Both the position numbers and the translations under genes were made by a program. Shown here one piece after another: positions 1 through 64,000 of a DNA stretch of 64,000 bases; positions within the stretch are counted from its first letter, which is position 1; the number at the start of each line of letters is the position of its first letter. The stretch is from Escherichia coli O157:H7 (GTDB taxonomy: Bacteria > Pseudomonadota > Gammaproteobacteria > Enterobacterales > Enterobacteriaceae): the NCBI RefSeq assembly GCF_013167455.1, contig NZ_CP038330.1; one strand, given 5' to 3'. The notes beneath the pieces are model-generated. The model was not told where the DNA came from. It did no database searches and worked only from the letters and a program-made list of their open reading frames with translations.

Positions 1-322
1 ACAGACCACCAGCGCCACGGTGGTGGTGTGATTCGGAAGCTGGCAACAGGTGAACAAACGCGGCATACCGCTGGATCACCGGCAAAACAAGCCGGTTGAA
101 GTCGTCCACAGTGAAACCGAGAGAGTTCCGCACTTTCTCAATCAGTTCAGCTTGGGTTGCCAGTATCTTGTCTAGTGGGGCCACTGGCAGGCCCTTGGCA
201 AAAGGTGGGTATCGAGGGATTTCTTCATCTTCCACGTCTTTAAGCGGCAACACTCTGACGCTCGGCGCGGTCTCGATCACTCCACTTCGCCCACCAAATA
301 ACTTGTTAAGGGCTTTCAGCAT
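1..322 (-). CDS. 5' end of a conjugative relaxase-like gene (TraI/MOBH-like), partial; continues beyond window start
   Basis: Minus-strand ATG at 322 opens a frame (MLKALNKLFGGRSGVIETAPS...SESHHHRGAGG) with no stop before the window edge; absent from ORF track because open-ended. Identity from recollection of SXT/IncC-type TraI N-termini, unverified. Confidence 0.45.
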   Translation of the reverse strand, partial: MLKALNKLFGGRSGVIETAPSVRVLPLKDVEDEEIPRYPPFAKGLPVAPLDKILATQAELIEKVRNSLGFTVDDFNRLVLPVIQRYAAFVHLLPASESHHHRGAGGL

Positions 323-489
323 GTAGGTTGACCATATTCCTATCGTATTTCTCGTCGCTACATGCTCTCAAAACACCTTTAGATCGCACACACGCCTATC
401 TGTCCAATTTGGGCAGTTTGAGAAACCAGCTTTCCATCCCCCCCCTTTTAGAATGGGCTCATCGACAATTTTTTATGAGGAACGACACG

Positions 490-1107
490 ATGAGACAACT
501 GATAGCAATTCTGGGAGTGGCAATTCTGGCCGGGTGTGCCTCTAACGCCCCCGAGCAAAAGCCTCAGCCCCAGACTGCCCCTGCCGAAAATGACAAACCT
601 GCCCGAGTTAGCCGGGAACTGTCGATGGCATGGGACAACATGGGGCGCGGTGGTGCTGCATTACGTCAACCTGGTTATATCCATGTGCTGGGCGACGGTA
701 ATGTCAGCGCAACGATGAACAAGGTCAAAGATGACTCCGCTGGTTCAGATAAAACTCCAGCAGGGATCAAACAGCACGGGGATGTCAACGAAGCCATCAA
801 TACCTTCAAGTCCATGAATAAAGGCAAAGGCTACTCGCTGTACGAGTTGTCACGCTGGGAACGCTATTGCGATGGTGGCAAAGGTATGGACGAGCACGAT
901 TGGCGCTTTGTGGAAGCCGAGGGAACCACAAACATCCCCAAGGACGTTGTAACCGGCTGCATACCACCTACCCACACCTATAAAGATTATCTGAATGCCT
1001 GGACGCACTTTTGCACCAGTCAGGCTGTAACTGACGCAGATCGCCGCATTGTGCGCGAGTCCGTGCGTCCCTATTCAGTGGTGAACCCATGCAAAGCTCT
1101 GAAATAA
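490..1107 (+). CDS. putative lipoprotein
   Basis: Internal ATG at 490 preceded by GAGG; N-terminus MRQLIAILGVAILAGCAS has signal peptide plus lipobox (LAGC); the ORF track extends the frame upstream to 328. Confidence 0.6.
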   Translation: MRQLIAILGVAILAGCASNAPEQKPQPQTAPAENDKPARVSRELSMAWDNMGRGGAALRQPGYIHVLGDGNVSATMNKVKDDSAGSDKTPAGIKQHGDVNEAINTFKSMNKGKGYSLYELSRWERYCDGGKGMDEHDWRFVEAEGTTNIPKDVVTGCIPPTHTYKDYLNAWTHFCTSQAVTDADRRIVRESVRPYSVVNPCKALK

Positions 1108-1322
1108 GAAACCAGACAGAGCTAGGCCGTAAGGCTGAGCTCTTCGACGCTTTATTAATCATGCTCCAGGAGGCCGGTTCGAGGGGTAATTCCAGCGAAG
1201 CGGCCTATGTCATTTCTGGAGTCCTCGAAAACCTCTCCAGAGACTACCCCGAAGTCAAAGGTCTGGCTCAAAGCTGGACTGAGCTGGCGAATCTGGAATC
1301 AAAGATGAGAGGAGCTGCTTAA
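1089..1322 (+). CDS. small hypothetical protein (77 aa)
   Basis: ORF whose stop overlaps the topB ATG (TAATGG); no recognisable motif; weak RBS. Confidence 0.3.
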   Translation: MQSSEIRNQTELGRKAELFDALLIMLQEAGSRGNSSEAAYVISGVLENLSRDYPEVKGLAQSWTELANLESKMRGAA

Positions 1323-3514
1323 TGGACCTTTATATCTGCGAGAAGCCTTCTCAGGCAAAAGATTTGGCTGGCGTAATGAAGGCCTCCCAACGAGGTGATG
1401 GATTTCTCCATGATGGAGGAAACCGCGTTATTACGTGGGCGTTCGGCCACCTGCTGGAATTGTATATGCCAGACGATTATGACGAACGCTACAAGTCATG
1501 GTCACTGGAGACCCTCCCTATTGCACCAGAGTCATGGCGGTACAACGTTCGCAAGAGTGCGTTCAAACAGTACAAAATTGTTGAGGGACTGGTCAAAAAG
1601 GCGAGCACCATCTACATCTCAACGGACTACGACCGAGAAGGTGAGGCTATCGCCCGTTCGCTTCTGGATCGATTCCGCTACTCTGGCCCTATTCGCCGAG
1701 TTTGTTTGACGGCTCTCGATGAGTCAAGCATCAAGAAAGCGCTGAACAACGTAAAGGATGGCAAGGATACGGTCTCACTCTACTACGCCGCATTGGCACG
1801 GCAACGCGCTGACTGGTTGGTAGGCATGAACGTGAGCCGCCTCTACACAGTGCTGGCCCGAGATGTCGGCTTCAACCACACTCTTCACGTTGGCAGGGTT
1901 ATCACCCCAACCGTCGCTCTTGTTTGTCAACGGGACCGAGAGATCGCCGGTTTCACCCCCTCACCATACTGGACTCTGGGTGTGAACGTGTCCGTACAGA
2001 ATGGACAGTTTGCCGCCCAATGGATACCACCAGAAGAGTGCAGTGACGAGCAAGGCCGGTGCGTCAATAAGGCCTATGCCGAGCAGGTAGCCTCCCAGGT
2101 CAATGGTGCCAATGCTGTTATCAGCAAAGCAGAAACCAAACCAGGTAAAGAGTCAGCCCCCCTCCCCTTCGATCTAACGTCGCTGCAACAATACGCGAGC
2201 AAACGATGGGGATACACAGCTCAGCAGGTACTGGATGCAGCTCAAGCTCTGTACGAGACGCACAAAGCGACCACCTACCCTCGTACTGACAGTCGTTATC
2301 TACCCGAGAGCCAAAAGGAAGACATTCCGGACATTCTCCAGGCGCTCATTTTGTCCGATCAGAACGTCTCTGGGCTGGTGGCTGGCGCAGATCCTCATCG
2401 CAAGGCCAGGGTATTCAATGACGCCAAAGTGACCGCGCACCACGCGATCATTCCAACACCGGCCAGAACAGACATCAGTGCCATGTCTGAGATCGAGTTC
2501 AATCTTTACGACGCCATCCGTCGTTTCTACATCGCGCAGTTCTACAGCGAGTTCGAGTTCACCAAAACCTCCATCGAGGTGCAGTGTGGGCGTCACCTCT
2601 TTGCGTCCGCTGGTAAGACACCTACCAAACAAGGCTGGAAGGTTTTGTTTGCTTCTGATAGTGAAAGCAGTCCCAAGGACGAGGGGGAAGACACCGACGC
2701 GCCGGTTGAACAAGAGAAGCTCCCCAGGGTTAGCCAGGGCGAACCTGCCTTGCTGAATGGGGCCGAGCTGGCAAACAAAATGACGCGGCCAGCACCGCAC
2801 TTCACCGAAGCCACATTGCTTGCCGCGATGGAGAACATTGCCCGGTTCGTGACTGAGGAGAAGTTCAAACAAATCCTCAAAGACACAGCCGGTTTAGGCA
2901 CTCCAGCAACACGCGCAAGCATCATCCAGGGCGCTGTTGATAAAGGCTACTTCAAGCGTCAGAAAAAGGTACTGCTTGCAACTGATAAGGCTCATGCGCT
3001 TATAGCAGTGCTTCCACCAGCCATCAAATCACCCGGCATGACTGCGGCTTGGGAGCAGGAGCTTGAGAAAGTTGCCTCCGGCTCCGGGAACATGTCTGTC
3101 TTCATGAAGCAGATTTCCACCTGGATCTGCCAAATGGTTGAGCAGCTCAAAGTGGCCGCACCGGTTCTGACCAAAGAAGGTGGCGCGATGGCTAAAGCCT
3201 TCGAGGGCGCGAAGCCTCCTTCACACGAATGCTTCAACTGCGGTGGAGAGATGCACCGGATCAAAGGGAAGAACGGTTTTTTCTGGGGCTGCCAGAACGA
3301 GGCTTGCAAGAAGACGTTCCCAGACAACCGAGGGAAACCCGAGAAACGTATCGCGGCGGAGGATTGTCCAGACTGCCCAGATTGCGGTAGCCCGATGCGT
3401 CTCAGGAAAGGAAAAGCCCCTGGCAAGAAACGAGCCTCTAAGTTCTGGGGCTGCACAGCGTATCCCGATTGCAAAGGCACTATGCCCTTCAAAAAGTCGG
3501 ACTTTATGGATTGA
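1322..3514 (+). CDS. topB: DNA topoisomerase III (type IA) with C-terminal zinc ribbons
   Basis: 730 aa; Toprim-like N-terminus (MDLYICEKPSQAKDLAG...), type IA topoisomerase core, C-terminal CxxC...CxxC repeats (CFNCGGEM..., CPDCPDCGSPM..., GCTAYPDCKG). Confidence 0.9.
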   Translation: MDLYICEKPSQAKDLAGVMKASQRGDGFLHDGGNRVITWAFGHLLELYMPDDYDERYKSWSLETLPIAPESWRYNVRKSAFKQYKIVEGLVKKASTIYISTDYDREGEAIARSLLDRFRYSGPIRRVCLTALDESSIKKALNNVKDGKDTVSLYYAALARQRADWLVGMNVSRLYTVLARDVGFNHTLHVGRVITPTVALVCQRDREIAGFTPSPYWTLGVNVSVQNGQFAAQWIPPEECSDEQGRCVNKAYAEQVASQVNGANAVISKAETKPGKESAPLPFDLTSLQQYASKRWGYTAQQVLDAAQALYETHKATTYPRTDSRYLPESQKEDIPDILQALILSDQNVSGLVAGADPHRKARVFNDAKVTAHHAIIPTPARTDISAMSEIEFNLYDAIRRFYIAQFYSEFEFTKTSIEVQCGRHLFASAGKTPTKQGWKVLFASDSESSPKDEGEDTDAPVEQEKLPRVSQGEPALLNGAELANKMTRPAPHFTEATLLAAMENIARFVTEEKFKQILKDTAGLGTPATRASIIQGAVDKGYFKRQKKVLLATDKAHALIAVLPPAIKSPGMTAAWEQELEKVASGSGNMSVFMKQISTWICQMVEQLKVAAPVLTKEGGAMAKAFEGAKPPSHECFNCGGEMHRIKGKNGFFWGCQNEACKKTFPDNRGKPEKRIAAEDCPDCPDCGSPMRLRKGKAPGKKRASKFWGCTAYPDCKGTMPFKKSDFMD

Positions 3515-3528
3515 TAGAGGAATTAAGT

Positions 3529-4017
3529 ATGTTTGGAAAAATCATTTTAACTGCGATGCTCACAACCAGCTCTGCCACTGCCGAAGATGCCGGGAAGAAC
3601 ATCGCCTCAGGCTTGGCAACTGCATCTACCCGCCAAATAGGTCAGGCCATCATGCCAACTCTAGCTATCGGCTCGGCCATTGCAAAAAGCGCAGGAAAAG
3701 GCATGGTGTTAGGTTTCGCTGAGACATCTGCCAGCTATATTTCCCACGATGACCTGAGCGCCACTCGAAGCTATCAAAACCCTGAGGCTGTTGATATGGC
3801 AAAAGGCCTGGGGACCTTGAAAGACGTCCCTGATTTCCTCTACGTCATTACAGACGTAAATGCCAACATGGCTGACAAATGCAAGCGCGTCTGGGAGCCT
3901 CAATCACTGGCTTTAAGCCAATTGATTGTTGAGCTGGTGGCACTGCGTAAGACGAACAACAAAGGTAGCTACGAACAAGCGCTATCCCACCTCGATTGTT
4001 CAATATTCACAAACTAA
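3529..4017 (+). CDS. secreted hypothetical protein
   Basis: ATG at 3529 with GAGG upstream; N-terminal signal peptide MFGKIILTAMLTTSSATA; hairpin terminator follows. Confidence 0.55.
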   Translation: MFGKIILTAMLTTSSATAEDAGKNIASGLATASTRQIGQAIMPTLAIGSAIAKSAGKGMVLGFAETSASYISHDDLSATRSYQNPEAVDMAKGLGTLKDVPDFLYVITDVNANMADKCKRVWEPQSLALSQLIVELVALRKTNNKGSYEQALSHLDCSIFTN

Positions 4018-4022
4018 AACAA

Positions 4023-4045
4023 TTAAGGGGCCGTCGGCCCCTTAT
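4023..4045 (+). terminator. rho-independent terminator-like hairpin
   Basis: GC-rich inverted repeat AAGGGGCCGTCGGCCCCTTA followed by T-rich run, just after the stop at 4017. Confidence 0.5.
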
Positions 4046-4107
4046 CTTTAATTACCCAAGTTCTTTTGATACCTGAGCTACAATAGTTTTAAATCAGAAT
4101 ACCAAAA

Positions 4108-4386
4108 TCAATTCACATGGATGGCGAATACTTCAACCGGATAATCTCCAAAGTGCGGGTGCGTTATGACGTTCCTTGAGAAGCCACGCCAAGGACGAAT
4201 CTCTATCCTGGACATATCTCCAGCCTTTGGGTAGCCACACTTAACATGGACTTCATCATACTCGCGCCCCTCTAGTCTTTTTATCCAGTAGTCTGTGACG
4301 AGGCGATATTCATCTGGTTTTTCTCCAGATTTGATCTGATCGAAGTAAATCTTTTTTACGGGCAGATGAAGTATTCTCTTTTTCAT
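4108..4386 (-). CDS. ASCH/PUA-like domain protein
   Basis: Start MKKRILHL at 4386 with AGGTGG RBS; KKIYFDQIKSGEKPDEYR pattern resembles ASCH domains; last gene of the 10013->4108 minus-strand operon. Confidence 0.45.
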   Translation of the reverse strand: MKKRILHLPVKKIYFDQIKSGEKPDEYRLVTDYWIKRLEGREYDEVHVKCGYPKAGDMSRIEIRPWRGFSRNVITHPHFGDYPVEVFAIHVN

Positions 4387-4411
4387 AATCACCACCTGAT
4401 AGCTCATCAGA

Positions 4412-4618
4412 CTATCTAACTATTAGACAAAACATCCCTTTTTCAATTTCTGTCTCTCTCGCCTCATGGGCCAATACAATATCCGCGATAACACGAATAT
4501 TCCCTTCATAGTTGCGAATGGCCGCATCCCGCATCGTGTCTAAAGTGTCCTGACACTTCGCTCGCCTGAATTTAACGAGCCAACTTTGCCGATCTATCTT
4601 GTCCACACCAAATCCCAT
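4412..4618 (-). CDS. hypothetical protein (68 aa)
   Basis: ORF packed between flanking operon genes. Confidence 0.4.
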   Translation of the reverse strand: MGFGVDKIDRQSWLVKFRRAKCQDTLDTMRDAAIRNYEGNIRVIADIVLAHEARETEIEKGMFCLIVR

Positions 4619-5236
4619 TCAGCGAACCATGTATCCAGCTTCTTTTGCCGCAGCATCAAGCTCGGAGGAAAAGTTAACGTCGGACTTTTCTGCCGCGTTA
4701 TAGAGGGCTCCACACTTGGGCCATGAGCGCCCTACCAGTTTCATCGCCAACGCATCCGCCAGCATTTCTCGGATCTGTGTTTCAGCCTCACCAAAATCGG
4801 CTAGAGTTTCGTCTATGCCCGACTCTTCCATCAGCTCGATGAGCTGAGGTTGTTTGAGCCAGACGCCTGTTTGCATTTCCAACTGGTCTCTTGCATCTGC
4901 CACCAATTGGCGTTCAAGGGTGACGCCATTTACGGTCTTAACAAATTGCTTTGGCTGACGCTTTACCTTTTTTGGTCTGGACACATCAGAGATAACCGTC
5001 ACCGGCTTCCCACGCAGTTCACGCGGCAACGGTCCACTTAGCCCCAGAACTAAGCGACGAGCGTACTCATGCTCGTATGGTTTCAACCCTCGACCTTCAC
5101 GGTACATCTCAGTATCCACCAGCAGATCACCGCGCAGCCTCGCGTTTTTCCGCACTTGTTCGGACAAGACCGATTTGCCCTTCCCGCTGGCTCCCATTAC
5201 GAGCGAGTGAGATTCTACTTTGTTATCAAAAAACAT
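4619..5236 (-). CDS. P-loop NTPase / kinase-like protein
   Basis: Walker A motif GASGKGKS near N-terminus followed by DLLVD. Confidence 0.55.
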   Translation of the reverse strand: MFFDNKVESHSLVMGASGKGKSVLSEQVRKNARLRGDLLVDTEMYREGRGLKPYEHEYARRLVLGLSGPLPRELRGKPVTVISDVSRPKKVKRQPKQFVKTVNGVTLERQLVADARDQLEMQTGVWLKQPQLIELMEESGIDETLADFGEAETQIREMLADALAMKLVGRSWPKCGALYNAAEKSDVNFSSELDAAAKEAGYMVR

Positions 5237-5291
5237 AATTCCGCCCCCAAAGAGGTGTTGCTATAAAACATGGTTTGAACATCTGGCGCTG

Positions 5292-5948
5292 TTATTGCGC
5301 CCACCGATACTCTGGGCAACGCACTCTGTTGTGGCCGCTTTTCCCTTTGCTATTGGTGATGTCATCTTCATTCTTCGCAGCCCCCAGCTTACTCAGTATT
5401 TCAGCTTTTGTGGCGCGATGACCGCGTATTAAAAGAGCATTCAGCAGGTATCCAGTGAACACCTCTGTACTCGGCATACGGTCAAGCAACTCAACATACT
5501 GCTCATCCGTCAAATCATGGATCTCACAATATTTTTCCACCGCCTTTTCGTAGGCTTCTGCGTAGCCATGAGTGGAAATCCTGAAAACAATATCCCCATT
5601 GCCGTAGCCTGGCTTTGTGACGAGAAAACAAGGTGCGAAGTAGGTTCTCTTCACCCCCATCCGGCTCCGGTTCTCGATACTGATATAAGCCCTCAGCCCC
5701 TCAGCAATGATATTTGGCCCGGAGTTGCGTCGCCGCTTACAAGTCTTATTCTGACGCTTCACCTCTTCTGCCTCAGCTTCCCACTTTCGGTCCAAGCTGT
5801 AGGCCAGCCGGTGAGCTGTTGCGTAGGAATACTCTCTCAAGGAGAAGTATTCCTGCCGGTAATCATCCGCCACCCCAACTGTTCGTGCGACACGGAACCC
5901 GACGAAACCGGCGTCATGGGTTCCCTCGCCGTAGTAAATGACTGCCAT
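5292..5948 (-). CDS. hypothetical protein (218 aa)
   Basis: Start overlaps the stop of the upstream methyltransferase-like gene (translational coupling). Confidence 0.5.
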   Translation of the reverse strand: MAVIYYGEGTHDAGFVGFRVARTVGVADDYRQEYFSLREYSYATAHRLAYSLDRKWEAEAEEVKRQNKTCKRRRNSGPNIIAEGLRAYISIENRSRMGVKRTYFAPCFLVTKPGYGNGDIVFRISTHGYAEAYEKAVEKYCEIHDLTDEQYVELLDRMPSTEVFTGYLLNALLIRGHRATKAEILSKLGAAKNEDDITNSKGKSGHNRVRCPEYRWAQ

Positions 5949-7375
5949 TATTTACCTTCCTTACTTCTGATACCGTGCTGCACCACGGTATGGCGACCGC
6001 AATTCACATTCAGGTGATCCCGAACTGCGGCCATGACCGCTGAATGCAATCTGTAATCCACACTCTGCCCAAGTGTTTCTGTCGCTTGTTCTTTTGCCAT
6101 CCACGAAATATCAAAGCTATCAGGTATCGACATCAACTCCTGAACCAGATCGACCGATGGCTTGTAAATGCGGCCACCGTCTTGGATGTACACTGCATCC
6201 TTTACCCCACGATCCTGAGACTTGAGGATGGTCGGGCAACTGGTGCTTTCTCTCGTCAAGAACGCAGGCATCCTGCGAGAAGTTGACTCTCTGGCCTGAA
6301 TTGACTTCAACGCTGTGACGTCTGCACAATCCCCGAGGTGCTTCTCGATCACCGGCCACAATCGTCCACCAGCTCTCTGCTCAGGTTTCGGTGGAACGAA
6401 CCCAGGGAAGACCGACGCCACCATGTAATAGCGTTCTCGCCCCTGGTACGCGCCGAAATCCAGACCGTTCAAGACCATCTCAGTGAGGAAGTACCCCATC
6501 CGCCGCAGTGTCGTTCCCATCATCGCCCCGGCTCCGGATGCTTTGAAGTTCGGGACGTTTTCCACCAGCACGACGGCAGGGTTCACGACCTCGATCTGTT
6601 TTAGTGCCGGGTAAACCATGTCGAGCATGGTGGAGAGATCTTCAAGAGAACGCTCTTTGTCCCTTGGACTTTTGGCGTTTGAGTGGTCATCACACCCCAA
6701 CGAGTAATGGGCCAAACCAATTGGTGGGCACTCCGCCAGCAAGGCTCCAAGGCGATCCAGCTCCAGGTGATGAATGTCTTCATTCAGCAGGATACGCGGG
6801 GAGCTGTTCACCAGCGTATTGAGCGCATGTACTTCACTCAGGTTCCGCCCGGATGCTCTGTCTCTGGCTTCAACTGGACGATGTTCCAAAACAATCTCAG
6901 CCTTCCAGCCAAGCGATTCCATAACATGAATGTCTACCCCGCCAGTCAATGCCACAAAGGCACGGAAAGGGCTGGTTTTTCTGAACCGATCAGCAATGGC
7001 AAAGGCTCTGTTTGCGACGGGAGTGAAGACTACTCGACCTTTTCGCATTTCGACGTGGAAACGCTCTGTATAGCGAGGGAAGCACTTATCTATGAGCCCT
7101 TGTCCAGAAAACTCAATAACGGTTTCCAGCGGGTTGTTGGAGCGACTCTTTGGTTGATACCGGCGCTGATAAACCTGGTGTGTCTGTAGTTCATCGGTCG
7201 CTGGGATCACCGAAAAACCGCCCATCCCCTCCCCTGGCTCAACGGCGATGCCCATACCTGGCTTGAACCCCATAACATCCAAAAAGTTGGACGAAACCCT
7301 AACCTTGCGTTTATCGCCTACTCGATTGAACGCAAGTTGTTTGGTTACTACGGAGGGGGAGACGATCGGTAACAT
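5948..7375 (-). CDS. DNA cytosine-5 methyltransferase-like protein, divergent
   Basis: 475 aa; motif I-like EFSGQG, motif VI VVLVENVPNF, motif VIII-like QGRERYYMV, motif X-like GQSV; canonical PCQ catalytic motif not found (closest SLGCDDHS). Confidence 0.5.
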   Translation of the reverse strand: MLPIVSPSVVTKQLAFNRVGDKRKVRVSSNFLDVMGFKPGMGIAVEPGEGMGGFSVIPATDELQTHQVYQRRYQPKSRSNNPLETVIEFSGQGLIDKCFPRYTERFHVEMRKGRVVFTPVANRAFAIADRFRKTSPFRAFVALTGGVDIHVMESLGWKAEIVLEHRPVEARDRASGRNLSEVHALNTLVNSSPRILLNEDIHHLELDRLGALLAECPPIGLAHYSLGCDDHSNAKSPRDKERSLEDLSTMLDMVYPALKQIEVVNPAVVLVENVPNFKASGAGAMMGTTLRRMGYFLTEMVLNGLDFGAYQGRERYYMVASVFPGFVPPKPEQRAGGRLWPVIEKHLGDCADVTALKSIQARESTSRRMPAFLTRESTSCPTILKSQDRGVKDAVYIQDGGRIYKPSVDLVQELMSIPDSFDISWMAKEQATETLGQSVDYRLHSAVMAAVRDHLNVNCGRHTVVQHGIRSKEGK

Positions 7376-7378
7376 TGG

Positions 7379-7879
7379 TCAACCTCTTTTCTTCTTGTTT
7401 TGCTCGCGCTTCACCATTGCTCCAGCAGCTTTCAGAAGTCTCTGGTTCTCCGCCAGCTCCTCTTGGAGTTCCTGAGTATCCTCTTCTGTCTGAGCCTTTT
7501 TCAGCTCGGCCTCGCAATATTGGACCTCTTCCTGCAAGCTGACTTTCGCAAACTTGAGAGCGGCCAGTCGCGTCGTATAAACGCCAAAAGGCAATTCGCC
7601 ACCTTCCCGGAACTGCTTCAAGCACCAGCTCGGTATAGATGGCAACCAACCAAAGTCCCCATTCTTCCGTGACCTTTTCCCCCACGTAATCCCATCTAAC
7701 TTTTGGGCAAGATTGACATAGCGTTGATCGCTGGTTGAGTTGCGTCGTTTCTGAATAGAGCGAACTATCCACTCTGTAACCTCGACCTTTGCTTTATCAT
7801 CATCAGAGATGTAATAAAGGGCTGCGTACAACACAGCGCCTTTACGAATGACTGATGGTGGGTATGCCTGGGCTTTCAT
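7379..7879 (-). CDS. hypothetical protein (166 aa)
   Basis: ORF in operon; coiled-coil-like C-terminus. Confidence 0.45.
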   Translation of the reverse strand: MKAQAYPPSVIRKGAVLYAALYYISDDDKAKVEVTEWIVRSIQKRRNSTSDQRYVNLAQKLDGITWGKRSRKNGDFGWLPSIPSWCLKQFREGGELPFGVYTTRLAALKFAKVSLQEEVQYCEAELKKAQTEEDTQELQEELAENQRLLKAAGAMVKREQNKKKRG

Positions 7880-7887
7880 CTATCCCC

Positions 7888-8220
7888 CTATCGCTTTTTC
7901 TTTCCGACAAGACGGAGATGATCGGCGGCCAAGTCATACTGCTCGTTTTTGTCGCGGCGGCGGAATCTGTCAAAAAACTTCCCTCGTGGCAGGGTTTCTT
8001 CCATAGCGATCAGGCGGTTCAGCCACACTTCTTGAGGTAGCATCCCTGCTGGAGTCGGCCCGAGCTTACGTCCTTCCTTGACGTGCTCCATTGTTTGCGT
8101 GGCAGTAAAAATCGCACCACCAAACTTTCTCCACTTGAATTGCAGGGGCATATCTGGAGACTCATCCAGCATCAATTTCTTATTGGTTTGTTCTGTCACG
8201 ACAATTACTCCACCATCCAT
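7888..8220 (-). CDS. hypothetical protein (110 aa)
   Basis: ORF in operon, short overlap with upstream gene. Confidence 0.4.
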   Translation of the reverse strand: MDGGVIVVTEQTNKKLMLDESPDMPLQFKWRKFGGAIFTATQTMEHVKEGRKLGPTPAGMLPQEVWLNRLIAMEETLPRGKFFDRFRRRDKNEQYDLAADHLRLVGKKKR

Positions 8221-8711
8221 TCTTCACTAAGCAGGAACGCCCAGCGCTCTTCTGCTTTTTCTGGGTTGTCTTTGGCCTGTTTGATCATGATCTCGGCGGC
8301 GTTAAAGCCTACCTCTCCACTGAACCGGCCCCATGAATGGCTATGCCACTCGCGCATCACACTTCGGCCAAGCGATGCAAGTTCTGGACTTACACCCTCA
8401 TGGAGGGCATAGAGCTCCCAAGCATCCCACCCGTATCGTAATAGGTTGTGCCCTGGGGCGTTAAAGGCCTGAGCAGCCTTGAACCGCTCTCCAGGCTCCT
8501 TCCCTCTAACATCCACACCCTGGAGCACCAACCCCATTACCACTTCAATGACAGGCTCGCGTTGCTTCTTTGCCAGCTCGATGGCAGCCACCAGCATTGC
8601 TTTGGCGTCAACAAATTTCCCATGCCCTTGGCACATACCGCAGGTTTCTTTGGAAGGGGAAAAGTCATAAACACCGGAACCAGCACAAAGGCGGCATGTC
8701 AGGTCAATCAT
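8205..8711 (-). CDS. hypothetical protein with DnaJ-type CxxCxGxG zinc-finger repeats
   Basis: MIDLTCRLCAGSGVYDF...CGMCQGHGKF; start chosen at the Met giving an 8-bp overlap with the upstream gene (track start 8729). Confidence 0.4.
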   Translation of the reverse strand: MIDLTCRLCAGSGVYDFSPSKETCGMCQGHGKFVDAKAMLVAAIELAKKQREPVIEVVMGLVLQGVDVRGKEPGERFKAAQAFNAPGHNLLRYGWDAWELYALHEGVSPELASLGRSVMREWHSHSWGRFSGEVGFNAAEIMIKQAKDNPEKAEERWAFLLSEEWMVE

Positions 8712-9411
8712 GGGCTCTTCTCTCCTCATACTCTTCGATGCGCTCTTTCAGACGCTGAACCACTGGTGCGAGCTCAGGGATAGCTTCCGCTTCCTCAAGC
8801 GTGTATCGCTTGTCTTCCTGGTAATCGACTATTTGAGGAGGCCTTGGCTGTTTAGGGAACTCAGCAAAGTCATTCAGCGACATCGAGGTAGGAAGTCCTC
8901 CTTCAATCTCACCTTTTTCGTTGAGTGACTGAGTGACGATAAGCTGTGTTCCGCCCACCTCGGTATCAAAGCGGTCATCAAAGCGCTCACCGATAGTCCA
9001 GCCGCCACGGCCAAGAACACAGGTCGTACTCATACGTAGGCGATTGAATGCTTTAGCGTCATCCCAGTTCAAAGGATTTTCATCCATGAGGAAAAAAGGC
9101 GCTTCGTCCCGAACGAACACCTTGGACTTGGCGTTATCGAAGATCGGCCCAAACACCCCCTGCTGGAGGTATGGTTCGACTTTCTCTGCAAGATCCTGGT
9201 GCCCTTGAGAACGCAGCGCCTCATAGAGCTGGGTGATTGTTTGTTTGCCGGTGTCCGGAAGGCAGGACAATACTGTCTGCTTTTCCTCGTCACTCAGGCT
9301 TACCATTCTGGACAAAAAGCTGACTACCAGCTCGTTGTGCCCATCGACCGTTTCAATGTTGAGCTTGTTCTCGTCCATCTTCTTCCTCAGTAATCGGTTC
9401 GATAAATTCAA
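8704..9411 (-). CDS. hypothetical protein
   Basis: ORF in operon; true start may be the internal Met at 9378. Confidence 0.4.
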   Translation of the reverse strand: MNLSNRLLRKKMDENKLNIETVDGHNELVVSFLSRMVSLSDEEKQTVLSCLPDTGKQTITQLYEALRSQGHQDLAEKVEPYLQQGVFGPIFDNAKSKVFVRDEAPFFLMDENPLNWDDAKAFNRLRMSTTCVLGRGGWTIGERFDDRFDTEVGGTQLIVTQSLNEKGEIEGGLPTSMSLNDFAEFPKQPRPPQIVDYQEDKRYTLEEAEAIPELAPVVQRLKERIEEYEERRAHD

Positions 9412-9634
9412 TGGAGTCCATGCTTACATGACTGATAATGGCTTTCAGGCCGCAGCAGTCGCATGGTTCAAAGGTCAGTTCTGATCCCTTGGGAGACTGA
9501 TGCGTGACCGTTGCCACAGCCCCTAGAGGGATCAACCCCCAGCCGTTTTTTAGTACCCGAGTAGTTCTGACCAGCCGACCTTTGTACTCTCGTTTCAGTT
9601 TCGGATGCGGCACTACCGCATATCGCTTACTCAT
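9353..9634 (-). CDS. hypothetical protein (~94 aa)
   Basis: Start taken at internal Met (MSKRYAVV) to avoid a 95-bp overlap with the upstream gene. Confidence 0.35.
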   Translation of the reverse strand: MSKRYAVVPHPKLKREYKGRLVRTTRVLKNGWGLIPLGAVATVTHQSPKGSELTFEPCDCCGLKAIISHVSMDSIEFIEPITEEEDGREQAQH

Positions 9635-10013
9635 TTCGGTCCCCTTGTACCAAAGGCTCGACAACCAGCTCTTGAGCTTCGTCCCAGTCGGACACCTTTG
9701 CATCACCAAACGCAAAGGCAATTCGCATAGCCACTGTCGGCCTGCCTATTTTCATCAAGTAAGCCGCAGCACCGGCACACATCGACTCTTGTCCCGAAGG
9801 TGCATAGTTACCCTCTTCATCCCATTCACCACCTGACTTTGAGTGCACGGTCTTGTGGCAATGAAACGTCGTCATGTCGTTTTCAACGATGTCGTTGATG
9901 ATGCCTTCTAATCGCCCAGGGGCCAGCTCGATAGCGCCCTCCTTCCGGAATGGACAGTTGGCGCAAGGTTTCTTCAAACGGAGATGATTTGCTTGCTTTG
10001 GCATACATATCAC
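9627..10013 (-). CDS. hypothetical Cys/His-rich protein; first gene of operon
   Basis: CANCPF...HCHK motifs; followed without gaps by ten same-strand genes down to 4108. Confidence 0.45.
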   Translation of the reverse strand: MICMPKQANHLRLKKPCANCPFRKEGAIELAPGRLEGIINDIVENDMTTFHCHKTVHSKSGGEWDEEGNYAPSGQESMCAGAAAYLMKIGRPTVAMRIAFAFGDAKVSDWDEAQELVVEPLVQGDRNE

Positions 10014-10102
10014 TTTTACAGCATCATTTTATGATTCTATGATATAGCCATATTCCGTGTAGTCAATATCTCACTAACAATTACTTTCTATCGGACGCTT
10101 AC

Positions 10103-10119
10103 GCGCCCATTTTGGGCAG
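10103..10119. promoter_or_regulatory. candidate activator box GCGCCCATTTTGGGCAG
   Basis: CC-W5-GGGC inverted-repeat motif ~90-105 bp upstream of the operon start at 10013; similar boxes at 400-416, 36339-36353, 50344-50366. Confidence 0.35.
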
Positions 10120-10178
10120 ATAGACAAGTTATTTGGGCGTTTGGGCGTTTGGAGTGTGCGAGGTGGACAGCGGGGAGA

Positions 10179-10194
10179 CTTTCACATGTGAAAG
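10179..10194. promoter_or_regulatory. 16-bp palindrome CTTTCACATGTGAAAG (copy 1 of 5)
   Basis: Perfect palindrome in the divergent intergenic region; identical copies at 13594, 44203 (core), 50310, 58351. Confidence 0.6.
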
Positions 10195-10330
10195 TTTTGT
10201 TTCTTGGTATCGTTTTATTGTCTCTTGATATTATTTTATGATGCTGTAATAATCATAAATAAGGGCCGCATCGCTCTTCGACCTTCGTTGCAGCCCTTAC
10301 AACACAATCAAGCAATTAAGGAGCTTTGTT

Positions 10331-10474
10331 ATGCTGCAAGGCAATACTAACACGAATAAGCGCATCCCGCTCGCGGCGTTCATGAAATGGCCGCTGGCGA
10401 AACGTCAGGACTTCATCGACCGGGAAATGTCCGGTTGCCCCGACTTTATCAAGACGTCTTTGCTTCGGCATTAA
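10331..10474 (+). CDS. small hypothetical ORF (47 aa)
   Basis: ATG preceded by AAGGAG; followed by a hairpin terminator; below the ORF-track size cutoff. Confidence 0.3.
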   Translation: MLQGNTNTNKRIPLAAFMKWPLAKRQDFIDREMSGCPDFIKTSLLRH

Positions 10475-10496
10475 GGCGATCAGGCAGGAAAGCAAA

Positions 10497-10527
10497 GAAC
10501 CTCGCTTCGGCGGGGTTCTTCGTTTCT
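10497..10527 (+). terminator. terminator-like hairpin
   Basis: AGAACCTCGC-TTCG-GCGGGGTTCT stem-loop followed by a T-rich run. Confidence 0.4.
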
Positions 10528-10565
10528 ACCTCTTGAATGTTTCGTCAGAACAAACTGGAGCGCTT

Positions 10566-11201
10566 ATGTCACCAGAAACACAGCAACTTACATCCAAGGC
10601 TTTATCTCTCATCGAGCAGTCCCGATACAGAATGGGCACATCTCGGTTTGTTGAGGCCTTTATTGACCAGTGGGCATACTTGCAGACTGGCCTATACCCA
10701 GCCAAGGAGGAGATCCCGGAAGAACTTCAGCCGGTCGCCTTCGAGCTCTCTCACGTCCTGTCTGCCGCCATTAAGCGCGACCCCACCAGCGATGTTTTGG
10801 GTTACGTCCTAAGCATGTCTGGCTTCCACAAGAAGGGCACCAATTACTTCCCCACTCCTCCAGAGATTGGCCGCTTGATGTCACTCATTGTTGGCTCACA
10901 GTCTTCGGCAGACTTTTATGAGCCCTGCTGTGGTTCTGGCATCAACGCCATTCACTGGATGGAAAACCTGATCGAGAACCACGGTCCCGAAGCATTGAGA
11001 GAAGCCTCAATCTACCTGGAAGACATCGATCCGTTGATGGTGAAGTGCTGCATGATCCAGCTATTCCATTATTTCGAGTCCCGCAATACCACTCCCAAAA
11101 CGCTGAGTATCGTCGGCATAGACACCCTTAGCAGACGAACCAAGAACATCGCCTACTACGCCGAAAAACCTCCAGCAACCGCCGCTACCGTGGCAGCATA
11201 A
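10566..11201 (+). CDS. SAM-binding N6-adenine methyltransferase-like protein, short (211 aa), lacking the NPPY catalytic motif
   Basis: YFPTPPEIGRLM and DFYEPCCGSGINAI match the TP..V and DPxCGSG motifs of gamma-class N6-MTases; no NPP(Y/F/W) before the stop; ATG at 10566 with GGAG RBS. Confidence 0.45.
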   Translation: MSPETQQLTSKALSLIEQSRYRMGTSRFVEAFIDQWAYLQTGLYPAKEEIPEELQPVAFELSHVLSAAIKRDPTSDVLGYVLSMSGFHKKGTNYFPTPPEIGRLMSLIVGSQSSADFYEPCCGSGINAIHWMENLIENHGPEALREASIYLEDIDPLMVKCCMIQLFHYFESRNTTPKTLSIVGIDTLSRRTKNIAYYAEKPPATAATVAA

Positions 11202-11228
11202 AAAAACCCGCCGATTGGCGGGTTTTGC
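11200..11228. terminator. bidirectional rho-independent terminator
   Basis: AAAAAAACCCGCCGATTGGCGGGTTTT between convergent genes. Confidence 0.65.
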
Positions 11229-11253
11229 ATTCAATGCGCTGCTCTATGGCACC

Positions 11254-11526
11254 TTACAGTTTTCCGTACCGGTTCAAGAACGAAGACCTGTCTAAGATCC
11301 CCCAGTCTGTCAGCATGTAGTAGCCGGTGGCACCTCGTTCGCCGGTAGACTCCCTGACGAACAAGATATTCATTCCGAACTCATCACGCAGGGCAGACAA
11401 CTGTCTCTTGATCGTTGATTCAGGAATATTTGTTGCCTTGTGAAGGTCTTGGAGACTTGGCTTCTCCGTTTTAGACAGGGCATTCACCAAAGCAAATTTT
11501 CTTTTCATGTCCTGTGAGATCTTCAT
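11254..11526 (-). CDS. small HTH DNA-binding protein, third gene of the parAB operon
   Basis: ATG at 11526 with AGGTG RBS (track shows GTG at 11532); immediately downstream of parB as orf 053 is in IncC plasmids (recollection). Confidence 0.45.
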   Translation of the reverse strand: MKISQDMKRKFALVNALSKTEKPSLQDLHKATNIPESTIKRQLSALRDEFGMNILFVRESTGERGATGYYMLTDWGILDRSSFLNRYGKL

Positions 11527-11574
11527 ATTCACCTGTTCTTGACAGGCCCAACCTCTCTGGCTGGGCCTCCTTTA

Positions 11575-12756
11575 TTAGCCTTCGACACTCAGGAGTTCAA
11601 TGTCTGACACAGGCACATGAACATGCTTTTCCTTGCCTTCGCCATCGAGCGTTTTAACCCAGACAGTAGACGGAACCAGAGCAACACGGTCGGTCATGAT
11701 GACTCCACGTTTGGTCTCGCCATCCAGGTTAACGTTGACAGCAAAAATCAAACTGTCAGCCCGGACGTTCTTCCATTCCTTGTCCTTCGGCAGAGGAGGA
11801 AGAGCATCACCGCCTTCTTCATCTTTGTCCTTGCCGCTGTTATCTGGCTGCTTGACAGGATCTTTGTGCTCACCCTCTTCATCACGCAAAGGGTCTTCGT
11901 CATCATCGTCCTGACCATTGGAATTTTTACCCCCTTCCAGTTCCTCCTGGGCAAGGTTCAGGTCGTCATTCCCGGTTTGTTCCGACGTACCATCCCCACC
12001 CGAGTTGAGGGATTGCTCGTCGGTGTTGCCAGCGCCAAGCTCATCATTCTGGTGGGAGCCAGTCAGTGGGCCTTTTTCCATTTCGTCTTTGATACGTTTG
12101 GCATCATTCAGCAGCTCACGGCTTTGTTTACGAGTAATCCCGTCAGACATAGCCACCGCGCAGACGGCGCGACATCTTTCTTCATTCAGATCGAACAAGA
12201 GACGAAGGTTATTCAAGGTCTCTGTATCAGAACATACTTCATTATCGTATAACTCACGCACACAGTCAGGTAGCTTGAGCAACGACAGATGCGTAGATAC
12301 GAAAGTGATATTCTTACCGAGCCGATCAGCAATATCCTTTTGCTTCCAACCTTCTTCAATAAACAGGTTTAACGCCTCGGCAATCTCTACCGGAGTCAAG
12401 TCATCCCGCTGGATGTTTTCGATCAGCTCACCAGCAGTCTCGTCCAAGTTGTTCTGGACCTTATCATTCACCACCAAGTCAATGGTCTCGATACCAGCGT
12501 GTTTACACGCTCTCCAACGCCGCTCCCCTTTTTGGATGACGAACTTGCCTTCTTCGTTCTTCGGGAACACGATGATCGGAGACTGCTGCCCTTCGGTCAG
12601 CAAGGTTGCCGCCAGCTCTTCAATGTTACGGAAGCGCTTACGAACCTGGACCTTGGATACAACGTCGTCAACAGGTACGGTAAGAACCTCTTTGCCTTTC
12701 TTGCCTTTGGCGGCTTTAGCAAGTTCGGACAGGCCTTTTAAATTGTTCAATGCCAT
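11575..12756 (-). CDS. parB: ParB partition protein (ParB/Spo0J nuclease-like domain)
   Basis: 393 aa; ParB N-terminal domain (IIVFPKNEEGKFVIQKGERRWRACKHAG); acidic low-complexity C-terminal half; directly downstream of parA. Confidence 0.85.
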   Translation of the reverse strand: MALNNLKGLSELAKAAKGKKGKEVLTVPVDDVVSKVQVRKRFRNIEELAATLLTEGQQSPIIVFPKNEEGKFVIQKGERRWRACKHAGIETIDLVVNDKVQNNLDETAGELIENIQRDDLTPVEIAEALNLFIEEGWKQKDIADRLGKNITFVSTHLSLLKLPDCVRELYDNEVCSDTETLNNLRLLFDLNEERCRAVCAVAMSDGITRKQSRELLNDAKRIKDEMEKGPLTGSHQNDELGAGNTDEQSLNSGGDGTSEQTGNDDLNLAQEELEGGKNSNGQDDDDEDPLRDEEGEHKDPVKQPDNSGKDKDEEGGDALPPLPKDKEWKNVRADSLIFAVNVNLDGETKRGVIMTDRVALVPSTVWVKTLDGEGKEKHVHVPVSDIELLSVEG

Positions 12757-12759
12757 CGC

Positions 12760-13551
12760 TTAGCCCACCTTCTCTAATAGTTCTTCCAACACCGCCTCAA
12801 CTTCTTTGGCCGCGACATGTCCATAGCGAAGCTCCCAGACAGGGATGCCATCAGTCGTCGCCGTATCGAGCGGAGGCCGGTGCATAATTTTGTTCTCAAA
12901 CAACAGATCCGGAACTGTGTTCTCCAGCGACTTGAGGGCTTTGTCGTGATTGACAGAGCGGTCCATGTCGTTGATCACGATGCCCAGGATCTCCAAATCT
13001 TGGTTGTACGCCTCGCGCACACCAATAATCGTGTTCAGGAGACCTTCTACGCCGTCCACAGCGAAGCCAGAGAGCTTTACTGGACATGCCACATGGGTAG
13101 ACATCACCAACGCTGCCACCAGCTTTCTGCCGAGGCTAGGCGGACAATCAATCAGCACGTAGTCGTAGTTCTCAAACAGCTCAGCCAAATGGCGAGCCGG
13201 ATTCATGGCCTGGTCAAGAGGCACAGCCTCCATCTCAAACAGATCCGGGTCGTTTTTCGGCGTATGAATGAGGTCTGCACCGCAAGGGCAGTGCATGACC
13301 TCAATGCCGTCCAGCTCGTAAGCGAACAGCTCTGCGGTTTTGGTTCCTGTGAGGATGGGCTCGTAGTCACCATCCTCAAGCTCTCGTCTGGGGGCCAGTC
13401 GAGAGGACGTGTTCCCCTGACCATCCATATCCAAGACCAGCACTTTCTTTTTCTTCTGTAACGCCAGATAAAAGGCCTGCTGGATACAGAGGGTACTCTT
13501 ACCCACTCCGCCTTTCTGGTTGGCGAAGCTGATTACTTTTGCCATACCCAC
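12760..13551 (-). CDS. parA: ParA partition ATPase (type I, deviant Walker A)
   Basis: KVISFANQKGGVGKST deviant Walker A; ParA/MinD family length. Confidence 0.9.
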   Translation of the reverse strand: MGMAKVISFANQKGGVGKSTLCIQQAFYLALQKKKKVLVLDMDGQGNTSSRLAPRRELEDGDYEPILTGTKTAELFAYELDGIEVMHCPCGADLIHTPKNDPDLFEMEAVPLDQAMNPARHLAELFENYDYVLIDCPPSLGRKLVAALVMSTHVACPVKLSGFAVDGVEGLLNTIIGVREAYNQDLEILGIVINDMDRSVNHDKALKSLENTVPDLLFENKIMHRPPLDTATTDGIPVWELRYGHVAAKEVEAVLEELLEKVG

Positions 13552-13593
13552 CTCTATTTTGGTTTCTCGCAGGTGATCAAGACCACCCCCAAA

Positions 13594-13638
13594 CTTTCAC
13601 ATGTGAAAGATTGTAGCGATCATAAAATGATACTGCAA
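13594..13638 (-). promoter_or_regulatory. parA promoter with overlapping palindromic operator (copy 2)
   Basis: Minus-strand -35 TTGCAG (13633-13638), 17-bp spacer, -10 TACAAT (13610-13615), then palindrome CTTTCACATGTGAAAG (13594-13609) at the predicted start site. Confidence 0.6.
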
Positions 13639-13718
13639 TATCTAATTATGGTTCTGTTAAAACAAACTTTAAACAAAAAAACGGCCATGAAGGCCGCTTA
13701 TTGACAAGGTTTGTGCTG

Positions 13719-14030
13719 TCAGCGCAATTGATTTGCTGCTCCAAGCCCATTCGCCAATAACTGCATCGCATCGTTGAACAGCGCGGAGCCCCGTTCCGGT
13801 GTGAGCAATTCCGGCATATCTTCTCGCGGCCAAGTACCGGCTACTTGAATGAGCAAACTGGCAGCCCAGTGGATCTGCTTTTCTTCACTTTCATCGGCCA
13901 GAGTGCATACGACGGGGAAACCGTACTTACGCCCCCAGCGACTCACCTCTTTGAACGATACCAGCTCAGGCTTTTGCAAATCCCGGCTGTAGGCCTCAGC
14001 TATCATGTGGTTCAGTTCTTTAGCGTCCAT
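13719..14030 (-). CDS. hypothetical protein; last backbone gene before the resistance island
   Basis: 103-aa ORF with hairpin downstream (~13687-13703). Confidence 0.45.
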   Translation of the reverse strand: MDAKELNHMIAEAYSRDLQKPELVSFKEVSRWGRKYGFPVVCTLADESEEKQIHWAASLLIQVAGTWPREDMPELLTPERGSALFNDAMQLLANGLGAANQLR

Positions 14031-14336
14031 TTATCCCACTCTATTGTAAACAAGACATTTTTATCTTTTATATTCAATGGCTTATTTTCCTGCTAATTGG
14101 TAATACCATGAAAAATACCATGCTCAGAAAAGGCTTAACAATATTTTGAAAAATTGCCTACTGAGCGCTGCCGCACAGCTCCATAGGCCGCTTTCCTGGC
14201 TTTGCTTCCAGATGTATGCTATTCTGCTCCTGCAGCTAATGGATCACCGCAAACAGGTTACTCGCCTGGGGATTCCCTTTCGACCCGAGCATCCGTATGA
14301 GACTCATGCTCGATTATTATTATTATAGAAGCCCCC

Positions 14337-15152
14337 ATGAATAAATCGCTCATCATTTTCGGCATCGTCAACATAACCTCGGACAGTTTCTCCGATGGAG
14401 GCCGGTATCTGGCGCCAGACGCAGCCATTGCGCAGGCGCGTAAGCTGATGGCCGAGGGGGCAGATGTGATCGACCTCGGTCCGGCATCCAGCAATCCCGA
14501 CGCCGCGCCTGTTTCGTCCGACACAGAAATCGCGCGTATCGCGCCGGTGCTGGACGCGCTCAAGGCAGATGGCATTCCCGTCTCGCTCGACAGTTATCAA
14601 CCCGCGACGCAAGCCTATGCCTTGTCGCGTGGTGTGGCCTATCTCAATGATATTCGCGGTTTTCCAGACGCTGCGTTCTATCCGCAATTGGCGAAATCAT
14701 CTGCCAAACTCGTCGTTATGCATTCGGTGCAAGACGGGCAGGCAGATCGGCGCGAGGCACCCGCTGGCGACATCATGGATCACATTGCGGCGTTCTTTGA
14801 CGCGCGCATCGCGGCGCTGACGGGTGCCGGTATCAAACGCAACCGCCTTGTCCTTGATCCCGGCATGGGGTTTTTTCTGGGGGCTGCTCCCGAAACCTCG
14901 CTCTCGGTGCTGGCGCGGTTCGATGAATTGCGGCTGCGCTTCGATTTGCCGGTGCTTCTGTCTGTTTCGCGCAAATCCTTTCTGCGCGCGCTCACAGGCC
15001 GTGGTCCGGGGGATGTCGGGGCCGCGACACTCGCTGCAGAGCTTGCCGCCGCCGCAGGTGGAGCTGACTTCATCCGCACACACGAGCCGCGCCCCTTGCG
15101 CGACGGGCTGGCGGTATTGGCGGCGCTGAAAGAAACCGCAAGAATTCGTTAA
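14337..15152 (+). CDS. sul2: sulfonamide-resistant dihydropteroate synthase Sul2
   Basis: 271 aa, MNKSLIIFGIVNITSDSFSDGGRY..., recognised as Sul2. Confidence 0.97.
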   Translation: MNKSLIIFGIVNITSDSFSDGGRYLAPDAAIAQARKLMAEGADVIDLGPASSNPDAAPVSSDTEIARIAPVLDALKADGIPVSLDSYQPATQAYALSRGVAYLNDIRGFPDAAFYPQLAKSSAKLVVMHSVQDGQADRREAPAGDIMDHIAAFFDARIAALTGAGIKRNRLVLDPGMGFFLGAAPETSLSVLARFDELRLRFDLPVLLSVSRKSFLRALTGRGPGDVGAATLAAELAAAAGGADFIRTHEPRPLRDGLAVLAALKETARIR

Positions 15153-15212
15153 CTGCACATTCGGGATATTTCTCTATATTCGCGCTTCATCAGAAAACTG
15201 AAGGAACCTCCA

Positions 15213-16016
15213 TTGAATCGAACTAATATTTTTTTTGGTGAATCGCATTCTGACTGGTTGCCTGTCAGAGGCGGAGAATCTGGTGATTTTGTTTTTCGAC
15301 GTGGTGACGGGCATGCCTTCGCGAAAATCGCACCTGCTTCCCGCCGCGGTGAGCTCGCTGGAGAGCGTGACCGCCTCATTTGGCTCAAAGGTCGAGGTGT
15401 GGCTTGCCCCGAGGTCATCAACTGGCAGGAGGAACAGGAGGGTGCATGCTTGGTGATAACGGCAATTCCGGGAGTACCGGCGGCTGATCTGTCTGGAGCG
15501 GATTTGCTCAAAGCGTGGCCGTCAATGGGGCAGCAACTTGGCGCTGTTCACAGCCTATCGGTTGATCAATGTCCGTTTGAGCGCAGGCTGTCGCGAATGT
15601 TCGGACGCGCCGTTGATGTGGTGTCCCGCAATGCCGTCAATCCCGACTTCTTACCGGACGAGGACAAGAGTACGCCGCAGCTCGATCTTTTGGCTCGTGT
15701 CGAACGAGAGCTACCGGTGCGGCTCGACCAAGAGCGCACCGATATGGTTGTTTGCCATGGTGATCCCTGCATGCCGAACTTCATGGTGGACCCTAAAACT
15801 CTTCAATGCACGGGTCTGATCGACCTTGGGCGGCTCGGAACAGCAGATCGCTATGCCGATTTGGCACTCATGATTGCTAACGCCGAAGAGAACTGGGCAG
15901 CGCCAGATGAAGCAGAGCGCGCCTTCGCTGTCCTATTCAATGTATTGGGGATCGAAGCCCCCGACCGCGAACGCCTTGCCTTCTATCTGCGATTGGACCC
16001 TCTGACTTGGGGTTGA
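15213..16016 (+). CDS. strA: aminoglycoside 3''-phosphotransferase APH(3'')-Ib
   Basis: 267 aa, MNRTNIFFGESHSDWLPVRGGESGDFVFRRG..., recognised as StrA. Confidence 0.97.
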   Translation: MNRTNIFFGESHSDWLPVRGGESGDFVFRRGDGHAFAKIAPASRRGELAGERDRLIWLKGRGVACPEVINWQEEQEGACLVITAIPGVPAADLSGADLLKAWPSMGQQLGAVHSLSVDQCPFERRLSRMFGRAVDVVSRNAVNPDFLPDEDKSTPQLDLLARVERELPVRLDQERTDMVVCHGDPCMPNFMVDPKTLQCTGLIDLGRLGTADRYADLALMIANAEENWAAPDEAERAFAVLFNVLGIEAPDRERLAFYLRLDPLTWG

Positions 16017-16852
16017 TGTTCATGCCGCCTGTTTTTCCTGCTCATTGGCACGTTTCGCAACCTGTTCTCATTGCGGACACCTTTTCCAGCCTCGTTTGGA
16101 AAGTTTCATTGCCAGACGGGACTCCTGCAATCGTCAAGGGATTGAAACCTATAGAAGACATTGCTGATGAACTGCGCGGGGCCGACTATCTGGTATGGCG
16201 CAATGGGAGGGGAGCAGTCCGGTTGCTCGGTCGTGAGAACAATCTGATGTTGCTCGAATATGCCGGGGAGCGAATGCTCTCTCACATCGTTGCCGAGCAC
16301 GGCGACTACCAGGCGACCGAAATTGCAGCGGAACTAATGGCGAAGCTGTATGCCGCATCTGAGGAACCCCTGCCTTCTGCCCTTCTCCCGATCCGGGATC
16401 GCTTTGCAGCTTTGTTTCAGCGGGCGCGCGATGATCAAAACGCAGGTTGTCAAACTGACTACGTCCACGCGGCGATTATAGCCGATCAAATGATGAGCAA
16501 TGCCTCGGAACTGCGTGGGCTACATGGCGATCTGCATCATGAAAACATCATGTTCTCCAGTCGCGGCTGGCTGGTGATAGATCCCGTCGGTCTGGTCGGT
16601 GAAGTGGGCTTTGGCGCCGCCAATATGTTCTACGATCCGGCTGACAGAGACGACCTTTGTCTCGATCCTAGACGCATTGCACAGATGGCGGACGCATTCT
16701 CTCGTGCGCTGGACGTCGATCCGCGTCGCCTGCTCGACCAGGCGTACGCTTATGGGTGCCTTTCCGCAGCTTGGAACGCGGATGGAGAAGAGGAGCAACG
16801 CGATCTAGCTATCGCGGCCGCGATCAAGCAGGTGCGACAGACGTCATACTAG
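16016..16852 (+). CDS. strB: aminoglycoside 6-phosphotransferase APH(6)-Id
   Basis: 278 aa starting MFMPPVFPAHWHVSQ at the internal ATG overlapping the strA stop. Confidence 0.97.
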   Translation: MFMPPVFPAHWHVSQPVLIADTFSSLVWKVSLPDGTPAIVKGLKPIEDIADELRGADYLVWRNGRGAVRLLGRENNLMLLEYAGERMLSHIVAEHGDYQATEIAAELMAKLYAASEEPLPSALLPIRDRFAALFQRARDDQNAGCQTDYVHAAIIADQMMSNASELRGLHGDLHHENIMFSSRGWLVIDPVGLVGEVGFGAANMFYDPADRDDLCLDPRRIAQMADAFSRALDVDPRRLLDQAYAYGCLSAAWNADGEEEQRDLAIAAAIKQVRQTSY

Positions 16853-17431
16853 ATATCAAGCGACTTCTCCTATCCCCTGGGAACACATCAATCTCACCGG
16901 AGAATATCGCTGGCCAAAGCCTTAGCGTAGGATTCCGCCCCTTCCCGCAAACGACCCCTGGAAGCCCCGTAGCGACGCGGAGAGGGGCGAGACAAGCCAA
17001 GGGCGCAGGCTCGATGCGCAGCACGACATAGCCGGTTCTCGCAAGGACGAGAATTTCCCTGCGGTGCCCCTCAAGTGTCAATGAAAGTTTCCAACGCGAG
17101 CCATTCGCGAGAGCCTTGAGTCCACGCTAGATCTATCTCATCTGCGCAAGGCAGAACGTGAAGACGGCCGCCCTGGACCTCGCCCGCGAGCGCCAGGCGC
17201 ACGAGGCCGGCGCGCGGACCCGCGCCACGGCCCACGAGCGGACGCCGCAGCAGGAGCGCCAGAAGGCCGCCAGAGAGGCCGAGCGCGGCCGTGAGGCTTG
17301 GACGCTAGGGCAGGGCATGAAAAAGCCCGTAGCGGGCTGCTACGGGCGTCTGACGCGGTGGAAAGGGGGAGGGGATGTTGTCTACATGGCTCTGCTGTAG
17401 TGAGTGGGTTGCGCTCCGGCAGCGGTCCTGA

Positions 17432-18082
17432 TCAATCGTCACCCTTTCTCGGTCCTTCAACGTTCCTGACAACGAGCCTCCTTTTCGCCAATCCATCGAC
17501 AATCACCGCGAGTCCCTGCTCGAACGCTGCGTCCGGACCGGCTTCGTCGAAGGCGTCTATCGCGGCCCGCAACAGCGGCGAGAGCGGAGCCTGTTCAACG
17601 GTGCCGCCGCGCTCGCCGGCATCGCTGTCGCCGGCCTGCTCCTCAAGCACGGCCCCAACAGTGAAGTAGCTGATTGTCATCAGCGCATTGACGGCGTCCC
17701 CGGCCGAAAAACCCGCCTCGCAGAGGAAGCGAAGCTGCGCGTCGGCCGTTTCCATCTGCGGTGCGCCCGGTCGCGTGCCGGCATGGATGCGCGCGCCATC
17801 GCGGTAGGCGAGCAGCGCCTGCCTGAAGCTGCGGGCATTCCCGATCAGAAATGAGCGCCAGTCGTCGTCGGCTCTCGGCACCGAATGCGTATGATTCTCC
17901 GCCAGCATGGCTTCGGCCAGTGCGTCGAGCAGCGCCCGCTTGTTCCTGAAGTGCCAGTAAAGCGCCGGCTGCTGAACCCCCAACCGTTCCGCCAGTTTGC
18001 GTGTCGTCAGACCGTCTACGCCGACCTCGTTCAACAGGTCCAGGGCGGCACGGATCACTGTATTCGGCTGCAACTTTGTCAT
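17432..18082 (-). CDS. tetR: tetracycline repressor TetR(A)
   Basis: 216 aa from MTKLQPNTVIRAALDLLNEVGVDGLTTRKLAERLGV; ORF track over-extends the N-terminus. Confidence 0.95.
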   Translation of the reverse strand: MTKLQPNTVIRAALDLLNEVGVDGLTTRKLAERLGVQQPALYWHFRNKRALLDALAEAMLAENHTHSVPRADDDWRSFLIGNARSFRQALLAYRDGARIHAGTRPGAPQMETADAQLRFLCEAGFSAGDAVNALMTISYFTVGAVLEEQAGDSDAGERGGTVEQAPLSPLLRAAIDAFDEAGPDAAFEQGLAVIVDGLAKRRLVVRNVEGPRKGDD

Positions 18083-18084
18083 GC

Positions 18085-18140
18085 TTGACACTTTATCACT
18101 GATAAACATAATATGTCCACCAACTTATCAGTGATAAAGA
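18085..18140. promoter_or_regulatory. tet operator/promoter region
   Basis: Two palindromic operators (TTTATCACTGATAAACA and CTTATCAGTGATAAAGA) between divergent tetR and tet(A). Confidence 0.7.
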
Positions 18141-18187
18141 ATCCGCGCGTTCAATCGGACCAGCGGAGGCTGGTCCGGAGGCCAGAC

Positions 18188-19387
18188 GTGAAACCCAACA
18201 GACCCCTGATCGTAATTCTGAGCACTGTCGCGCTCGACGCTGTCGGCATCGGCCTGATTATGCCGGTGCTGCCGGGCCTCCTGCGCGATCTGGTTCACTC
18301 GAACGACGTCACCGCCCACTATGGCATTCTGCTGGCGCTGTATGCGTTGATGCAATTTGCCTGCGCACCTGTGCTGGGCGCGCTGTCGGATCGTTTCGGG
18401 CGGCGGCCGGTCTTGCTCGTCTCGCTGGCCGGCGCTGCTGTCGACTACGCCATCATGGCGACGGCGCCTTTCCTTTGGGTTCTCTATATCGGGCGGATCG
18501 TGGCCGGCATCACCGGGGCGACTGGGGCGGTAGCCGGCGCTTATATTGCCGATATCACTGATGGCGATGAGCGCGCGCGGCACTTCGGCTTCATGAGCGC
18601 CTGTTTCGGGTTCGGGATGGTCGCGGGACCTGTGCTCGGTGGGCTGATGGGCGGTTTCTCCCCCCACGCTCCGTTCTTCGCCGCGGCAGCCTTGAACGGC
18701 CTCAATTTCCTGACGGGCTGTTTCCTTTTGCCGGAGTCGCACAAAGGCGAACGCCGGCCGTTACGCCGGGAGGCTCTCAACCCGCTCGCTTCGTTCCGGT
18801 GGGCCCGGGGCATGACCGTCGTCGCCGCCCTGATGGCGGTCTTCTTCATCATGCAACTTGTCGGACAGGTGCCGGCCGCGCTTTGGGTCATTTTCGGCGA
18901 GGATCGCTTTCACTGGGACGCGACCACGATCGGCATTTCGCTTGCCGCATTTGGCATTCTGCATTCACTCGCCCAGGCAATGATCACCGGCCCTGTAGCC
19001 GCCCGGCTCGGCGAAAGGCGGGCACTCATGCTCGGAATGATTGCCGACGGCACAGGCTACATCCTGCTTGCCTTCGCGACACGGGGATGGATGGCGTTCC
19101 CGATCATGGTCCTGCTTGCTTCGGGTGGCATCGGAATGCCGGCGCTGCAAGCAATGTTGTCCAGGCAGGTGGATGAGGAACGTCAGGGGCAGCTGCAAGG
19201 CTCACTGGCGGCGCTCACCAGCCTGACCTCGATCGTCGGACCCCTCCTCTTCACGGCGATCTATGCGGCTTCTATAACAACGTGGAACGGGTGGGCATGG
19301 ATTGCAGGCGCTGCCCTCTACTTGCTCTGCCTGCCGGCGCTGCGTCGCGGGCTTTGGAGAAATTCTTCAAATTCCCGTTGCACATAG
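18188..19387 (+). CDS. tet(A): tetracycline efflux MFS transporter TetA(A), last ~9 codons replaced by ISCR2-derived sequence
   Basis: GTG start (VKPNRPLIVILSTVALDAVGIG...); 12-TM MFS; C-terminus ...RRGLWRNSSNSRCT diverges from the remembered native ...GLWSGAGQRADR at ~19355, where the ISCR2 5'-end sequence begins. Confidence 0.9.
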   Translation: MKPNRPLIVILSTVALDAVGIGLIMPVLPGLLRDLVHSNDVTAHYGILLALYALMQFACAPVLGALSDRFGRRPVLLVSLAGAAVDYAIMATAPFLWVLYIGRIVAGITGATGAVAGAYIADITDGDERARHFGFMSACFGFGMVAGPVLGGLMGGFSPHAPFFAAAALNGLNFLTGCFLLPESHKGERRPLRREALNPLASFRWARGMTVVAALMAVFFIMQLVGQVPAALWVIFGEDRFHWDATTIGISLAAFGILHSLAQAMITGPVAARLGERRALMLGMIADGTGYILLAFATRGWMAFPIMVLLASGGIGMPALQAMLSRQVDEERQGQLQGSLAALTSLTSIVGPLLFTAIYAASITTWNGWAWIAGAALYLLCLPALRRGLWRNSSNSRCT

Positions 19388-19660
19388 CCCGGCAATTCCT
19401 TTCCCTGCTCTGCCATAAGCGCAGCGAATGCCGGGTAATACTCGTCAACGATCTGATAGAGAAGGGTTTGCTCGGGTCGGTGGCTCTGGTAACGACCAGT
19501 ATCCCGATCCCGGCTGGCCGTCCTGGCCGCCACATGAGGCATGTTCCGCGTCCTTGCAATACTGTGTTTACATACAGTCTATCGCTTAGCGGAAAGTTCT
19601 TTTACCCTCAGCCGAAATGCCTGCCGTTGCTAGACATTGCCAGCCAGTGCCCGTCACTCC
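19356..19660 (-). mobile_element. truncated ISCR2 copy (terIS-side ~305 bp including the first 62 codons of rcr2)
   Basis: Identical to 23641-23945 of the complete ISCR2; encodes MPHVAARTASRDRD...EFEEFLQ then diverges. Confidence 0.8.
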
Positions 19661-19959
19661 GCGGTCTTCACTGCGTGATCGAGTTGATCGACACCCGCCG
19701 TGACACGCTCCATGAAGTGCCTGCCTGCGTCTGTTAGCCGAACGCCCCGCGCATGGCGCTCAAATAGCAGGACACCAAGGTTATCCTCCAGCGCTTTCAC
19801 ACGCGCGCTGACGCTCGACTGGCTGATACCAAGTGCCTTGGCCGCATGCCGAAAATTCAGATGCTCGGCGACGGCGATGAACTGAACAAGGGAAATGAGC
19901 GGTATCCTGCCAGACAGGATACCGACATTCACGAGGTTTCGATGGTTAGTGCGCCGCAT
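19654..19959 (-). pseudogene. truncated LysR-family regulator (N-terminal HTH fragment)
   Basis: 101-aa fragment with LysR HTH (FIAVAEHLNFRHAAKALGISQSSVSARVKALE); cut by the ISCR2 fragment; typical floR-associated lysR remnant. Confidence 0.7.
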
Positions 19960-19986
19960 CGGAGCGGGCCTGCTACCAGTCGTCGG

Positions 19987-21201
19987 TTAGACGACTGGCG
20001 ACTTCTCGGTGGCAGCCCCACGGAGCCGAAGGAGCACCAGCCCCAACGAAACCAGTACCGCCATCGCCGTGGCGTAACAGATCACGGGCCACGCTGTGTC
20101 ACCGTTTAAAAGTGCCACCGCCAATGTCCCGACAATGCTGACTATCAGGCTTTGAACGCAGAAGTAGAACGCGACCGCTGATCCCGCGATGTCGTCGAAC
20201 TCTGCCAAAGCGCCGTTCGCGGTAACGGACACCGTGAAGACAATACCGACCGCGACAACCCACATCGGTAGGATGAAGGTGAGGAATGACGGCGAGCCGT
20301 AAAGTTCGCCGATCCCCAACAGGACCGCTCCGCAAACAAGCAACGCCATCCCACGCGCCACGCATCCTGCGATGCCCCATCTGGCGACAAAGGACTTCGC
20401 GAAACGGGTTGTCACGATCATTACAAGCGCGACAGTGGCGAAGGCAAAGCTGAATCCGATCTCGGAATATTCCGCTTGGCCTATGAGCACACGGGGAGCC
20501 GTCGAGAAGAAGACGAAGAAGGTGCCCATAACGGCGCTAAAGCCGACAGTGTAAACCCAAAAAGCCGGACTCGCGAAGATCGGCAAGACAGATCGGCGCG
20601 TCTTGACTTGATCCAGAGGGCGGGTTTCGTGCCACCTGAAACCCGCATTTAGGAGTGCGAGCATCGCCAGTATAGCCAAAGTAATGAATATCGCCTGCCA
20701 TCCCAAGAACTCGCCGATCAATGCTCCGGCGATAGGGCCGAGCGCAGGCACGAACGCCAGTATCGAACTGAAAAGGCCGTAGATGACGACACCCTCAGGA
20801 CGGTTGGCATAAACGTCGCGAACCGTCGCGAACGTCGCCACCAGCATGGCCGACGCGCCCACTGCTTGAAGTAGACGGAAAGCGACAAAGGCCGGTGCAG
20901 TTGAAGACCAAGCTGCTCCCAGAGACGCAATGACGAAAGCCGTTGCGCCCGCAAGTAGAATTGGCCGTCGCCCGATTCTGTCTGAGAGCGGACCAAAAAT
21001 CACCTGGCCCACGCCGAGCATCACCATATAGAGGCTCAACGTGAGTTGGATCATAGCGGGCGTCGTGTTCAGGATGCCGGGCATCGCTGGAACGACAGGG
21101 AGATAAATATCCATCGCCAGTGAAGCGAGGATGTCGAAAGGAGCCATCAGCAGCAGTGCTGCCGGCAGCGTATAGGCCCACGCGGGGCGTGTGGTGGTCA
21201 T
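19987..21201 (-). CDS. floR: florfenicol/chloramphenicol efflux MFS transporter FloR
   Basis: 404 aa, MTTTRPAWAYTLPAALLLMAPFDILASLAMDIYLPVVPAMP..., recognised as FloR. Confidence 0.97.
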   Translation of the reverse strand: MTTTRPAWAYTLPAALLLMAPFDILASLAMDIYLPVVPAMPGILNTTPAMIQLTLSLYMVMLGVGQVIFGPLSDRIGRRPILLAGATAFVIASLGAAWSSTAPAFVAFRLLQAVGASAMLVATFATVRDVYANRPEGVVIYGLFSSILAFVPALGPIAGALIGEFLGWQAIFITLAILAMLALLNAGFRWHETRPLDQVKTRRSVLPIFASPAFWVYTVGFSAVMGTFFVFFSTAPRVLIGQAEYSEIGFSFAFATVALVMIVTTRFAKSFVARWGIAGCVARGMALLVCGAVLLGIGELYGSPSFLTFILPMWVVAVGIVFTVSVTANGALAEFDDIAGSAVAFYFCVQSLIVSIVGTLAVALLNGDTAWPVICYATAMAVLVSLGLVLLRLRGAATEKSPVV

Positions 21202-21417
21202 GACGAATCAACCCTCGATTAAGGAATACCGGGCGACGTCTGCTCGTCAGCAATCAGATGAGACTAGCCTTACAGAGCGCCGCAACAACAATACTGGTTG
21301 TTGCGGCTTACTTGTCTGCTGACTTGGAATTTCCCATCTGATTACTCCACGCTTACGAATATGAATTGCTACATTTTATCCGATTATCTTTTGCTTCGCA
21401 ATGCGGCATGGGCGCAC

Positions 21418-22302
21418 TCAGCGTTCCAGCCCCCTCTGCCGCCCTAACTGCCACGACACCGACCCGCCCTGCACGATGCCCATAACCTCGCGGCCGAGTT
21501 GGCGGTCGATGATCGGCCGCCACGGGACAAGGGTGAACTCATGGGATTTCTCGACCACGGCGAACTTGCCGCTCGATAGATGCACGGTTCCGGTAAACTT
21601 GCCGCTGACGCTCTCGCCGTCCGTGGCGGCGCGGAACGGCAGGCCCTTACTCAAAGCCATATCCGATCCGACGCCGGCTACCTCGCGCTCCCGCAGGATG
21701 GCGAGAAGGTTGCGCCGGTAGAAGACGCGGCTGTCCCGGCTGCGGGTGGCGTCGCCCTGTTCGATATGGTGCTCGCGGCGCTGGTCCATGGCTTCGCGGA
21801 CTTGTTGCCCGAAGCCGGTTGGCGCAAGGTCGGCCGTCTCGCCGTGGATCAGCCGCCGGTCCAGCCAGGTCGCGCCGTCCGATCCGATCTGTTTGTTCAG
21901 ATCGACCGGGGAAAGGACGCGAACGCTGGCCTGACTGTCTCGGCCGGCGTCATGGGCGGCGGCACGGCTGACCAGATCATCGGGGATGCGCCATTGGTCG
22001 GCGTCGATCCGCTCGACGATACCGGCCCGGCGTAGCGCCTCCAGCCGGCGCACATGGGCATCGACATAGCCCTCATAGTCGCCGCCTGGAACGCGGCACG
22101 TATAGGAAGAATAAACGCCCTTTTCACCCAAGTCCAACAGCTTTGGACCGCAGTTGACTCTTTCGACACCCCTGCGATGCAACCCAATCCGGCTGACGGG
22201 GAGCCAGCAACGCTGAAAATTTACCCTCCTCTTTCCCACTAGCGGCTCCTTTTCCGACAACCAGCACGGCGGATCCCTGCCGCGGCGCTGTGAACGCAGC
22301 AT
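21418..22302 (-). pseudogene. relaxase/VirD2-like fragment associated with the ISCR2-floR unit
   Basis: 294-aa ORF between floR and ISCR2; matches the usual virD2-remnant context (recollection); no intact relaxase motifs checked. Confidence 0.55.
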
Positions 22303-22309
22303 TTTGATT

Positions 22310-23945
22310 GGTATCGTTGGCCTTCAGGCTCGTCAGTCAAACAGACCCAGGAGCAGCTCAGCCGGTGGCGCCCGGCTTTCGGGTAACGCCCTGGTCCCGC
22401 TGGTTTCGGCTTTGTGCTTCAGGTGATCAAGGATCTGCTTGATCACTATAGGGTCTTCAATGCAGGCGATGACTTTCATGGCGCCGCCGCAGCCGCTGCA
22501 GGTCTCGATGTCGATATTGAAAACACGCTTGAGCCGTTGCGCCCATGTCATCGACGCTCGCCGTTGTGCTGGTGTTGCCGGTTCATCAGCCACCCTGACC
22601 TTGTTGCCCCTGCCCCGTTTTGCCGGCGTGACCAACGCCCGGTGCCGACTGTTGGGTGCGAACACCCCGTGGAAGCGGGTTAGGTTGACTCTGGGCTTCG
22701 GTACCAGGGCGGCCAGCCTTGCAATGAAATCCAATGGTTCGAAAATGACGTGCGTGGTGCCGTCCCGGTACGGCGTCTTGAGCTGGTAGCGCACGTTGCC
22801 GCCTCGTGTTAACGACAGCCGCTTCTCGGATACCGCCGGGCGGCTGATGTACCGGCACAGCCGTTCGAGCTTCTTGCGTTCATCGGCCCTGGCCGCCACG
22901 CCGGCGTGCAGGCTGGACCCGGCTACCTTGCCAATCCCGTCACCGAACGGATCACCACTGGTCGGCAGAGTTTGCAAAGTGAACACCTTTCGCCCCGCCT
23001 GTGAACCGACAGCGATACGGTAAGTGATCGAGTGCCCCAGCAGGGGTGTCATCGGGTCGTCATCCACCGCATCCGAGGCCAGATAGCTGTTTTCGACATC
23101 CCGTTCCAGCAGGCCTTGCCGTTCCAGATAGCGACCCACCCGGTGGGCGATGGTGTGCGTCAGCTGGGTGAGCTCTGGGCTGGTCGGCGCCTTGACCCAG
23201 CGGAAACGCGCTGAGCCGTGGGATTGCTCGACATACACACCGTCGAGAAACAGCATGTGGAAGTGAACATTCAGATTGAGCGCCGATCCAAAACGCTGGA
23301 TCAGGGTGACCGCGCCCGTCTTGGCCACTTGGTGGGTATGGCCCGCTTTCTTGACCAGGTGCGTGGCAATGACGCGGTAAACGATGCCCAGCACCCACCC
23401 CATGATCTCGGGCCGGCTGGCAAACAGGAAACGCAGCTGAAACGGGAAGCTCAACACCCACTGACGCATGGGTTGTTCAGGCAGTACTTCATCAACCAGC
23501 AAGGCGGCACTTTCGGCCATCCGCCGCGCCCCACAGCTCGGGCAGAAACCGCGACGCTTACAGCTGAAAGCGACCAGGTGCTCGGCGTGGCAAGACTCGC
23601 AGCGAACCCGTAGAAAGCCATGCTCCAGCCGCCCGCATTGGAGAAATTCTTCAAATTCCCGTTGCACATAGCCCGGCAATTCCTTTCCCTGCTCTGCCAT
23701 AAGCGCAGCGAATGCCGGGTAATACTCGTCAACGATCTGATAGAGAAGGGTTTGCTCGGGTCGGTGGCTCTGGTAACGACCAGTATCCCGATCCCGGCTG
23801 GCCGTCCTGGCCGCCACATGAGGCATGTTCCGCGTCCTTGCAATACTGTGTTTACATACAGTCTATCGCTTAGCGGAAAGTTCTTTTACCCTCAGCCGAA
23901 ATGCCTGCCGTTGCTAGACATTGCCAGCCAGTGCCCGTCACTCCC
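22310..23945 (-). mobile_element. ISCR2 (IS91-like rolling-circle element), complete copy; oriIS-side boundary approximate
   Basis: Contains intact rcr2; terIS-side end at 23945 defined by the end of identity with the truncated copy at 19660. Confidence 0.85.
22333..23826 (-). CDS. rcr2: ISCR2 rolling-circle transposase (IS91 family)
   Basis: 497 aa; HUH-type motifs (HFHMLFLDGVY), zinc-binding CxxC pairs; recognised sequence. Confidence 0.95.
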   Translation of the reverse strand: MPHVAARTASRDRDTGRYQSHRPEQTLLYQIVDEYYPAFAALMAEQGKELPGYVQREFEEFLQCGRLEHGFLRVRCESCHAEHLVAFSCKRRGFCPSCGARRMAESAALLVDEVLPEQPMRQWVLSFPFQLRFLFASRPEIMGWVLGIVYRVIATHLVKKAGHTHQVAKTGAVTLIQRFGSALNLNVHFHMLFLDGVYVEQSHGSARFRWVKAPTSPELTQLTHTIAHRVGRYLERQGLLERDVENSYLASDAVDDDPMTPLLGHSITYRIAVGSQAGRKVFTLQTLPTSGDPFGDGIGKVAGSSLHAGVAARADERKKLERLCRYISRPAVSEKRLSLTRGGNVRYQLKTPYRDGTTHVIFEPLDFIARLAALVPKPRVNLTRFHGVFAPNSRHRALVTPAKRGRGNKVRVADEPATPAQRRASMTWAQRLKRVFNIDIETCSGCGGAMKVIACIEDPIVIKQILDHLKHKAETSGTRALPESRAPPAELLLGLFD

Positions 23946-24036
23946 ACTCGATTGTAAACAAGCACACAAAACCCTTTAGTGACAACAATTTGCAAGAACT
24001 ATCAGGCTCAGTGCCATGAAAAATACCATGACCAGA

Positions 24037-24261
24037 TCATGAGGTTGAACACGGCTTGCGCCGGCAGCGTTCACGCTCCTGGTCGGCGATCTCGCCCGGC
24101 TGCAATGCTAGCTCAGCATCGGTCATGCGCTCCAGCACGTCGCGTAGGCGGATGGTGCAAGGAATGGGCGGCAGCTCGAACTCATAGCCGCCGGCGATCA
24201 TTTCGGCCGCAATCTCCTCGGTGATGAAAAACGGCTCGTCGTCTTGGTTCGGCTTCTTCAT
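24037..24261 (-). CDS. hypothetical protein (74 aa)
   Basis: ORF overlapping the resolvase stop (ATGA). Confidence 0.3.
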   Translation of the reverse strand: MKKPNQDDEPFFITEEIAAEMIAGGYEFELPPIPCTIRLRDVLERMTDAELALQPGEIADQERERCRRKPCSTS

Positions 24262-24965
24262 GCCCTTTCCTCCTGGCGCTCATCCTGGCCGACAGCGGCC
24301 AGGGCATCGGCTTCCGTCAATGCGTCCTCCACGAACGCGCCGTGCTGCTTCGCTTCGGCCTGGCTGACCTCGGCCCATATCCGTTTCACCTGGGCCGCAC
24401 TGTACCCGGCCAGCTCGGCGGTCTTGTTGATGCTGTAGCCGGACTTGCGCAGCGCGACAACTTGGGCGCGGCGCTTCGGATCAGCACGGCGGCCCTTGTA
24501 CCGCCCGGCCTGGCGGGCCAACTCAATGCCTTGGCGCTGGCGTTCGCGCCTGTCCTCGTAGTCGTCGCGGGCCATCTGCAAGGCCAGGCGAAAAAGCATG
24601 ATCTGCACGGCTTCCAGCACGATCTTGGCGACGCCCTGGGCCTCGGCCGCCAGGTCGGATAGATCGACCACGCCAGGGACGGCCAGGCGTGCGCCTTTGG
24701 CCTGTATCGAGGCCACCAGGCGCTCGGCCTCGGGCAAAGGTAGGCGGCTGATGCGGTCGATCTTCTCGGCAATGACCACCTCGCCGGGCTGTAGGTCGCC
24801 GATCATGCGCAGCAGCTCAGGCCGGTCGGCGCGTGCGCCGGATGCCTTCTCACGGTAGATGCCGGCGACGTAGTAGCCGGCGGCCTTCGCGGCCGTAGTG
24901 ATCGCCTCTTGGCGTTCCAAGTCCTGCGCGTCGGTGCTGACGCGCAGATAGACCCGCGCCACCAT
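24258..24965 (-). CDS. serine recombinase (resolvase family)
   Basis: N-terminal catalytic motif MVARVYLRVSTDAQDLERQ; C-terminal HTH (YSINKTAELAGYSAAQVKRIW); start taken at internal Met. Confidence 0.8.
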   Translation of the reverse strand: MVARVYLRVSTDAQDLERQEAITTAAKAAGYYVAGIYREKASGARADRPELLRMIGDLQPGEVVIAEKIDRISRLPLPEAERLVASIQAKGARLAVPGVVDLSDLAAEAQGVAKIVLEAVQIMLFRLALQMARDDYEDRRERQRQGIELARQAGRYKGRRADPKRRAQVVALRKSGYSINKTAELAGYSAAQVKRIWAEVSQAEAKQHGAFVEDALTEADALAAVGQDERQEERA

Positions 24966-25118
24966 CGGCGCGGCTACTGGCTTCGTCCTGCGCATACTTG
25001 CGGGCTCCTTTGGGCATACGCAAAGTGTCCGGTCATGCTACCCCCGGCCAAAAAGGCCGTCATGCGATTTATCTTGGCCGGGTCGTTATTGGCGGGTCTA
25101 AATGGCCGCTCCGTGGAT

Positions 25119-25345
25119 CTCATCGCCAGAAATGGCGATGCGAGATCCAGGGCAGGGCGGCCGCCATCGTCAGACCTGGCGATGGTCGACGCCGGCGCGC
25201 ATCGTCGGATGTGGCGATGCGAGCTCGAGGTCGGTGGCCACCGCCGGCGACCTGGTGCCATCGTCGGCAATGGCGATGCTGCAGCTCGACGTGCGCGGCC
25301 TGGTCGTCTCGGCATCGTCGGATGCGGCGATGCTCGAGCGAGGCG
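25119..25345. repeat. GC-rich iteron-like direct repeats (~5 copies)
   Basis: Repeated CATCGTC(A/G)G...TGGCGATGC units at ~25119, 25157, 25199, 25257, 25312, between the resolvase gene and IS26. Confidence 0.5.
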
Positions 25346-25574
25346 AAAAAAAACCGCCTCGGGGTGTCCGAGGCGGCAAGTCTGCATGCGGTTCAGGGAG
25401 GAAGAAACCGCGCCGGCGATCAGGGAGGAAAACCGCGCGGCCTGATGTGCAGCTCGGCCACTTTAGCCGGATTTTTCGACTTATCCGATGCGAGCGGCCC
25501 GCCGTGGGCGCTGCTCGATCTGCTGTTGCTTTTTCTCGACGTGCTTCTGCTCCTGGTGCTGCTGCTCGTCGCGC

Positions 25575-26394
25575 GGCACTGTTGCAAAGTTAGCGATGAG
25601 GCAGCCTTTTGTCTTATTCAAAGGCCTTACATTTCAAAAACTCTGCTTACCAGGCGCATTTCGCCCAGGGGATCACCATAATAAAATGCTGAGGCCTGGC
25701 CTTTGCGTAGTGCACGCATCACCTCAATACCTTTGATGGTGGCGTAAGCCGTCTTCATGGATTTAAATCCCAGCGTGGCGCCGATTATCCGTTTCAGTTT
25801 GCCATGATCGCATTCAATCACGTTGTTCCGGTACTTAATCTGTCGGTGTTCAACGTCAGACGGGCACCGGCCTTCGCGTTTGAGCAGAGCAAGCGCGCGA
25901 CCATAGGCGGGCGCTTTATCCGTGTTGATGAATCGCGGGATCTGCCACTTCTTCACGTTGTTGAGGATTTTACCCAGAAACCGGTATGCAGCTTTGCTGT
26001 TACGACGGGAGGAGAGATAAAAATCGACAGTGCGGCCCCGGCTGTCGACGGCCCGGTACAGATACGCCCAGCGGCCATTGACCTTCACGTAGGTTTCATC
26101 CATGTGCCACGGGCAAAGATCGGAAGGGTTACGCCAGTACCAGCGCAGCCGTTTTTCCATTTCAGGCGCATAACGCTGAACCCAGCGGTAAATCGTGGAG
26201 TGATCGACATTCACTCCGCGTTCAGCCAGCATCTCCTGCAGCTCACGGTAACTGATGCCGTATTTGCAGTACCAGCGTACGGCCCACAGAATGATGTCAC
26301 GCTGAAAATGCCGGCCTTTGAATGGGTTCATGTGCAGCTCCATCAGCAAAAGGGGATGATAAGTTTATCACCACCGACTATTTGCAACAGTGCC
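25575..26394 (-). mobile_element. IS26, complete 820-bp copy
   Basis: 14-bp terminal IRs GGCACTGTTGCAAA at 25575-25588 and (reverse complement) 26381-26394; intact tnp26. Confidence 0.95.
25627..26331 (-). CDS. tnp26: IS26 transposase Tnp26 (wild-type Gly184)
   Basis: 234 aa MNPFKGRHFQRDIILWAVRWY...; contains RIIGATLGF. Confidence 0.95.
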   Translation of the reverse strand: MNPFKGRHFQRDIILWAVRWYCKYGISYRELQEMLAERGVNVDHSTIYRWVQRYAPEMEKRLRWYWRNPSDLCPWHMDETYVKVNGRWAYLYRAVDSRGRTVDFYLSSRRNSKAAYRFLGKILNNVKKWQIPRFINTDKAPAYGRALALLKREGRCPSDVEHRQIKYRNNVIECDHGKLKRIIGATLGFKSMKTAYATIKGIEVMRALRKGQASAFYYGDPLGEMRLVSRVFEM

Positions 26395-27098
26395 TACATT
26401 TCAAAAACTCTGCTTACCAGGCGCATTTCGCCCAGGGGATCACCATAATAAAATGCTGAGGCCTGGCCTTTGCGTAGTGCACGCATCACCTCAATACCTT
26501 TGATGGTGGCGTAAGCCGTCTTCATGGATTTAAATCCCAGCGTGGCGTTGATTATCCGTTTCAGTTTGCCATGATCGCATTCAATCACGTTGTTCCGGTA
26601 CTTAATCTGTCGGTGTTCAACGTCAGACGGGCACCGGCCTTCGCGTTTGAGCAGAGCAAGCGCGCGACCATAGGCGGGCGCTTTATCCGTGTTGATGAAT
26701 CGTGGGATCTGCCACTTCTTCACGTTGTTGAGGATTTTACCCAGAAACCGGTATGCAGCTTTGCTGTTACGACGGGAGGAGAGATAAAAATCGACAGTGC
26801 GGCCCCGGCTGTCGACGGCCCGGTACAGATACGCCCAGCGGCCATTGACCTTCACGTAGGTTTCATCCATGTGCCACGGGCAAAGATCGGAAGGGTTACG
26901 CCAGTACCAGCGCAGCCGTTTTTCCATTTCAGGCGCATAACGCTGAACCCAGCGGTAAATCGTGGAGTGATCGACATTCACTCCGCGTTCAGCCAGCATC
27001 TCCTGCAGCTCACGGTAACTGATGCCGTATTTGCAGTACCAGCGTACGGCCCACAGAATGATGTCACGCTGAAAATGCCGGCCTTTGAATGGGTTCAT
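26394..27098 (-). CDS. tnp26: IS26 transposase, G184N variant
   Basis: Same as Tnp26 except RIINATLGF (GGC->AAC); stop codon recreated as TAG at the junction. Confidence 0.9.
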   Translation of the reverse strand: MNPFKGRHFQRDIILWAVRWYCKYGISYRELQEMLAERGVNVDHSTIYRWVQRYAPEMEKRLRWYWRNPSDLCPWHMDETYVKVNGRWAYLYRAVDSRGRTVDFYLSSRRNSKAAYRFLGKILNNVKKWQIPRFINTDKAPAYGRALALLKREGRCPSDVEHRQIKYRNNVIECDHGKLKRIINATLGFKSMKTAYATIKGIEVMRALRKGQASAFYYGDPLGEMRLVSRVFEM

Positions 27099-27161
27099 GT
27101 GCAGCTCCATCAGCAAAAGGGGATGATAAGTTTATCACCACCGACTATTTGCAACAGTGCC
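26395..27161 (-). mobile_element. IS26 truncated tandem copy 2 (767 bp; lacks the 53-bp tnp-distal end including one IR)
   Basis: Begins at the tnp stop codon directly abutting the IRL of copy 1; ends with TTTGCAACAGTGCC. Confidence 0.85.
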
Positions 27162-27865
27162 TACATTTCAAAAACTCTGCTTACCAGGCGCATTTCGCCC
27201 AGGGGATCACCATAATAAAATGCTGAGGCCTGGCCTTTGCGTAGTGCACGCATCACCTCAATACCTTTGATGGTGGCGTAAGCCGTCTTCATGGATTTAA
27301 ATCCCAGCGTGGCGTTGATTATCCGTTTCAGTTTGCCATGATCGCATTCAATCACGTTGTTCCGGTACTTAATCTGTCGGTGTTCAACGTCAGACGGGCA
27401 CCGGCCTTCGCGTTTGAGCAGAGCAAGCGCGCGACCATAGGCGGGCGCTTTATCCGTGTTGATGAATCGTGGGATCTGCCACTTCTTCACGTTGTTGAGG
27501 ATTTTACCCAGAAACCGGTATGCAGCTTTGCTGTTACGACGGGAGGAGAGATAAAAATCGACAGTGCGGCCCCGGCTGTCGACGGCCCGGTACAGATACG
27601 CCCAGCGGCCATTGACCTTCACGTAGGTTTCATCCATGTGCCACGGGCAAAGATCGGAAGGGTTACGCCAGTACCAGCGCAGCCGTTTTTCCATTTCAGG
27701 CGCATAACGCTGAACCCAGCGGTAAATCGTGGAGTGATCGACATTCACTCCGCGTTCAGCCAGCATCTCCTGCAGCTCACGGTAACTGATGCCGTATTTG
27801 CAGTACCAGCGTACGGCCCACAGAATGATGTCACGCTGAAAATGCCGGCCTTTGAATGGGTTCAT
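27161..27865 (-). CDS. tnp26: IS26 transposase, G184N variant
   Basis: Identical to the copy-2 transposase. Confidence 0.9.
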   Translation of the reverse strand: MNPFKGRHFQRDIILWAVRWYCKYGISYRELQEMLAERGVNVDHSTIYRWVQRYAPEMEKRLRWYWRNPSDLCPWHMDETYVKVNGRWAYLYRAVDSRGRTVDFYLSSRRNSKAAYRFLGKILNNVKKWQIPRFINTDKAPAYGRALALLKREGRCPSDVEHRQIKYRNNVIECDHGKLKRIINATLGFKSMKTAYATIKGIEVMRALRKGQASAFYYGDPLGEMRLVSRVFEM

Positions 27866-27928
27866 GTGCAGCTCCATCAGCAAAAGGGGATGATAAGTTT
27901 ATCACCACCGACTATTTGCAACAGTGCC
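27162..27928 (-). mobile_element. IS26 truncated tandem copy 3 (767 bp)
   Basis: Identical unit to copy 2; terminal IR TTTGCAACAGTGCC ends at 27928. Confidence 0.85.
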
Positions 27929-28074
27929 CCCAATGCGCTGTCCAGTCATGGAATTCCCTGCAAAATGTCAGGGAAGACTCTATGACCTTCAACGAGATAT
28001 GTCAATAAATTCAAAATTCAATCCTATCCTGACGCAATTTACACATGGCATCTGACATCAGGTTAGGGTATGCC

Positions 28075-29064
28075 TCAGTCTGACAGTGATGAGTCGCAGG
28101 CGTTCGGATCGGCATCGGTTTCGCTCCCGGTCTTGGCGCGCGCCTGGAAGCGCTGATAGCACTCCAGCCCGCAGAAGTGCTCGACGTATTCCGCGCCTTC
28201 CGGGGTGAAGGCGGCATCGAGCGGGATTTCCTTGCAGCACACGCAGCAACTGGTGGCAGTCGGATCATTTGCATTCATGGTGGCACCCCTCCATTGACTG
28301 ACGAAGACGGCGAATGCCGCCGCCGGCATCGGCTTGGCGAACAGGAAGCCTTGTCCTGTGTCGCAGTCCGCTTGTCGCAACAAATCAAGACTCGCCGATG
28401 TTTCCACGCCTTCGGCCACTACTTCCATGCCAAGCCCATGCGCAAGCTGAATCACGGTGCGCACGATGGTCTGGTCGCGGTGGTCGTTGGCGAGTCCGGC
28501 GACAAACGATTGGTCGATCTTGAGCGTGCTGATGGGGCAGCATTTCAGGTGTTGCAGGCAGGAATAGCCGGTGCCGAAGTCGTCGGCGGCGAAGCGCACA
28601 CCGATCTGTCGCAAAGCTTCCAGGGCGGGGAAGATCGCCGGATCACCGAACGCAACCGATTCGGTCAGCTCAATTTCAAGATACGCGGCGGGCAACCCGG
28701 CATCGGCCAGCACGCCCTTTACCCACTTGTCGAAATCTGGCCCCACTTGGCTCGCCGAAACATTGACGGCCAGCCGGAACGGTTGCCATGCCAGCACCCG
28801 CCAGTCGCGCATTTGACGGCAGGCTGCGCCCAGCACCCATGCGCCGATTTCCGGCATCAGGCCGGACGATTCGATCACGGGCAGGAACTGGCCCGGCGGC
28901 AACAGTCCGAGCGTCGGATGACGCCAGCGCAACAGGGCTTCCGCGCCGACAATCTGCTCACTGCGCAAATCGACAATCGGCTGGTAGTGCAGCTCAAGCT
29001 GCCCGCGCTCGACCGCCTGCGCCAGTTGCGCCACTGTCCATTCAATTGGCTGGGAAGCGCTCAT
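28075..29064 (-). CDS. urf2: EAL-domain protein Urf2 of mer modules
   Basis: Start [16 protein letters not shown] overlapping the merE stop (ATGA); EAL signatures (EALLRW, ELTES); ORF track over-extends to 29550. Confidence 0.8.
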
Positions 29065-29297
29065 GATCGACCTCTGAAGGCCCGCAGCAGCCGCGTCACA
29101 GACAGGACAAACAAGCCGGTCAGCGTGAGGGCTGCAATACCCCAGTGCTCGCCGATGAACGCGCCGGCCGTCGTGCCGGCCAGCACAATGGCGAGAATCG
29201 GCAAATGACAGGGACAGGTGAGCACCGCCAGCGCACCCCACAGGTAGCCGGTGAACGGCTTGTGTGTCTCGGCCGGCATGCGCTCGGGGCTGTTCAT
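29061..29297 (-). CDS. merE: MerE mercury transporter
   Basis: 78 aa, two TM helices with CPCH motif. Confidence 0.9.
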
Positions 29298-29659
29298 GGC
29301 AAACTCTCCGCATGCTGTGCCGGCGCGGTCGGCATGGCGGCCAACTGCACTTCCAGATTGGCCAACGCTTCGCGCCGGCGTTCGACGAACTGACGCAGCA
29401 CAGCAAGCTGCGCGGCAGTTTCATCGCAGTTCGCCGCATCCAGCGCCCGGCACAGCCGCGCCAATGCGCCGAGGCCGATGCCCGCCTCGAAGGCGGCCCG
29501 CACGAAGCACAGTCGCTGCAAGGCGGCGTCATCGAACAGGCCGTAGCCACCCGTGGTGCAGGCGACTGGCCGCAGCAATCCGCGCAGCAGGTAGTCGCGC
29601 ACGATATGCACGCTCACCCCGGCATCAAGGGCCAGCCGGGACACCGTGTAGGCGTTCAT
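29294..29659 (-). CDS. merD: MerD co-regulator
   Basis: Start [23 protein letters not shown] with GGAGGTG RBS; MerR-like HTH. Confidence 0.9.
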
Positions 29660-29770
29660 CGAACACCTCCTTTTGGTCGGTTCACGGCAATGCATATACC
29701 GTTTCGCCGAGTTCAATCCGCGCGCTGCGAATCCGATGCCGGTGCCGTAGAACATTGGGTCGATATCCGA

Positions 29771-30409
29771 TCACGGTGTCCTAGATGACATGGTCTGCAA
29801 CAGATGTCGATTAAACTCCTGGCCCAAGCCGAAAGCCTCGTGGACACTGACGATCGCCAATCCTTCCAATCCTTGATGCTTGGAGGCCCAGTCTTCCGCC
29901 GTCGGGACAGATGCAAAGAAATGTACATGGCAACAGAAGGACTGACGAACGTCGGCTGCTTCCTGCGGCAATACCAAGGACACCGCCATGCCGGCAGGTT
30001 CGACAGCCTGTATCTCGCTGGGTGAAACCGTGAGTGAAACGGGTGCTCCGGTTGCAGCGCAATGCGATGAGACGCGAGCTGTACGGCCGATCAGCGCCGG
30101 AAATATCAAGGTGTCCAGCGCGCACCAGGCATACAGACGGCGGTCGTCAATTTCAAAGACATACGAAGTCTCGCGCAAGGTGAGGCCGTAGCCGATGATG
30201 TTCCCATCTTTGTCATATTCGGTACTGGTGGCCTGTTCGAGTACGGCGGCCACTCGCTCAGCGGGCCAGTCGAGAATCCCGGCAAGTGTCGTTCGTGAAA
30301 CCGGACGCCCCTTGGCGAGTTCCCGCAGTAGCGGGACCAAGAGATCCGCAGTACCATTGGTACGATTGACCGAAGTGAGACGTTCTAAAATATATGGGGC
30401 GAGCTTCAT
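29771..30409 (-). CDS. merB: organomercurial lyase MerB
   Basis: Start [19 protein letters not shown]; conserved Cys/Asp region; position between merA and merD. Confidence 0.9.
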
Positions 30410-30423
30410 GGTTCCATCTCCTT

Positions 30424-32172
<1,749 letters not shown>

Positions 32173-32180
32173 TCAGTGCC

Positions 32181-32456
32181 TCACTTCTTGACGCTGGACG
32201 GATAGCCCGCGTCTTCGGTGGCCTTGGTCAGCTTCTGCACGCTGGTCTTGGCATCATCGAAGGTGACAACCGCTTCGCGTGTCTCGAAGGTCACGTTAAC
32301 TTTGCTGACGCCTTCGACCTTGGAAATCGCCTTCTTAACGGTGATCGGACAAGCGGAGCAGGTCATGCCCGGTACGGACAGCGTGACGGTCTGGGTGGCG
32401 GCCCACACGGGGGCAACAACGGCAGCGATGGCGAGAGAGGCAAACAGTTTTTTCAT
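32181..32456 (-). CDS. merP: periplasmic mercury-binding protein MerP
   Basis: 91 aa; signal peptide; GMTCSAC metal-binding motif. Confidence 0.95.
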   Translation of the reverse strand: MKKLFASLAIAAVVAPVWAATQTVTLSVPGMTCSACPITVKKAISKVEGVSKVNVTFETREAVVTFDDAKTSVQKLTKATEDAGYPSSVKK

Positions 32457-32471
32457 GATGAACTCCTGTGA

Positions 32472-32822
32472 TTAATAGAAAAATGGCATGACGTAGGGAA
32501 ATCCGAGCGCGACCAGAACCAGCGCGGCCACGACCCAGAAAATGAGCTTGTAAGTAGCGCGCACTTGGGGAATCGCACACACATCCCCTGGTTTGCAGGC
32601 TTGCGCCGGTCGGTAGATGCGCCGCCAGGCGAAAAACAGCGCCACCAACGCCGCGCCGATGAAGATCGGGCGATAAGGTTCCAACACCGTCAAGTTGCCG
32701 ATCCAAGCGCCGCTGAACCCCAGGGCGATCAGAACCAGCGGCCCCAGGCAGCAAGCCGAGGCGAGGATGGCGGCTAGCCCGCCAGTGAAGAGCGCCCCGC
32801 GCCCGTTTTGAGGTTCAGACAT
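32472..32822 (-). CDS. merT: mercuric transport protein MerT
   Basis: 116 aa; TM helices with CC pair (ASACCLGP). Confidence 0.95.
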
Positions 32823-32893
32823 ACGCTTGTCCTTTCAAATCTGGATTGGATAGCTTAAGCTTACTTCCGTACCAATGTACGGAGTCAAGCGAT
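32823..32893. promoter_or_regulatory. mer operator/promoter (divergent merR / merTPABDE)
   Basis: MerR dyad TCCGTAC-N4-GTACGGA at ~32866-32883 between divergent merT and merR. Confidence 0.8.
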
Positions 32894-33328
32894 ATGGAAA
32901 AAAATTTGGAGAATCTGACTATTGGCGTTTTCGCCAAGGCGGCCGGGGTCAACGTGGAAACAATCCGGTTCTATCAGCGCAAGGGCTTGTTGCCGGAGCC
33001 GGACAAGCCCTATGGCAGCATCCGCCGCTATGGCGAGGCGGATGTGACGCGGGTGCGCTTCGTGAAATCAGCCCAGCGGCTCGGATTCAGCCTCGACGAG
33101 ATCGCAGAGCTGCTGAGGCTGGATGACGGCACCCACTGCGAGGAAGCCAGCAGCCTGGCCGAGCACAAGCTTCAGGACGTGCGCGAAAAAATGACCGACC
33201 TGGCGCGCATGGAAACCGTGCTATCCGAACTTGTGTTCGCCTGCCATGCGCGGCAAGGGAACGTTTCTTGCCCGCTGATTGCTTCGCTGCAAGGGGAGAA
33301 AGAGCCGCGTGGTGCCGACGCGGTGTAG
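32894..33328 (+). CDS. merR: MerR transcriptional regulator
   Basis: 144 aa from [36 protein letters not shown] track over-extends upstream. Confidence 0.95.
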
Positions 33329-33344
33329 CCGAGGGTAGTTACGC

Positions 33345-33361
33345 CTTAGCGTGCTTTATTT
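33345..33361. repeat. inner part of the Tn21-family 38-bp terminal inverted repeat (mer end)
   Basis: CTTAGCGTGCTTTATTT immediately before the IS4321-like insertion; continues at 34689. Confidence 0.75.
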
Positions 33362-34688
33362 AATGAGATGGTCACTCCCTCCTTCCCGGTACTATGCTGA
33401 GGACAGGCTTTCATTCGGAGAACTATCATGGAAAACATTGCGCTCATTGGTATCGATCTGGGTAAAAACTCTTTCCATATTCATTGCCAGGATCGTCGCG
33501 GGAAGGCTGTTTACCGTAAAAAATTTACCCGGCCAAAGTTGATCGAATTTTTGGCGACATGCCCCGCTACAACCATCGCAATGGAAGCCTGTGGCGGTTC
33601 TCACTTTATGGCACGCAAGTTGGAAGAGTTGGGGCATTCCCCAAAGCTGATATCACCACAATTTGTCCGCCCGTTCGTTAAAAGCAATAAAAACGACTTT
33701 GTCGACGCCGAAGCTATTTGTGAAGCTGCATCGCGTCCGTCTATGCGTTTTGTGCAGCCCAGAACGGAATCTCAGCAGGCAATGCGGGCTCTGCATCGTG
33801 TCCGTGAATCCCTGGTTCAGGATAAGGTGAAAACAACCAATCAAATGCATGCTTTTCTGCTGGAATTTGGCATTAGCGTTCCCCGAGGAGCTGCCGTTAT
33901 TAGCCGACTGAGTACCATTCTTGAGGATAATAGTTTGCCTCTTTACCTCAGCCAGTTATTGCTGAAATTACAACAGCATTATCACTATCTTGTTGAGCAG
34001 ATTAAAGATCTGGAATCCCAGTTGAAACGAAAGTTGGACGAAGATGAGGTTGGACAGCGCTTGCTGAGCATTCCCTGCGTCGGAACACTGACAGCGAGTA
34101 CTATTTCAACTGAGATTGGCGACGGGAAGCAGTACGCCAGCAGCCGTGACTTTGCGGCGGCAACAGGGCTTGTACCTCGGCAGTACAGCACGGGAGGTAG
34201 GACGACATTGCTGGGAATTAGTAAGCGAGGTAATAAAAAGATCCGAACTTTGTTGGTTCAGTGTGCCAGGGTATTCATACAAAAACTGGAACACCAGTCT
34301 GGCAAATTGGCCGATTGGGTCAGGGATTTACTGTGCCGGAAAAGCAACTTTGTCGTCACTTGTGCTCTGGCAAACAAGCTGGCCAGAATAGCCTGGGCCC
34401 TAACGGCACGACAGCAAACTTATGTAGCATAACGGCAGAAATACACCGGTTTAAAGAATTACTGATCTGGTTTTGCGAATACTGATATTGATGATACTAA
34501 CGGCCCACCGGCCTGTTGAGGAACCTGTAAAACGGAAAGGCTCATTGAAGCCGTATATTTTCTGGAGGTTCATCAGGCGCGGAACTCATCAAGGCGCGGG
34601 AATAAAATCCCATTCAGACGCCGGATAGATTCAAGCAAGCCAACTTGTCGTCAAAATCGGTGTTGCAAAAACGGGAGTGACCATAGAT
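33362..34688 (+). mobile_element. IS4321/IS5075-like element (IS110 family), 1327 bp, inserted in the Tn21-family IR
   Basis: Length 1327 bp, IS110-family transposase, precisely splitting the 38-bp IR, the known target of IS4321/IS5075. Confidence 0.85.
33428..34432 (+). CDS. IS110-family transposase
   Basis: 334 aa; DEDD-type N-terminal domain (IGIDLGKNSFHIH) and C-terminal domain typical of IS110 family. Confidence 0.9.
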   Translation: MENIALIGIDLGKNSFHIHCQDRRGKAVYRKKFTRPKLIEFLATCPATTIAMEACGGSHFMARKLEELGHSPKLISPQFVRPFVKSNKNDFVDAEAICEAASRPSMRFVQPRTESQQAMRALHRVRESLVQDKVKTTNQMHAFLLEFGISVPRGAAVISRLSTILEDNSLPLYLSQLLLKLQQHYHYLVEQIKDLESQLKRKLDEDEVGQRLLSIPCVGTLTASTISTEIGDGKQYASSRDFAAATGLVPRQYSTGGRTTLLGISKRGNKKIRTLLVQCARVFIQKLEHQSGKLADWVRDLLCRKSNFVVTCALANKLARIAWALTARQQTYVA

Positions 34689-34709
34689 TCCGTTTTCTGA
34701 GACGACCCC
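34689..34709. repeat. outer part of the Tn21-family terminal inverted repeat; right boundary of the resistance island
   Basis: TCCGTTTTCTGAGACGACCCC, reverse complement of a GGGG..CTCAGAAAACGGA IR end. Confidence 0.7.
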
Positions 34710-34837
34710 TTGTAGGATTGGCTGTATCTGGGGACACTATAACCGTCAAAGAAGCCGGTTTGGTGTTGGTCATTGGGGTTATCCTGTGGATCTATGGTAT
34801 AATCTTAACCAAGGTCAGCAATTCCTAAGGGGGTCAA

Positions 34838-34954
34838 ATGGACGCTTTCACATTAGGCATGTTGGGGTTGCTCATTTTTTTCACTGTCGTCACTGGCGGC
34901 AGTCTGTATCTCTACCATGAGAAACAGAAGGAAAAAAAGCATCACAACGCCTAA
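34838..34954 (+). CDS. small hydrophobic peptide (38 aa), possible membrane toxin-like peptide
   Basis: Strong SD (AAGGGGG) 6 bp before ATG; MDAFTLGMLGLLIFFTVVTGGSLYLYHEKQKEKKHHNA = one TM helix plus basic tail; rho-independent terminator downstream. Confidence 0.4.
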   Translation: MDAFTLGMLGLLIFFTVVTGGSLYLYHEKQKEKKHHNA

Positions 34955-34981
34955 AGAGTAACTGCGACAATGAACGTAAAG

Positions 34982-35009
34982 GCCAGCAATAGCTGGCCTT
35001 TTTTTATAC
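34982..35009 (+). terminator. rho-independent terminator
   Basis: AAAGGCCAGCAATAGCTGGCCTTTTTTT. Confidence 0.7.
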
Positions 35010-35025
35010 TTGCAGTTTGAGGTGT

Positions 35026-35059
35026 TACATGTCACGATAAGGTAAGTGTGACATGTAAC
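35026..35059. promoter_or_regulatory. inverted repeat TTACATGTCAC-N12-GTGACATGTAA, probable operator
   Basis: 11-bp perfect arms overlapping the start of the RHH-like gene at 35048. Confidence 0.45.
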
Positions 35060-35449
35060 GGAAAAGGTGATTTTTTGAAAGTATCCAATGAAGATGCTCA
35101 GGCTACGGCGATCTATCTCCTCAGAGCTGCTTCGCGCCCAGCTTTCTGGCGTGACGTCCCATTCGATAAGAAACTTGAAGCCGTGGACAGCCTGAACAGC
35201 ATAGGGCGATCACCATCAGAACTCACTGAATGGATTAATAAATACCTGACAGCAGAGCAAATCAATAAACTCGGGACATCAATTAGGCAACGTCGCAGAA
35301 GGGGATATGGTGTTGGTAAAAGCATAACTATAAGCGATAAAGCCCACAGGATTTTGAAGCGGTTGTCAGAAGTCGATGGTTGCAGTTTGTCAGAAGTGAT
35401 CGAGAAACGCCTAGCCCGAGCTTATAAAAATACATGGGACCATAAATAG
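35048..35449 (+). CDS. ribbon-helix-helix-like DNA-binding protein (start uncertain)
   Basis: C-terminal KSITISDKAHRILKRLSEVDGCSLSEVIEKRL resembles CopG/Arc RHH; GTG start lies inside the palindrome. Confidence 0.45.
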   Translation: MTCNGKGDFLKVSNEDAQATAIYLLRAASRPAFWRDVPFDKKLEAVDSLNSIGRSPSELTEWINKYLTAEQINKLGTSIRQRRRRGYGVGKSITISDKAHRILKRLSEVDGCSLSEVIEKRLARAYKNTWDHK

Positions 35450-35562
35450 AGTGACACTAGGGGTTGCATTTTTAAAACCCGTGATAGCATCTAAATGAAC
35501 CCAAACGAATAGGGGGGCTGGCGGCGATGCCGACCATTATCCCGACAATGGAGAAATAGACC

Positions 35563-36288
35563 ATGATGACATTGACTACCGTCTCGAAGAAAACTTCAAA
35601 TAATTCAGCCCTTGTATTCTGGCGCGTTGGTACAAAACGGAAAGGCATCCTTGATGTCCATATTGATTTTGACCACGAAGAAGCGGATCTTTTGGCTGAG
35701 CTCGTAGCCATTCGCTATCTGGCGCTGGACAAACAGGTTTTTTGCAGAGAGCCAGGTGCTGGTGCTGGTTACAAGCTGGTGGTATCCAAAGGTGCAATCA
35801 AGAAGCTGGCGCTGGGCAAATCCACCAAGGCTTTTGCTTTCAAGTTTGCGGCTTGCCTCACTGGGCGTTTAAAGGGCGCTACTATTGAAGTCTCGCAGAG
35901 CATGGAGTTTATGGATGAGCCGGGAGAGGGCAACATTGAGCTCCTCGATGTGGACAAGCAAGCCTATACCCAGACCCATGACGAAATATCTACACCTGCC
36001 ATTGGCCCCGTCCTGGTTACTCAACATGCCATCGATCAGTATCAGGCCCGGATAACCTCTGGAGACCCTAAAAAACCGTGGGCCTCACTTGTTGGCCGCC
36101 TCCAGCATCCAGAGTTACAGGTTCAGCCCTTTGACGAGAAAGTGGCTCGCCATAAAGCCAGAAAGTATGGCCGCGTAGATAACGTGGAAGTCTGGGGCCA
36201 TAGAGATTCCAAGTTCAAGTACCTGATGGTGATCAACGACGACAACCAAAAACGTGTTCTTGTCACAGTGTTTGAGCGAAATGAGTAA
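35563..36288 (+). CDS. hypothetical protein (241 aa)
   Basis: ORF with reasonable spacing; no motif recognised. Confidence 0.5.
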   Translation: MMTLTTVSKKTSNNSALVFWRVGTKRKGILDVHIDFDHEEADLLAELVAIRYLALDKQVFCREPGAGAGYKLVVSKGAIKKLALGKSTKAFAFKFAACLTGRLKGATIEVSQSMEFMDEPGEGNIELLDVDKQAYTQTHDEISTPAIGPVLVTQHAIDQYQARITSGDPKKPWASLVGRLQHPELQVQPFDEKVARHKARKYGRVDNVEVWGHRDSKFKYLMVINDDNQKRVLVTVFERNE

Positions 36289-36338
36289 CCTGCTTCTCAT
36301 TTGTTCTGAATACACAACCTCTCCAAATCACGTATTCA

Positions 36339-36353
36339 TACCCTAAAAGGGCA
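36339..36353. promoter_or_regulatory. candidate activator box ACCCTAAAAGGGCA upstream of rhs
   Basis: CC-W5-GGGC motif ~65-80 bp upstream of the rhs start. Confidence 0.3.
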
Positions 36354-36420
36354 ATAACGCAGTCGTTGATAACGACTCTCCCACCTGAAAATAGCTCCAG
36401 CATAAAAACTGGAGCTGTAA

Positions 36421-39400
36421 ATGAGATCGAGACCTTCCCTTTTACTGATGCGAAACCTGCGGTCATTGGCCGTTGTGGTGCTCGCAACTTTGCCATGCGT
36501 TGCTTTTGCACAATGGCGGGTTGTAGCCGTGAGCACCGAAGTAGACAAAATGCGCTTCAACACCATCATAGACGCGCATTCCTTCATGAAGAATTATCGC
36601 TCTGGTGAGGAGCAAGGGAAGGGAACGCCAGTTGGGGATGCGCTTTATCCGGTTGCCAGTTATGGTGATGGCCGTTATGTCTCCAGGATCTGTTTTAAGT
36701 ATCTAGGTGCTACTGGCGATTATGACCCCACTACCTGCACTGGCGACCCAGCTACGGTCTACTGGCGCTCAACCTATGTTCTGCCGGGTGAGATGGATAA
36801 AACACCGTTCCTGGACAGGGATCTCGGCTTACCAACAACGACCATGTGTGTAGGGAACCCTATCCATCTTGGCACCGGCAACAAGTTCCAGGCTGAACTG
36901 GATTATCAAAGCGGAGGCTCCGACCCTTTCACATTCACCAGATACTACAATAGCCACCTTCCTGATGAAGAGCTCGGCGGCTGGCGGCATACCTACTCGC
37001 GGAGCGTCGAGGTCAACGCCTCGAAGTACGGTGAGAACATGGTTGTCCTGCACCGGCCAGAAGGGCAACAACTCGCGTTCTACAACTCGTCCTCTGTCTG
37101 GGTGCCAACATGGAAAACCGATGATACCTTGACGAAGGATGCTACCGGCTGGCGCTACACTCAATCTGACGGGGTAGTCGAGGCCTATGATGAAACCGGA
37201 CGACTGACCGGCATCGAGAAGCCCAACGGCAATCACATCACCCTGAGCTATCTGAACGGAGAGCTATCCTCGATCACTGACGGCTTTGGCCGCACCATCC
37301 AGTTCCAGTATCAAGATGGCCGCATGGTCAGTGTCACCGATCCTGCTGGTGGCAGTATTCAGTACCAGTACAACAGCGCTGGCAAGCTGGCGGAAGTGAT
37401 CTACCAGGACAATACGAGCCGCAGCTATCTCTACGATGACCCGAATGCACCGGGTTTGCTCTCTGGGCTGGTGGACGAGAACGGCAACCGTTTCGCCACA
37501 TGGGGATATGATACTCAGGGGAGAGCGGTTCTAAGCGAACACGCCGGGGGCGCAGAGAAAACTCAGGTAAGCTACAACGCTGACGGAAGCGTCTCTGTCA
37601 CCAATGCCCTCGGCCACGTTCAGCGATACACCTACAGTCGCCACAATGGGATGCTCAAGCCTGATGTGGTTGAGGGTGCGCCGTGTACCGGCTTTGTGGG
37701 CGGCAAGGAAACCTACGTCTACGACAGCAAAGGCCTCGTCTCCAGCATTACTGACCGCGCTGGGCAGAAGCGCACGTTCACCCATAACGACCGGGGATTG
37801 GAAACCACCCAGATAGACCAGGACGGGGGTAAGGTTACGACCGACTGGCTTCCTTCCAAGTCGCTCCCGGCAAAAATCACAGAACCAACCAGGATCACTG
37901 AGCTCACCTACGACACTCATCTCCGGGTGATAAGCCGCAAGGTCACTGATCGCAGCTCGGGCGCTTCCCGGACATGGACCTACACCTATGCCCCTGTTGG
38001 TACAGGAAAGCCGAGCCTGTTGGCCTCGGTTGATGGTCCGCGCACCGACGTCAGCGATGTTACGACATTTGACTACGATGACCAGGGCAACCTGATCCGG
38101 ACAACGAACGCGCTGGGGCAGGTGACGCAGTTTGGTGACTACGACGCGAACGGTCGCGCCGGGACCATTCAGGGTGTCAATGGTGTAACCCAAACCCTCA
38201 CCTATGACGCCAGAGGAAGACTTGTCAGCTCCACTGGGCCAGAAGGAACCACGGTCTACAACTATGATGCTGTGGGCCTCCTGAGTTCGCTGACCAAGCC
38301 AAATGGTGCAACCGTCAGCTATGAGTACGACGCTGCACATCGGCTGGTGGCGGAAACAGATGCACAGGGCAACCGGCGCGAGCTTGAGCTCAATGACCTC
38401 GGGAACCCAGTAGAAGAGCGACTGCTCGATGCGCTGGGCCAGACCCGTTGGATAGAGCGCCGGATCTTCAACGAAATCGGCTGGCTCTCCAGTGTCTCCG
38501 ACGCCTATAGCAATCAGTCATCGTTTTCCTACGATGTGGTGGCAAACCTGATACAGGAGACCAGTCCCTCTGGTAACACACACTCCTACAAGTACGACGG
38601 CTTCCATCACCGGACACAAACGACCGATCCCCTCGGGAAGGTCACGCAGGTGCTCTACAAGGATACCGGCGATGTTTACCGTGTCTCCGACCCTCGTTCG
38701 CGCCTGACCTACTACAGCTACAACGGCTTTGGCGAAGTGACCCAGGTCCGGAGCCCGGACACCGGCACCACCGACATTACCTATGACGAAGCCGGTAACG
38801 TGGCAACGCGCAAAACGGCCAAGGGGCAAACCACAAGCTACAGCTATGACGCGCTGAACCGGATCATCGAAACCTCCAGCGATGTCGCTGGCGAATCGCC
38901 AATTCTGTACGGGTACGACGAAGCAACCTCACCATACGGCATAGGCCGCTTGACCTCAGTCGATGATGGCAACGGTGTCCGGAGATTTGGCTACACCCCC
39001 GAAGGATGGCTGGCTTACGAAACCTGGGAAACCCACGGGCAGAGCCTGACTACCCAGTACCAATACGATGGTGCAGGCCTCGTCACGAAGATCACGTATC
39101 CCAGTGGCCGTGAGGTCTCCTACACCCGTGACTCAGCCGGTGACGTCATCGAGGTGACAACGACACAAGCAGGCACCACAACAAACCTGGCAAGCCAGAT
39201 TGAGCGAGCGCCCTTTGGCCCCGTCACCAGTATGGTCAGAGGGAACGGCATTTCAGAAAGCCGCACTCTGGATCTCGATTACCGTGTCACCGGCATCGAC
39301 GCTGCTAGGGTGCATTCGCTGGTCTATCGGTACACGCCAGACTCGTTGATTTCAGCCATAGACGACAATCTCAGCTCATCAGTCAATCAGTCACTCGGTT

Positions 39401-40674
39401 ATGACGCGGTTGGCCGCATCACCTCTGCTGAGGGGATCTATGGCGTTTTGGGCTATGGCTATGACGCCACCGGCAACAGGACCTCGATCACGACCGATGG
39501 CCTGAGCCAAAGCTACACCATCAACTACATGAACAACTGGTTGGTGAAGGCCGGGCAAACCTCCAGAAGCTATGACGCCAATGGCAACCTGACGAAGCAG
39601 GGGGCGGATACCTTCACCTATGACAGCCAGAACCGGCTGGTGGCCGCAACGGTCGCGGGAGTGACTGTAAGCTACACATACAACCATCTGGATCAGCGTG
39701 TAACCAAGACCCTAAACGGGCATACCCGGCTGCTGGTTTACGACCTGGCAGGAAACCTCATCGAGGAGCTGGACGCGGCCACTGGAGACGTGCTGGCGGA
39801 GTACATCTGGCTCGATGGGACACCCTTGGGCTTTGTTCAGTCAGGACAGACCTACCAAGTCCACGTCGATCACCTGGGCACCCCGAAGGCACTGACCGAC
39901 GTCAGCGGCCAAGTCGTTTGGAAGGCGAGCTACAGCCCGTTCGGTAAGGCCAGCATCATCATCCAGGGGCCAACCTTCAACCTGCGATTCCCAGGACAGT
40001 ATTACGACGCGGAGACCGGGTTCCACTACAACTGGCGGCGTTACTACGACCCAGCGACCGGGCGGTACATTACCAGCGACCCTCTTGGCCTGATCGATGG
40101 AGTAAACACCTACGGGTATGTGCATGGAAACCCTATGTCCAATACCGACCCGACGGGTGAATTTGCGTTTGTTGGTGCAGGTATTGGAGCTGGGTTGGAG
40201 CTACTTAGCCAACTAATCGAAAATAATGGGAGTTGGAAATGTGTTAGTTGGTCAAAAGTTGGAATCGCCGGAGCGATTGGGGCTATAGGTGGCGGCTGGG
40301 CGTCAGGAGTTTTCAGACATGCCAGCTCCGGTAAATCGTGGTTCAAATTAAGCCAAAAATGGAGCAATGTCTCACCCAGAGTAAGGAAAGTTCAAGGGGT
40401 TCCACGAGGTAATGAGCTTCACCATTGGGCTATTCAGAGAAATGGCAAGTTTGGCAAATATGTTCCTGACTCAATAAAAAACCATCCTTGGAACTTGAAG
40501 TCCATTCCAAGAGATATTCACCAAAACATTCACGGCAATGGACCTACCCCATATAGCGCATTTGGTCGTTGGTGGCACGGGACGCCTGAATGGGCAAAAG
40601 TAGCTCAAGCCTCTCCTGTTAGTGGTGGTTTAGCTGATTCAATAAATGATGAGGGATGCGGTTGTGCAAATTGA
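36421..40674 (+). CDS. rhs: Rhs/YD-repeat polymorphic toxin with Sec signal peptide and C-terminal HNH-like (LHH-type) nuclease domain
   Basis: 1417 aa; signal peptide MRSRPSLLLMRNLRSLAVVVLATLPCVAFA; many YD repeats; Rhs core end DPLGLIDGVNTYGYVHGNPMSNTDPTGE; C-terminal ~170 aa with glycine-zipper segment and ELHHW...HPWN...HQNIHG. Confidence 0.9.
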   Translation: MRSRPSLLLMRNLRSLAVVVLATLPCVAFAQWRVVAVSTEVDKMRFNTIIDAHSFMKNYRSGEEQGKGTPVGDALYPVASYGDGRYVSRICFKYLGATGDYDPTTCTGDPATVYWRSTYVLPGEMDKTPFLDRDLGLPTTTMCVGNPIHLGTGNKFQAELDYQSGGSDPFTFTRYYNSHLPDEELGGWRHTYSRSVEVNASKYGENMVVLHRPEGQQLAFYNSSSVWVPTWKTDDTLTKDATGWRYTQSDGVVEAYDETGRLTGIEKPNGNHITLSYLNGELSSITDGFGRTIQFQYQDGRMVSVTDPAGGSIQYQYNSAGKLAEVIYQDNTSRSYLYDDPNAPGLLSGLVDENGNRFATWGYDTQGRAVLSEHAGGAEKTQVSYNADGSVSVTNALGHVQRYTYSRHNGMLKPDVVEGAPCTGFVGGKETYVYDSKGLVSSITDRAGQKRTFTHNDRGLETTQIDQDGGKVTTDWLPSKSLPAKITEPTRITELTYDTHLRVISRKVTDRSSGASRTWTYTYAPVGTGKPSLLASVDGPRTDVSDVTTFDYDDQGNLIRTTNALGQVTQFGDYDANGRAGTIQGVNGVTQTLTYDARGRLVSSTGPEGTTVYNYDAVGLLSSLTKPNGATVSYEYDAAHRLVAETDAQGNRRELELNDLGNPVEERLLDALGQTRWIERRIFNEIGWLSSVSDAYSNQSSFSYDVVANLIQETSPSGNTHSYKYDGFHHRTQTTDPLGKVTQVLYKDTGDVYRVSDPRSRLTYYSYNGFGEVTQVRSPDTGTTDITYDEAGNVATRKTAKGQTTSYSYDALNRIIETSSDVAGESPILYGYDEATSPYGIGRLTSVDDGNGVRRFGYTPEGWLAYETWETHGQSLTTQYQYDGAGLVTKITYPSGREVSYTRDSAGDVIEVTTTQAGTTTNLASQIERAPFGPVTSMVRGNGISESRTLDLDYRVTGIDAARVHSLVYRYTPDSLISAIDDNLSSSVNQSLGYDAVGRITSAEGIYGVLGYGYDATGNRTSITTDGLSQSYTINYMNNWLVKAGQTSRSYDANGNLTKQGADTFTYDSQNRLVAATVAGVTVSYTYNHLDQRVTKTLNGHTRLLVYDLAGNLIEELDAATGDVLAEYIWLDGTPLGFVQSGQTYQVHVDHLGTPKALTDVSGQVVWKASYSPFGKASIIIQGPTFNLRFPGQYYDAETGFHYNWRRYYDPATGRYITSDPLGLIDGVNTYGYVHGNPMSNTDPTGEFAFVGAGIGAGLELLSQLIENNGSWKCVSWSKVGIAGAIGAIGGGWASGVFRHASSGKSWFKLSQKWSNVSPRVRKVQGVPRGNELHHWAIQRNGKFGKYVPDSIKNHPWNLKSIPRDIHQNIHGNGPTPYSAFGRWWHGTPEWAKVAQASPVSGGLADSINDEGCGCAN

Positions 40675-41086
40675 ATTTCCAGCGCTGCTTGTGAGCAGCA
40701 AGAAAAGGTCGCTCTTCGTAGTGGCATCAGAATCCGAGTTCGGGAAATGTACTATTCAGTCTTTGAGGAACGGTTATTTTGAGCTGATGGACATTTATGA
40801 TTCGGAAGGTCGTCACTACAAAATAGACGAGGTTGCGAGCTACAAGCCGCTAAGTCCATTCTGGTACTGGCCTGTAGAAATTGTGATGTATGGTTCTCGA
40901 CTGTTTAAGGCTAATTTCAATGCTGTTCTTATCTCTAATCTGGATTGCAAGGAGTTAAAATCTGAACTTTGTGATTTGGCTAAAAAGTACAGAAGTAATT
41001 TGGATTCCGGCGTCGGAATTGAAAAGATTATGGAGGAAATGGAGTCTGCCAGAACAATTAAAGAATTGATAAAGGTTTTTGGCTAG
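40646..41086 (+). CDS. putative cognate immunity protein for the Rhs C-terminal toxin (start uncertain)
   Basis: ORF overlapping the rhs stop, typical toxin-immunity arrangement; no known domain recognised. Confidence 0.5.
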   Translation: MMRDAVVQIEFPALLVSSKKRSLFVVASESEFGKCTIQSLRNGYFELMDIYDSEGRHYKIDEVASYKPLSPFWYWPVEIVMYGSRLFKANFNAVLISNLDCKELKSELCDLAKKYRSNLDSGVGIEKIMEEMESARTIKELIKVFG

Positions 41087-41238
41087 TTATTCATTGAATA
41101 CGCTGGTGTTAGTCTAGCTAACCGACGCCAGCGGCCAAGTGTTTGGAAGGCGAGCCATCATAGAGTCAGTAGAGAGAGATACTTTTGGAAATCAATAGTA
41201 TTATGATTGGTACAAATGAGTTGTAGCTCCATATTTTA

Positions 41239-41709
41239 AAGGGGGATTTCAGAGAAATGAAGAATAAGAAGGTAATAACTTTGATAATGGCCGCAGCCGC
41301 ATCATGCTCGTCAGTCTACGCCGCGACATTACCGACCAGTGAGGTAGACGCATACATACTTGCGATGAACACCATGTCACCTATCACTGCAAAGTACACC
41401 ATCTAGTACAAGCAAGCGGTTGAGCAGAAATGCAATACAGCCCTGAGCGTTGAGCAGCTCAACTCAAAGGCATTCACCAATGTTGTCCAGGCAATGGTGA
41501 GTAGTGAGACCGTCGATAGAATGGGGCTTGATGCTGCTGGTGGATCACTCCAGGATACCCTGTCTGTGATCGGCAAGAACGTCACATGCAGTGACCTGAA
41601 CGCGCCATTTAAAGCACTCTTGGATGATAAGGACTTCACCAGAAAGCATCAGCACCTATCGAAGGTGCTGCATACTTGGAATGAAGTTGTTTCTCAAAGC
41701 AAACCCTGA
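41239..41709 (+). pseudogene. signal-peptide protein gene interrupted by an in-frame TAG
   Basis: Frame opens at 41239 (MKNKKVITLIMAAAASCSSVYA...), has TAG at 41401-41403, and continues in the same frame as track ORF 41494..41709. Confidence 0.35.
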
Positions 41710-41713
41710 GTAA

Positions 41714-41742
41714 CAAAAAGGAGCCTAACTGGCTCCTTTTTT
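41714..41742. terminator. bidirectional rho-independent terminator
   Basis: AAAAAGGAGCCTAACTGGCTCCTTTTTT between convergent genes. Confidence 0.65.
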
Positions 41743-42387
41743 AATGGGGATGATGTTACGTTCGTGGACGTTATTTTCACTCGGGATATGTAACGTTGAA
41801 AAAGGCGTACCGACAAGAGAGTGGTCACATAGCTCTCCATAATAGATGAGCGACAAAATCTCTTGCTCGTTGATTTTTCCCACCTTAAAAAGGTAATTGA
41901 TTATTGCTGTATCCAGTAGGTCGTGACACCCATTAAGCAGATCCACGATATTGGCCGCAGCTTCATTTTCCTCTCCGTCATCTCGACCGGCTAATACTGA
42001 TTCAACCCAAGCCTCAAGGCTCGGATGTCCCTCAGCGAGCTCTATTTGACGGCACTCGTTCTCGATCAACCCTGTGATTGCTTCGTTGAGCGTTCCGCCA
42101 TAAGTCGGCATGTTGAGAACAACTCCAAATCCGGGGATTTCTTTTTGGATTGGCTTCGCATCCTTGGGAGCTGATTTCAGCCACAGGAAAAACCAGATCC
42201 CAGAGCTTATGTCTTCCGGCTTGACCTGGTTGGCCGCAAGGAATTTGGAAACCTCGTTACAGATGATGCCATCTGGCGCTGCCATCTCGTAAATACCCGC
42301 CATCAGATCTTCAAGGCTCTTATACATATTATCTCTCGCACCTGTACATGATGTTTTCACTATCGTTGTTAAGCGTTTTTTCAGCAA
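41725..42387 (-). CDS. hypothetical protein (start may be internal Met at 42327)
   Basis: 220-aa ORF; no motif recognised. Confidence 0.45.
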   Translation of the reverse strand: MLKKRLTTIVKTSCTGARDNMYKSLEDLMAGIYEMAAPDGIICNEVSKFLAANQVKPEDISSGIWFFLWLKSAPKDAKPIQKEIPGFGVVLNMPTYGGTLNEAITGLIENECRQIELAEGHPSLEAWVESVLAGRDDGEENEAAANIVDLLNGCHDLLDTAIINYLFKVGKINEQEILSLIYYGELCDHSLVGTPFSTLHIPSENNVHERNIIPIKKGAS

Positions 42388-42433
42388 GTATGTTCCAGCG
42401 AGACATCTTATACCATTCCATCTAAATCTGTAA

Positions 42434-42485
42434 AATTACCGTATTACCGTATTACCGTATTACCGTAATTATGATAATTACGGTA
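42434..42485. repeat. 4x ATTACCGT tandem repeat plus 15-bp palindrome TAATTATGATAATTA
   Basis: In the divergent intergenic region; the same palindrome recurs at 47386-47400. Confidence 0.6.
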
Positions 42486-42601
42486 AATAAATTTAAGTTC
42501 TTCTTGCTGTTGTTCTACTTATTAAAATGTATCTTTGAAAAAGTAGAGTTTTTGGAATAGGATAGGTGGTGCTGAATGCCCACTTTTTACAAGGAGCGCG
42601 A

Positions 42602-42886
42602 CCAGTGATTTTTGATGTAAGAGCGACCTTTGAAGTGGCACTCCAGACGGACACCCACCTGGTACTTATCGATCTGGATCAGGGAGCATCAGTTACGAAC
42701 GATGCTGATGCAGTGATCGCCTGGTTGGCCGCAAACCTCGAAGGTGGAATTGGAAAACGTAAGGTGTACTACCGGGACACCGATGGACGCTTTGATGAGC
42801 TCAAGGTTAATGCCGGTGCTTTTGCCGGATTTGCACCTTGTAGCGAAGGCCAGCAGACCACCTTGGCTGGGATGCTCGGCCAGTAA
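42602..42886 (+). CDS. hypothetical protein
   Basis: GTG at 42602 with AAGGAG 8 bp upstream (track start 42566); first gene of a six-gene same-strand cluster. Confidence 0.4.
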   Translation, partial: PVIFDVRATFEVALQTDTHLVLIDLDQGASVTNDADAVIAWLAANLEGGIGKRKVYYRDTDGRFDELKVNAGAFAGFAPCSEGQQTTLAGMLGQ

Positions 42887-42904
42887 CTTTGTGTGGAGAA
42901 CTCG

Positions 42905-43192
42905 ATGTTAAACAAAAACAAATTTGAGAAAGTTTTAAAGAGAATCCTCGATAAGAACTTTGAGCGCTGCTCTATTTGCAGGAAACCATTCCCTGGACCG
43001 TGCCATACTTTTGCTGGTTTGGATTCGGACAATAAAGTTCAGAACGTAGGTTCTTGCTGTCGGACCAGTATTGTGGACTTGCGGCATGGAGGTGTGTATA
43101 CGACCGCTCCTGTAGATACTCAAGAGGGGCAAAGTCAGGCGCGTGAGCTACTCGCAACACATCCTTGTAAGGGGATGATGGGACATGCTTAG
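42905..43192 (+). CDS. hypothetical Cys-rich protein
   Basis: ATG at 42905 with GGAG RBS; CSICRKPF...GSCCRTS. Confidence 0.4.
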   Translation: MLNKNKFEKVLKRILDKNFERCSICRKPFPGPCHTFAGLDSDNKVQNVGSCCRTSIVDLRHGGVYTTAPVDTQEGQSQARELLATHPCKGMMGHA

Positions 43193-43721
43193 CAAAAAAG
43201 TCTTTTTCATTAGTCAAGCGGAGGCCGAAAGACTGGAGCCGGTTCCCGGTGCGGCCATGATCTCCATAACTGACCCAGACAAGTCCCCTGCCGCTCTCGG
43301 ACAGTGGGGGCAGTTGTACCGCGATAGCTTCTATGACGGCGGCTATTCTGAGAACACCATCCACACGATGAAGGCAGCGTTCCGGATGAATTACGCCTCT
43401 TACATTGACTCATCCCAGGCTGAAAAGCTGTCCACCTTCCTGGATGGATTGGTTGGTAGCGGTATCGATCAGATCTTCGTTCATTGCTATTACGGAGAAT
43501 CCAGAAGTGGCGCGGTAGCGCTGTACCTCCAGAACAAACATGGATTCACTCCGAATAAGCCGATCACCAAGCCCAACCGAACAGTTTACGAATTGCTGTG
43601 CAATCCAACCAAGTTTGAACCACTGATGCAAAGCTACGAAACGCAACATATGGAGGAGGAACTACCTCTTCACCTCAAAATATGGGATTTTCTTCTCGTT
43701 GCGGTCGGGCTTAGGAGGTAA
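43185..43721 (+). CDS. protein-tyrosine / dual-specificity phosphatase-like protein
   Basis: CX5R signature VHCYYGESRSG; stop overlaps the RBS of the integrase gene. Confidence 0.5.
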   Translation: MLSKKVFFISQAEAERLEPVPGAAMISITDPDKSPAALGQWGQLYRDSFYDGGYSENTIHTMKAAFRMNYASYIDSSQAEKLSTFLDGLVGSGIDQIFVHCYYGESRSGAVALYLQNKHGFTPNKPITKPNRTVYELLCNPTKFEPLMQSYETQHMEEELPLHLKIWDFLLVAVGLRR

Positions 43722-43723
43722 CT

Positions 43724-44734
43724 TTGCACGACACAAACAATGACAAGGAAGAGCTAGTTTCACATGCGAAAGTAAATGTTCCGGCAGAACAAAGCATTCG
43801 CGGTGAACTGTTGCCGTCATCGAGCTCGCTCCGGAACATCCAGGACAACCCCGCCGTCGCCTATCTGGTGAGCCTCGGGTCAAAGCGAAGCAGGCAGACC
43901 ATGAGCTCATTCCTCAACATTGTCGCCAAGATGATCGGGTTTCAGAACCTTCGTGACTGTGCATGGAGCTCAATGAGGCGGCACCACATATTGGCGGTGC
44001 TGGAAATGCTGGGGGATGCAGGGAAGGCTCCGGCAACGATCAACACCTACCTGTCAGCGCTCAAAGGGGTGGCTCTTGAAGCCTGGACGATGAAGCAAAT
44101 TGATACGGATAGCTTCCAGCACATTAAGCAAGTCCGTTCAGTACGTGGATCTCGACTTCCTAAAGGGCGGGCACTTGAACGCCATGAGATTCGCAGCCTC
44201 TTTTTCACATGTGAAAGTGATTCAAGCGCCAAAGGGCTTCGGGATGCGGCCATTCTCGGGGTGCTCCTCGGGTGTGGCTTGCGCCGCTCGGAAATCGTTG
44301 CGCTGGACATGGGAAGCATGATCTACAAGGACCGCGCTCTCAAGGTTCTTGGCAAGGGCAACAAAGAGAGAATGGCGTATGTGCCTGGTGGCGCATGGAA
44401 AAGACTGGATAAGTGGGTTGAAGAGGTTCGAGGAACGCATGAAGGGCCTTTATTCCCGAGGATCAGGCGGTTTGATGATGTGACTGGAGAGCGGATGTCG
44501 GATCAGGCCATCTACCACATCTTGGAGACCAGAAGAGTTGAAGCCGGTCTGGAGATGTTTGCGCCCCATGACCTGCGACGCACCTTTGCCTCCTCGATGC
44601 TGGATAACGGTGAGGATATTGTGACCGTGAAGGACGCAATGGGCCACTCAAGCATTGCAACTACCCAGAAATATGACAGACGCGGCGATGAGCGTTTGAA
44701 GAGAGCGAGCCAACGCCTCGATATAGCGGATTAA
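43724..44734 (+). CDS. int: tyrosine site-specific recombinase (phage-integrase family)
   Basis: TTG start with AGGAGG RBS; C-terminal catalytic region HDLRRTFASSML...GHSSIATTQKY; contains a copy of the palindrome TTTCACATGTGAAAG at 44203-44217. Confidence 0.8.
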   Translation: MHDTNNDKEELVSHAKVNVPAEQSIRGELLPSSSSLRNIQDNPAVAYLVSLGSKRSRQTMSSFLNIVAKMIGFQNLRDCAWSSMRRHHILAVLEMLGDAGKAPATINTYLSALKGVALEAWTMKQIDTDSFQHIKQVRSVRGSRLPKGRALERHEIRSLFFTCESDSSAKGLRDAAILGVLLGCGLRRSEIVALDMGSMIYKDRALKVLGKGNKERMAYVPGGAWKRLDKWVEEVRGTHEGPLFPRIRRFDDVTGERMSDQAIYHILETRRVEAGLEMFAPHDLRRTFASSMLDNGEDIVTVKDAMGHSSIATTQKYDRRGDERLKRASQRLDIAD

Positions 44735-44738
44735 CAGC

Positions 44739-45608
44739 ATGAATGATGAAGAACTCGAACTTGCCAGAGCCGAAGCCATGAAAGCCGATAGGTGCTTTTC
44801 AAAAGGACGGCTCAGGGACGAATTTAGGATGAAGCCTAAGCCAGGAGTAGAGCCAGTTTCGTTCTACAAAAACGGGTATGGTGGCCAATTTGGAGTGTAC
44901 CGGATAGCAGATTGCCAACCAATGCGGAGAAGGGGTTGTTCACCGGCATCACAAAAGCAAATAAGGGCGCAATCCATCCTTTCGGTCAAGGCAAGAATGC
45001 GTAGCAACCTGGCAAAGGCCTCTGTCATGGCACAAAGGTGGGTCGCTCTGGAACCTCTGGTTCTCGATACCGAGACGACCGGACTTGGTGAAAGAGACCA
45101 GGTGATCGAGCTGGCTGTTACTGACATCAGAGGCGCGGTTCTCCTCTGCACCAGATTACGGCCAACCGTGGAAATAGACCCTCAGGCAATGGGTGTTCAT
45201 GGCATCACCGAGACTGAGCTGTCGAATGAGCCTACGTGGACTCAAGTTGCGCCAGCTCTCGCCCGGCTTTTGTCGGGCCGTCATCTGGTGATATTTAACT
45301 CCAGTTTCGACAGTAGGATGTTGAGGCAAACAGCCAGTGCATTTGGAGACCAACTCTCTTGGTGGCAAGAGCAGAACTGTCTGTGCGCGATGAAGCTGGC
45401 GGCTGATGCCTTTGGCTCAACCAACCGGCACGGCACAATCTCACTTGCGGATGCCACCTGCGAGGCAGGTGTGAGCTGGAAAGGTCGAGCCCATTCAGCA
45501 GCGACCGACGCTATTGCCACCGCCGACTTGGTGACAGAGATAGCCAAAGTCCAACGTGACCTCGTGGTCCAGCTCCAGGAGCTTCAAAGCAAAGGTAATT
45601 TGGAATGA
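44739..45608 (+). CDS. DEDDh 3'-5' exonuclease (DnaQ-like) with N-terminal extension
   Basis: Exo I motif VLDTETTGL, HLVIFNSSFD, Exo III HSAATDAIATADL. Confidence 0.75.
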   Translation: MNDEELELARAEAMKADRCFSKGRLRDEFRMKPKPGVEPVSFYKNGYGGQFGVYRIADCQPMRRRGCSPASQKQIRAQSILSVKARMRSNLAKASVMAQRWVALEPLVLDTETTGLGERDQVIELAVTDIRGAVLLCTRLRPTVEIDPQAMGVHGITETELSNEPTWTQVAPALARLLSGRHLVIFNSSFDSRMLRQTASAFGDQLSWWQEQNCLCAMKLAADAFGSTNRHGTISLADATCEAGVSWKGRAHSAATDAIATADLVTEIAKVQRDLVVQLQELQSKGNLE

Positions 45609-46096
45609 CAGAACAATCCTACGGCGAAAGTCTCAAATTTTTCTCAGACTGGCAGAAGGACCCCGCGAAACGCACCGGCCTGAATGTGCAACACACGCTA
45701 ACCAGAGGTGAATATCCTACGGTCAGCATCGAGATTGCGCCGATCAGGGCATCGGGGTCCAGCCCAGACTGGAAAAGCAAGATCACGGTGCAGCTCACTC
45801 GCGGCGAACTGACGGCGTTTTGCAGCGTTCTCTTTGGTTTGCGTAGCAAGGCTGAGGGTTCCTATCACGGCGACGCGAAGAATAAGAGCTTTGCGGTTTA
45901 CAACAACGGCAAGGCCGGTGTTGCGATCATCCTTAGTGAGCGAGGAAACCAGCTCCAGAATTTCATCAATGATGACGACCGAATGGAGCTCGCAGTCTTC
46001 GCAGTTCGCCAGCTTTCCAACGCATGGAAAGTTACCCCTTCTGATGCCATCGCGCTGCTACGCCAATCAGCGTGGATGGACCGAAATTTGTCCTAA
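45605..46096 (+). CDS. hypothetical protein (163 aa)
   Basis: Start overlaps the exonuclease stop (ATGA). Confidence 0.45.
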   Translation: MTEQSYGESLKFFSDWQKDPAKRTGLNVQHTLTRGEYPTVSIEIAPIRASGSSPDWKSKITVQLTRGELTAFCSVLFGLRSKAEGSYHGDAKNKSFAVYNNGKAGVAIILSERGNQLQNFINDDDRMELAVFAVRQLSNAWKVTPSDAIALLRQSAWMDRNLS

Positions 46097-46199
46097 TCGA
46101 GCAAATCTAGGCACTCTAAAAGTCGTCCTATAACCACAAAGTTAGACCATCATGCAAAGTGGGGTATAGAGGGTGCCAGCCCCACCCCAGCAGTCCCCC

Positions 46200-46292
46200 T
46201 CAGCCACATTTCTGGCTTGCCCCGCGCTTTTCTTCTTTCTCTCTTTTTCTCTCTTTTTCTCTCTCTTTCTCAATCTAATCTCACACACGAAG
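46200..46292. repeat. polypyrimidine CT-rich tract with TCTCTTTTTC repeats
   Basis: Strand-asymmetric low-complexity tract in an intergenic region. Confidence 0.5.
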
Positions 46293-46422
46293 GTCAAACA
46301 GGGCACCCGCCGACGCGAAGCGGAGGCGTATTCTTGCCCCTCCCCCTCGTTGCATGATGGTCTAAATCTGTCTACTATGTAACCAATGAACTGTTAGAAC
46401 AAACCCACACATAGGCGGCAGC

Positions 46423-47298
46423 ATGGCTAAAAACTTCATATCAGAACAATTCTCGGCCATGTGCCGCGACTTAACGAACCTGTCCTCTCTTATCAAACGA
46501 CTACCGCCACGGTACGCAAAAGTTGCGGCCATCCCTCCTACCGGAAAAGGAATGGAGAACGAGCCCGTCAACAAGATTGTCGTAACTGAACAAACTGGGC
46601 GCGAAGCTCTTGAGCTGGCAGCGCACAGCTACAGAGATCTTCACATCAACCCAGACTATTCGCAGAAGTCTGCCAGGCGCACCGTGGGGGTACTCTGGTT
46701 CTCCCCTTCCAGGATTGGTGTAGCTGACGAAATTGCGGCGACGGTTGAACGCATCAACGCGGCCAAAGCTGGTATCGAGGAGTTCATTATCTCGACGTAC
46801 CCCACCAGGCAAGAGAGGTTTGAAGCACTTCGAGCGGACTGCCCTGGTGTCATGACTCTCCACCTTTACAGACAAATTCGGTGCTATACCAATGGCGACA
46901 TCGACTCTATCCGCTTCACCTGGCAACGGAAGGACTCCTTGAAGAAGCCCGTAAAAGAGGAGCTTTTGCAACGCATCAGAGAGGAGCTGGAGCGATCTGG
47001 GCCAGACTATCAACTTCCCCTGGAGCAGCTTATCCAGAAGATCGCCAGCACCCCGGAGCCTTATCTCCGGGAGCGAAGGGAAGTAAAGGTTCAACCGGTG
47101 GCAAACGTCATGGCCGCAGGGGTACTCAAAACCGTTACCGCGCCAATGCCCCTGATCGTGCTCCAGGATAAGGATGTTCAGCTCAAATTGCTTCGTAACT
47201 TTGACGCCTCAGAACAACGCAAAACTCGATCTGATAAAGCGGCATCGGAAATCCTTGGCACCTTCGGTGGAGTCACTATCGAATCCTTCCCTGGATGA
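46423..47298 (+). CDS. hypothetical protein (291 aa)
   Basis: ORF with AGGCGG RBS; no motif recognised. Confidence 0.5.
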   Translation: MAKNFISEQFSAMCRDLTNLSSLIKRLPPRYAKVAAIPPTGKGMENEPVNKIVVTEQTGREALELAAHSYRDLHINPDYSQKSARRTVGVLWFSPSRIGVADEIAATVERINAAKAGIEEFIISTYPTRQERFEALRADCPGVMTLHLYRQIRCYTNGDIDSIRFTWQRKDSLKKPVKEELLQRIREELERSGPDYQLPLEQLIQKIASTPEPYLRERREVKVQPVANVMAAGVLKTVTAPMPLIVLQDKDVQLKLLRNFDASEQRKTRSDKAASEILGTFGGVTIESFPG

Positions 47299-47385
47299 AT
47301 CAGCGTGACCGCGTAACAAGGCTTTTCCGCAGCCGGAAGGGCTTTGTCCCACACAAACAATTCCAATCGACAGCAGCATGATATA

Positions 47386-47432
47386 TAATTATGATAATTA
47401 CCGTATTATCGTAATTATCGTAATTATCGTAA
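47386..47432. repeat. palindrome TAATTATGATAATTA followed by TCGTAATTA tandem repeats; probable kfrA operator
   Basis: Same 15-bp palindrome as at 42466; ~30-75 bp upstream of the kfrA start. Confidence 0.55.
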
Positions 47433-47459
47433 ACATTACAAATTAAAAGGAACGTTCTC

Positions 47460-58369: not shown

Positions 58370-58939
58370 GCCCTTACGGAACAAGGCGTTTATTGACAAA
58401 GCATTACATAGTTGAACATGTCAAACAAATCGCATACACTATGGAATAGGCCATTGCTAACGCTTTGGTCCCCATCTGCAACACCGCAGAGTTCTCTTTC
58501 TCAAATATCTCTTTCTGTAAACACCATCATCCTTGTGTGGTCGGGATGCGCCTTTGCCTTCCCTGCCCTCCTCAGCTCCTGCTGTATTCGCAATTTCAGC
58601 CCTCGCTGTATCCCTAAAATCACTTATACCTAAACGCTATTTAATATCACAAAATACCGCACTCCCCGTGCGCTATTTCCGCCATTCTTTTGGCGCACTT
58701 TCCATTACTATCGCAAAAATATCCGTATCCCATTGATTACTAAAAGTATTGTAACTTTGTTCCGTCGGTACAAAGTTAAGTGTATGTTTTTAAAGGTTTT
58801 TTATTGTTGACAGCATCATTATTTGGGCTTGTAAAGGCGCAAAATGTGTCAGTTTGTGACAATAGAAGAACTCTAAAAGCGTTCATCGAATAACGCACTT
58901 TTTGTATGGCTAACAACGCAGTTTAAAGGGTGGCAAACA

Positions 58940-59212
58940 ATGGATAAATGCCAATTGATAGACATCCCAAGCGACCCAGAGAAGAAACGTGAGTGGATCA
59001 AGTACAAACTCAAGATCCAGGGGCTTTCTCTGGCCGCATTGGGCAGAAAACACAAAACATCTCGGCAGGTGGTGTCTACGGCACTCTATAAGCCCAGTCC
59101 ACGCTGGGAACATGAGATAGCTACAGCTTTGGGTGTGAAGCCGTCTGAGATTTGGCCGGAGCGGTACGACGAAGAACACGAAATACCCCTCAGACATAAG
59201 GAGGCAAGCTGA
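58940..59212 (+). CDS. Ner/Nlp-family HTH DNA-binding protein (possible Acr1-type repressor)
   Basis: 90 aa; SLAALGRKHKTSRQVVSTALYKPSPRWEHEIATALGVKPSEIWPERY matches the Ner family pattern. Confidence 0.6.
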   Translation: MDKCQLIDIPSDPEKKREWIKYKLKIQGLSLAALGRKHKTSRQVVSTALYKPSPRWEHEIATALGVKPSEIWPERYDEEHEIPLRHKEAS

Positions 59213-59745
59213 TGAAGAACAAAGCCAAGGCGCTAGTTCTGTCTGCGGCTCTCCTTTCATCAACAGCGAATGCTATTGACCTGAGCGGAACCATCTTCGA
59301 CAAAGCAGCGAAAGCATATAACCTCGACCCTCTTCTAGTGTATTCGGTCGCATTGGCCGAATCTGCATCAGGGAGAGGTAATGGCTCTATAAGTCCTTGG
59401 CCTTGGACGCTTCGCGTTCCTGGGCTTCCTTTCTATGCTAAGTCGGAAGATCAGGCAAAGGCTAAGCTCGCTGAGTTTCAGCAGCAGTACGGTCGTGCCA
59501 TTGATGTCGGGTTTATGCAAGTGAGCATCCGGTGGAATGGTCATAGAGTTTCTTCTCCAGCAGATCTTCTCGACCCAGAGACCAACGTCATGGTTGGGGC
59601 AGAGGTGCTATCAGAAGCCATTCAGTCATCTCCAAATGACTTGGAGCTTGGCGTTGGCCGCTATCACGCCTGGGAAGACGAAATCCGAGCCAGAAACTAT
59701 GGTAGCCGAGTCTTGGCTATCTATCGCAACCTTCGTGATTTGTGA
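59212..59745 (+). CDS. lytic transglycosylase (SLT-domain) with signal peptide
   Basis: Signal peptide MKNKAKALVLSAALLSSTANA; SLT motifs (LLVYSVALAESASG, GFMQVS, RYHA). Confidence 0.65.
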   Translation: MKNKAKALVLSAALLSSTANAIDLSGTIFDKAAKAYNLDPLLVYSVALAESASGRGNGSISPWPWTLRVPGLPFYAKSEDQAKAKLAEFQQQYGRAIDVGFMQVSIRWNGHRVSSPADLLDPETNVMVGAEVLSEAIQSSPNDLELGVGRYHAWEDEIRARNYGSRVLAIYRNLRDL

Positions 59746-59755
59746 GGGGGGCGGA

Positions 59756-60364
59756 ATGTTGGAACTGGATATTATTGGTGCGTGGGATGCAAGAGCCGTC
59801 AACCTCGATCAAGAAGAAGCTGATAGAAACGTCTACGAGTTCGATCTGACATTGTGGAACCTGCTATCCACTCTGGCAAAAGAACGTCCAGATGATGCGG
59901 CCTCACAATTTTCTTTGGGCATGGACACCGTTCAAAAGCTGTCACTGGCAACACCTTCCCAATTGGAAGCTCTGGCCTCTGGCGTGTTGATCTCTTTCAA
60001 ACTCGAAACAGCAGAGCAGAACATCATCACGCGACTCTCTGGCGACTACGACCCTGTAGTTTTTATCAACCATAGTGTTGATGAATTTGATGCTGCCTAC
60101 TGGTTGCTATTTAACCGCGTCGCATCGAGAGACCCGGAGATGGCAAAGGAAGTTTTCGGGGTTTCGAGAGAGCTTGCGGAGCTGGTGGCTAAGGCAACAG
60201 ACAGCCAGTTGCGCCACATGTCTGGAACAACGGTTACGCATTTTACGCTTCGTTTTGCTCCGAGCATCATTGAAGAAATTCTCGATGACAGCCGGGAAGA
60301 GTTAACACACCCGGTATTGAAAAAACTGCAACAGTCTCTACAGGGACGTGGGAGGTGGAGATGA
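59756..60364 (+). CDS. FlhD-like subunit of a master transfer activator (AcaD/SetD-like)
   Basis: ATG at 59756 with GAGGGGGG RBS; ~202 aa; stop overlaps the start of the FlhC-like gene. Confidence 0.5.
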   Translation: MLELDIIGAWDARAVNLDQEEADRNVYEFDLTLWNLLSTLAKERPDDAASQFSLGMDTVQKLSLATPSQLEALASGVLISFKLETAEQNIITRLSGDYDPVVFINHSVDEFDAAYWLLFNRVASRDPEMAKEVFGVSRELAELVAKATDSQLRHMSGTTVTHFTLRFAPSIIEEILDDSREELTHPVLKKLQQSLQGRGRWR

Positions 60365-60912
60365 ACATTGGCAACTCTGGTACATTGGGTCGCTGGGTTA
60401 CAGCTCGACACATGGCCCTTGCTGGGTACATCACAAAAATCATCATGATCGAGACTGGTCTGACCTACAAACAGGTCAGACGGCTTTACCAGGATCTGGA
60501 GAGGGACGGATATACTCTGGAACGAAAATCCAGAACTTTCCGGGGTGGTGCGACACTGATTCATAGTCACACATCCAAGATACAGGCCTCTCTTCTAATG
60601 CAGCTCTACTTCAACATTGGTGGAGAAGCCGTGTTGCGGTCTGTGAACATCAAAGCCTTGAACAAGGCATTTAGAATGTATCACGCAATCCGCAAAGAAG
60701 TGCCCGGAATGAAAGGTGCTCGGTGGGCTCCGTTTGATATTACTGATGCCTGGTGTCTTGCTTCGGAGCTGAGAAGTGGGGACGCAATGCTGGAGGTGTG
60801 CGACAACTGCAAGTGTACGTACTTCACCTCTGTTAATCAAAGAACCTGCGTTGAATGTCCGTTCTGCAAAGAACAAGGAAGGCATGGTGGTGGGGAGAAA
60901 GAGTGTGCTTGA
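60361..60912 (+). CDS. FlhC-like subunit of a master transfer activator (AcaC/SetC-like)
   Basis: ATG at 60361 with GGAGG RBS; C-terminal zinc-binding cysteines CDNCKC...CVECPFC as in FlhC. Confidence 0.6.
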   Translation: MNIGNSGTLGRWVTARHMALAGYITKIIMIETGLTYKQVRRLYQDLERDGYTLERKSRTFRGGATLIHSHTSKIQASLLMQLYFNIGGEAVLRSVNIKALNKAFRMYHAIRKEVPGMKGARWAPFDITDAWCLASELRSGDAMLEVCDNCKCTYFTSVNQRTCVECPFCKEQGRHGGGEKECA

Positions 60913-60971
60913 GTAGACTATGACATTTCGGACCAGAAGATGAGCGCCCAAACTTTGCGGCGCTCATTTTT

Positions 60972-61391
60972 TTACTTCTTCTGTGGGATACGGTAGCGCT
61001 CCAGCTCGACAGCTCCCAACCCCTTGAAAGCATCCGGGCGACGTCCTTGCCCACTCCACGAAACTCCGTCTTTTGAATATTTAGCATTATCAGGTTCTGA
61101 TCTGCTCGTGAACATTTCGTTGAGCAAGCCGATGTCCACACCGCAGGATTCCATGTCGCTCATTATTCGCTCAGCCTGAGCTCGCTTTTCTTTTTCTTCT
61201 TCTTCTCGCTTTTTGTACTCTTCCTCCAGTTCATTGAGAACGCCCTTCATTCTGTCAATGATCTCCCGAACTTCATCTAACGGGAGTCCTCGCAACAGGG
61301 TGCGAATGCGGCTTTTACGCTTTAACTCTGCGATTATTAACTCTCTACGTTCAGCCGCTGATAGCGTAGAGAACTCCTCGTGGTCTTTCAT
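60972..61391 (-). CDS. H-NS family nucleoid-associated protein
   Basis: 139 aa; N-terminal coiled coil, C-terminal DGVSWSGQGRRPDAF DNA-binding motif. Confidence 0.8.
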   Translation of the reverse strand: MKDHEEFSTLSAAERRELIIAELKRKSRIRTLLRGLPLDEVREIIDRMKGVLNELEEEYKKREEEEKEKRAQAERIMSDMESCGVDIGLLNEMFTSRSEPDNAKYSKDGVSWSGQGRRPDAFKGLGAVELERYRIPQKK

Positions 61392-61392
61392 G

Positions 61393-61686
61393 TCATACGG
61401 AGCCCATCAGTTTTCCTTTAAGTGAATCACGTTGAGAGTTCAGTTTTGCGTCAGTCTGCACTGGCGAATTTTGATGCTGTGCAGGTTGACTCTCTGAACT
61501 CTGTTGCTCAAAAGACCCAATGTTGCCAGAAAATCGAAGAGAATAAAGACCCAATAGAGCAAGGGCGCGGAGCCGATCACTACGCGCCTTATGCTGCATC
61601 TGGGACAGTTCACGATAGAGCTCCGGAAAGGCTTGCTCCGATATGTTCAGATTAGATATTTTTCCATCCCATTTGCTACCAGCCAC
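61393..61686 (-). CDS. putative ParR-like adaptor of the ParM-type partition module
   Basis: 97-aa ORF immediately downstream of the parM-like gene; assignment by position only. Confidence 0.35.
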   Translation of the reverse strand: MAGSKWDGKISNLNISEQAFPELYRELSQMQHKARSDRLRALALLGLYSLRFSGNIGSFEQQSSESQPAQHQNSPVQTDAKLNSQRDSLKGKLMGSV

Positions 61687-61702
61687 AACGACCTCCTATC
61701 TA

Positions 61703-62686
61703 TCAGCCGCAGAACCAGAAGCCCCTGGCATTGGATGCCACGGATTCGTTGGGCAGTACGATCCTGCTCTTAGGGAAAAGCTCCTTGGCCGCATCTTGGT
61801 AAGCCTCGGCACCGCCGCCAGCCAGCAGAACTACGTCAGCATCCATCCCGTCCTCACGCATTGACTTCCGCATAGGGATCAAGGCGTTTTGAGCGACTTT
61901 GGTTGAGGCTTTCTTGAAGTAGTCTTTGATCGATACCTTTTCACCGTAGAGGAAGATTTCGGCCTTACCGGCACGAATAGCTTTCTCGATCTTTTCGATG
62001 CCAGGGGCACCGCCGTGGTCTTCCTGAATTAGCCGGTCCGTTTCCTGTAGCAACACCGACATCGCCTTGAGGCTGGTGCCAGATGAGTGATAGCGGACCT
62101 CTCCCTCTTCAAGAGCTACCCAGTCTACAGAAAAGAACCCAGGGTCAATTACAACGGTTTTTCCTCCCTGGATAATCTCCAGGAGGTCTTCATCTTTGGT
62201 TGAACTTACAACATCCATGTAAGCACCGGCAGGTTGAGGTACAACCACGACAGACTTAACCGCTACCGATCGTTTTGGCGTGATCTGGTGTTCACCCTCA
62301 AGCCGAGATTTCAACGCCTCTCTGCGCTCTACGTCCATGTACTGACTAACAGGCAGGCCAGTCACCAGCACATCGATCTCCTTCTGCTCGGACATCAGGA
62401 GTGCAGCGTAGAAAAGAGCCTTGTATGGATTGGTCGAAGGATAGTCACCGTGAAGCTCACGCTCCCATCCTTGCAATCGGTCAGGCTCGACGCCTGCAAC
62501 CCATTTCTCTCCATCAATCACAACCTGAATGCAGGTCCCTGCACCGCCAGTTAACTGTTGTGGCATCAGTTCCAATGGACCTGCCCCCACCGGCATGACG
62601 ACTGTGCGAGCTTCCTCACCTTTATACCCCATTGCCATTTTCAGGTTGGAGTAACCAATATCCAAACCCAGAACAAATTGACTCAT
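61703..62686 (-). CDS. ParM/StbA-like actin-type partition ATPase
   Basis: Start MSQFVLGLDIGYSNLK with GGAGGA RBS; actin/Hsp70-fold phosphate-1 motif; VLLAGGGA adenosine motif. Confidence 0.75.
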   Translation of the reverse strand: MSQFVLGLDIGYSNLKMAMGYKGEEARTVVMPVGAGPLELMPQQLTGGAGTCIQVVIDGEKWVAGVEPDRLQGWERELHGDYPSTNPYKALFYAALLMSEQKEIDVLVTGLPVSQYMDVERREALKSRLEGEHQITPKRSVAVKSVVVVPQPAGAYMDVVSSTKDEDLLEIIQGGKTVVIDPGFFSVDWVALEEGEVRYHSSGTSLKAMSVLLQETDRLIQEDHGGAPGIEKIEKAIRAGKAEIFLYGEKVSIKDYFKKASTKVAQNALIPMRKSMREDGMDADVVLLAGGGAEAYQDAAKELFPKSRIVLPNESVASNARGFWFCG

Positions 62687-62696
62687 GAAATCCTCC

Positions 62697-63175
62697 AAAG
62701 ATTGCTTTTAGATTGCTTTTCGATTGCTTGCCGCGTGTTGGATAGAGAATAAGGCTAAAAGCGGGGACAGATGGCCTGTGTAATTGCCCAAAAGGGGCAT
62801 ATAGGTTGCTTTTCGGTGGCTTTTTGATCGTTGAGTAAGGGAACCTATGGGAACGCTGCACGGATAGGCTCAGATAAACAGACCTTACCCTCGCATCGAG
62901 AACCGCTTGCCCTCCAGCATCGAGAGACGGTGGTAAAGAGGCATTTGGAATCTTTGATGCCATATCCAATATATCTGGAATCTTTAAATATAGATTCATA
63001 TGTAAAGAGGCTGTGAAAGAATAAGAGCATCAAGATTCCAGATAGATAGAGGGAAATTTGACAAATTCCAAAGATGGGTTAGCCTAGTGACAGAACTAGA
63101 TTCCAGTATTGGAATAATCAGCTTTAAATTCCAGATAGATAGTTATGTGGATAGGAATTGGATAGGAATTGGGAG
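62697..63175. repeat. centromere-like repeat region upstream of the parM-like gene
   Basis: 3x GATTGCTTTT (62697-62730), 2x GGAATCTTT, 2x ATTCCAGATAGATAG, 2x GGATAGGAATT (63150-63171). Confidence 0.5.
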
Positions 63176-63724
63176 GGTATTGAGGTGAGTCTACCAACAG
63201 AGCGATGGCTAGATCTGCTAGATCCGAAGCTCGAAGAAGAACGATCCGAGATAACAGAGGATCTGCTAGAGGCAGAGGGACGAGAGTTTGTTGCAGAGGT
63301 ACGGAGCAAACTGGATCACGCCTTAGCGGTTCTTGCTGTCGAGGCGCAGCAGGAAGCGGACATGTACTGGAACGCGCACAAATCAGCGCGTGAAGAAGCG
63401 TCAGAGGACGAACAAGGGCGTGTCGGTACACGGGTTCGCATTCTAGGCGTATCACTCGTTGCAGAGTGGTATCGCAACAGATTTGTCGAACAAGTTCCCG
63501 GACAAAAGAAAAGGGTTCTATCGACACATATCAAGAAGGGTCGCGGTCATGCCTACAGCATGTCGCACTTCAAGAAAGAGCCTGTCTGGGCACAAGAGTT
63601 GATCCAGCAAGTTGAAACCAGGTATGCCGTGTTAAGACAACGCGCCACTGCCTTAGCAAAAATTCGCCGGGCGCTAAACGAGTACGAGCGCCAGCTAAAC
63701 AAGACACATAGCGACGAGGTGTGA
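63158..63724 (+). CDS. hypothetical protein (start uncertain)
   Basis: 188-aa ORF whose 5' end overlaps the repeat region; acidic/coiled-coil-like. Confidence 0.4.
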   Translation: MDRNWEGIEVSLPTERWLDLLDPKLEEERSEITEDLLEAEGREFVAEVRSKLDHALAVLAVEAQQEADMYWNAHKSAREEASEDEQGRVGTRVRILGVSLVAEWYRNRFVEQVPGQKKRVLSTHIKKGRGHAYSMSHFKKEPVWAQELIQQVETRYAVLRQRATALAKIRRALNEYERQLNKTHSDEV

Positions 63725-63728
63725 CAAC

Positions 63729-64000
63729 ATGACAGCATCTGTAGCGGCCACTGAATTGGCGAAACTGGGGAAATGTGAAGCGATGATCAAGAAAGTCGCC
63801 AGCCATCCTCGCCCTGCCCTGTCAAAGCGCCCACAATCGCCACAGGGGACAGATAGCACCCTTCGGGGTGAGTTCGCTCATTTCCGATATGAAGCGGCAG
63901 CCCTGCGTTTTATGAGCGGCACTGCGGGGGCTAAGCGTCGCATCTACCAGCTAGTGTTTTCAGCGACGGTAGCAGCGGGAGCATTGACAATGCTGGCGGC
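63729..64000 (+). CDS. hypothetical protein, partial; continues beyond window end
   Basis: ATG at 63729 (MTASVAATELAKLGKCEAMIKK...), open to the window end. Confidence 0.35.
   Translation, partial: MTASVAATELAKLGKCEAMIKKVASHPRPALSKRPQSPQGTDSTLRGEFAHFRYEAAALRFMSGTAGAKRRIYQLVFSATVAAGALTMLA

Follow-up and report, generated by a model that had tools for sequence, protein, structure and literature searches.

Related systems and identity of the locus

The operon vcrx036-vcrx055 of IncC (A/C2) conjugative plasmids has been described in pVCR94 (vcrx036-vcrx044 and vcrx050-055) and in pR55 (R55_55 onwards), and its methyltransferase gene, dcm2, in pVC211. The same plasmid backbone carries the hde operon (vcrx089-093), another conserved multi-gene accessory operon linked to the activator AcaCD. 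The closest described enzymes to Dcm2 are C5-cytosine methyltransferases of the M.HhaI type (PF00145), which are characterized by motif I x-G-x-G-G, motif IV P-C-Q-x-F-S, and motif X G-N-S/A. The N-terminal part of Dcm2 resembles MraZ (PDB 1n0e), a tandem SpoVT/AbrB swapped-hairpin DNA-binding protein that stands alone.

The window analyzed here, a stretch of 64,000 nucleotides from contig NZ_CP038330.1 of Escherichia coli O157:H7, is IncC (A/C2) conjugative multidrug-resistance plasmid backbone. It matches 1068 plasmid records, 598 of them with at least 99% identity, and the matching records are typed IncC/MOBH/MPF_F. An earlier sequence-only reading of this DNA saw a divergent C5-methyltransferase gene set among mostly uncharacterized genes in an operon of a conjugative plasmid, which was borne out; pVCR94 numbering makes this operon vcrx036-vcrx055. 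Since both the name of the locus and its regulation are in the literature, it is no discovery. The same reading named a lack of conservation among related plasmids as a point that would speak against it; conservation is strong, with at least 80% of the operon covered in 934 plasmids and DNA at least 99% identical in hundreds of IncC plasmids.

The set, order, and lengths of the genes are the same in the window as in pVCR94, pR55, and pVC211 (for dcm2), and the lengths agree one for one with pVCR94 vcrx036-042, vcrx053, and vcrx055. The seventh gene, which encodes the methyltransferase, is the published dcm2 (vcrx042), 1428 bp long, with the published accession WP_000936896/7. Upstream, the window also agrees with pVCR94 and its IncC relatives in the AcaCD box, the transcription start, and the parS site. 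The operon of the window is unbroken, whereas in pVCR94 an insertion truncates the gene of the 218-aa protein and splits off the last three genes. The other IncC lineage has an additional 72-aa open reading frame after the 218-aa gene, which the window lacks. The operon is flanked by the methylase gene vcrx034 on the parAB side and by the convergent topB operon adjoining traI.

Organization of the operon

The eleven tightly packed minus-strand genes of the sequence-only reading were confirmed from the list of open reading frames and RefSeq starts, and they span positions 4108-10004. The end of the operon had been placed at 10013, which is an upstream GTG, and is corrected to the annotated ATG at 10004. 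Neighboring genes overlap by 1-26 nt or are separated by 0-8 nt, with the single exception of a 55-nt gap; the start codon of the 218-aa gene and the stop of dcm2 have 1 nt in common. A terminator-like hairpin closes the operon and separates it from the convergent vcrx059-056 (topB) operon.

Table 1. Features of the vcrx036-vcrx055 operon and its upstream region, in window coordinates
Feature	Position	Strand	Description
IncC parS site	10176..10197		ParB-binding 22-bp inverted repeat; core TTTCACATGTGAAA at 10180-10193
AcaCD box	10095..10123	-	vcrx036 promoter; core TGCCCAAAATGGGCG at 10104-10118
Transcription start of operon	10058..10060	-	published 5'-RACE, by coordinate transfer
vcrx036	9627..10004	-	125 aa; Cys/His-rich, DUF6283-like (CxxC...CH...C)
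vcrx037	9353..9634	-	93 aa; without recognizable domain
vcrx038	8704..9378	-	224 aa; without recognizable domain
vcrx039	8205..8711	-	168 aa; N-terminal DnaJ-type CXXCXGXG zinc finger
vcrx040	7888..8199	-	103 aa; without recognizable domain
vcrx041	7379..7879	-	166 aa; C-terminus charged, probably helical
dcm2 (vcrx042)	5948..7375	-	475 aa; orphan C5-cytosine methyltransferase (by sequence)
218-aa protein gene	5292..5948	-	full-length form of pVCR94 vcrx043
vcrx053	4619..5236	-	205 aa; Walker-A-like GxSGKGKS and LLVD
68-aa protein gene	4412..4618	-	without recognizable domain
vcrx055	4108..4407	-	99 aa; ASCH-like; 92 aa (4108-4386) from the RefSeq start
Terminator-like hairpin	4024..4044		bidirectional; 9-bp stem, 6 G-C pairs, T-rich tails on both strands

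The ten proteins other than Dcm2 are largely uncharacterized accessory cargo, including DUF6283-like, CXXCXGXG, Walker-A, and ASCH-like proteins. The Cys/His-rich protein noticed earlier is real and resembles DUF6283. It matches phrog_5443 (E = 2.9e-23) and Pfam DUF6283 only at E = 0.069, and shares the invariant KKPC..CP, F.CH, and CAG with aligned proteins that Pfam annotates as DUF6283. The DnaJ-type zinc finger of vcrx039 also stood, being directly readable as CRLCAGSG...CGMCQGHG; its profile matches are weak (Pfam DnaJ_CXXCXGXG, E = 2.5e-3; TIGR02349, E = 0.003). The vcrx041 protein matches phrog_18599 (E = 1.5e-30) and, weakly and in a coiled-coil manner, JetC. The 218-aa protein has no domain match, and no homologue of it adjoins the distant relatives of dcm2.

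The assignment of vcrx053 as a P-loop NTPase held in part: in an alignment of homologues of the protein, the Walker-A-like motif is conserved and LLVD is invariant, and the NTPase fold is putative. Precomputed PF26975 annotations are found on the homologues, and the PADLOC match to mad8 is weak (E = 1.2e-4). The ASCH/PUA-like character of vcrx055 is reflected in the names that NCBI gives to its homologues, 'ASCH domain-containing' or 'RNA-binding protein', and in a match to phrog_625 (E = 2.3e-31), but its best PDB match, 1xne, is non-significant and a Pfam search gave no match. Two older names are unsupported: 'phage head-tail adapter' for vcrx053 and 'thymidylate kinase' for vcrx038, the sequence of which does not contain a Walker A motif.

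Upstream elements and regulation

The dispersed palindrome that had been noticed upstream of the operon is the published IncC parS; a ParB-binding parS site adjoining R55_55/vcrx036 has been reported (PMC10954446). Its core is present in 6 copies in the window, compared with 0.01 expected by chance. The candidate activator box, about 50 bp downstream of parS, turned out to be the AcaCD box already described for the vcrx036 promoter. Its position was carried over from pVCR94 coordinates 20382-20410, where a ChIP-exo peak and a MAST match (p = 5.3e-10) were found (PMC4207636 Table S3). A similar box is located in the traI/vcrx059 promoter at 401-415. The transcription start was transferred from pVCR94 (20445-20447) by subtracting the pVCR94 coordinate from 30505, which is valid only if these 120 bp contain no indel. 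A sigma-70-like consensus match is at 10066-10039.

The promoter-proximal genes of the operon have been shown to be turned on along with the conjugation genes by AcaCD, the master activator of transfer. According to pVCR94 RNA-seq, the signal increases from 0 without AcaCD to 320 upon induction for vcrx036, from 1 to 520 for vcrx037, from 70 to 988 for vcrx038, and from 0 to 206 for vcrx040; vcrx037, vcrx038, and vcrx040 are published as AcaCD-dependent. The mRNA of dcm2 (31 versus 113) was not called AcaCD-dependent. A lacZ fusion of the vcrx036 promoter looked constitutive and was active without AcaCD.

Published phenotypes of IncC dcm genes

Deletion of all three genes dcm1-3 from pVC211 resulted in the loss of transfer. 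Among the single deletions, that of dcm2 was the only one for which no plasmid loss was observed. In the same study, bisulfite sequencing of Vibrio cholerae with and without an IncC plasmid identified 6965 and 7321 methylcytosines, respectively, and no new motif; these were steady-state cells, and expression in them may just have been low. A dcm gene of an IncC plasmid can give 2700-fold protection against EcoRII; this is a dcm other than dcm2, and its knock-out primer is missing from the window. An IncC TnSeq screen for host-defense evasion recovered vcrx089-093 only, and no dcm gene. A search for biochemical work on Dcm2 by itself gave none.

Fold and active site of Dcm2

For the methyltransferase-like protein, whose structure prediction had been proposed, an AlphaFold2 model has a pLDDT of 89.8. 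The core of Dcm2 (about residues 138-462) is predicted to form a complete M.HhaI-like fold, with two lobes including a target-recognition domain. Foldseek matches M.HhaI and Dnmt2 with E-values of about 1e-16 and TM-scores of 0.69-0.76, and the carboxymethyltransferase CmoX is also among the fold matches. Residues 1-137, which M.HhaI-type enzymes do not have, form a MraZ-like domain of the MraZ/AbrB type that may bind DNA. Unlike MraZ, it is fused to an enzyme and has no detectable sequence family membership: Pfam gave no match even at E <= 10. The domain is found solely on methyltransferases of the Dcm2 kind, which make up a rare clade with some 120 clusters.

The motifs of the 475-aa protein were confirmed as GCDDHS at residues 227-232, ENV at 272-274, and QGRER (QxRxR) at 311-315. 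The Pfam DNA_methylase match is partial (residues 228-320, E = 6.7e-8), and the NCBIfam dcm score of 38 bits is under the cut-off of 100.65 bits. Dcm2 shares with M.HhaI-type enzymes the catalytic Cys, ENV, the RxR of motif VIII, the acidic residue of motif II, and the (N)EDI of motif III. In contrast, its motif I is T-G-G-V-D, its motif X is G-Q-S, and motif IV in the clade is G/Q-C-D-D-H/F-S, mostly QCDDFS. The proposed loss of PCQ is borne out in part: on careful alignment the IncC protein shows Pro and Gln replaced and lacks a canonical PCQ, but the catalytic Cys is kept. In the profile alignment, lSlqCddfs of the Dcm2 family falls onto gFPCQaFS of M.HhaI, and C228 corresponds to Cys81. 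G146, D148, C228, E272, V274, R313, R315, and G436-Q437-S438 are invariant across 32 homologues with 33-100% identity.

It is possible that Dcm2 is a dead methyltransferase homologue that has been retained for sequence-specific DNA binding or for regulation and binds DNA through its N-terminal and target-recognition domains. The replacement of Pro and Gln in motif IV and of Asn in motif X, the additional putative DNA-binding domain, the lack of a new m5C motif in plasmid-bearing cells, and the absence of a reported phenotype of the single deletion are consistent with this. However, residues that serve only catalysis or SAM binding should have been lost from a dead enzyme, whereas C228, E272, R313, R315, the G-rich loop, E164, and NEDI are invariant down to 33% identity, and one member of the clade retains PCQ at the same column. 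A dead Dcm2 is quite improbable. The inactive enzyme suggested earlier is unlikely since C228 aligns with M.HhaI Cys81, the catalytic and SAM residues are invariant, and the variant motif is characteristic of the whole clade; judged by its sequence, Dcm2 is probably a working enzyme with an unusual active site.

Alternatively, Dcm2 could be active in a non-canonical manner, on single-stranded DNA during transfer, at just a few sites on the plasmid that the N-terminal domain selects, or by adding a group other than methyl, which would explain why nothing is seen in ordinary genome-wide methylome surveys. Motif IV (QCD-type) and motif X, where the cofactor-contacting Asn is Gln, are altered together clade-wide, and the same Asn position alters cofactor choice in the natural enzyme CmoX. 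The clade-restricted N-terminal domain and the lack of a clear new m5C motif also fit. Nevertheless, carboxylate is bound by Arg in CmoX and Lys in an engineered enzyme, whereas Gln is neutral; the operon contains no CmoA-like or other cofactor-making gene; and the bisulfite data come from the steady-state cells described above. Non-canonical activity is highly unlikely.

Role of Dcm2 and the operon in plasmid transfer

Dcm2 is classified as an orphan methyltransferase, because profile searches of all the operon proteins detected neither a nuclease nor a restriction domain, and dcm2 homologues at six distant loci have no partner gene in common. An anti-restriction or establishment role of the operon, suggested in the sequence-only reading, is a plausible hypothesis. 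Both this operon and hde possibly help to cross host restriction barriers. The two share no proteins, nor does the vcrx036 operon share any with other plasmid anti-restriction cassettes.

One form of such a role is an early-expressed cassette that acts in the recipient right after entry, like ArdA or hde. Cassettes of this kind typically contain orphan methyltransferases and small uncharacterized proteins, the dcm triple deletion abolished transfer, and the reporter was active without AcaCD. Conversely, the promoter belongs to the AcaCD regulon and thus to the donor-phase transfer program, the TnSeq screen recovered hde and not this operon, and profile searches found no similarity of the operon proteins to known anti-restriction proteins or defense components. 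Early action in the recipient is unlikely.

In the overall weighing of an active, transfer-linked Dcm2, the triple-deletion phenotype and the EcoRII protection were counted in favor. Counted against were the missing bisulfite motif, the dcm2 single deletion without plasmid loss, the absence of dcm genes from the TnSeq result, the origin of EcoRII protection in another dcm, the dcm2 mRNA that was not called AcaCD-dependent, the constitutive-looking promoter fusion, the replaced residues of motifs IV and X, and the score under the NCBIfam cut-off.

The explanation that we favor with moderate confidence is that Dcm2 is an active methyltransferase encoded in a transfer-linked IncC operon and pre-modifies transferred DNA. 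Activity is suggested by the clade-wide invariance of the nucleophilic Cys, the Glu of ENV, both Arg of motif VIII, and the SAM-binding residues. The N-terminal domain may serve for targeting of the enzyme or for autoregulation, and the role of Dcm2 may be redundant with those of other plasmid dcm genes. Dcm2 would most likely methylate plasmid (and host) DNA in donors while the transfer regulon is on, so that the transferred strand would reach the recipient pre-modified and could resist cognate restriction.

Genomic context of the operon

The window belongs to the backbone of IncC (A/C2) plasmids. The 6.3-kb region of the operon matches 1068 plasmid records, 598 of them at ≥99% identity and 407 at 95–99%, and at least 80% of the operon is present in 934 of the 1068. 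Most of the records are conjugative plasmids from Klebsiella, Salmonella, Escherichia, Citrobacter, Providencia, Vibrio, and Aeromonas, and the matches are typed as IncC, MOBH, and MPF_F. The eleven successive minus-strand genes proposed by the earlier sequence-only reading are present in both the list of open reading frames and the RefSeq annotation of an identical plasmid. The upstream end had been placed at 10013, the position of an upstream GTG; in the annotation, the first gene starts with the ATG at 10004. Neighboring genes overlap by 1–26 nt or are separated by 0–8 nt, with a single 55-nt gap between the genes of the 218- and 205-residue proteins.

A strong bidirectional hairpin divides the operon from a convergent one. 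On one side the flank contains the traI (mobH) relaxase gene, two small genes, topB, and one further small gene, and on the other an N6-methylase-like gene, an HTH gene, and parB/parA. The annotation of NZ_CP027679 around the match has the same order: parA–parB, the HTH gene, vcrx034, vcrx035, the operon, the convergent topB–vcrx059, and traI. The 730-residue product of topB has zinc-ribbon repeats at its C-terminus. Together with two small genes, topB corresponds to the published AcaCD-activated vcrx059–056 operon, which is convergent with the dcm2 operon, the two meeting at the common hairpin. Beyond parA, a segment with a G+C content of 55–63%, compared to ~50% in the backbone, is probably an inserted resistance island.

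The lengths of vcrx036–042 in the gene table of plasmid pVCR94 (378, 282, 675, 507, 312, 501, and 1428 bp) exactly equal those of operon genes one to seven, and vcrx053 (618 bp) and vcrx055 (300 bp) correspond to the ninth and eleventh genes. Three dcm genes have been described in IncC plasmids, among which dcm2, of 1428 bp, is vcrx042 of pVCR94 (WP_000936896.1). The 1428-bp dcm2 of the window is annotated as WP_000936897.1, and the sister lineage has WP_000936896.1 at the same position. The operon is a published, named, and very widespread locus of the IncC backbone, rediscovered here in a genome scan. In pVCR94, an insertion truncates the gene of the 218-residue protein (vcrx043) and sets the last three genes apart, whereas the operon of the window is uninterrupted. 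The second IncC lineage, represented by locus L010, has an additional 72-residue reading frame inside the 55-nt gap, which the window lacks. The gap is polymorphic between lineages and a hotspot for insertions: ~455 extra bp with this reading frame are present in about 400 IncC plasmids, those of the 95–99% identity band, and the larger insertion of pVCR94 is close by.

Coordinates of the operon, its surroundings, and features of related loci
Feature	Sequence	Position	Strand	Remark
Operon vcrx036–vcrx055	window	4108-10004	−	eleven genes
vcrx055	window	4108-4407	−	99 aa
vcrx053	window	4619-5236	−	205 aa
55-nt gap	window	5237-5291		
vcrx043	window	5292-5948	−	218 aa
dcm2 (vcrx042)	window	5948-7375	−	475 aa
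vcrx038	window	8704-9378	−	224 aa
Hairpin	window	4024-4044		bidirectional
Small genes next to topB	window	490-1323	+	two genes
topB	window	1322-3514	+	
AcaCD box, traI/vcrx059 promoter	window	401-415		related box
Transcription start	window	10058-10060		transferred from pVCR94
AcaCD box	window	10095-10123		transferred from pVCR94
AcaCD box core	window	10104-10118		TGCCCAAAATGGGCG
parS core upstream of operon	window	10180-10193		TTTCACATGTGAAA, flanks AAAC/GTCT
vcrx035	window	10331-10474	+	47 aa
Match of "dam1" primer	window	10519-10553		
vcrx034	window	10566-11201	+	211 aa
Further parS cores (one of the five with a mismatch)	window	13595-13608		upstream of parA
	window	43758-43771		
	window	44203-44216		
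	window	50311-50324		
	window	58352-58365		
AcaCD-like box	window	50348-50362		
G+C-rich segment	window	~14000-32000		
Region of the extra 72-aa ORF	L010	1439-1955		second IncC lineage
DUF6283-like gene	L002	5445-5894		few kb from Dcm2 homologue
DUF6283-like gene	L003	7156-7578		few kb from Dcm2 homologue
DUF6283-like gene	L006	13195-13629		few kb from Dcm2 homologue
DUF559/MTES_1575 (Vsr-like) gene	L004	11521-12363		directly downstream of Dcm2 homologue
RecA_dep_nuc gene	L006	11416-12033		directly downstream of Dcm2 homologue

Promoter architecture and regulation by AcaCD

Both elements that had been noticed upstream of the operon, a dispersed palindrome and a candidate activator box, correspond to published sites. 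The palindrome is the IncC parS site, the 14-bp core of which occurs six times in the window compared to 0.01 copies expected by chance. The activator box is the AcaCD box of the vcrx036 promoter. Carraro et al. (Table S3, PMC4207636) report a ChIP-exo peak with an AcaCD motif at 20382-20410 of pVCR94 (p = 5.3e-10) and place the transcription start at 20445-20447; vcrx036 expression was 0 without AcaCD and 320 with it. The window positions of the box and of the transcription start were obtained from that table by arithmetic transfer. At a second place in the window, a parS core and an AcaCD-like box lie 24 bp from each other; the vcrx036 promoter also has this combination of elements.

The genes vcrx037, vcrx038, and vcrx040 are also AcaCD-dependent according to the published call, but dcm2 is not (31 versus 113), and in a later reporter study the vcrx036 promoter was constitutively active. 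For the distal genes, the mode of regulation is therefore less certain.

Dcm2 has a complete predicted methyltransferase fold

The motifs recognized from the sequence of the 475-residue protein are present as described: GCDDHS at residues 227–232, ENV at 272–274, and QGRER at 311–315. The Pfam profile PF00145 matches only the stretch of motifs IV–VIII (model positions 71–160 of 324, 32.8 bits), and the score of the NCBIfam dcm profile TIGR00675, 38.3 bits, is below its cut-off of 100.65. A search of 5.8 billion proteins identified at least 100 homologues of Dcm2, mostly of ~460–510 residues, with identities down to 33%. In an alignment of 32 homologues, residues G146, D148, E199, C228, E272, V274, R313, R315, and G436-Q437-S438 are invariant, and E164, N198, and D200 nearly so. 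The motif I loop has the divergent sequence TGGVD, E164 belongs to motif II, and N198-E199-D200-I form motif III.

In the profile of the Dcm2 alignment, "lSlqCddfs" is aligned to "gFPCQaFS" of M.HhaI, which makes C228 the counterpart of the catalytic Cys81. This register is confirmed by the canonical PCQ of one family member and the CCQ of another, which occur in the same column of the alignment. Relative to PCQ, the proline is replaced by glycine in Dcm2, and by glutamine in most of the clade, and the glutamine by aspartate. The AlphaFold (AF2) model of Dcm2 is confident, with a pLDDT of 89.8, and its C-terminal two thirds superpose on M.HhaI, Dnmt2, EhMeth, and M.HaeIII (Foldseek, E-values 1e-13 to 1e-16, target TM-scores 0.63–0.76). 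The predicted structure contains the two-lobe fold of M.HhaI, including the target-recognition domain.

The loss of Pro-Cys-Gln had been taken as a possible sign of inactivity. This argument is weak, because the cysteine and all other residues known to be needed for the chemistry are kept under strong purifying selection. A catalytically dead Dcm2 with a regulatory role is unlikely on these grounds, and the protein is probably an active enzyme, judging from its conserved residues. Motif X of Dcm2 reads GQSV instead of GN[SA]V, which replaces the cofactor-contacting asparagine with glutamine. The precedent of CmoX indicates that a change of this asparagine can switch the cofactor, and Dcm2 might accordingly have a non-canonical substrate or transfer another group. 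However, glutamine is not a carboxylate-binding residue and the operon has no cofactor-making gene. Such a function is very improbable.

The N-terminal domain defines a small clade

Residues 1–137 of Dcm2, searched alone, match no Pfam family even at E ≤ 10. They are predicted to form a fold that matches a solved member of the MraZ/SpoVT-AbrB swapped-hairpin family. Out of 1.84 billion representative proteins, the profile of this domain picks out no more than 120 clusters, with matches that are nearly always N-terminal. The longer matches fall into two length classes, of ~460–500 and ~560–685 residues, and all six of the longer proteins that were checked have a C5-methyltransferase core. In proteins of this longer architecture (P0265, P0272–P0327), the MraZ-like domain is followed by an additional segment of ~130–200 residues and then by the C5-methyltransferase core, whose motif IV is likewise not PCQ. 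Motif IV of clade members of at least 400 residues reads x-C-(D/S/T)-x-(F/H/Y)-S, mostly QCDDFS, with proline rare. The restriction of the N-terminal domain to 120 clusters and the common variant of motif IV indicate, at the level of sequence, that Dcm2 belongs to a small, coherent clade with a signature of its own. No description of this signature was found in the literature searched. The IncC Dcm2 is the only member of the clade on a well-studied element.

The remaining operon proteins and the orphan status of Dcm2

None of the other ten operon proteins has a Pfam match at E ≤ 1e-3. The product of vcrx036 (125 residues) has the expected Cys/His pattern and resembles DUF6283 (PF19800, phrog_5443), the Pfam profile matching at E = 0.069; it shares 31–32% identity with two Pfam-annotated DUF6283 proteins, and the motifs KKPC..CP, F.CH, and CAG are invariant. 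The zinc-finger protein likened to DnaJ is that of vcrx039 (168 residues), in which the paired CXXCXGXG repeats CRLCAGSG and CGMCQGHG are readable; PF00684 (E = 2.5e-3) and TIGR02349 (E = 0.003) match, the latter over the zinc-finger segment. The putative P-loop NTPase of 205 residues has a Walker-A-like GxSGKGKS, the G-K-S of which, together with D41 of LLVD, is invariant in ten homologues, but Pfam, NCBIfam, and the PDB provide no support for the fold. The 99-residue protein matches phrog_625 and its homologues are named ASCH by NCBI and JGI, but it has no Pfam match, to ASCH (PF04266) or otherwise, at E ≤ 0.1 and the top PDB match of its profile, 1xne, is non-significant (E = 0.45). PDB searches with the single sequences of this protein and of the 205-residue one gave no informative match. 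The product of vcrx041 matches phrog_18599. Two names in older GenBank records were rejected: "thymidylate kinase" for vcrx038, which also lacks a Walker A motif, and "phage head-tail adapter protein" for the 205-residue protein are not supported by Pfam, NCBIfam, or PHROG.

Six distant loci with Dcm2 homologues are on plasmid-like or ICE-like contigs of Ralstonia, Microbulbifer, Aeromonas, and metagenomes. They are rich in small genes of unknown function and in other orphan methyltransferases, and no conserved neighbor or constant nuclease partner is shared across the six. A conserved functional module around the homologues was not found; the one recurrent kind of gene is DUF6283-like, coding for zinc proteins akin to the vcrx036 product, and occurs in three of the six loci. 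Their proximity could reflect a functional link or merely common plasmid cargo. Nuclease-type genes are directly downstream of the homologues in L004 and L006, and the IncC operon has no equivalent of them.

According to Pfam, NCBIfam, and PADLOC, none of the ten neighboring operon proteins contains a nuclease domain. Since the neighbors of the distant homologues also vary, Dcm2 is an orphan, and a type II restriction-modification pair is rejected. A role as a defense system was likewise rejected, as PADLOC gave only generic methyltransferase matches and two weak ones, to JetC and mad8. The lack of a conserved partner, and the abundance of small unknown genes and orphan methyltransferases at the distant loci, suggest that Dcm2-type enzymes behave as orphan methyltransferases of mobile elements.

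Published functional evidence and possible role of Dcm2

No assay of Dcm2 alone was found in the literature searched. Deletion of dcm1–3 together abolishes transfer, and the dcm2 deletion is the one for which no plasmid loss was observed. In the TnSeq study of Roy et al., no dcm gene was necessary for restriction evasion. According to Dimitriu et al., the IncC plasmid pKAZ3 has a dcm gene that provides ~2700-fold protection against EcoRII. This gene is not dcm2: the knock-out maps to 80.4–82.4 kb of pKAZ3, and the window has no match to the primer used for it. The "dam1" primer of the same study matches the window next to vcrx034, which identifies "dam1" as this neighboring gene, the deletion of which had no effect on restriction. 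The N6-methylase-like product of vcrx034 has weak similarity to HsdM (E = 0.0018); the gene is on the strand opposite to the operon, ~560 bp upstream of it. Both vcrx034 and vcrx035 are silent in the RNA-seq of pVCR94, the latter though a reverse-strand AcaCD motif is present.

In the most likely reading, Dcm2 would methylate plasmid and host DNA in donor cells while the transfer regulon is on, and the transferred strand would already carry the modification on reaching recipients, a role redundant with that of dcm1 and dcm3. The MraZ-like domain may target Dcm2 or autoregulate it. The sequence-only reading had suggested anti-restriction or establishment functions; the alternative that the operon is an establishment cassette acting on the recipient side is rather unlikely. 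The observation behind that reading was accurate and its interpretation partly right, and the locus had already been published.

Whole-plasmid bisulfite and SMRT comparisons have revealed no new methylation motif; in Vibrio cholerae with and without an IncC plasmid, Wang et al. counted 6965 versus 7321 methylcytosines by bisulfite sequencing. It is a long shot that Dcm2 and its clade of ~120 clusters, with the MraZ-like N-terminal domain, QCD(D/E)(F/H)S, and the GQS motif X, form a functionally distinct class of cytosine-C5 enzymes, acting on the single strand in transit, only at a small number of plasmid sites selected by the N-terminal domain, or by adding a non-methyl group. If true, any of these modes of action would account for the absence of a new m5C motif from the methylomes of IncC-bearing cells.

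The residual interest of the locus is in the signature of the Dcm2 clade and the functions of the eleven genes. Descriptions of C5-methyltransferases have a gap here, small but real: the "universal" Pro-Cys-Gln is replaced throughout the clade, and its members have a predicted DNA-binding domain of their own at the N-terminus. In Enterobacterales and Vibrio, IncC plasmids are among the main vehicles of resistance genes, including those for carbapenemases, and the activity and target of Dcm2 would show what share self-methylation has in their broad host range, relative to the known hde anti-restriction genes.

Follow-up and report, generated by a model that had tools for sequence, protein, structure and literature searches.

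A repeated palindrome in an IncC plasmid backbone is the published parS of IncA/IncC plasmids

The palindrome repeated in the 64-kb stretch of IncC plasmid DNA analysed here (hereafter the window, meaning this stretch at its full length) is the parS of IncA/IncC plasmids, which has already been published. We estimate the probability that the copies function as parS in the ParABS partition system of IncA/IncC plasmids, with autorepression of the parA promoter (PparA), at roughly 0.93. Judged by their sequence, the sites in the window have every feature of the parS described by Murányi, Szabó, Acsai and Kiss (2024, NAR 52:2498, PMC10954446): the core, the AAAC/GTTT flanks, the five positions and ParB itself are the same, as is the way in which the −10 element of parA is overlapped, nothing substantive differs, and the window holds five of the 12–14 copies typical of one plasmid. 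The repeat had been noticed from the raw sequence alone; the observation was real, correctly read and already known, and the sequence-only reading recovered an experimentally validated centromere/operator together with the correct binding protein. The additions made here are modest: a decayed sixth site, the footprint of conservation in IncA, and the same ParB–parS pair on a Thiothrix plasmid in which the small protein 053 was not detected. IncA/IncC plasmids are among the main vehicles of multidrug resistance. It is already established that parS sites define the inheritance of these plasmids and that genomic islands of the SGI1 type mimic parS, hijack partition and expel the plasmid.

A motif search of the window detected four exact copies of the 16-mer CTTTCACATGTGAAAG, at 10179–10194, 13594–13609, 50310–50325 and 58351–58366. 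The copy at 44202–44217 (TTTTCACATGTGAAAG) has one mismatch, so of the five exact 16-mers initially claimed four stand, whereas the fifth agrees at 15 of 16 bases and contains the exact 14-bp core (44203–44216). A further copy at 43757–43772 (GTTTCACATGCGAAAG), overlooked at first, has two mismatches to the 16-mer. A script run over the window located the exact 14-bp core TTTCACATGTGAAA five times, with starts at 10180, 13595, 44203, 50311 and 58352; the copy at 43757 is not among them, having one mismatch in the core. Chance was assessed with 100 dinucleotide-preserving shuffles of the window at a threshold of three or fewer mismatches. The window gave six matches, the shuffles gave 0.27 on average and three at most, and none of the 100 reached six, which bears out the initial view that the repeat count is far beyond chance. 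A search with the 12-bp centre alone gave the same picture as that with the 16-mer.

At all five exact-core sites, the core is directly followed on its 3′ side by G and then T on at least one strand, a feature that ParB binding needs (PMC10954446). In site order, the 3′ flanks are GTTT (10176), GTTT (13591, minus strand), GTGA (44199), GTTG (50307) and GTTT (58347), those of the copy at 44199, in a xerC-like gene, being the weakest. Together the sites span 48 kb of the window; three are intergenic, one lies at a promoter −10 element and one within a gene. Alignment of 80 bp around each copy showed that the likeness is limited to the palindrome and three to four flanking bases and that the remainder is unrelated; the copies are thus discrete sites and not the remains of some longer duplication. 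An origin as ends of mobile elements or as longer duplicated segments was ruled out, since the flanks are unrelated and features of repeat ends are absent.

For the IncC plasmid R55, a set of 14 TTTCACATGTGAAA copies with AAAC/GTTT flanks has been described, together with two parS mimics, DR1 and DR2, in Salmonella genomic island 1 (SGI1); the 14-bp core was defined as fully conserved (PMC10954446). All five exact-core sites of the window are on this published list, as parAB053, R55_55, R55_130/xerC, R55_170/DNA helicase as well as R55_174/eexC. In EMSA, purified IncC ParB specifically shifted the site at PparA, the consensus site close to eexC, and DR2 of SGI1 (PMC10954446), so that the published binding data cover two of the five window-equivalent sites, PparA and eexC. 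The 14-bp core alone was not bound, the flanks being required too, and a 4-bp insertion in the centre of parS abolished binding (PMC10954446). The shifts were unusually high, which was interpreted as spreading of ParB (PMC10954446). A mini-replicon carrying parS in cis was stabilised only when both ParA and ParB were supplied in trans (PMC10954446). Whole IncC plasmids repressed PparA 8–11 fold, and a mini-IncC with only parAB053 repressed it more weakly than the whole plasmid (PMC10954446). This difference points to an additional backbone regulator at PparA, where ParB would not be the whole story; the SGI1 protein Sci apparently targets this regulator (PMC10954446). We searched the literature for more recent studies on a global regulatory role of ParB in IncC plasmids, which yielded nothing beyond the 2024 paper (PMC10954446).

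The parS copy at the parA promoter (13591–13612, AAAC-TTTCACATGTGAAA-GATT) is an autoregulatory operator and a centromere site. The putative PparA, read from the sequence on the minus strand (13610–13638), consists of a −35 element TTGCAG (13638–13633), a 17-bp spacer and a −10 element TACAAT (13615–13610), and the annotated ATG of parA is at 13545. The −10 element abuts the 16-mer at 13594–13609; the full 22-bp site overlaps it by 3 bp and spans the likely transcription start. Against the consensus, the −10 element matches at five of six positions and the −35 element at only three of six, and a generic scan for sigma-70 promoters, run on the four intergenic parS regions, did not call the parA promoter. 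The description of this promoter as near-consensus therefore fits the −10 element only, although its geometry was also read correctly. In the published work, a promoter was predicted in the PparA region by BProm and the cloned region was a strong promoter (PMC10954446). The R55 site identical to the 13591–13612 copy was the one used both in EMSA and in the PparA-lacZ repression experiments (PMC10954446). The proposal that the palindrome lies directly after the parA promoter as an autoregulatory operator or centromere thus agrees with the published EMSA, stabilisation and PparA repression (PMC10954446).

The other exact copies differ in setting. The parS at 10176–10197 (AGAC-core-GTTT), the R55_55 site of the published list (PMC10954446), is in a divergent intergenic region between a minus-strand operon starting from about 10004 (vcrx036/R55_55) and a small plus-strand ORF at 10332 (vcrx035); its counterparts are at 33115 in IncA and at 3340 of the Vibrio rumoiensis locus (L005). 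The parS at 50307–50328 (ATTC-core-GTTG) is between a UvrD-type helicase gene (end 50298) and traF (start 50409) and corresponds to the R55_170/DNA helicase and traF entry (PMC10954446). The copy between eexC (57862–58224, minus strand) and acr1 (58940–59212, plus strand) is the consensus parS. It is a perfect palindrome of 24 bp, CAAACTTTCACATGTGAAAGTTTG, at 58347–58370, and not of 22 bp as had been stated for 58351; in its 22-bp core and flanks it is identical to the R55_174/eexC consensus probe that ParB shifted in the published EMSA (PMC10954446). About 70 bp from it, in the same intergenic region, an isolated right half-site TGTGAAAGTTT is present on the plus strand at 58278–58288, where a half-site had been placed at about 58277. 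As a conserved auxiliary site it found no confirmation, not being kept in the orthologous IncA region, and its significance is consequently doubtful.

The remaining exact core is inside a gene for a xerC-like tyrosine recombinase (43724–44734, plus strand), as had been recognised for an integrase gene. This copy (44199–44220, TCTT-core-GTGA) is R55_130/xerC on the published list (PMC10954446). Given its poor flanks, TCTT and GTGA, and the lack of binding to the 14-bp core alone, it may bind ParB weakly or not at all. At the 5′ end of the same gene, a degenerate copy, CTAG-TTTCACATGCGAAA-GTAA, occupies 43754–43775 and is absent from the 14 published sites (PMC10954446). At the orthologous IncA position (counterpart of 43757), the core is exact and embedded in a perfect palindrome of 26 bp, which argues for a decayed parS and not a chance near-match. 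This site probably decayed in the IncC lineage through a codon change from GTG to GCG.

The complete IncA plasmid p550_IncA_VIM_1 contains 12 exact cores, and its ParB is about 90% identical. An exact core is present at every position orthologous to the window sites, and the surrounding 300 bp are only 70–96% identical. At the xerC site, the core is identical at 14 of 14 positions and the surrounding 300 bp at 69.9%. Outside IncA/C, the 14-bp core was found upstream of parA on the distantly related pVAS19 of Vibrio alginolyticus (pAQU-type), whose ParB is 56% identical. The promoter layout there is that of the window PparA, TTGCAG-17-TAGAAT followed by the palindrome, and the cores are at 9244 and 19029 of the analysed locus (L003). 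The same core also occurs upstream of parA on pTfr153 of Thiothrix fructosivorans (NZ_CP072750.1), whose backbone is unrelated and carries transfer genes of the IncP type; across the N-terminal and DNA-binding domains, its ParB is about 61% identical. On both plasmids, the distance from the core to the parA ATG is 55–65 bp. All seven copies on pTfr153 (three exact and four variants) cluster around parAB and two rep genes in a segment of 12.5 kb (69.4–81.9 kb; 16421–28628 of locus L004), and the flanks are mostly AAG/CTT and not AAC/GTT. The occurrence of the core on pVAS19 and pTfr153 indicates that the ParB–parS module reaches well beyond the IncA/C backbone.

The partition genes of the window are on the minus strand. 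parA (12760–13545) encodes a Walker-type partition ATPase of 261 aa, and parB (11575–12756) a KorB-domain ParB of 393 aa. The Pfam domains of ParB are ParB_N (PF02195, residues 23–116), HTH_ParB and KorB (PF08535, residues 134–222, E 4e-38, over the full model length), and the protein scores above the curated cut-off of NCBIfam parB_part for the ParB partition family. It carries the sequence GERRWRA, a GxxRxxA arginine motif that aligns with GARRYRG of KorB 8qa8; arginine motifs of the GERRWRA type are a feature of CTP-binding ParB clamps. Among solved structures in the PDB, the closest was RK2 KorB (8qa8, E 9e-21); Noc and Spo0J came next, both as strong matches, and KorB 1r71 was also matched. 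Binding of this ParB to the palindrome is known from the published EMSA (PMC10954446). The identification of the palindrome as parS or operator of the plasmid ParB in a KorB-type network is thus supported both by the KorB-domain ParB and by the published experiments (PMC10954446).

The system resembles the KorB–OB system of RK2/RP4 (IncP-1) in several respects. Both have a KorB DNA-binding domain and an N-terminal ParB motif of the CTP type; in both, single palindromes are dispersed around the plasmid, at promoters as well as far from them, and the ParB doubles as centromere-binding protein and repressor. The OB operator of RK2 is TTTAGCSGCTAAA, from which the window motif TTTCACATGTGAAA differs, only the outer TTT/AAA being common to both. 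Full repression needs a second factor in both systems, which in RK2 is KorA (PMC11790492). The transfer genes of IncC plasmids are under the FlhDC-like activator AcaCD, whereas those of RK2 are under KorAB/TrbA. The system thus works like KorB–OB yet, given its different operator sequence and the lack of a known KorA-like partner, is not of that operator family. With chromosomal ParB–parS systems (Spo0J, Pseudomonas aeruginosa ParB) it shares a 16-bp palindromic parS, multiple copies and a ParB with GERRxRA; it differs in the parS sequence and in being plasmid-borne. Chromosomal ParBs are weak regulators, whereas the promoter-overlapping autoregulatory site of IncC gives 8–11 fold repression.

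According to the mechanism that we propose, dimers of the KorB-type ParB would recognise the 22-bp site AAAC-TTTCACATGTGAAA-GTTT through flanks plus core, binding as such being published. By analogy with KorB and chromosomal ParB, the protein probably goes on to bind CTP, to form a closed clamp and to spread away from each site (PMC11790492 for RK2). The resulting partition complexes would be segregated by the ParA ATPase, consistent with the published stabilisation by ParA and ParB. ParB bound to 13591–13612 would repress the parA-parB-053 operon; the repression is published, and its attribution to ParB is strongly suggested by the position of this copy, which abuts and overlaps the −10 element of the promoter of its own operon. 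Sequence likeness predicts ParB binding at the copies at 10176, 44199 and 50307 as well. The copies other than that at PparA are single sites scattered around the backbone, as in the KorB/OB arrangement of RK2, and not a clustered centromere.

Alternatively, the main role of the sites might be regulatory, as operators of a transcriptional circuit across the whole plasmid, a KorB-like regulon modulating AcaCD-dependent transfer promoters, with partition in second place. We regard this as possible but rather less probable than a primary role in partition. The AcaCD motif is GCCCNDWWWGGGC (PMC8373056), and three exact boxes are present in the window (10105–10117, 50349–50361 and 62786–62798), two of them within 80 bp of a parS. 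The box at 10105–10117 (GCCCATTTTGGGC, an exact match) is centred 75.5 bp from the centre of the 10176 parS. The box of the traF promoter (50349–50361, GCCCTAAATGGGC) has the centre of the 50307 parS 37.5 bp upstream of its own centre, and PtraF is known to depend on AcaCD (PMC4207636). A further parS–box pair, 63.5 bp apart from centre to centre, is present on the IncC-like plasmid of V. rumoiensis. The generic sigma-70 scan found no promoter at the traF parS site, which fits activator-dependent promoters, but it was of no help in placing promoters. The authors of the 2024 study list four AcaCD promoters near parS and two more in SGI1 and propose crosstalk; knockout of the parS in SGI1 DR1 lowered the copy number of SGI1 (PMC10954446). 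KorB of RK2 is a precedent for such a regulon role (PMC11790492).

Against this stand the directly demonstrated partition function (PMC10954446), the published reporter data, which cover PparA only, and pTfr153, which has the sites without any AcaCD system. No fixed spacing or phasing between parS and box was found among the three pairs (37.5, 63.5 and 75.5 bp), and this variability argues against a rigid composite element. Because parS and AcaCD boxes are both largely intergenic, the association is suggestive, not compelling. The coordination of transfer and accessory operons by parS sites, also proposed from the raw sequence, is plausible but unproven. Tentatively, IncC ParB could be both a partition protein and a KorB-like, CTP-dependent sliding-clamp regulator that tunes AcaCD-dependent promoters (traF, vcrx035/036 and others). 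It would then need a KorA-like, clamp-locking backbone partner, the one targeted by Sci, and the module would be portable beyond IncA/C. We consider this wider model possible but less likely than not.

A role of the palindrome as operator of 053 and not of ParB is very improbable. The 053 gene (11254–11526, minus strand) is the third of the parA-parB-053 operon, after parB, and encodes a winged-HTH protein of 90 aa that matched Pfam HTH_43 (PF09904, 8e-10) and had no match in NCBIfam. It is thus a protein of DNA-binding type, is co-transcribed with parAB, and is required for plasmid maintenance, as cited in PMC10954446. However, purified ParB alone binds the sites specifically, and 053 is dispensable for parS-dependent stabilisation, to which it contributes nothing (PMC10954446). 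In addition, pTfr153 has both the motif and parAB, and tblastn covering 150 of its 153 kb detected no homologue of 053. The motif goes with parAB and not with 053, which argues against 053 as the binding protein and agrees with the biochemistry. The suggestion that the small HTH protein downstream of parB is the binder is disfavoured on both grounds, and ParB remains the preferred binding protein.

The motif also holds TGTGA and TCACA pentamers resembling those of CRP sites. In a CRP site, these pentamers stand in the order opposite to that of the motif, with a 6-bp spacer between them, and a CRP-type site was rejected on both counts. Binding by a host or other plasmid regulator (a CRP-like factor, Acr1 or AcaB), for which the copy in the eexC–acr1 intergenic region might also speak, or a relic of a mobile-element end is the least credible explanation of all, given that the copy on the acr1 side lies about 570 bp upstream of acr1 itself, that unrelated flanks and missing repeat-end features do not fit a relic, and that ParB binding is published (PMC10954446).

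The window represents an IncC (IncA/C2) backbone, and its par and tra/acr regions are 100% identical to hundreds of IncC plasmids of type MOBH/MPF_F. In the acr region, acr1 (58940–59212) is followed by acaDC, acr2 and stbA. After the UvrD-type helicase gene come traF, traH and traG. traH (51451–54197) is split by an IS3-family element (orfA 52494–52820, orfB 52817–53707), and the plasmid may consequently be defective in conjugative transfer. Directly upstream of parA, a resistance region (13700–36000) contains sul2, strAB, tetRA, floR, ISVsa3, IS26 and the mercury resistance genes merD/merE. On its far side, the backbone continues from the xerC side instead of from that of repA, suggesting that IS26 has mediated a rearrangement of the gene order usual for IncC. 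Within this region, an IS26-like element (25575–27928) has its body triplicated head to tail with a period of 767 bp (copy starts 25628, 26395 and 27162), a repeat missed by Tandem Repeats Finder, whose longest period is 500. The copies are 99–100% identical, with one left and three right terminal repeats. Full-length IS26 is 820 bp, of which about 53 bp are missing from the second and third copies; the structure is either an unusual array of partial IS26 or an assembly artefact.

Follow-up and report, generated by a model that had tools for sequence, protein, structure and literature searches.

Junction of the sul2 island ARI-B with the mer end of ARI-A at an IS26 array in a type 1 IncC plasmid of Escherichia coli O157:H7

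Background

In the reference blaCMY-2 type 1 IncC plasmid, pSN254 (NC_009140) of Salmonella Newport, ARI-B (19-32 kb) and ARI-A (120-149 kb) are separated by about 100 kb, and the IS26 copies of interest here face in opposite directions. IS26-mediated inversions involving these two islands were described for pEC6-1/2a and pSC1-1/2a (Front Microbiol 2020, PMC7652850). In both plasmids ARI-A is present in two parts, ARI-B is inverted together with the adjacent backbone, and a single IS26, without 8-bp repeats, links ARI-B to the mer-side part (PMC7652850). For GIsul2, an attR site located 304 bp upstream of sul2 and an attLR site located about 119 bp upstream of the ISCR2 gene were defined, both carrying the core GAGTGGGA, while the proposed terIS merely overlaps attLR (PMC9376610). 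According to published work, a non-canonical IncC site may hamper excision of a GIsul2-type unit (PMC9376610).

In this work, we present an analysis of a 64,000-nucleotide stretch of E. coli O157:H7 DNA (assembly GCF_013167455.1, contig NZ_CP038330.1; here called the window), in which ARI-B, an IS26 array and the mer end of ARI-A form one composite block of 20.7 kb (14034-34709).

Results

ARI-B contributes sul2, strAB, tetR/tetA(A), floR, ISCR2 and resG to the block, and ARI-A the urf2-merEDBAPTR end with a terminal inverted repeat split by IS4321. NCBIfam profiles matched Sul2, APH(3'')-Ib, APH(6)-I, TetR, Tet(A), FloR, the ISCR transposase, MerE/D/B/A/P/T/R and an IS110-family transposase; Rfam and Tandem Repeats Finder searches over the island gave nothing further. 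An earlier sequence-only reading had proposed that the IncC sul2 island and a truncated mer transposon meet at IS26 to form a composite, with all resistance genes between 14030 and 34709. Our results support this view, the gene range being borne out by the profile matches, and each of the junctions named there (about 14040, 19355, 25575, 27928 and 34709) was confirmed. The separate location of the two islands, which it had given as normal for IncC plasmids, agrees with pSN254. The window derives from the pSN254/blaCMY-2 lineage of type 1 IncC plasmids.

Positions 1-26394 of the window are the reverse complement of pSN254 46730-20337, with 3 mismatches (99.99% identity), and positions 26385-52439 correspond to pSN254 141319-167364, continuing from the ARI-A IS26 pair. 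Over 20 nucleotides on either side, the IS26 array has exactly the flanks that pre-existing IS26 copies have in pSN254, thus neither a new insertion nor a new target duplication was involved. Circular pCMY (MT816498, 168 kb) has the order parA-ARI-B-IS26-urf2-mer-rhs and, in addition, the reciprocal junction (backbone-IS26-spacer-IS26-tniB...intI1...IS5075-inverted backbone). The same join was found in pTHNK130-1, CP046034, KS-NP019_P2 and pSNE2-1923, as well as in additional plasmids whose urf2 is of another variant. Given the synteny with pSN254 and the reciprocal junction in pCMY, we consider it very probable that an IS26 inversion of a pSN254-type IncC plasmid placed ARI-B beside the urf2-mer end of ARI-A. 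The window holds one of the two inversion junctions, and further deletions are possible in the remaining plasmid.

The array occupies exactly 25575-27928 and consists of three tandem units, one 820-bp IS26 followed by two 767-bp copies; IS26 had been placed correctly at this seam by the sequence-only reading, but as a single element. The first unit (25575-26394, minus strand), 100% identical to the pSN254 IS26 copies, has all that defines the IS: a length of 820 bp, both 14-bp terminal repeats and the standard 234-aa Tnp26. The second (26395-27161, minus strand, 767 bp) abuts the left end of this complete IS26 and is devoid of 53 bp at its right (IRR) end; its Tnp26 with G184N is intact and a TAG stop was created at the junction. 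The third (27162-27928, minus strand, 767 bp) is identical to the second and is extra in comparison with pSN254-type relatives, which have one such copy. Both shortened units retain the transposase gene and the left repeat but not the right 53 bp, and are not complete IS. We take these G184N copies to be IS26-v1, a variant with reportedly enhanced activity. The junction of IS26 with the copy shortened by 53 bp occurs in 213 plasmid records, pSN254 included. The array is a tandem of truncated IS; amplification of a translocatable unit or pseudo-compound transposon was rejected, as the 767-bp period is shorter than the 820 bp of IS26.

It is unlikely that the assembly misjoined ARI-B to mer through IS26 repeats or miscounted the 767-bp units. 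Such plasmids carry several IS26 copies, identical tandem units are easily miscounted, and pSNE2-1923, a linear and internally redundant record of doubtful assembly quality, illustrates how messy such assemblies can be; moreover, a three-unit array was not found in other records among the 60 best matches listed, where one or two units are present. The join itself, however, recurs in plasmids that were sequenced independently, at least five in number, and one of these is a closed circle that also has the reciprocal counterpart; the objection stays applicable only to the copy number (three versus two). As to the latter, the third 767-bp unit appears to be real rather than an assembly miscount.

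The sequence-only reading had allowed for either an IS26-mediated deletion or an inversion, and only the second part of this proposal stands. IncC plasmids often show IS26 deletions (pRM13514; PMC7652850), but a deletion preserves orientation, whereas the backbone from parAB to traI, at least 25 kb on the left side of the island, runs in the reverse direction relative to the rhs-traFHG-repA side. As the two pSN254 IS26 copies are inverted, an inversion is to be expected; deletion as the source of the join is ruled out by synteny, and we give it very little credence. IS26 is also able to produce inversions by replicative transposition, so that the ARI-B copy might have transposed intramolecularly into a target beside urf2, giving a new copy and an inversion at the same time. 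This, too, is highly improbable, since the IS26-urf2 and resG-IS26 junctions are both already present in pSN254, and neither a fresh insertion site nor an inverted 8-bp duplication accompanies them. A joined ancestor from which the separate layout derives is hardly credible: for it speaks the formal symmetry alone of an inversion readable both ways, against it the 656 plasmid records with the backbone/ARI-B junction, the more than 100 records with the ARI-A IS26 pair in its normal context versus a handful with the join, and the normal ARI-A, which is one transposon with a TTGTA duplication and inverted repeats at its ends and is divided in the joined layout.

The last backbone gene ahead of the island is a 103-aa IncC ORF adjoining parA (13719-14030, minus strand), present as WP_000338945.1 in every IncC relative compared and giving no NCBIfam match. 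Island-free IncC plasmids align with the window only as far as 14037-14040, and sul2 contexts of other plasmids start to match at 14033-14035. The empty IncC site reads CATTTATCCC followed by CCTTAAC, and the occupied one in the window CATTTATCCC followed by ACTCTATTG. The position is that of ARI-B, at GGGA upstream of the small ORF beside parA, where the GIsul2 right end and sul2 are also located. This right-end site, attR (14034-14122, plus strand), was delimited by empty-site comparison, boundary mapping, motif searches and the literature definition, and at 14034 it is the true left boundary of ARI-B. It is composed of a 21-mer (14034-14054), a 51-nt spacer and a 17-mer (14106-14122), and its core, TCCCACTC, is the reverse complement of the GIsul2 core. 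The internal site attLR (23942-24030, plus strand; motif searches, PMC9376610) is built in the same way from a 21-mer (23942-23962), a 51-nt spacer and a 17-mer (24014-24030). The 21-mers agree in 20 of 21 positions, the 17-mers are identical and the offset is 72 nt in both sites, while the intervening 51 nt are unrelated. In a dinucleotide-preserving shuffle control the 21-mer gave 0 matches and the 17-mer a mean of 0.14. Both sites carry the core and bound a 9.9-kb 'CR2-sul2 unit'. The resemblance of the segment upstream of sul2 to 23938-24030, pointed out by the sequence-only reading, is real, but it represents a GIsul2 attR/attLR pair, a better description than an ISCR2-associated junction. 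No integrase gene was found within the island part of the window.

Between the two sites, on the plus strand, lie sul2 (14337-15152; NF000295 Sul2, 615 bits), strA (aph(3'')-Ib, 15213-16016; NF032895, 638 bits) and strB (aph(6)-Id, 16016-16852; NF012171, 386 bits), followed by tetR(A) on the minus strand (17432-18109; NF010319, 305 bits) and tetA(A) on the plus strand (18188-19387, 399 aa; NF012193, 893 bits). The tet(A) genes of other contexts match through 19359 and the ISCR2 match starts at 19351-19354, the fusion lying inside a shared TTGGAG (19354-19359). The last nine residues are RNSSNSRCT in place of SGAGQRADR of the Tn1721-type gene, and this junction mapping and protein comparison confirm the earlier claim that the final codons, about nine, of tet(A) come from ISCR2; they derive from an internal part of the element. 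The ISCR2 sequence concerned is a 307-bp remnant of a second copy (19354-19660, minus strand; 5' gene part and terIS end), 100% identical to 23638-23944, which sits between tetA and the truncated lysR/floR module. The latter comprises a truncated lysR (19654-19959, from annotations in relatives) and floR (19987-21201, minus strand; NF000219 FloR, 896 bits). Next come a relaxase-like DUF3363 fragment (21418-22302; partial RlxS match and annotations in relatives) and ISCR2 (ISVsa3; 22333-23944, minus strand; NF052416 ISCR clade Ia, 671 bits), with the transposase gene at 22333-23826 and the terIS sequence GCCAGTGCCCGTCACTCCC upstream of it, ending at 23944-23945. Beyond attLR, a remnant of the GIsul2 body (24258-25574, minus strand) includes the serine recombinase gene resG (24258-24995), annotated as 'recombinase family protein' in relatives and giving a weak serine-recombinase match, and its upstream region, where three 32-nt copies containing inverted repeats (repeat family D4) occur at 25120-25343. 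The common ARI-B configuration, sul2-strAB-tetRA-floR-ISCR2-resG ending in IS26, is thus present, and pSN254 20337-32700 is collinear with it at more than 99.9% identity.

On the other side of the array lies the mer module of ARI-A (28075-33328, minus strand), 99.95% identical to pSN254 142.9-148.3 kb, with an NCBIfam match for every gene: urf2 with an EAL domain (28075-29064, minus strand), merE, merD, merB, merA (30424-32109), merP and merT (all minus strand), and merR on the plus strand (32894-33328). The Tn21-family 38-bp terminal inverted repeat, read directly from the sequence (33345-34709, plus strand), is split by IS4321 into 17 nt (33345-33361) and 21 nt (34689-34709). IS4321 itself spans about 33362-34688, with its transposase gene at 33428-34432 (IS110-family match, 341 bits). 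The repeat ends at 34709 and is followed by TTGTA (34710-34714), the 5-bp target duplication produced when the ARI-A transposon originally inserted upstream of rhs; in pSN254 this pentamer flanks both ARI-A ends. In a complete ARI-A the two repeats enclose the tnp genes together with a class 1 integron. The window has only the IS26-urf2-mer end, and by analogy with pCMY the missing part should lie at the second inversion junction.

Discussion

We infer the recombination pathway and the order of events as follows. In the ancestral layout ARI-B, probably a decayed GIsul2 after gain of strAB, tetRA and floR-ISCR2, would have ended in an IS26 adjoining the resG remnant, and ARI-A would have been a Tn21-family transposon upstream of rhs, with an IS26 pair in the opposite orientation. 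This pair, as seen in pSN254, may have arisen when the complete IS26 made an adjacent deletion ending 53 bp inside a neighbouring IS26-v1. A crossover between inverted IS26 copies would then flip all the intervening DNA and bring ARI-B against the urf2-mer end, by either a RecA-dependent or a Tnp26 conservative reaction, both of which the sequence fits, leaving the half of ARI-A with the integron at the far end of the inversion, beyond the window. Subsequently the 767-bp unit would have been duplicated, for which unequal crossing-over is the simplest route.

The join removes or changes no gene of the block, whose predicted resistance spectrum (sulfonamides, streptomycin, tetracycline, phenicols and (organo)mercury) is that of the separate islands. 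The rearrangement is ordinary and already documented, by several GenBank plasmids and a printed description of the type. It brings little new biology, being a worked example of IS26 reshuffling IncC plasmids with unchanged gene content. For annotation it means that a contiguous parA-rhs "island" is to be read as two islands joined by inversion, and that the integron half of ARI-A should be sought elsewhere on the plasmid; for plasmid typing, that the joined layout, recurrent in several lineages, can mislead synteny-based comparisons. The varying number of truncated IS26-v1 copies at the seam among relatives may be of minor interest to mobile-element specialists, and so may the two-part GIsul2 arm, strictly conserved in sequence and spacing.

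Concerning that arm, the distal 17-mer goes unmentioned in the paper defining 19-bp att sites (PMC9376610). Tentatively, and with more doubt than confidence, the 21-bp core-proximal element and the 17-bp CCATGAAAAATACCATG, 51-52 nt apart with a spacer free to diverge, might be read as a bipartite attachment arm of the GIsul2 family, in which the 17-mer could be a putative arm-type integrase or AlpA site. Were this the case, 'CR' elements of the ISCR2 type would be satellites with a mimic of the island's arm, moving by site-specific recombination, and the 9.9-kb five-gene segment 14034-23962 would be excisable by an integrase acting in trans.

In comparison with the GIsul2 description (Zhang et al. 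2022, PMC9376610), the window shares the attR/attLR positions and the core, the IncC insertion at GGGA, and resG with an ars remnant past attLR. Unlike GIsul2, it is devoid of the integrase, alpA and the attL end, and has strAB, tetRA and floR inserted between sul2 and ISCR2. With pSN254 the window is 99.95-99.99% identical throughout apart from rearrangements, and both have ARI-B, the mer end of ARI-A with IS4321, and the junction of IS26 with IS26-v1 shortened by 53 bp; in pSN254, however, the islands are 100 kb apart and uninverted, two IS26 units instead of three stand beside urf2, and traH is free of IS. The window traH bears an IS3-family insertion, and a related IS occupies a different site in pRM13514 and pRM12581 (both E. 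coli O145:H28) and in MT559987; pRM13514 is a different, uninverted deletion derivative. The parA-ARI-B-IS26-urf2/mer-IS4321-rhs join of the window is found in pCMY (E. coli ST10), KS-NP019_P2 (AP024125), pTHNK130-1/CP046034 and pSNE2-1923 (CP025275), which differ in the content of the seam: one IS26 in pCMY and KS-NP019_P2, two units in pSNE2-1923 and IS26-fosA3-IS26 in the HNK130 plasmids, versus three units in the window. By their published description, pEC6-1/2a and pSC1-1/2a represent the same type of event as the window, but they are type 1/2 hybrids from China with other ARI-A content.

Gene content and boundaries of the joined block

ORFs were listed, repeats located and the sequence read directly to establish the gene order of window 14034-34709. 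The block begins with sul2, strA and strB, then tetR and tetA(A), followed by a 307-bp ISCR2 fragment, a truncated lysR, floR, a relaxase-like fragment and a complete ISCR2; a small ORF and a serine recombinase gene separate the latter from a 2354-bp IS26 block, after which come urf2-merE-D-B-A-P-T, merR and, as the last element, IS4321 inside a Tn21-family terminal repeat. The flanks are an IncC parA-side ORF (13719-14030) on the left and two small ORFs with rhs (36421-40674) on the right. NCBIfam scores exceeded the curated cut-offs for Sul2, APH(3'')-Ib, APH(6)-I, TetR, Tet(A), FloR, MerE, MerD, MerB, MerA, MerP, MerT, MerR and the IS110-family transposase. The composite of a sul2 island and a mer module joined at IS26, noticed in the sequence-only reading, was thus confirmed as an observation, while its interpretation was partly right and is revised here to an inversion, GIsul2 attachment sites and three IS26 units. 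As no coding sequence in the block is altered by the join, the resistance phenotype should equal the sum of both islands.

Boundary mapping and sequence comparison showed all five junctions named in that reading to be real. The backbone match of island-free IncC plasmids ends at 14037-14040, the match to sul2 contexts of unrelated plasmids begins at 14033-14035, and the empty IncC site reads CATTTATCCC followed by CCTTAACTG, compared with CATTTATCCC followed by ACTCTATTG in the window, which places the island start within TCCC at 14034-14037. The tet(A) gene of other contexts matches as far as 19359 and ISCR2 from 19351-19354; the last nine residues, SGAGQRADR in the Tn1721-type gene, are RNSSNSRCT in the window, and by coincidence the length of tetA remains 399 aa despite its replaced end. 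These match limits and the comparison with the Tn1721-type gene bear out the proposed exchange of the last ~9 tet(A) codons for ISCR2 sequence. The IS26 block has its outer ends at 25575 and 27928, and the final base of the 38-bp inverted repeat, 34709, is followed by TTGTA, a pentamer that bounds the intact island on both sides in pSN254 (NC_009140), the reference blaCMY-2 type 1 IncC plasmid.

Left junction and GIsul2 attachment sites

Sequence upstream of sul2 had been noted to resemble that beside the complete ISCR2, and an ISCR2-associated left junction had been proposed. The resemblance is real and consists of a 21-mer, TCCCACTC[T/G]ATTGTAAACAAG, at 14034-14054 and 23942-23962, and an identical 17-mer, CCATGAAAAATACCATG, at 14106-14122 and 24014-24030; in both places the elements are offset by 72 nt, and the 51-nt spacers between them are unrelated. 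Within the first element lies the GIsul2 attachment-site core, GAGTGGGA, in reverse complement. According to published descriptions, attR is located 304 bp upstream of sul2, a third site, attLR, lies 112-130 bp upstream of the ISCR2 gene, and the integration site on IncC plasmids is reduced to GGGA (PMC9376610). The window agrees with them throughout, so a decayed GIsul2, with its right end, forms the left junction, which is not of the ISCR2 rolling-circle type; the segment 14034-23962 constitutes a 'CR2-sul2 unit' with strAB, tetRA and floR acquired.

GIsul2 attachment sites have been defined as 19 bp (PMC9376610), and a term search of that text returned no mention of arm-type sites, binding sites or the 17-mer sequence. 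One genome per species was scanned for the two motifs together, allowing any 40-62 nt between them, giving 66 sites in 65 loci (L016-L080) of Proteobacteria and a few Bacteroidota, a sample biased because the motifs were required to be exact. Among the 66 sites the spacer, 51 or 52 nt long, occurs in 12 versions that by eye form at least three sequence classes, and ISCR-like terIS sequence adjoins the core in several loci. In this exact-motif search 38 invariant positions with fixed spacing flank spacers diverged beyond recognition, which points to a functional two-part arm, in which the 17-mer may serve as an arm-type or accessory binding site not described before.

Between 25120 and 25343 three copies of a 32-nt element were also found, each with the inverted repeat CATCG(C/T)C-N6/7-GGCGATG, spaced by 79 and 113 bp and situated 125-350 bp upstream of the resG serine recombinase gene; judged by sequence, the trio looks like a three-subsite res site.

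Inversion relative to pSN254

In BLAST comparison with pSN254 the window falls into three collinear pieces. Positions 1-26394 (traI start, topoisomerase, parAB, and ARI-B, the GIsul2-derived sul2 island, with its IS26) are the reverse complement of pSN254 46730-20337 with 3 mismatches; 26385-52439 (IS26 pair of ARI-A, the Tn21-family island upstream of rhs, urf2/mer, IS4321, rhs and onward to traH) corresponds to 141319-167364, and 53750-64000 to 167362-176473 and then 1-1138. Since the ARI-B IS26 at the resG end of pSN254 (20337-21156) is opposite in orientation to the ARI-A IS26 pair (141275-142861), the collinear pieces identify the window as one junction of an inversion between them. The earlier alternative of IS26-mediated deletion or inversion is decided by this synteny in favor of inversion, since a deletion would leave in its original orientation the more than 25 kb of backbone that is reversed here. 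On both sides of the IS26 block the adjoining 20 nt match exactly those next to the pre-existing pSN254 copies, so there was no new insertion and recombination took place between resident IS26 copies. It could have proceeded by RecA-dependent recombination or by the conservative reaction of Tnp26, and the data fit either.

The IS26 block at the seam

A single IS26 at the seam, as originally described, was not borne out: the block comprises three units. The first (25575-26394) is a complete, standard IS26, while the second (26395-27161) and third (27162-27928) are identical to each other, are without 53 bp at the right (IRR) end and each adjoin the left end of the preceding unit. They differ from the first at three positions, resulting in Tnp26 G184N, which marks the IS26-v1 variant. 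At each junction (26394-26396 and 27161-27163) a TAG stop is restored with the final C of the left terminal repeat that precedes it; the reading frames of both copies therefore stay intact and still encode full-length Tnp26 (G184N). With one right end and three left ends in the array, 'IS' units of 820, 1587 and 2354 bp are formally possible.

The IS26/IS26-delta53 junction, which 213 plasmid records share, among them those of pSN254, pAR060302 and peH4H-type plasmids, is an old feature of this ARI-A, and the simplest explanation of its origin would be an adjacent deletion by the complete IS26, ending 53 bp inside a neighbouring IS26-v1. Relatives among the 60 best matches listed have one or two seam units versus three in the window, and no second record with three was found among these 60 matches of the seam query to plasmid records. 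The three-unit count may be an assembly miscount; otherwise, the third unit could have arisen by unequal crossing-over within the 458 bp identical between the variants, and it carries all v1 differences, as such an event would give.

Insertion in traH

The traH gene is interrupted at 52440-53749 by a 1310-bp IS3-family element (IS629/IS1203-like) with a 3-bp duplication, GTT, which is 99.6-100% identical to E. coli copies and contains an ALIL frameshift pseudoknot (52775-52891). This insertion should inactivate conjugative transfer and thus abolish self-transfer; the element also hints at E. coli/Shigella as host. In related IncC plasmids from E. coli O145:H28, a similar IS lies in traF rather than traH.

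Comparison with other plasmids

The backbone/ARI-B junction occurs in 656 records, and the great majority of the matches listed show the ARI-A IS26 pair in its standard setting; the separated layout is far commoner than the joined one, in line with the sequence-only reading, which took separate sites to be normal. The joined ARI-B/mer arrangement is already known. A query across the seam found both flanks together in 17 plasmid records among the matches listed, several of them with a different mer/urf2 variant joined to ARI-B.

The same join with the same urf2 variant is found in pSNE2-1923, with two units at the seam, in pTHNK130-1 and CP046034, where the seam is IS26-fosA3-IS26, and in KS-NP019_P2 (AP024125) and pCMY of E. 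coli ST10 (MT816498), with one IS26. The pSNE2-1923 record (NZ_CP025275.1, L009-L011) is a 'linear' one of 125 kb with ARI-B twice: one copy in normal context but followed by an IS26/IS26-delta53 pair, the other with frameshifted floR and tetA and meeting mer where the record stops. Either the record was misassembled or it reflects inversion isomers coexisting in one population.

The circular sequence of pCMY, closed at 168 kb, also contains the reciprocal junction, backbone-IS26-spacer-IS26-tniB-IS1353-IS1326-sul1...intI1-tnpR-tnpA-IS5075-inverted backbone, whose flank corresponds, in reverse complement, to that on the tniB side in pSN254. A difference in the sequence left of the second IS26 suggests that the 424-bp ars-remnant spacer separating two IS26 at the ARI-B/backbone boundary (pCMY, locus L081, 20604-21027; pSN254 19913-20336) is inverted in pCMY compared with pSN254; a comparable small flip bounded by IS26 was mentioned in a 2020 paper (PMC7652850). 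In the inversion published there, one IS26 links the right end of ARI-B to the mer-side part, with no 8-bp repeats (PMC7652850).

Follow-up and report, generated by a model that had tools for sequence, protein, structure and literature searches.

Imperfect, GC-rich extragenic palindromes clustered in arrays at the 3' ends of operons, near terminators, are known from the chromosomes of enterobacteria and pseudomonads as REP or BIME elements. One strand of these elements folds better than the other through G·T pairs, and insertion elements land in or beside them. For IncP-1β plasmids, Thorsted and colleagues are said to have described, with the R751 genome in 1998, a 'family of repeated sequences' that might be a hot spot for insertions and that occupies the oriV-trfA and tra-trb regions (J Mol Biol 282:969). 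Two further systems bear on the locus studied here, namely the ParA-res system of RP4/RK2 and the F plasmid sopC site (12 units of 43 bp, each with an inverted repeat). The array examined here lies in a window of 64,000 nucleotides (the whole stretch of DNA that was analysed) from Escherichia coli O157:H7 (contig NZ_CP038330.1). A preliminary description had read it as about five degenerate direct repeats of ~22 bp, cut off by IS26 and lying next to an orphan serine recombinase. In our best explanation overall, to which we assign a probability of roughly 0.55, the array is part of an IncP-1β relic and consists of REP/BIME-like hairpin repeats. The features of the region are as follows.

22333-23944, minus strand: ISCR2 (ISVsa3) and its end, with the IS91-family transposase at 22333-23826
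24037-24261, minus strand: ORF of 74 residues (orf74) downstream of parA, without a Pfam family; it accompanies this parA allele in pAAA83
24258-24995, minus strand: parA, an IncP-1-type serine resolvase of 245 residues (PF00239 and HTH_7), with the ribosome-binding site AAGGAG at 25004-25009
25010-25107, no strand assigned: ParA res site, its 34 + 28 bp subsites arranged as in the RP4-type res restored from pBS228
25010-25023: proximal palindrome of res, TTGGGCATACGCAA, by direct reading
25046-25079: 34-bp subsite of res, GGCCAA...TTGGCC, with inverted half-sites
25080-25107: 28-bp subsite of res
25111-25345, plus strand: palindrome array of five units with conserved 3' hexamers (repeat finder, direct reading)
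25345-25377, minus strand: intrinsic terminator of traC, with a 10-bp GC-rich stem from 25377 to 25353 and a T8 run down to 25345
25378-25480, minus strand: 3'UTR of traC, with two stem-loops displaying CCUCCC loops (RNA fold z of -4.0; repeat-finder family D6)
25481-25574, minus strand: 3'-terminal remnant of traC, about 30 codons and the stop at 25481, 100% identical to traC of pADP-1 and R751
25575-26394, minus strand: complete IS26 of 820 bp, which truncates traC

Between ISCR2 and IS26, the resistance region encloses a relic of an IncP-1β plasmid backbone, at 23939-25574. Read along the minus strand, it comprises the 3' end of traC, the traC terminator, the palindrome array, the ParA res site, parA and the 74-residue ORF. 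Its sequence is 99.8% identical to pAAA83 over 23939-25579 and to R751 over 25071-25579; in R751, the array and res are situated between Tn402 and traC, and Tn402 abuts the matching segment. A test sequence spanning parA, array and traC, composed of window positions 24600-25574 joined to the next 700 bp of R751 traC, gave one contiguous match in both pAAA83 and LC623884 (100% coverage, 99.9% identity). Related plasmids carry traC followed by traD and traE on one side of the array and parA on the other. This near-identity and the same gene neighbourhood, together with the paralogous arrays that these plasmids carry at further backbone junctions, place the window array in the repeat family of the IncP-1β traC-parA spacer, and its identity as a piece of IncP-1β backbone is essentially certain. 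Because array and resolvase gene share one contiguous backbone segment, the repeats do derive from the element that supplied the resolvase, as had been proposed, and 'remnant of a replicon' can be accepted if the term is taken loosely, for a piece of plasmid backbone; the iterons of these plasmids differ from the repeats and are located elsewhere.

The left boundary of the relic is the end of ISCR2 at about 23939-23944. On the other side, divergence from traC of pADP-1 and R751, the IncP-1β primase gene, begins at 25575 with the complete IS26, which is followed by two 767-bp partial IS26 copies up to 27928. It is therefore traC, and not the array, that IS26 interrupts: 240 bp consisting of the traC 3' end and 3'UTR separate the array from the IS26 inverted repeat at 25575. 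Likewise, a hairpin at ~25340-25362 that had been listed as a separate element is the edge of the minus-strand traC terminator. The traC 3'UTR resembles a 'cuckoo'/anti-SD sRNA at a sub-threshold level in Rfam (RF02837, 35.6 bits against a gathering threshold of 49.5, E 1.5e-6), and its matches to five families related to RF02837 are likewise all below the Rfam thresholds. The IS26-truncated relic is extremely common: in PLSDB, positions 24996-25574 have matches in 1,886 plasmids, with a coverage of 80% or more in 1,713. More than 1,700 sequenced resistance plasmids contain it. The IncP-1 transfer and replication machinery is gone from the window, and the array is therefore most likely an inert passenger here.

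The ParA protein of the window shares 72-77% identity with ParA of IncP-1α, IncP-1β (pJP4), IncP-1δ and IncP-1ε plasmids, which assigns it to the ParA multimer-resolution family. It is orthologous to the ParA of RP4/RK2 (76% amino acid identity), a likeness that concerns the neighbour of the five repeats and not the repeats themselves. The recombinase is not truly an orphan, as its own res region at 25010-25107 is intact beside parA, within the 125-bp gap that separates the palindromes from the resolvase gene. For comparison, the RP4 res was restored from pBS228, an RP4-type IncP-1α plasmid with a Tn5053-like transposon in its par region that served as the α representative, by removing the transposon and one copy of the AATGC duplication. 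The RP4/RK2 res has the same 34 + 28 bp subsites and the same relative insertion point for Tn5053-family elements as the res of the window. The proximal palindrome takes the form TTGGG(C/T)ATACGCAA, and the α counterpart of the 34-bp subsite is bounded by GGCGCATT...AATGCGCC. The parCBA region of RP4/RK2 differs in that RP4-type plasmids lack the palindromes, while IncP-1β plasmids lack parB, parC and parDE.

The insertion record points to the same site. A class 1 integron IRi joins res at 25033/34 (p27003_KPC), the Tn402 IRt of R751 joins it at 25071/72, and a 1,024-bp mini-element with 25-bp Tn5053-type inverted repeats joins it in pVFN3, where the duplication TTATC lies at 25069-73. All observed ends of Tn402/Tn5053-family elements fall within 25010-25107 and none within 25111-25345. 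The parA-resIncP region is a documented preferred target of these 'res hunters' (PMC7765201), and these junctions together with the documented targeting locate res at 25010-25107, whereas the array starts only at 25111. A mini-element of about 1 kb with a 5-bp duplication sits in exactly this relic in plasmids of Vibrio and Klebsiella and in IncC plasmids, from which it appears that the parA-res pair of the window probably still works and binds its resolvase.

One reading of the five repeats is as accessory res subsites for the neighbouring ParA, given that the array is located upstream of parA and abuts res (P1 begins 4-14 bp past the last subsite) and that resolvase sites are dyad-symmetric. 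We consider it very improbable. The repeats are 20-bp units with CATCGYC arms, unlike the TTGGCC-armed subsites of 28-34 bp that align with RP4 res, and in a comparison with plasmid res and oriV regions they resembled neither, the RP4 res layout being matched by 25010-25107 only. Nor do the palindromes occur once per replicon together with a resolvase gene: they recur at four loci without an adjoining resolvase gene, namely downstream of trfA, between kfrC and traM, within klcB and close to upf31.0, and a resolvase active at all these loci would delete essential genes. Plasmids of the RP4 type keep an orthologous ParA (76% identity) and res without the palindromes, and res-hunter insertions are never found in the array.

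The array itself consists of five 20-bp palindromes at 25121-25332 with the pattern CATCG(Y)C-N6-G(R)CGATG and the fuller consensus CATCG(Y)C(R)G-NNN-(Y)GGCGATG.

25121-25140, plus strand: array unit, palindrome P1, CATCGCCAGAAATGGCGATG
25165-25184, plus strand: array unit, palindrome P2, CATCGTCAGACCTGGCGATG
25200-25219, plus strand: array unit, palindrome P3, CATCGTCGGATGTGGCGATG
25259-25278, plus strand: array unit, palindrome P4, CATCGTCGGCAATGGCGATG
25313-25332, plus strand: array unit, palindrome P5, CATCGTCGGATGCGGCGATG

The count of five repeats given in the preliminary description is thus confirmed; the units are, beyond being direct repeats, themselves inverted repeats, with arms of 7-8 bp and a centre of 4-6 nt. 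Their spacing from P1 to P5 is irregular (44, 35, 59 and 54 bp). With up to one mismatch, the pattern CATCGYCN6GRCGATG has five matches in the 64-kb window, all of them in the array, against a chance expectation of 0.06 (100 shuffles). P1 can be extended to a 42-nt hairpin at 25111-25152. On the plus strand, the conserved unit runs 6 nt further and is then a 26-nt unit composed of the 20-bp palindrome and a 6-bp palindrome (CTGCAG, CTCGAG, GTCGAC or CTGGCC(AG)). Being palindromic, these conserved 3' hexamers are also suited to double-stranded recognition.

In IncP-1β plasmids the window array is one of five paralogous arrays with about 20 copies per plasmid, the other four lying away from resolvase genes; sister clades of IncP-1β also carry such arrays at the ends of operons. 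In a scan of complete plasmids, the β-1 backbone of pMNCI062 contained about 20 palindrome copies distributed as follows.

Directly 3' of the trfA terminator, beside iteron 1: array
Inside klcB, in frame, in the KlcB linker: array
kfrC/traM junction: array
traC-parA spacer: array
Between upf30.5 and upf31.0: array

The arrays after trfA, kfrC and traC form one type, in which an intrinsic terminator is directly followed by CTCGAG and then by four to five units whose hexamers come in the same order. A second type comprises the klcB and upf arrays, and the two types have hexamer order in common. The klcB array is translated and encodes a low-complexity linker that is shorter in the α protein. Orthologous arrays, four to five in each, are present in pYKAM033 and in an IncP plasmid of Xanthomonas translucens. 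No palindrome arrays were found in the RP4-type α, ε (pTE_T100_4), δ (pEMT3) and Nitrincola IncP-1 plasmids examined, and the kfrC-traM spacer of array-less IncP-1 plasmids measures only about 50 bp. Array copies also occur on an unrelated Aeromonas plasmid. In a scan of a genome collection with a two-copy pattern, two of the 120 loci among the matches listed were real arrays, and both match IncP-1β-type plasmid sequence; the remainder were mostly chance single matches. We take the arrays to be the repeat family of the R751 genome paper, with which they share the occurrence of paralogous copies where foreign DNA accumulates, namely in the oriV-trfA and tra-trb regions. The window array is no different in sequence from that of R751; it differs in being a detached relic inside a resistance region. 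The open-access literature searched yielded no published description of the repeats. The array sequence itself is not new. Our own small new observations, reported below, concern strand bias, hexamer conservation and the concentration of restriction sites.

The distribution of the arrays also bears on whether they are a remnant of oriV iterons or of a centromere, a reading that we consider barely credible. Irregular spacing of 35-59 bp around a palindromic core is superficially reminiscent of F sopC, and one of the paralogous arrays directly adjoins the first of the TrfA iterons in oriV. However, the TrfA iterons of IncP-1β are non-palindromic direct repeats of 15-17 bp (the 17-mer has the core TGACA(C/G)TTGAGGGGC), and neither a rep gene nor DnaA boxes nor an AT-rich region lie near the window array; in pMNCI062, TrfA iterons, DnaA boxes and an AT-rich region are all located at 1457-2529. 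The arrays share with sopC the repetition of units that contain a short inverted repeat, but they are irregularly spaced, dispersed over five loci, one of which is inside a coding region, and unaccompanied by an adjacent ParA/ParB pair. Partition of IncP-1 plasmids uses the KorB operator TTTAGCSGCTAAA as centromere. This operator is not present in 24900-25600, the ORF list and Pfam domains of the relic include no partition genes, and no ParB-type gene lies near the repeats, so that the earlier suggestion of a partition site remnant is not supported. The res, iteron and centromere readings of the array are effectively excluded.

The repeats also show a strand asymmetry. On the favoured strand, nearly every copy forms a hairpin of 7-8 bp in which departures from symmetry are G·T pairs, whereas on the complement they become A·C mismatches, and the fold energy per copy is about -9 kcal/mol on the favoured strand versus about -4 kcal/mol on the complement. 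Folded as single-stranded DNA, the window array reaches -87.7 kcal/mol (z -6.5) on the plus strand and -72.4 kcal/mol (z -3.8) on the minus strand. Across 47 distinct copies, the strand with the oriT nick sequence holds 57 G·T against 11 A·C combinations; the ratio is 33 to 8 when the dominant pair 6-15 is left out and 10 to 2 when pair 8-13 is omitted as well. The favoured strand, to which the plus strand of the window corresponds, carries the RP4-type nick sequence YATCCTG|Y with an upstream inverted repeat. This nicked strand is the one that IncP plasmids transfer, with traK entering first.

Several origins of this asymmetry may be considered. A general C-to-T mutation bias was rejected as the source of the G·T excess: the GC skew at four-fold sites shows no difference between genes on the two strands, which makes a general deamination bias unlikely. 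The asymmetry could also be inherited from a single asymmetric ancestral unit, the copies being related by descent. Their orientation was fixed by only five insertion events or placements, the trb-side array is mixed, and an alternative rule based on the local direction of transcription accounts for the data nearly equally well. At pairs 6-15 and 8-13 the bases combine exactly as expected under independence, so covariation supports neither side; the one instance of covariation in favour of a hairpin is a T-A/C-G exchange at pair 6-15, seen when orthologous copies are compared. An RNA element was likewise rejected: the Rfam match on the array (17.9 bits) is at chance level, and in the sense transcripts of trfA, klcB and traC the palindrome hairpins contain C·A mismatches. 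On neither strand did the array show a promoter-like site.

The same symmetry would also suit a protein that reads duplex DNA. According to this alternative, the palindromes are operator-like sites for a dimeric DNA-binding protein of the plasmid or the host and act as insulators, silencers or architectural elements at operon boundaries. The half-sites CATCGYCR are symmetric around a variable 4-nt centre, conserved arms with a drifting centre are the classic pattern of a dimer site, R at position 8 and Y at position 13 are invariant, in keeping with symmetry, the adjacent hexamers are palindromic too, and covariation is lacking at pairs 6-15 and 8-13. Yet a dimer site does not account for a T at position 6 in 63% of copies when the symmetric A at position 15 occurs in 17%, nor for the overall excess of G·T over A·C or a conserved hexamer on one side only. 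The motif is furthermore not known to resemble any of the published IncP-1 operators, GTTTAGCTAAAC for KorA, TTTAGCSGCTAAA for KorB and TAGGGCATAATGCCCTA for KorC. In the β kfrA promoter region, the inverted repeat presumed to be the KfrA operator bears no relation to the palindromes. No protein confined to the array-bearing clade emerged as a candidate. We regard the operator reading as a serious alternative, although an unlikely one.

Alignments of orthologous arrays from three lineages show where change has been tolerated. The 7-nt arms are 93% identical and the six bases 3' of the palindrome 96% identical, while identity falls to 68% in the centre (loop) and to 75% in both the 5' flank and the remaining spacer. 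All five array positions are kept in the three lineages, whose TrfA proteins differ by 20-25%, and copy number differs between lineages by whole units. The hexamers stand out in another respect. IncP plasmid backbones have long been known to have purged restriction-type sites. In a β backbone of 38.6 kb, all sites for PstI (6/6), XhoI (3/3), SalI (3/3) and MscI (6/6), as well as every SacI and ApaI site, are inside the arrays, which make up 2.4% of the length; about 13 sites per enzyme would be expected by chance from base composition. In pYKAM033 the same concentration in arrays was observed for all these enzymes except MscI (3/6). Conserved arms and hexamers beside drifting loops, and 6-bp palindromes purged elsewhere but retained only in the arrays, argue for purifying selection on the palindrome unit.

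This pattern is difficult to reconcile with selfish or neutral repeats, comparable to MITEs or Rickettsia palindromic elements, that spread in a single event in the β-clade ancestor and have been retained wherever the plasmid tolerates them, without a function for it. Such a history would fit the restriction of the arrays to one lineage, with almost no spacer at the same junctions of α, ε and δ plasmids, the in-frame array in the low-complexity linker of KlcB, the variation in copy number by whole units and the copies on the Aeromonas plasmid. It would not, however, be expected to leave arms and 3' hexamers at 93-96% identity beside loops and spacers at 68-75%, to retain all five positions in three lineages, or to spare 6-bp palindromes that were removed from the rest of the backbone. 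We therefore consider purely selfish or neutral repeats quite improbable.

Set against these alternatives, the arrays come closest to REP/BIME elements. Judged from sequence and predicted folding, they may be structural repeats of this kind at operon ends, with a hairpin in single-stranded nucleic acid as the active form, a proposal that we rate at slightly less than even odds. They share with REP/BIME elements the location at operon ends (after the trfA, kfrC and traC terminators and at the end of the trb operon), the better folding of one strand through G·T pairs and the landing of insertion elements in or beside the palindromes. They differ in number, with about 20 copies on a plasmid lineage instead of hundreds of genomic copies, in the unit, which begins with CATCG without a GTAG/CTAC head and is shorter (20-26 nt), and in the translation of one IncP-1β array within KlcB. 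No gene for RAYT (TnpA-REP) was found in the annotated IncP-1β plasmids.

Since the favoured strand is the one nicked at oriT, we propose that the transferred strand would fold into these hairpins during conjugation. They could then provide signals for priming or structure, or they could be obstacles to replication forks or transcription at operon boundaries. G4-type ssi signals of phage and plasmid DNA offer a partial parallel, as the array hairpin lies on the nicked strand and CTG or CTC is found 3' of it in about 80% of the units, CTG being the start triplet of DnaG. Known ssi signals are, however, longer units with several hairpins, and the lead towards primase start sites is weakened by the palindromic hexamers, which place CTG on both strands. 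The arrays are also not essential, because IncP-1α plasmids transfer well without them.

A further possibility is that the arrays act as preferred or tolerated entry points for Tn3-family transposons. An IS1071 end lies inside the P1 loop in pA81, and in pADP-1 and a plasmid of B. ambifaria the IS1071 junction lies directly after P5. The trfA array contains junctions of Tn501-like elements, and the breakpoints of these and other elements in the trfA-oriV region cluster in or beside this array: pJP4, pMAB01 and R772 break at about 1296-1301 of pMNCI062, and other plasmids at 1359 and 1428. By these IS1071 and Tn501-like junctions the arrays coincide with entry points of Tn3-family elements; Tn402-family elements use res instead. 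The more specific model, in which strand-specific hairpin modules on the transferred strand allow entry of the host primase or stall forks and, as a side effect, attract Tn3-family transposons and so create the two hot spots for accessory DNA, seems to us rather improbable as a whole.

In summary, our analysis removes a false lead for this window: instead of a cryptic recombination site, centromere or origin, the repeats are hitch-hiking IncP-1β DNA that arrived with parA-res. Where resistance plasmids, IncC and others, contain the intact ParA-res, it can still draw in Tn402/Tn5053-family elements, among them relatives of class 1 integrons. The repeat family noted in R751 decades ago emerges as strand-biased and under selection, holds all the restriction-type palindromes of the backbone and coincides with insertion points of Tn3-family elements. 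If the more specific model is correct, the hairpin modules would be a counterpart of REP elements that is carried by a plasmid and linked to conjugation, and outside the arrays the plasmid would tolerate no restriction-type 6-bp palindromes. They would also provide a mechanistic basis for the landing sites of resistance and catabolic genes on IncP-1β backbones. The old question of why accessory genes occupy fixed sites in IncP-1 plasmids thereby becomes experimentally approachable, and the observations reported here could be tested on R751.

The five palindrome arrays of pMNCI062, an IncP-1β backbone of 38.6 kb, make up 2.4% of the backbone DNA and hold, across the whole plasmid, all of its PstI, XhoI, SalI, SacI, ApaI and MscI sites; none of these sites was found in the rest of the IncP-1β backbone. 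Site placement in pYKAM033 is the same except for MscI (three of six sites within arrays), and that plasmid carries no SacI site. One pMNCI062 array is also translated, being read in frame as part of the low-complexity linker of KlcB:

pMNCI062, 4581-4715: palindrome array within klcB (3773-4978)

In contrast to IncP-1β KlcB, the IncP-1α protein has a shorter linker without a palindrome array. The arrays are, in addition, joining points for Tn3-family elements. The IS1071 junction lies within the P1 loop in pA81 (about position 6000) and immediately past P5 in pADP-1 (about 6000) and the B. ambifaria plasmid (about 5000), while pJP4, pMAB01 and R772 carry Tn501-like junctions inside the trfA-proximal array (query positions 497-629). 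The palindromes also occur outside IncP: the small MOBQ plasmid pAER-3367 of Aeromonas carries three copies (at 10212, 18610 and 18650), one of which is identical to P3 of the window and one of which shares the extended stem GGATCT...AGATCC of P1.

The resolvase site next to the array, res, is common to two parA alleles, those of the window and of pJP4. To the right of 25009 the two sequences are 99.65% identical, whereas to the left, from the ribosome-binding site onward, identity of the parA DNA is only 77%. Since this switch, at 25009/25010, coincides with the proximal palindrome TTGGG(C/T)ATACGCAA, the sequence comparison suggests that parA has been exchanged in a cassette-like manner at or near the crossover site. 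A miniature element of 1,024 bp interrupts res of the same relic in plasmids of Vibrio furnissii and K. pneumoniae:

pVFN3 (NZ_CP089604.1), 6076-7099: miniature element; insertion point corresponding to window 25069-25073

It is bounded by 25-bp inverted repeats of the Tn5053/Tn402 type and a 5-bp duplication (TTATC), and carries genes for a 188-aa recombinase and a YafQ toxin. The recombinase (WP_003159185.1) also adjoins an integron in an IncP-1ε plasmid.

On one side, the relic is flanked by an IS26 'array' (window 25575-27928), which consists of one complete copy followed by two partial copies of 767 bp, each 53 bp short of the full element and missing one of its terminal inverted repeats:

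Window 25575-26394: complete IS26, 820 bp

Four IS26 inverted repeats are present in this interval, just one of them on the plus strand; the partial copies may have arisen by partial duplication in tandem, or they may be an artefact of the assembly. The relic is also adjoined by ISCR2 (ISVsa3), preceded by an ORF for a 294-aa DUF3363/VirD2-like protein (ORF and ISCR2 together: window 21418-23826). After this ORF, pVFN3 carries floR and a lysR-family gene, an arrangement that corresponds to the floR-ISCR2 module often seen in resistance islands of IncC plasmids.

When folded, the traC 3'UTR (window 25346-25480, minus strand) forms two stem-loops with CCUCCC loops and a terminator (RNA z -4.0). 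It matches the CCUCCUCCC-motif 'cuckoo' sRNA families below the Rfam thresholds; anti-hemB scores 35.6 bits (E 1.5e-6), where the gathering threshold is 49.5, and further sub-threshold matches are Atu_C7, ncS54, mmgR, ar14 and CcsR1. The traC 3'UTR of IncP-1β plasmids may give rise to an anti-Shine-Dalgarno sRNA.

Follow-up and report, generated by a model that had tools for sequence, protein, structure and literature searches.

What sequence of events leaves three head-to-tail copies of one insertion sequence, only one of them complete, at the seam between two resistance modules? The question arises in the 64-kb stretch of DNA analysed here (the window), in which a sequence-only reading had reported a complete 820-bp IS26 followed, with no DNA in between, by two identical 767-bp truncated copies, an account that proved exact in coordinates and lengths. 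The array and its flanks are laid out as follows.

24258-25574, minus strand: left flank, the end of resistance island ARI-B, with a 245-aa recombinase-family gene (24258-24995) and a 579-bp non-coding stretch
25575-26394, minus strand: copy 1, complete IS26, with IRR at 25575-25588 and IRL at 26381-26394
26395-27161, minus strand: unit 2, truncated IS26-v1 (IS26 bases 1-767, without the 53-bp IRR end), with IRL at 27148-27161
27162-27928, minus strand: unit 3, truncated IS26-v1 (IS26 bases 1-767), with IRL at 27915-27928, abutting the urf2/mer flank
26381-26410, no strand: junction 1, the IRL end of copy 1 joined to IS26-v1 base 767, with the break between 26394 and 26395; a lineage marker
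27148-27177, no strand: junction 2, the identical 30-mer 767 bp further on, with the break between 27161 and 27162; it makes the array three units long
27929-29064, minus strand: right flank, the mer end of ARI-A, with a DUF3330 (urf2-like) gene at 28075-29064, named from the annotation of collinear, identical public plasmid sequence

Copy 1 ends in perfect 14-bp terminal inverted repeats (GGCACTGTTGCAAA at 25575 and TTTGCAACAGTGCC at 26381) and, having 820 bp and both 14-bp GGCACTGTTGCAAA repeats, is an IS26 in the full sense. Units 2 and 3 retain IRL only and are fragments, not IS26 elements. Read on the plus strand, each truncated unit equals copy 1 less its initial 53 bp, that is, its IRR (tnp-distal) end; the two units are 100% identical over 767 bp, with zero DNA between them, and both start-to-start spacings within the array are 767 bp. 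Throughout the 64-kb window, the IS26 ends amount to one IRR and three IRLs, all of them in the array. The array was delineated by a find-repeats analysis and direct comparison, as Tandem Repeats Finder, with a maximum period of 500 bp, did not report a 767-bp repeat. Chance is of no concern for exact repeats of this length.

Each copy retains a transposase gene.

25627-26331, minus strand: tnp26, wild type (Gly184), 234 aa, stop TAA; identical public-plasmid DNA is annotated WP_001067855.1
26394-27098, minus strand: tnp26 G184N (IS26-v1 allele) of unit 2, 234 aa, stop TAG completed by 26394, the last base of copy 1's IRL; identical public-plasmid DNA is annotated WP_001067858.1
27161-27865, minus strand: tnp26 G184N of unit 3, 234 aa, stop TAG completed by base 27161

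All three open reading frames encode a single 234-aa IS6-family DDE transposase and match the NCBIfam IS6 family transposase model NF033587 at 275.6-278.2 bits (275.6 for the wild-type copy; cut-off 125). Translation bears out the motif RIIGATLGF reported for copy 1 and RIINATLGF for both truncated units, the proteins being identical at 233 of 234 residues. A two-nucleotide difference had been proposed, which is correct for the codon that yields G184N, but the truncated units differ from copy 1 at three nucleotides in total (25781, 25782 and 25936 in copy 1; 26548, 26549 and 26703 in unit 2; 27315, 27316 and 27470 in unit 3). These sites correspond to IS26 positions 614, 613 and 459: the changes at 613 and 614 convert codon 184 from GGC to AAC, and the one at 459 is silent. 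They are the same three differences that distinguish IS26-v1 (Pong et al. 2019), which the defining passage of PMC9412624 separates from IS26 by three nucleotides, two of them giving G184N, although the variant in the window lacks bases 768-820 and IRR and is not a complete autonomous IS. The enhanced activity of the G184N Tnp26, which the sequence-only reading had mentioned, is credited to Pong et al. (2019) in the passages of PMC9019673 and PMC9412624 that cite that work.

The truncated units had further been described as beginning at the transposase stop codon, without the 53-bp end and its inverted repeat. The IRR end is absent as described, but the break falls inside the stop codon, after its second base, so that TA is kept and the third base is the terminal G of the neighbouring copy's IRL (plus-strand C at 26394 or 27161), turning TAA into TAG. 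Because the stop codon is completed by the neighbouring copy's terminal base, all three tnp26 genes remain full length. Of the three intact tnp26 genes in the array, two are the hyperactive G184N allele, yet the array has only one IRR alongside three nested IRLs; it carries no resistance gene, and a selected function is not obvious. No Rfam family matched between 24000 and 29000, and a promoter scan returned weak sites only, in numbers no greater than the shuffled expectation.

As had been noticed, the array occupies a seam between two resistance modules, with ARI-B (floR/tetA/ISCR2) on the left and the urf2-mer part of ARI-A on the right. ISVsa3/ISCR2 and floR lie farther left of the recombinase-family gene, and in pAR060302, too, this left flank lies next to an IS26 of ARI-B. 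On the other side, the DUF3330 gene is followed by merE-D-B-A-P-T, merR and then IS4321, and pSN254, pSNE2-1923 and pCMY have an identical right flank. Window positions 1-18000 and 39000-63900 show 100% identity to IncC backbones, and the islands are collinear with those of pSNE2-1923 at 99.9%. Carrying ARI-B (sul2-strAB-tetA-floR-ISCR2) and the mer end of ARI-A upstream of rhs, the window belongs to the pSN254 lineage of type 1 IncC (A/C2) plasmids. Immediately outside the array, CGTCGCGC on the left and CCCAATGC on the right do not form an 8-bp target-site duplication, and on this ground we reject a plain insertion of IS26 into continuous DNA. The missing duplication is no argument against IS26 identity, since its absence is expected after IS26-mediated deletion or recombination.

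Comparison with related plasmids separates what was inherited from what is specific to this sequence. The type 1 IncC plasmids pSN254 (NC_009140), pAR060302 (NC_012692) and pSNE2-1923 (NZ_CP025275) carry a pair consisting of IS26 and truncated IS26-v1 beside urf2-mer in ARI-A, in which copy 1, the v1 unit, the junction and the mer flank match those in the window at every base. Specifically, the corresponding IS26 of pSN254, pSNE2-1923 and pCMY agrees with copy 1 at all 820 bp, and the truncated copy in pSN254 and in pSNE2-1923 does not differ from unit 2. The pairs have one truncated unit, whereas the window has two; pSNE2-1923 additionally shares the window's left flank, while the left flank in pSN254 is tniB instead of ARI-B. 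Between identical 500-bp flanks, pCMY (NZ_MT816498) has one wild-type IS26, pSNE2-1923 has two copies and the window has three. A 50-mer centred on the joint, which can seed only across it, had hits in 44 of 72,556 PLSDB plasmids, pSN254 and pAR060302 among them, and in 2 of 5,426 E. coli genomes. The junction-bearing records inspected were all IncC plasmids, mostly from US cattle-associated Salmonella Newport, and the junction 30-mer had no exact match in GTDB representative genomes, JGI metagenomes or IMG/VR. These comparisons indicate that the two-copy structure is not new and is an old marker of one IncC lineage, leaving the third unit as the sole feature of the array that is peculiar to this sequence. 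Wild-type and variant copies do occur together, which had been taken as a sign of events at this locus, but that combination was inherited from the two-copy structure of the 44 PLSDB plasmids. In the literature that we found, neither the junction of IS26 with truncated IS26-v1 nor passenger-less arrays of truncated IS26 are described, and the history given here is thus drawn from sequence comparison alone.

We consider it probable that this passenger-less tandem array was built in three steps on a type 1, pSN254-like IncC resistance plasmid. The first step would be old and inherited: a wild-type IS26, codirectional with an IS26-v1 that adjoined urf2-mer, would have undergone an intramolecular copy-in (adjacent-deletion) reaction with its target between IS26-v1 bases 767 and 768. 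Such an event would remove the intervening integron/tni DNA together with the final 53 bp of IS26-v1, and fuse the IRL end of IS26 to base 767. That the joint lies at the exact terminal base of IRL points to a transposase-made joint rather than random breakage, and in pSN254 the array stands in place of the DNA between tniB and urf2, as an adjacent deletion would leave it. Also in pSN254, the 8 bp to the left of copy 1 are CATCGGCG, whereas the unit opens with the 8 bp TACATTTC, step 1 leaving no target-site duplication to check. This mismatch is expected for a deletion event and is not positive evidence of one.

In the second step, recombination of this IS26 with the oppositely oriented IS26 of ARI-B would have inverted the backbone segment in between, moving the floR/ISCR2 end of ARI-B to the left of the pair. 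This step is supported by two observations: in pAR060302, the ARI-B IS26 beside the recombinase gene is opposite in orientation to the ARI-A pair, and in the window the ARI-B/backbone side is inverted relative to mer-rhs-tra. The plasmid probably occurs as inversion isomers.

The third step would have taken place in the lineage of this sequence, as an unequal homologous crossing-over between copy 1 and unit 2 of sister plasmids or, equivalently, as excision and re-entry of a 767-bp circle. With the exchange point between IRL and the silent SNP, a span of 459 bp, such an event would add one 767-bp unit carrying all three v1 bases; the second truncated copy is most likely an ordinary one-step tandem duplication. 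The array has the properties of a tandem duplication by unequal crossing-over: the 767-bp period occurs twice, both junctions are the same 30-mer, each SNP pattern is explained by one exchange interval, and one-, two- and three-copy alleles occur at identical flanks. The sequence-only reading had offered two origins, repeated targeted IS26 events or amplification of a 767-bp unit, and the latter is the better option. Repeated insertions or targeted events, one for each truncated copy, would be in line with the known preference of IS26 for integrating beside existing IS26 copies (PMC7986276). However, the two junctions share one 30-mer and one internal breakpoint, a coincidence implausible for two independent insertions, and the units are 100% identical; targeted conservative events add a whole IS26 with its passenger, not copies cut at base 767; unit 2, without IRR, cannot carry out copy-in transposition; and the first junction was inherited from the pSN254 lineage. 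The identical breakpoints effectively refute such an origin, and we regard it as extremely improbable.

A second expanded array bears on the one-step duplication. Two junctions 767 bp apart were found among PLSDB records only in CP082643.1 (pN16S224-2, Salmonella Newport, ground turkey), where they abut the same mer flank and form at least three units, as in the window. Its middle unit differs from the window's in being wild type at all three SNPs, so that this expansion was independent of the one described here; the record starts within the array, which hides the first copy and the full length. Under the crossing-over model, an exchange within 153 bp of the unit's start yields the CP082643.1 pattern and an offset of at least 309 yields that of the window, so that uniform exchange along the unit would give CP082643.1-type arrays in about 20% and window-type arrays in about 60% of events.

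The third unit might instead have been added by the assembler, the true plasmid having two copies or the population being heterogeneous, an explanation that we consider unlikely. The window's array was not found in any PLSDB or E. coli complete-genome record, and the junction occurs once in 41 of the 44 PLSDB records and twice in three. Of these, CP082479.1 has a single locus that was assembled at each end of a linear record, and pSNE2-1923 holds two separate pairs of IS26 and truncated v1. (An 887-bp query over two junctions was uninformative against PLSDB, as BLAST reached 100% coverage by chaining fragments of ordinary IS26 copies.) Long-read relatives were troubled at this very place: the CP082643.1 sequence opens within the array, the ends of CP082479.1 overlap across it in untrimmed, low-quality sequence, and pSNE2-1923, a linear record, has a stretch of ARI-B in duplicate. 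The probable inversion isomers, moreover, tangle assembly graphs. Against an artefact, the array lies mid-window with unique flanks on either side, and its units are base-perfect, with all three SNPs kept distinct from copy 1. Short-read assemblers collapse such repeats rather than expand them, and a systematic artefact would not yield the different SNP pattern of CP082643.1.

If the third unit is genuine, the agent that added it could also have been the transposase. The 767-bp unit, comprising IRL, tnp26-G184N and the junction, might act as a minimal translocatable unit without a passenger, which Tnp26 would cut out as a circle and put back beside an existing IS26, in a targeted conservative reaction at the IRL end, possibly combined with rolling-circle copying. 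There is precedent in the documented amplification of IS26 structures through circular units and conservative re-insertion (PMC9602291), the unit encodes the hyperactive G184N transposase, and pSNE2-1923 has the same truncated v1 unit beside a different IS26 in ARI-B, as if it had moved. Nevertheless, the window gained one extra unit, compared with about 7 to 65 copies in the cited Tnp26-linked cases under selection, and the unit has a single IS end and shows no target-site duplication or other transposition footprint. The ARI-B copy of pSNE2-1923, a linear assembly of uncertain quality, could also result if homologous inversion took place twice in succession, each time with another crossover partner, and plain homologous exchange fits every SNP pattern just as well. 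We consider transposase-driven amplification unlikely as well. Its broader form, in which the 767-bp unit is a one-ended translocatable unit whose circle is excised or copied by the hyperactive transposase and re-inserted beside any IS26, we hold to be less likely still. If it were true, such arrays would expand and seed other IS26 copies, as in the ARI-B of pSNE2-1923, raising transposase dosage and reshaping the plasmid through nested left ends.

The three-step history, ending in a one-step duplication, builds on what the sequences show: how the array is put together, where its junction came from, that one, two or three copies can lie between identical flanks, and that a second expansion took place independently; the enzymology of steps 1 and 3 we infer. 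RecA-dependent crossing-over, conservative re-insertion of a 767-bp circle catalysed by Tnp26, and replication slippage would all fit the sequence, which does not distinguish among them.

The same two candidate mechanisms, unequal crossing-over and circle re-insertion, apply to IS26-bounded tandem amplifications of aphA1 (PTn6020), blaTEM-1 and blaOXA-1/CTX-M, which are likewise head-to-tail with a period that includes one IS26-derived copy. In contrast to these, the array in the window has no passenger gene and hence no selectable dosage effect, its repeated IS is incomplete, and it has one extra copy. Nor is it an array of translocatable units or of pseudo-compound transposons, which consist of complete IS26 with passenger bounded by direct complete IS26: its repeat unit is 767 bp of IS26 sequence only, without passenger or IRR, and it ends in a truncated copy. 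The IS26-v1-Δv2 structure at the left end of PTn6020 (PMC9602291) likewise joins an IS26 variant to a partial copy of a second variant, but with other variants, another breakpoint and another host (Acinetobacter); the comparison is with its published description.

The IRL-767 junction is a precise and rare tracer of pSN254-type IncC plasmids in US livestock-associated Salmonella and E. coli, and the copy number of the array (1, 2 or 3) together with its SNP pattern logs the history of recombination where ARI-A and ARI-B rearrange. Two G184N tnp26 genes and a complete IS26 at such a rearrangement hotspot could raise local IS26 activity. The locus also carries a warning for assembly and annotation, as automated pipelines annotate an ordinary IS26 transposase gene in each unit and overlook the missing end in two of the three.

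We show that the head-to-tail IS26 array is real and that its structure is ordinary, a known lineage marker at a different copy number. The sequence-only reading described it accurately except for two details, the number of base differences and the position of the break. The array comprises:

25575-26394: IS26 copy 1, complete, 820 bp, with perfect 14-bp inverted repeats at both ends (GGCACTGTTGCAAA / TTTGCAACAGTGCC)
25627-26331, minus strand: transposase ORF of copy 1, 234 aa
26395-27161: truncated unit 2, 767 bp, no spacer after copy 1
27162-27928: truncated unit 3, 767 bp, directly abutting unit 2

The copy 1 ORF scored 275.6 bits against NCBIfam NF033587 (IS6 family transposase; cut-off 125 bits), and all 820 bp match the IS26 copies annotated WP_001067855.1 in plasmids pSN254, pSNE2-1923 and pCMY. 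Units 2 and 3 are mutually identical, each corresponding to copy 1 minus its first 53 plus-strand bp, i.e., to IS26 bases 1-767 without bases 768-820 and without the right inverted repeat (IRR). The 64-kb window contains one IRR, three left inverted repeats (IRLs) and no further IS26 ends. Three bases, rather than the two first reported, separate the units from copy 1, at IS26 positions 613, 614 and 459; the first two convert GGC to AAC (Gly184Asn), and the third is silent. These are the differences that define IS26-v1 in PMC9412624 (three nucleotides, two of them giving G184N). The earlier statement that G184N enhances activity agrees with PMC9019673 (citing Pong et al. 2019), which reports increased Tnp26 activity and cointegration frequency. 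Nor do the units start at the stop codon: the break falls inside it, TA of TAA is retained, and the terminal G of the adjoining copy's IRL supplies the third base. Because the neighbouring IRL thereby completes the codon as TAG, all three transposase genes are full length. Each joint also creates a weak sigma-70-like site on the minus strand (TTGAAA, 16 nt, AATAGT; 26377-26404 and 27144-27171), its -35 lying at the end of one tnp26 and its -10 in the next copy's IRL; sigma-70-like sites showed no excess over shuffled sequence.

The IS26/truncated IS26-v1 junction is old and marks a plasmid lineage. A 50-mer centred on the joint, for which megablast seeding was possible only across the joint, matched 44 of 72,556 PLSDB plasmids (39 Salmonella, four E. 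coli and one Klebsiella), including pSN254 and pAR060302, as well as two of 5,426 complete E. coli genomes, both plasmid-borne and of bovine or veal origin. All examined records among the junction matches were IncC, mostly from US cattle, beef, turkey or swine. The exact junction 30-mer was absent from 100,044 GTDB representative genomes, JGI metagenome contigs and IMG/VR. pSN254 reads tniB – wild-type IS26 – truncated IS26-v1 – DUF3330/urf2 – merEDBAPT – merR – IS4321; its two IS copies and its mer flank are identical to those of the window at every base. Therefore, the combination of wild-type with variant copies, previously read as suggesting repeated targeted IS26 events or amplification of a 767-bp unit, was inherited rather than made in the window. 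We found no literature description of the junction or of a passenger-less truncated-IS26 array; junction-bearing sequence has been public for years in records such as pSN254.

Judged by its sequence, the window is an IncC plasmid, with 100% identity to IncC backbones at 1-18000 and 39000-63900. Left of the array lies the end of resistance island ARI-B (a 245-aa recombinase-family gene, ISVsa3/ISCR2, floR and tet(A)), and right of it the mer end of island ARI-A. In pAR060302, the IS26 adjoining the recombinase gene is oriented opposite to the ARI-A pair. Compared with pAR060302 and pSN254, the window carries its ARI-B/parAB/topoisomerase III side in inverted orientation to mer-IS4321-rhs-traFHG, which implies an inversion between the opposed ARI-B and ARI-A IS26 copies; such an exchange would invert the intervening backbone segment and give the window's arrangement. 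pSNE2-1923 shares this arrangement but with two copies (99.9% identity over 21 kb). Just upstream of the recombinase-family gene (24258-24995, minus strand), non-coding positions 25119-25343 hold five imperfect 20-22-nt palindromes (CATCG.C...GGCGATG), 35-59 nt apart, resembling clustered binding sites for a recombinase or resolvase.

Where the 500-bp flanks on either side of the array are identical, pCMY (NZ_MT816498) carries one wild-type IS26 only, pSNE2-1923 IS26 plus one unit, and the window IS26 plus two. Among PLSDB records, paired junctions 767 bp apart at the same mer flank occurred, besides the window, only in CP082643.1 (Salmonella Newport, ground turkey), where v1 is confined to the last unit. 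Because its middle unit is wild type (3/3 SNP sites), CP082643.1 represents a separate event and a different allele. Since long-read records of related plasmids are interrupted or duplicated here, the exact copy number read from any one assembly should be taken cautiously, and the extra copy might be a pure assembly artefact; however, the unique flanks around a mid-window array, the base-perfect units with SNPs kept distinct from copy 1, and the differently patterned array in another strain argue against this. CP082479.1 was rejected as a second double-junction array, its two junctions being one locus assembled twice at the record ends. A low-quality IS26/truncated-IS26/mer copy with many 1-3-base indels occupies 1-1481 of this linear record and the region recurs near the other end (110700-112300), indicating untrimmed terminal overlap; its copy 1 has the sugE/blaCMY-2 region on the left, the outcome of a further IS26-side deletion.

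The first junction uses the exact terminal IRL base, suggesting that transposase made the joint. We infer, as the simplest origin, an adjacent deletion, in which wild-type IS26 would have undergone intramolecular copy-in at bases 767/768 of a directly oriented IS26-v1, with loss of the 53-bp IRR end and of the tni/integron DNA between the two elements. Both the loss of DNA between tniB and urf2 in pSN254 and the lack of a target duplication at the array fit this origin. Repeated targeted IS26 events had been one of two proposals for the array, but the second junction repeats the first junction's 30-mer between identical units, and is thus a duplicate of an existing joint rather than a new transposition; unit 2, lacking IRR, could not have made it by copy-in. 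Unequal crossing-over between unit 2 of one plasmid copy and copy 1 of another would yield L–IS26–hybrid unit–unit–R, in which the hybrid unit switches, left to right, from v1 to wild-type bases at the exchange point. An exchange point at unit offset 309 or higher, a range covering about 60% of the unit, would produce the window's all-v1 unit, and one below offset 154 (about 20%) the all-wild-type unit seen in CP082643.1; the reverse exchange would leave the one-copy allele. Thus one ordinary process would account for all these states. Excision of a 767-bp circle that re-entered via RecA or the Tnp26 targeted conservative reaction would be equally compatible, its products being the same, and crossing-over versus circle re-entry is likewise the choice framed for IS26-associated amplification (PMC9602291; PMC7986276). 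Given just one extra unit and no passenger gene selectable for dosage, we favour a neutral homologous event as the probable source of the third unit.

On an unlikely alternative reading, the G184N unit would act as a self-spreading, one-ended mini-unit, to which the sole pointer is a second copy beside a different IS26 in the linear pSNE2-1923 record; two homologous inversions account for that copy equally well. This second, identical pair of IS26 and truncated IS26-v1 (NZ_CP025275.1 54000-68000, locus positions 6273-7859) lies inside ARI-B, additional to the mer-adjoining pair, with an inverted IS26 about 440 bp beyond it; part of ARI-B is present twice. The extra pair may have arisen by transfer of the unit from one IS26 copy to another, by two inversions in succession, or by misassembly of isomers.

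All components were already known: IS26, IS26-v1, IncC ARI-A/ARI-B, and IS-mediated deletion, inversion and duplication. Unlike translocatable-unit or pseudo-compound-transposon arrays, the repeat unit here has no passenger and its IS is incomplete, placing the array outside that defined class; functionally, it resembles a simple tandem duplication. At the ARI-B left flank, pCMY (NZ_MT816498.1) has a single wild-type IS26 fused straight to the mer flank, and in pN16S074-1 (CP082737.1) merE follows two inverted IS26 copies; both represent additional rearranged forms of this IS26 hotspot. The Salmonella plasmids NC_006856.1 (pSC138, serovar Choleraesuis), EU219534.1 and NZ_CP100720.1 also carry a single IS26, with left and right flanks that share about 98% identity with those in the window.
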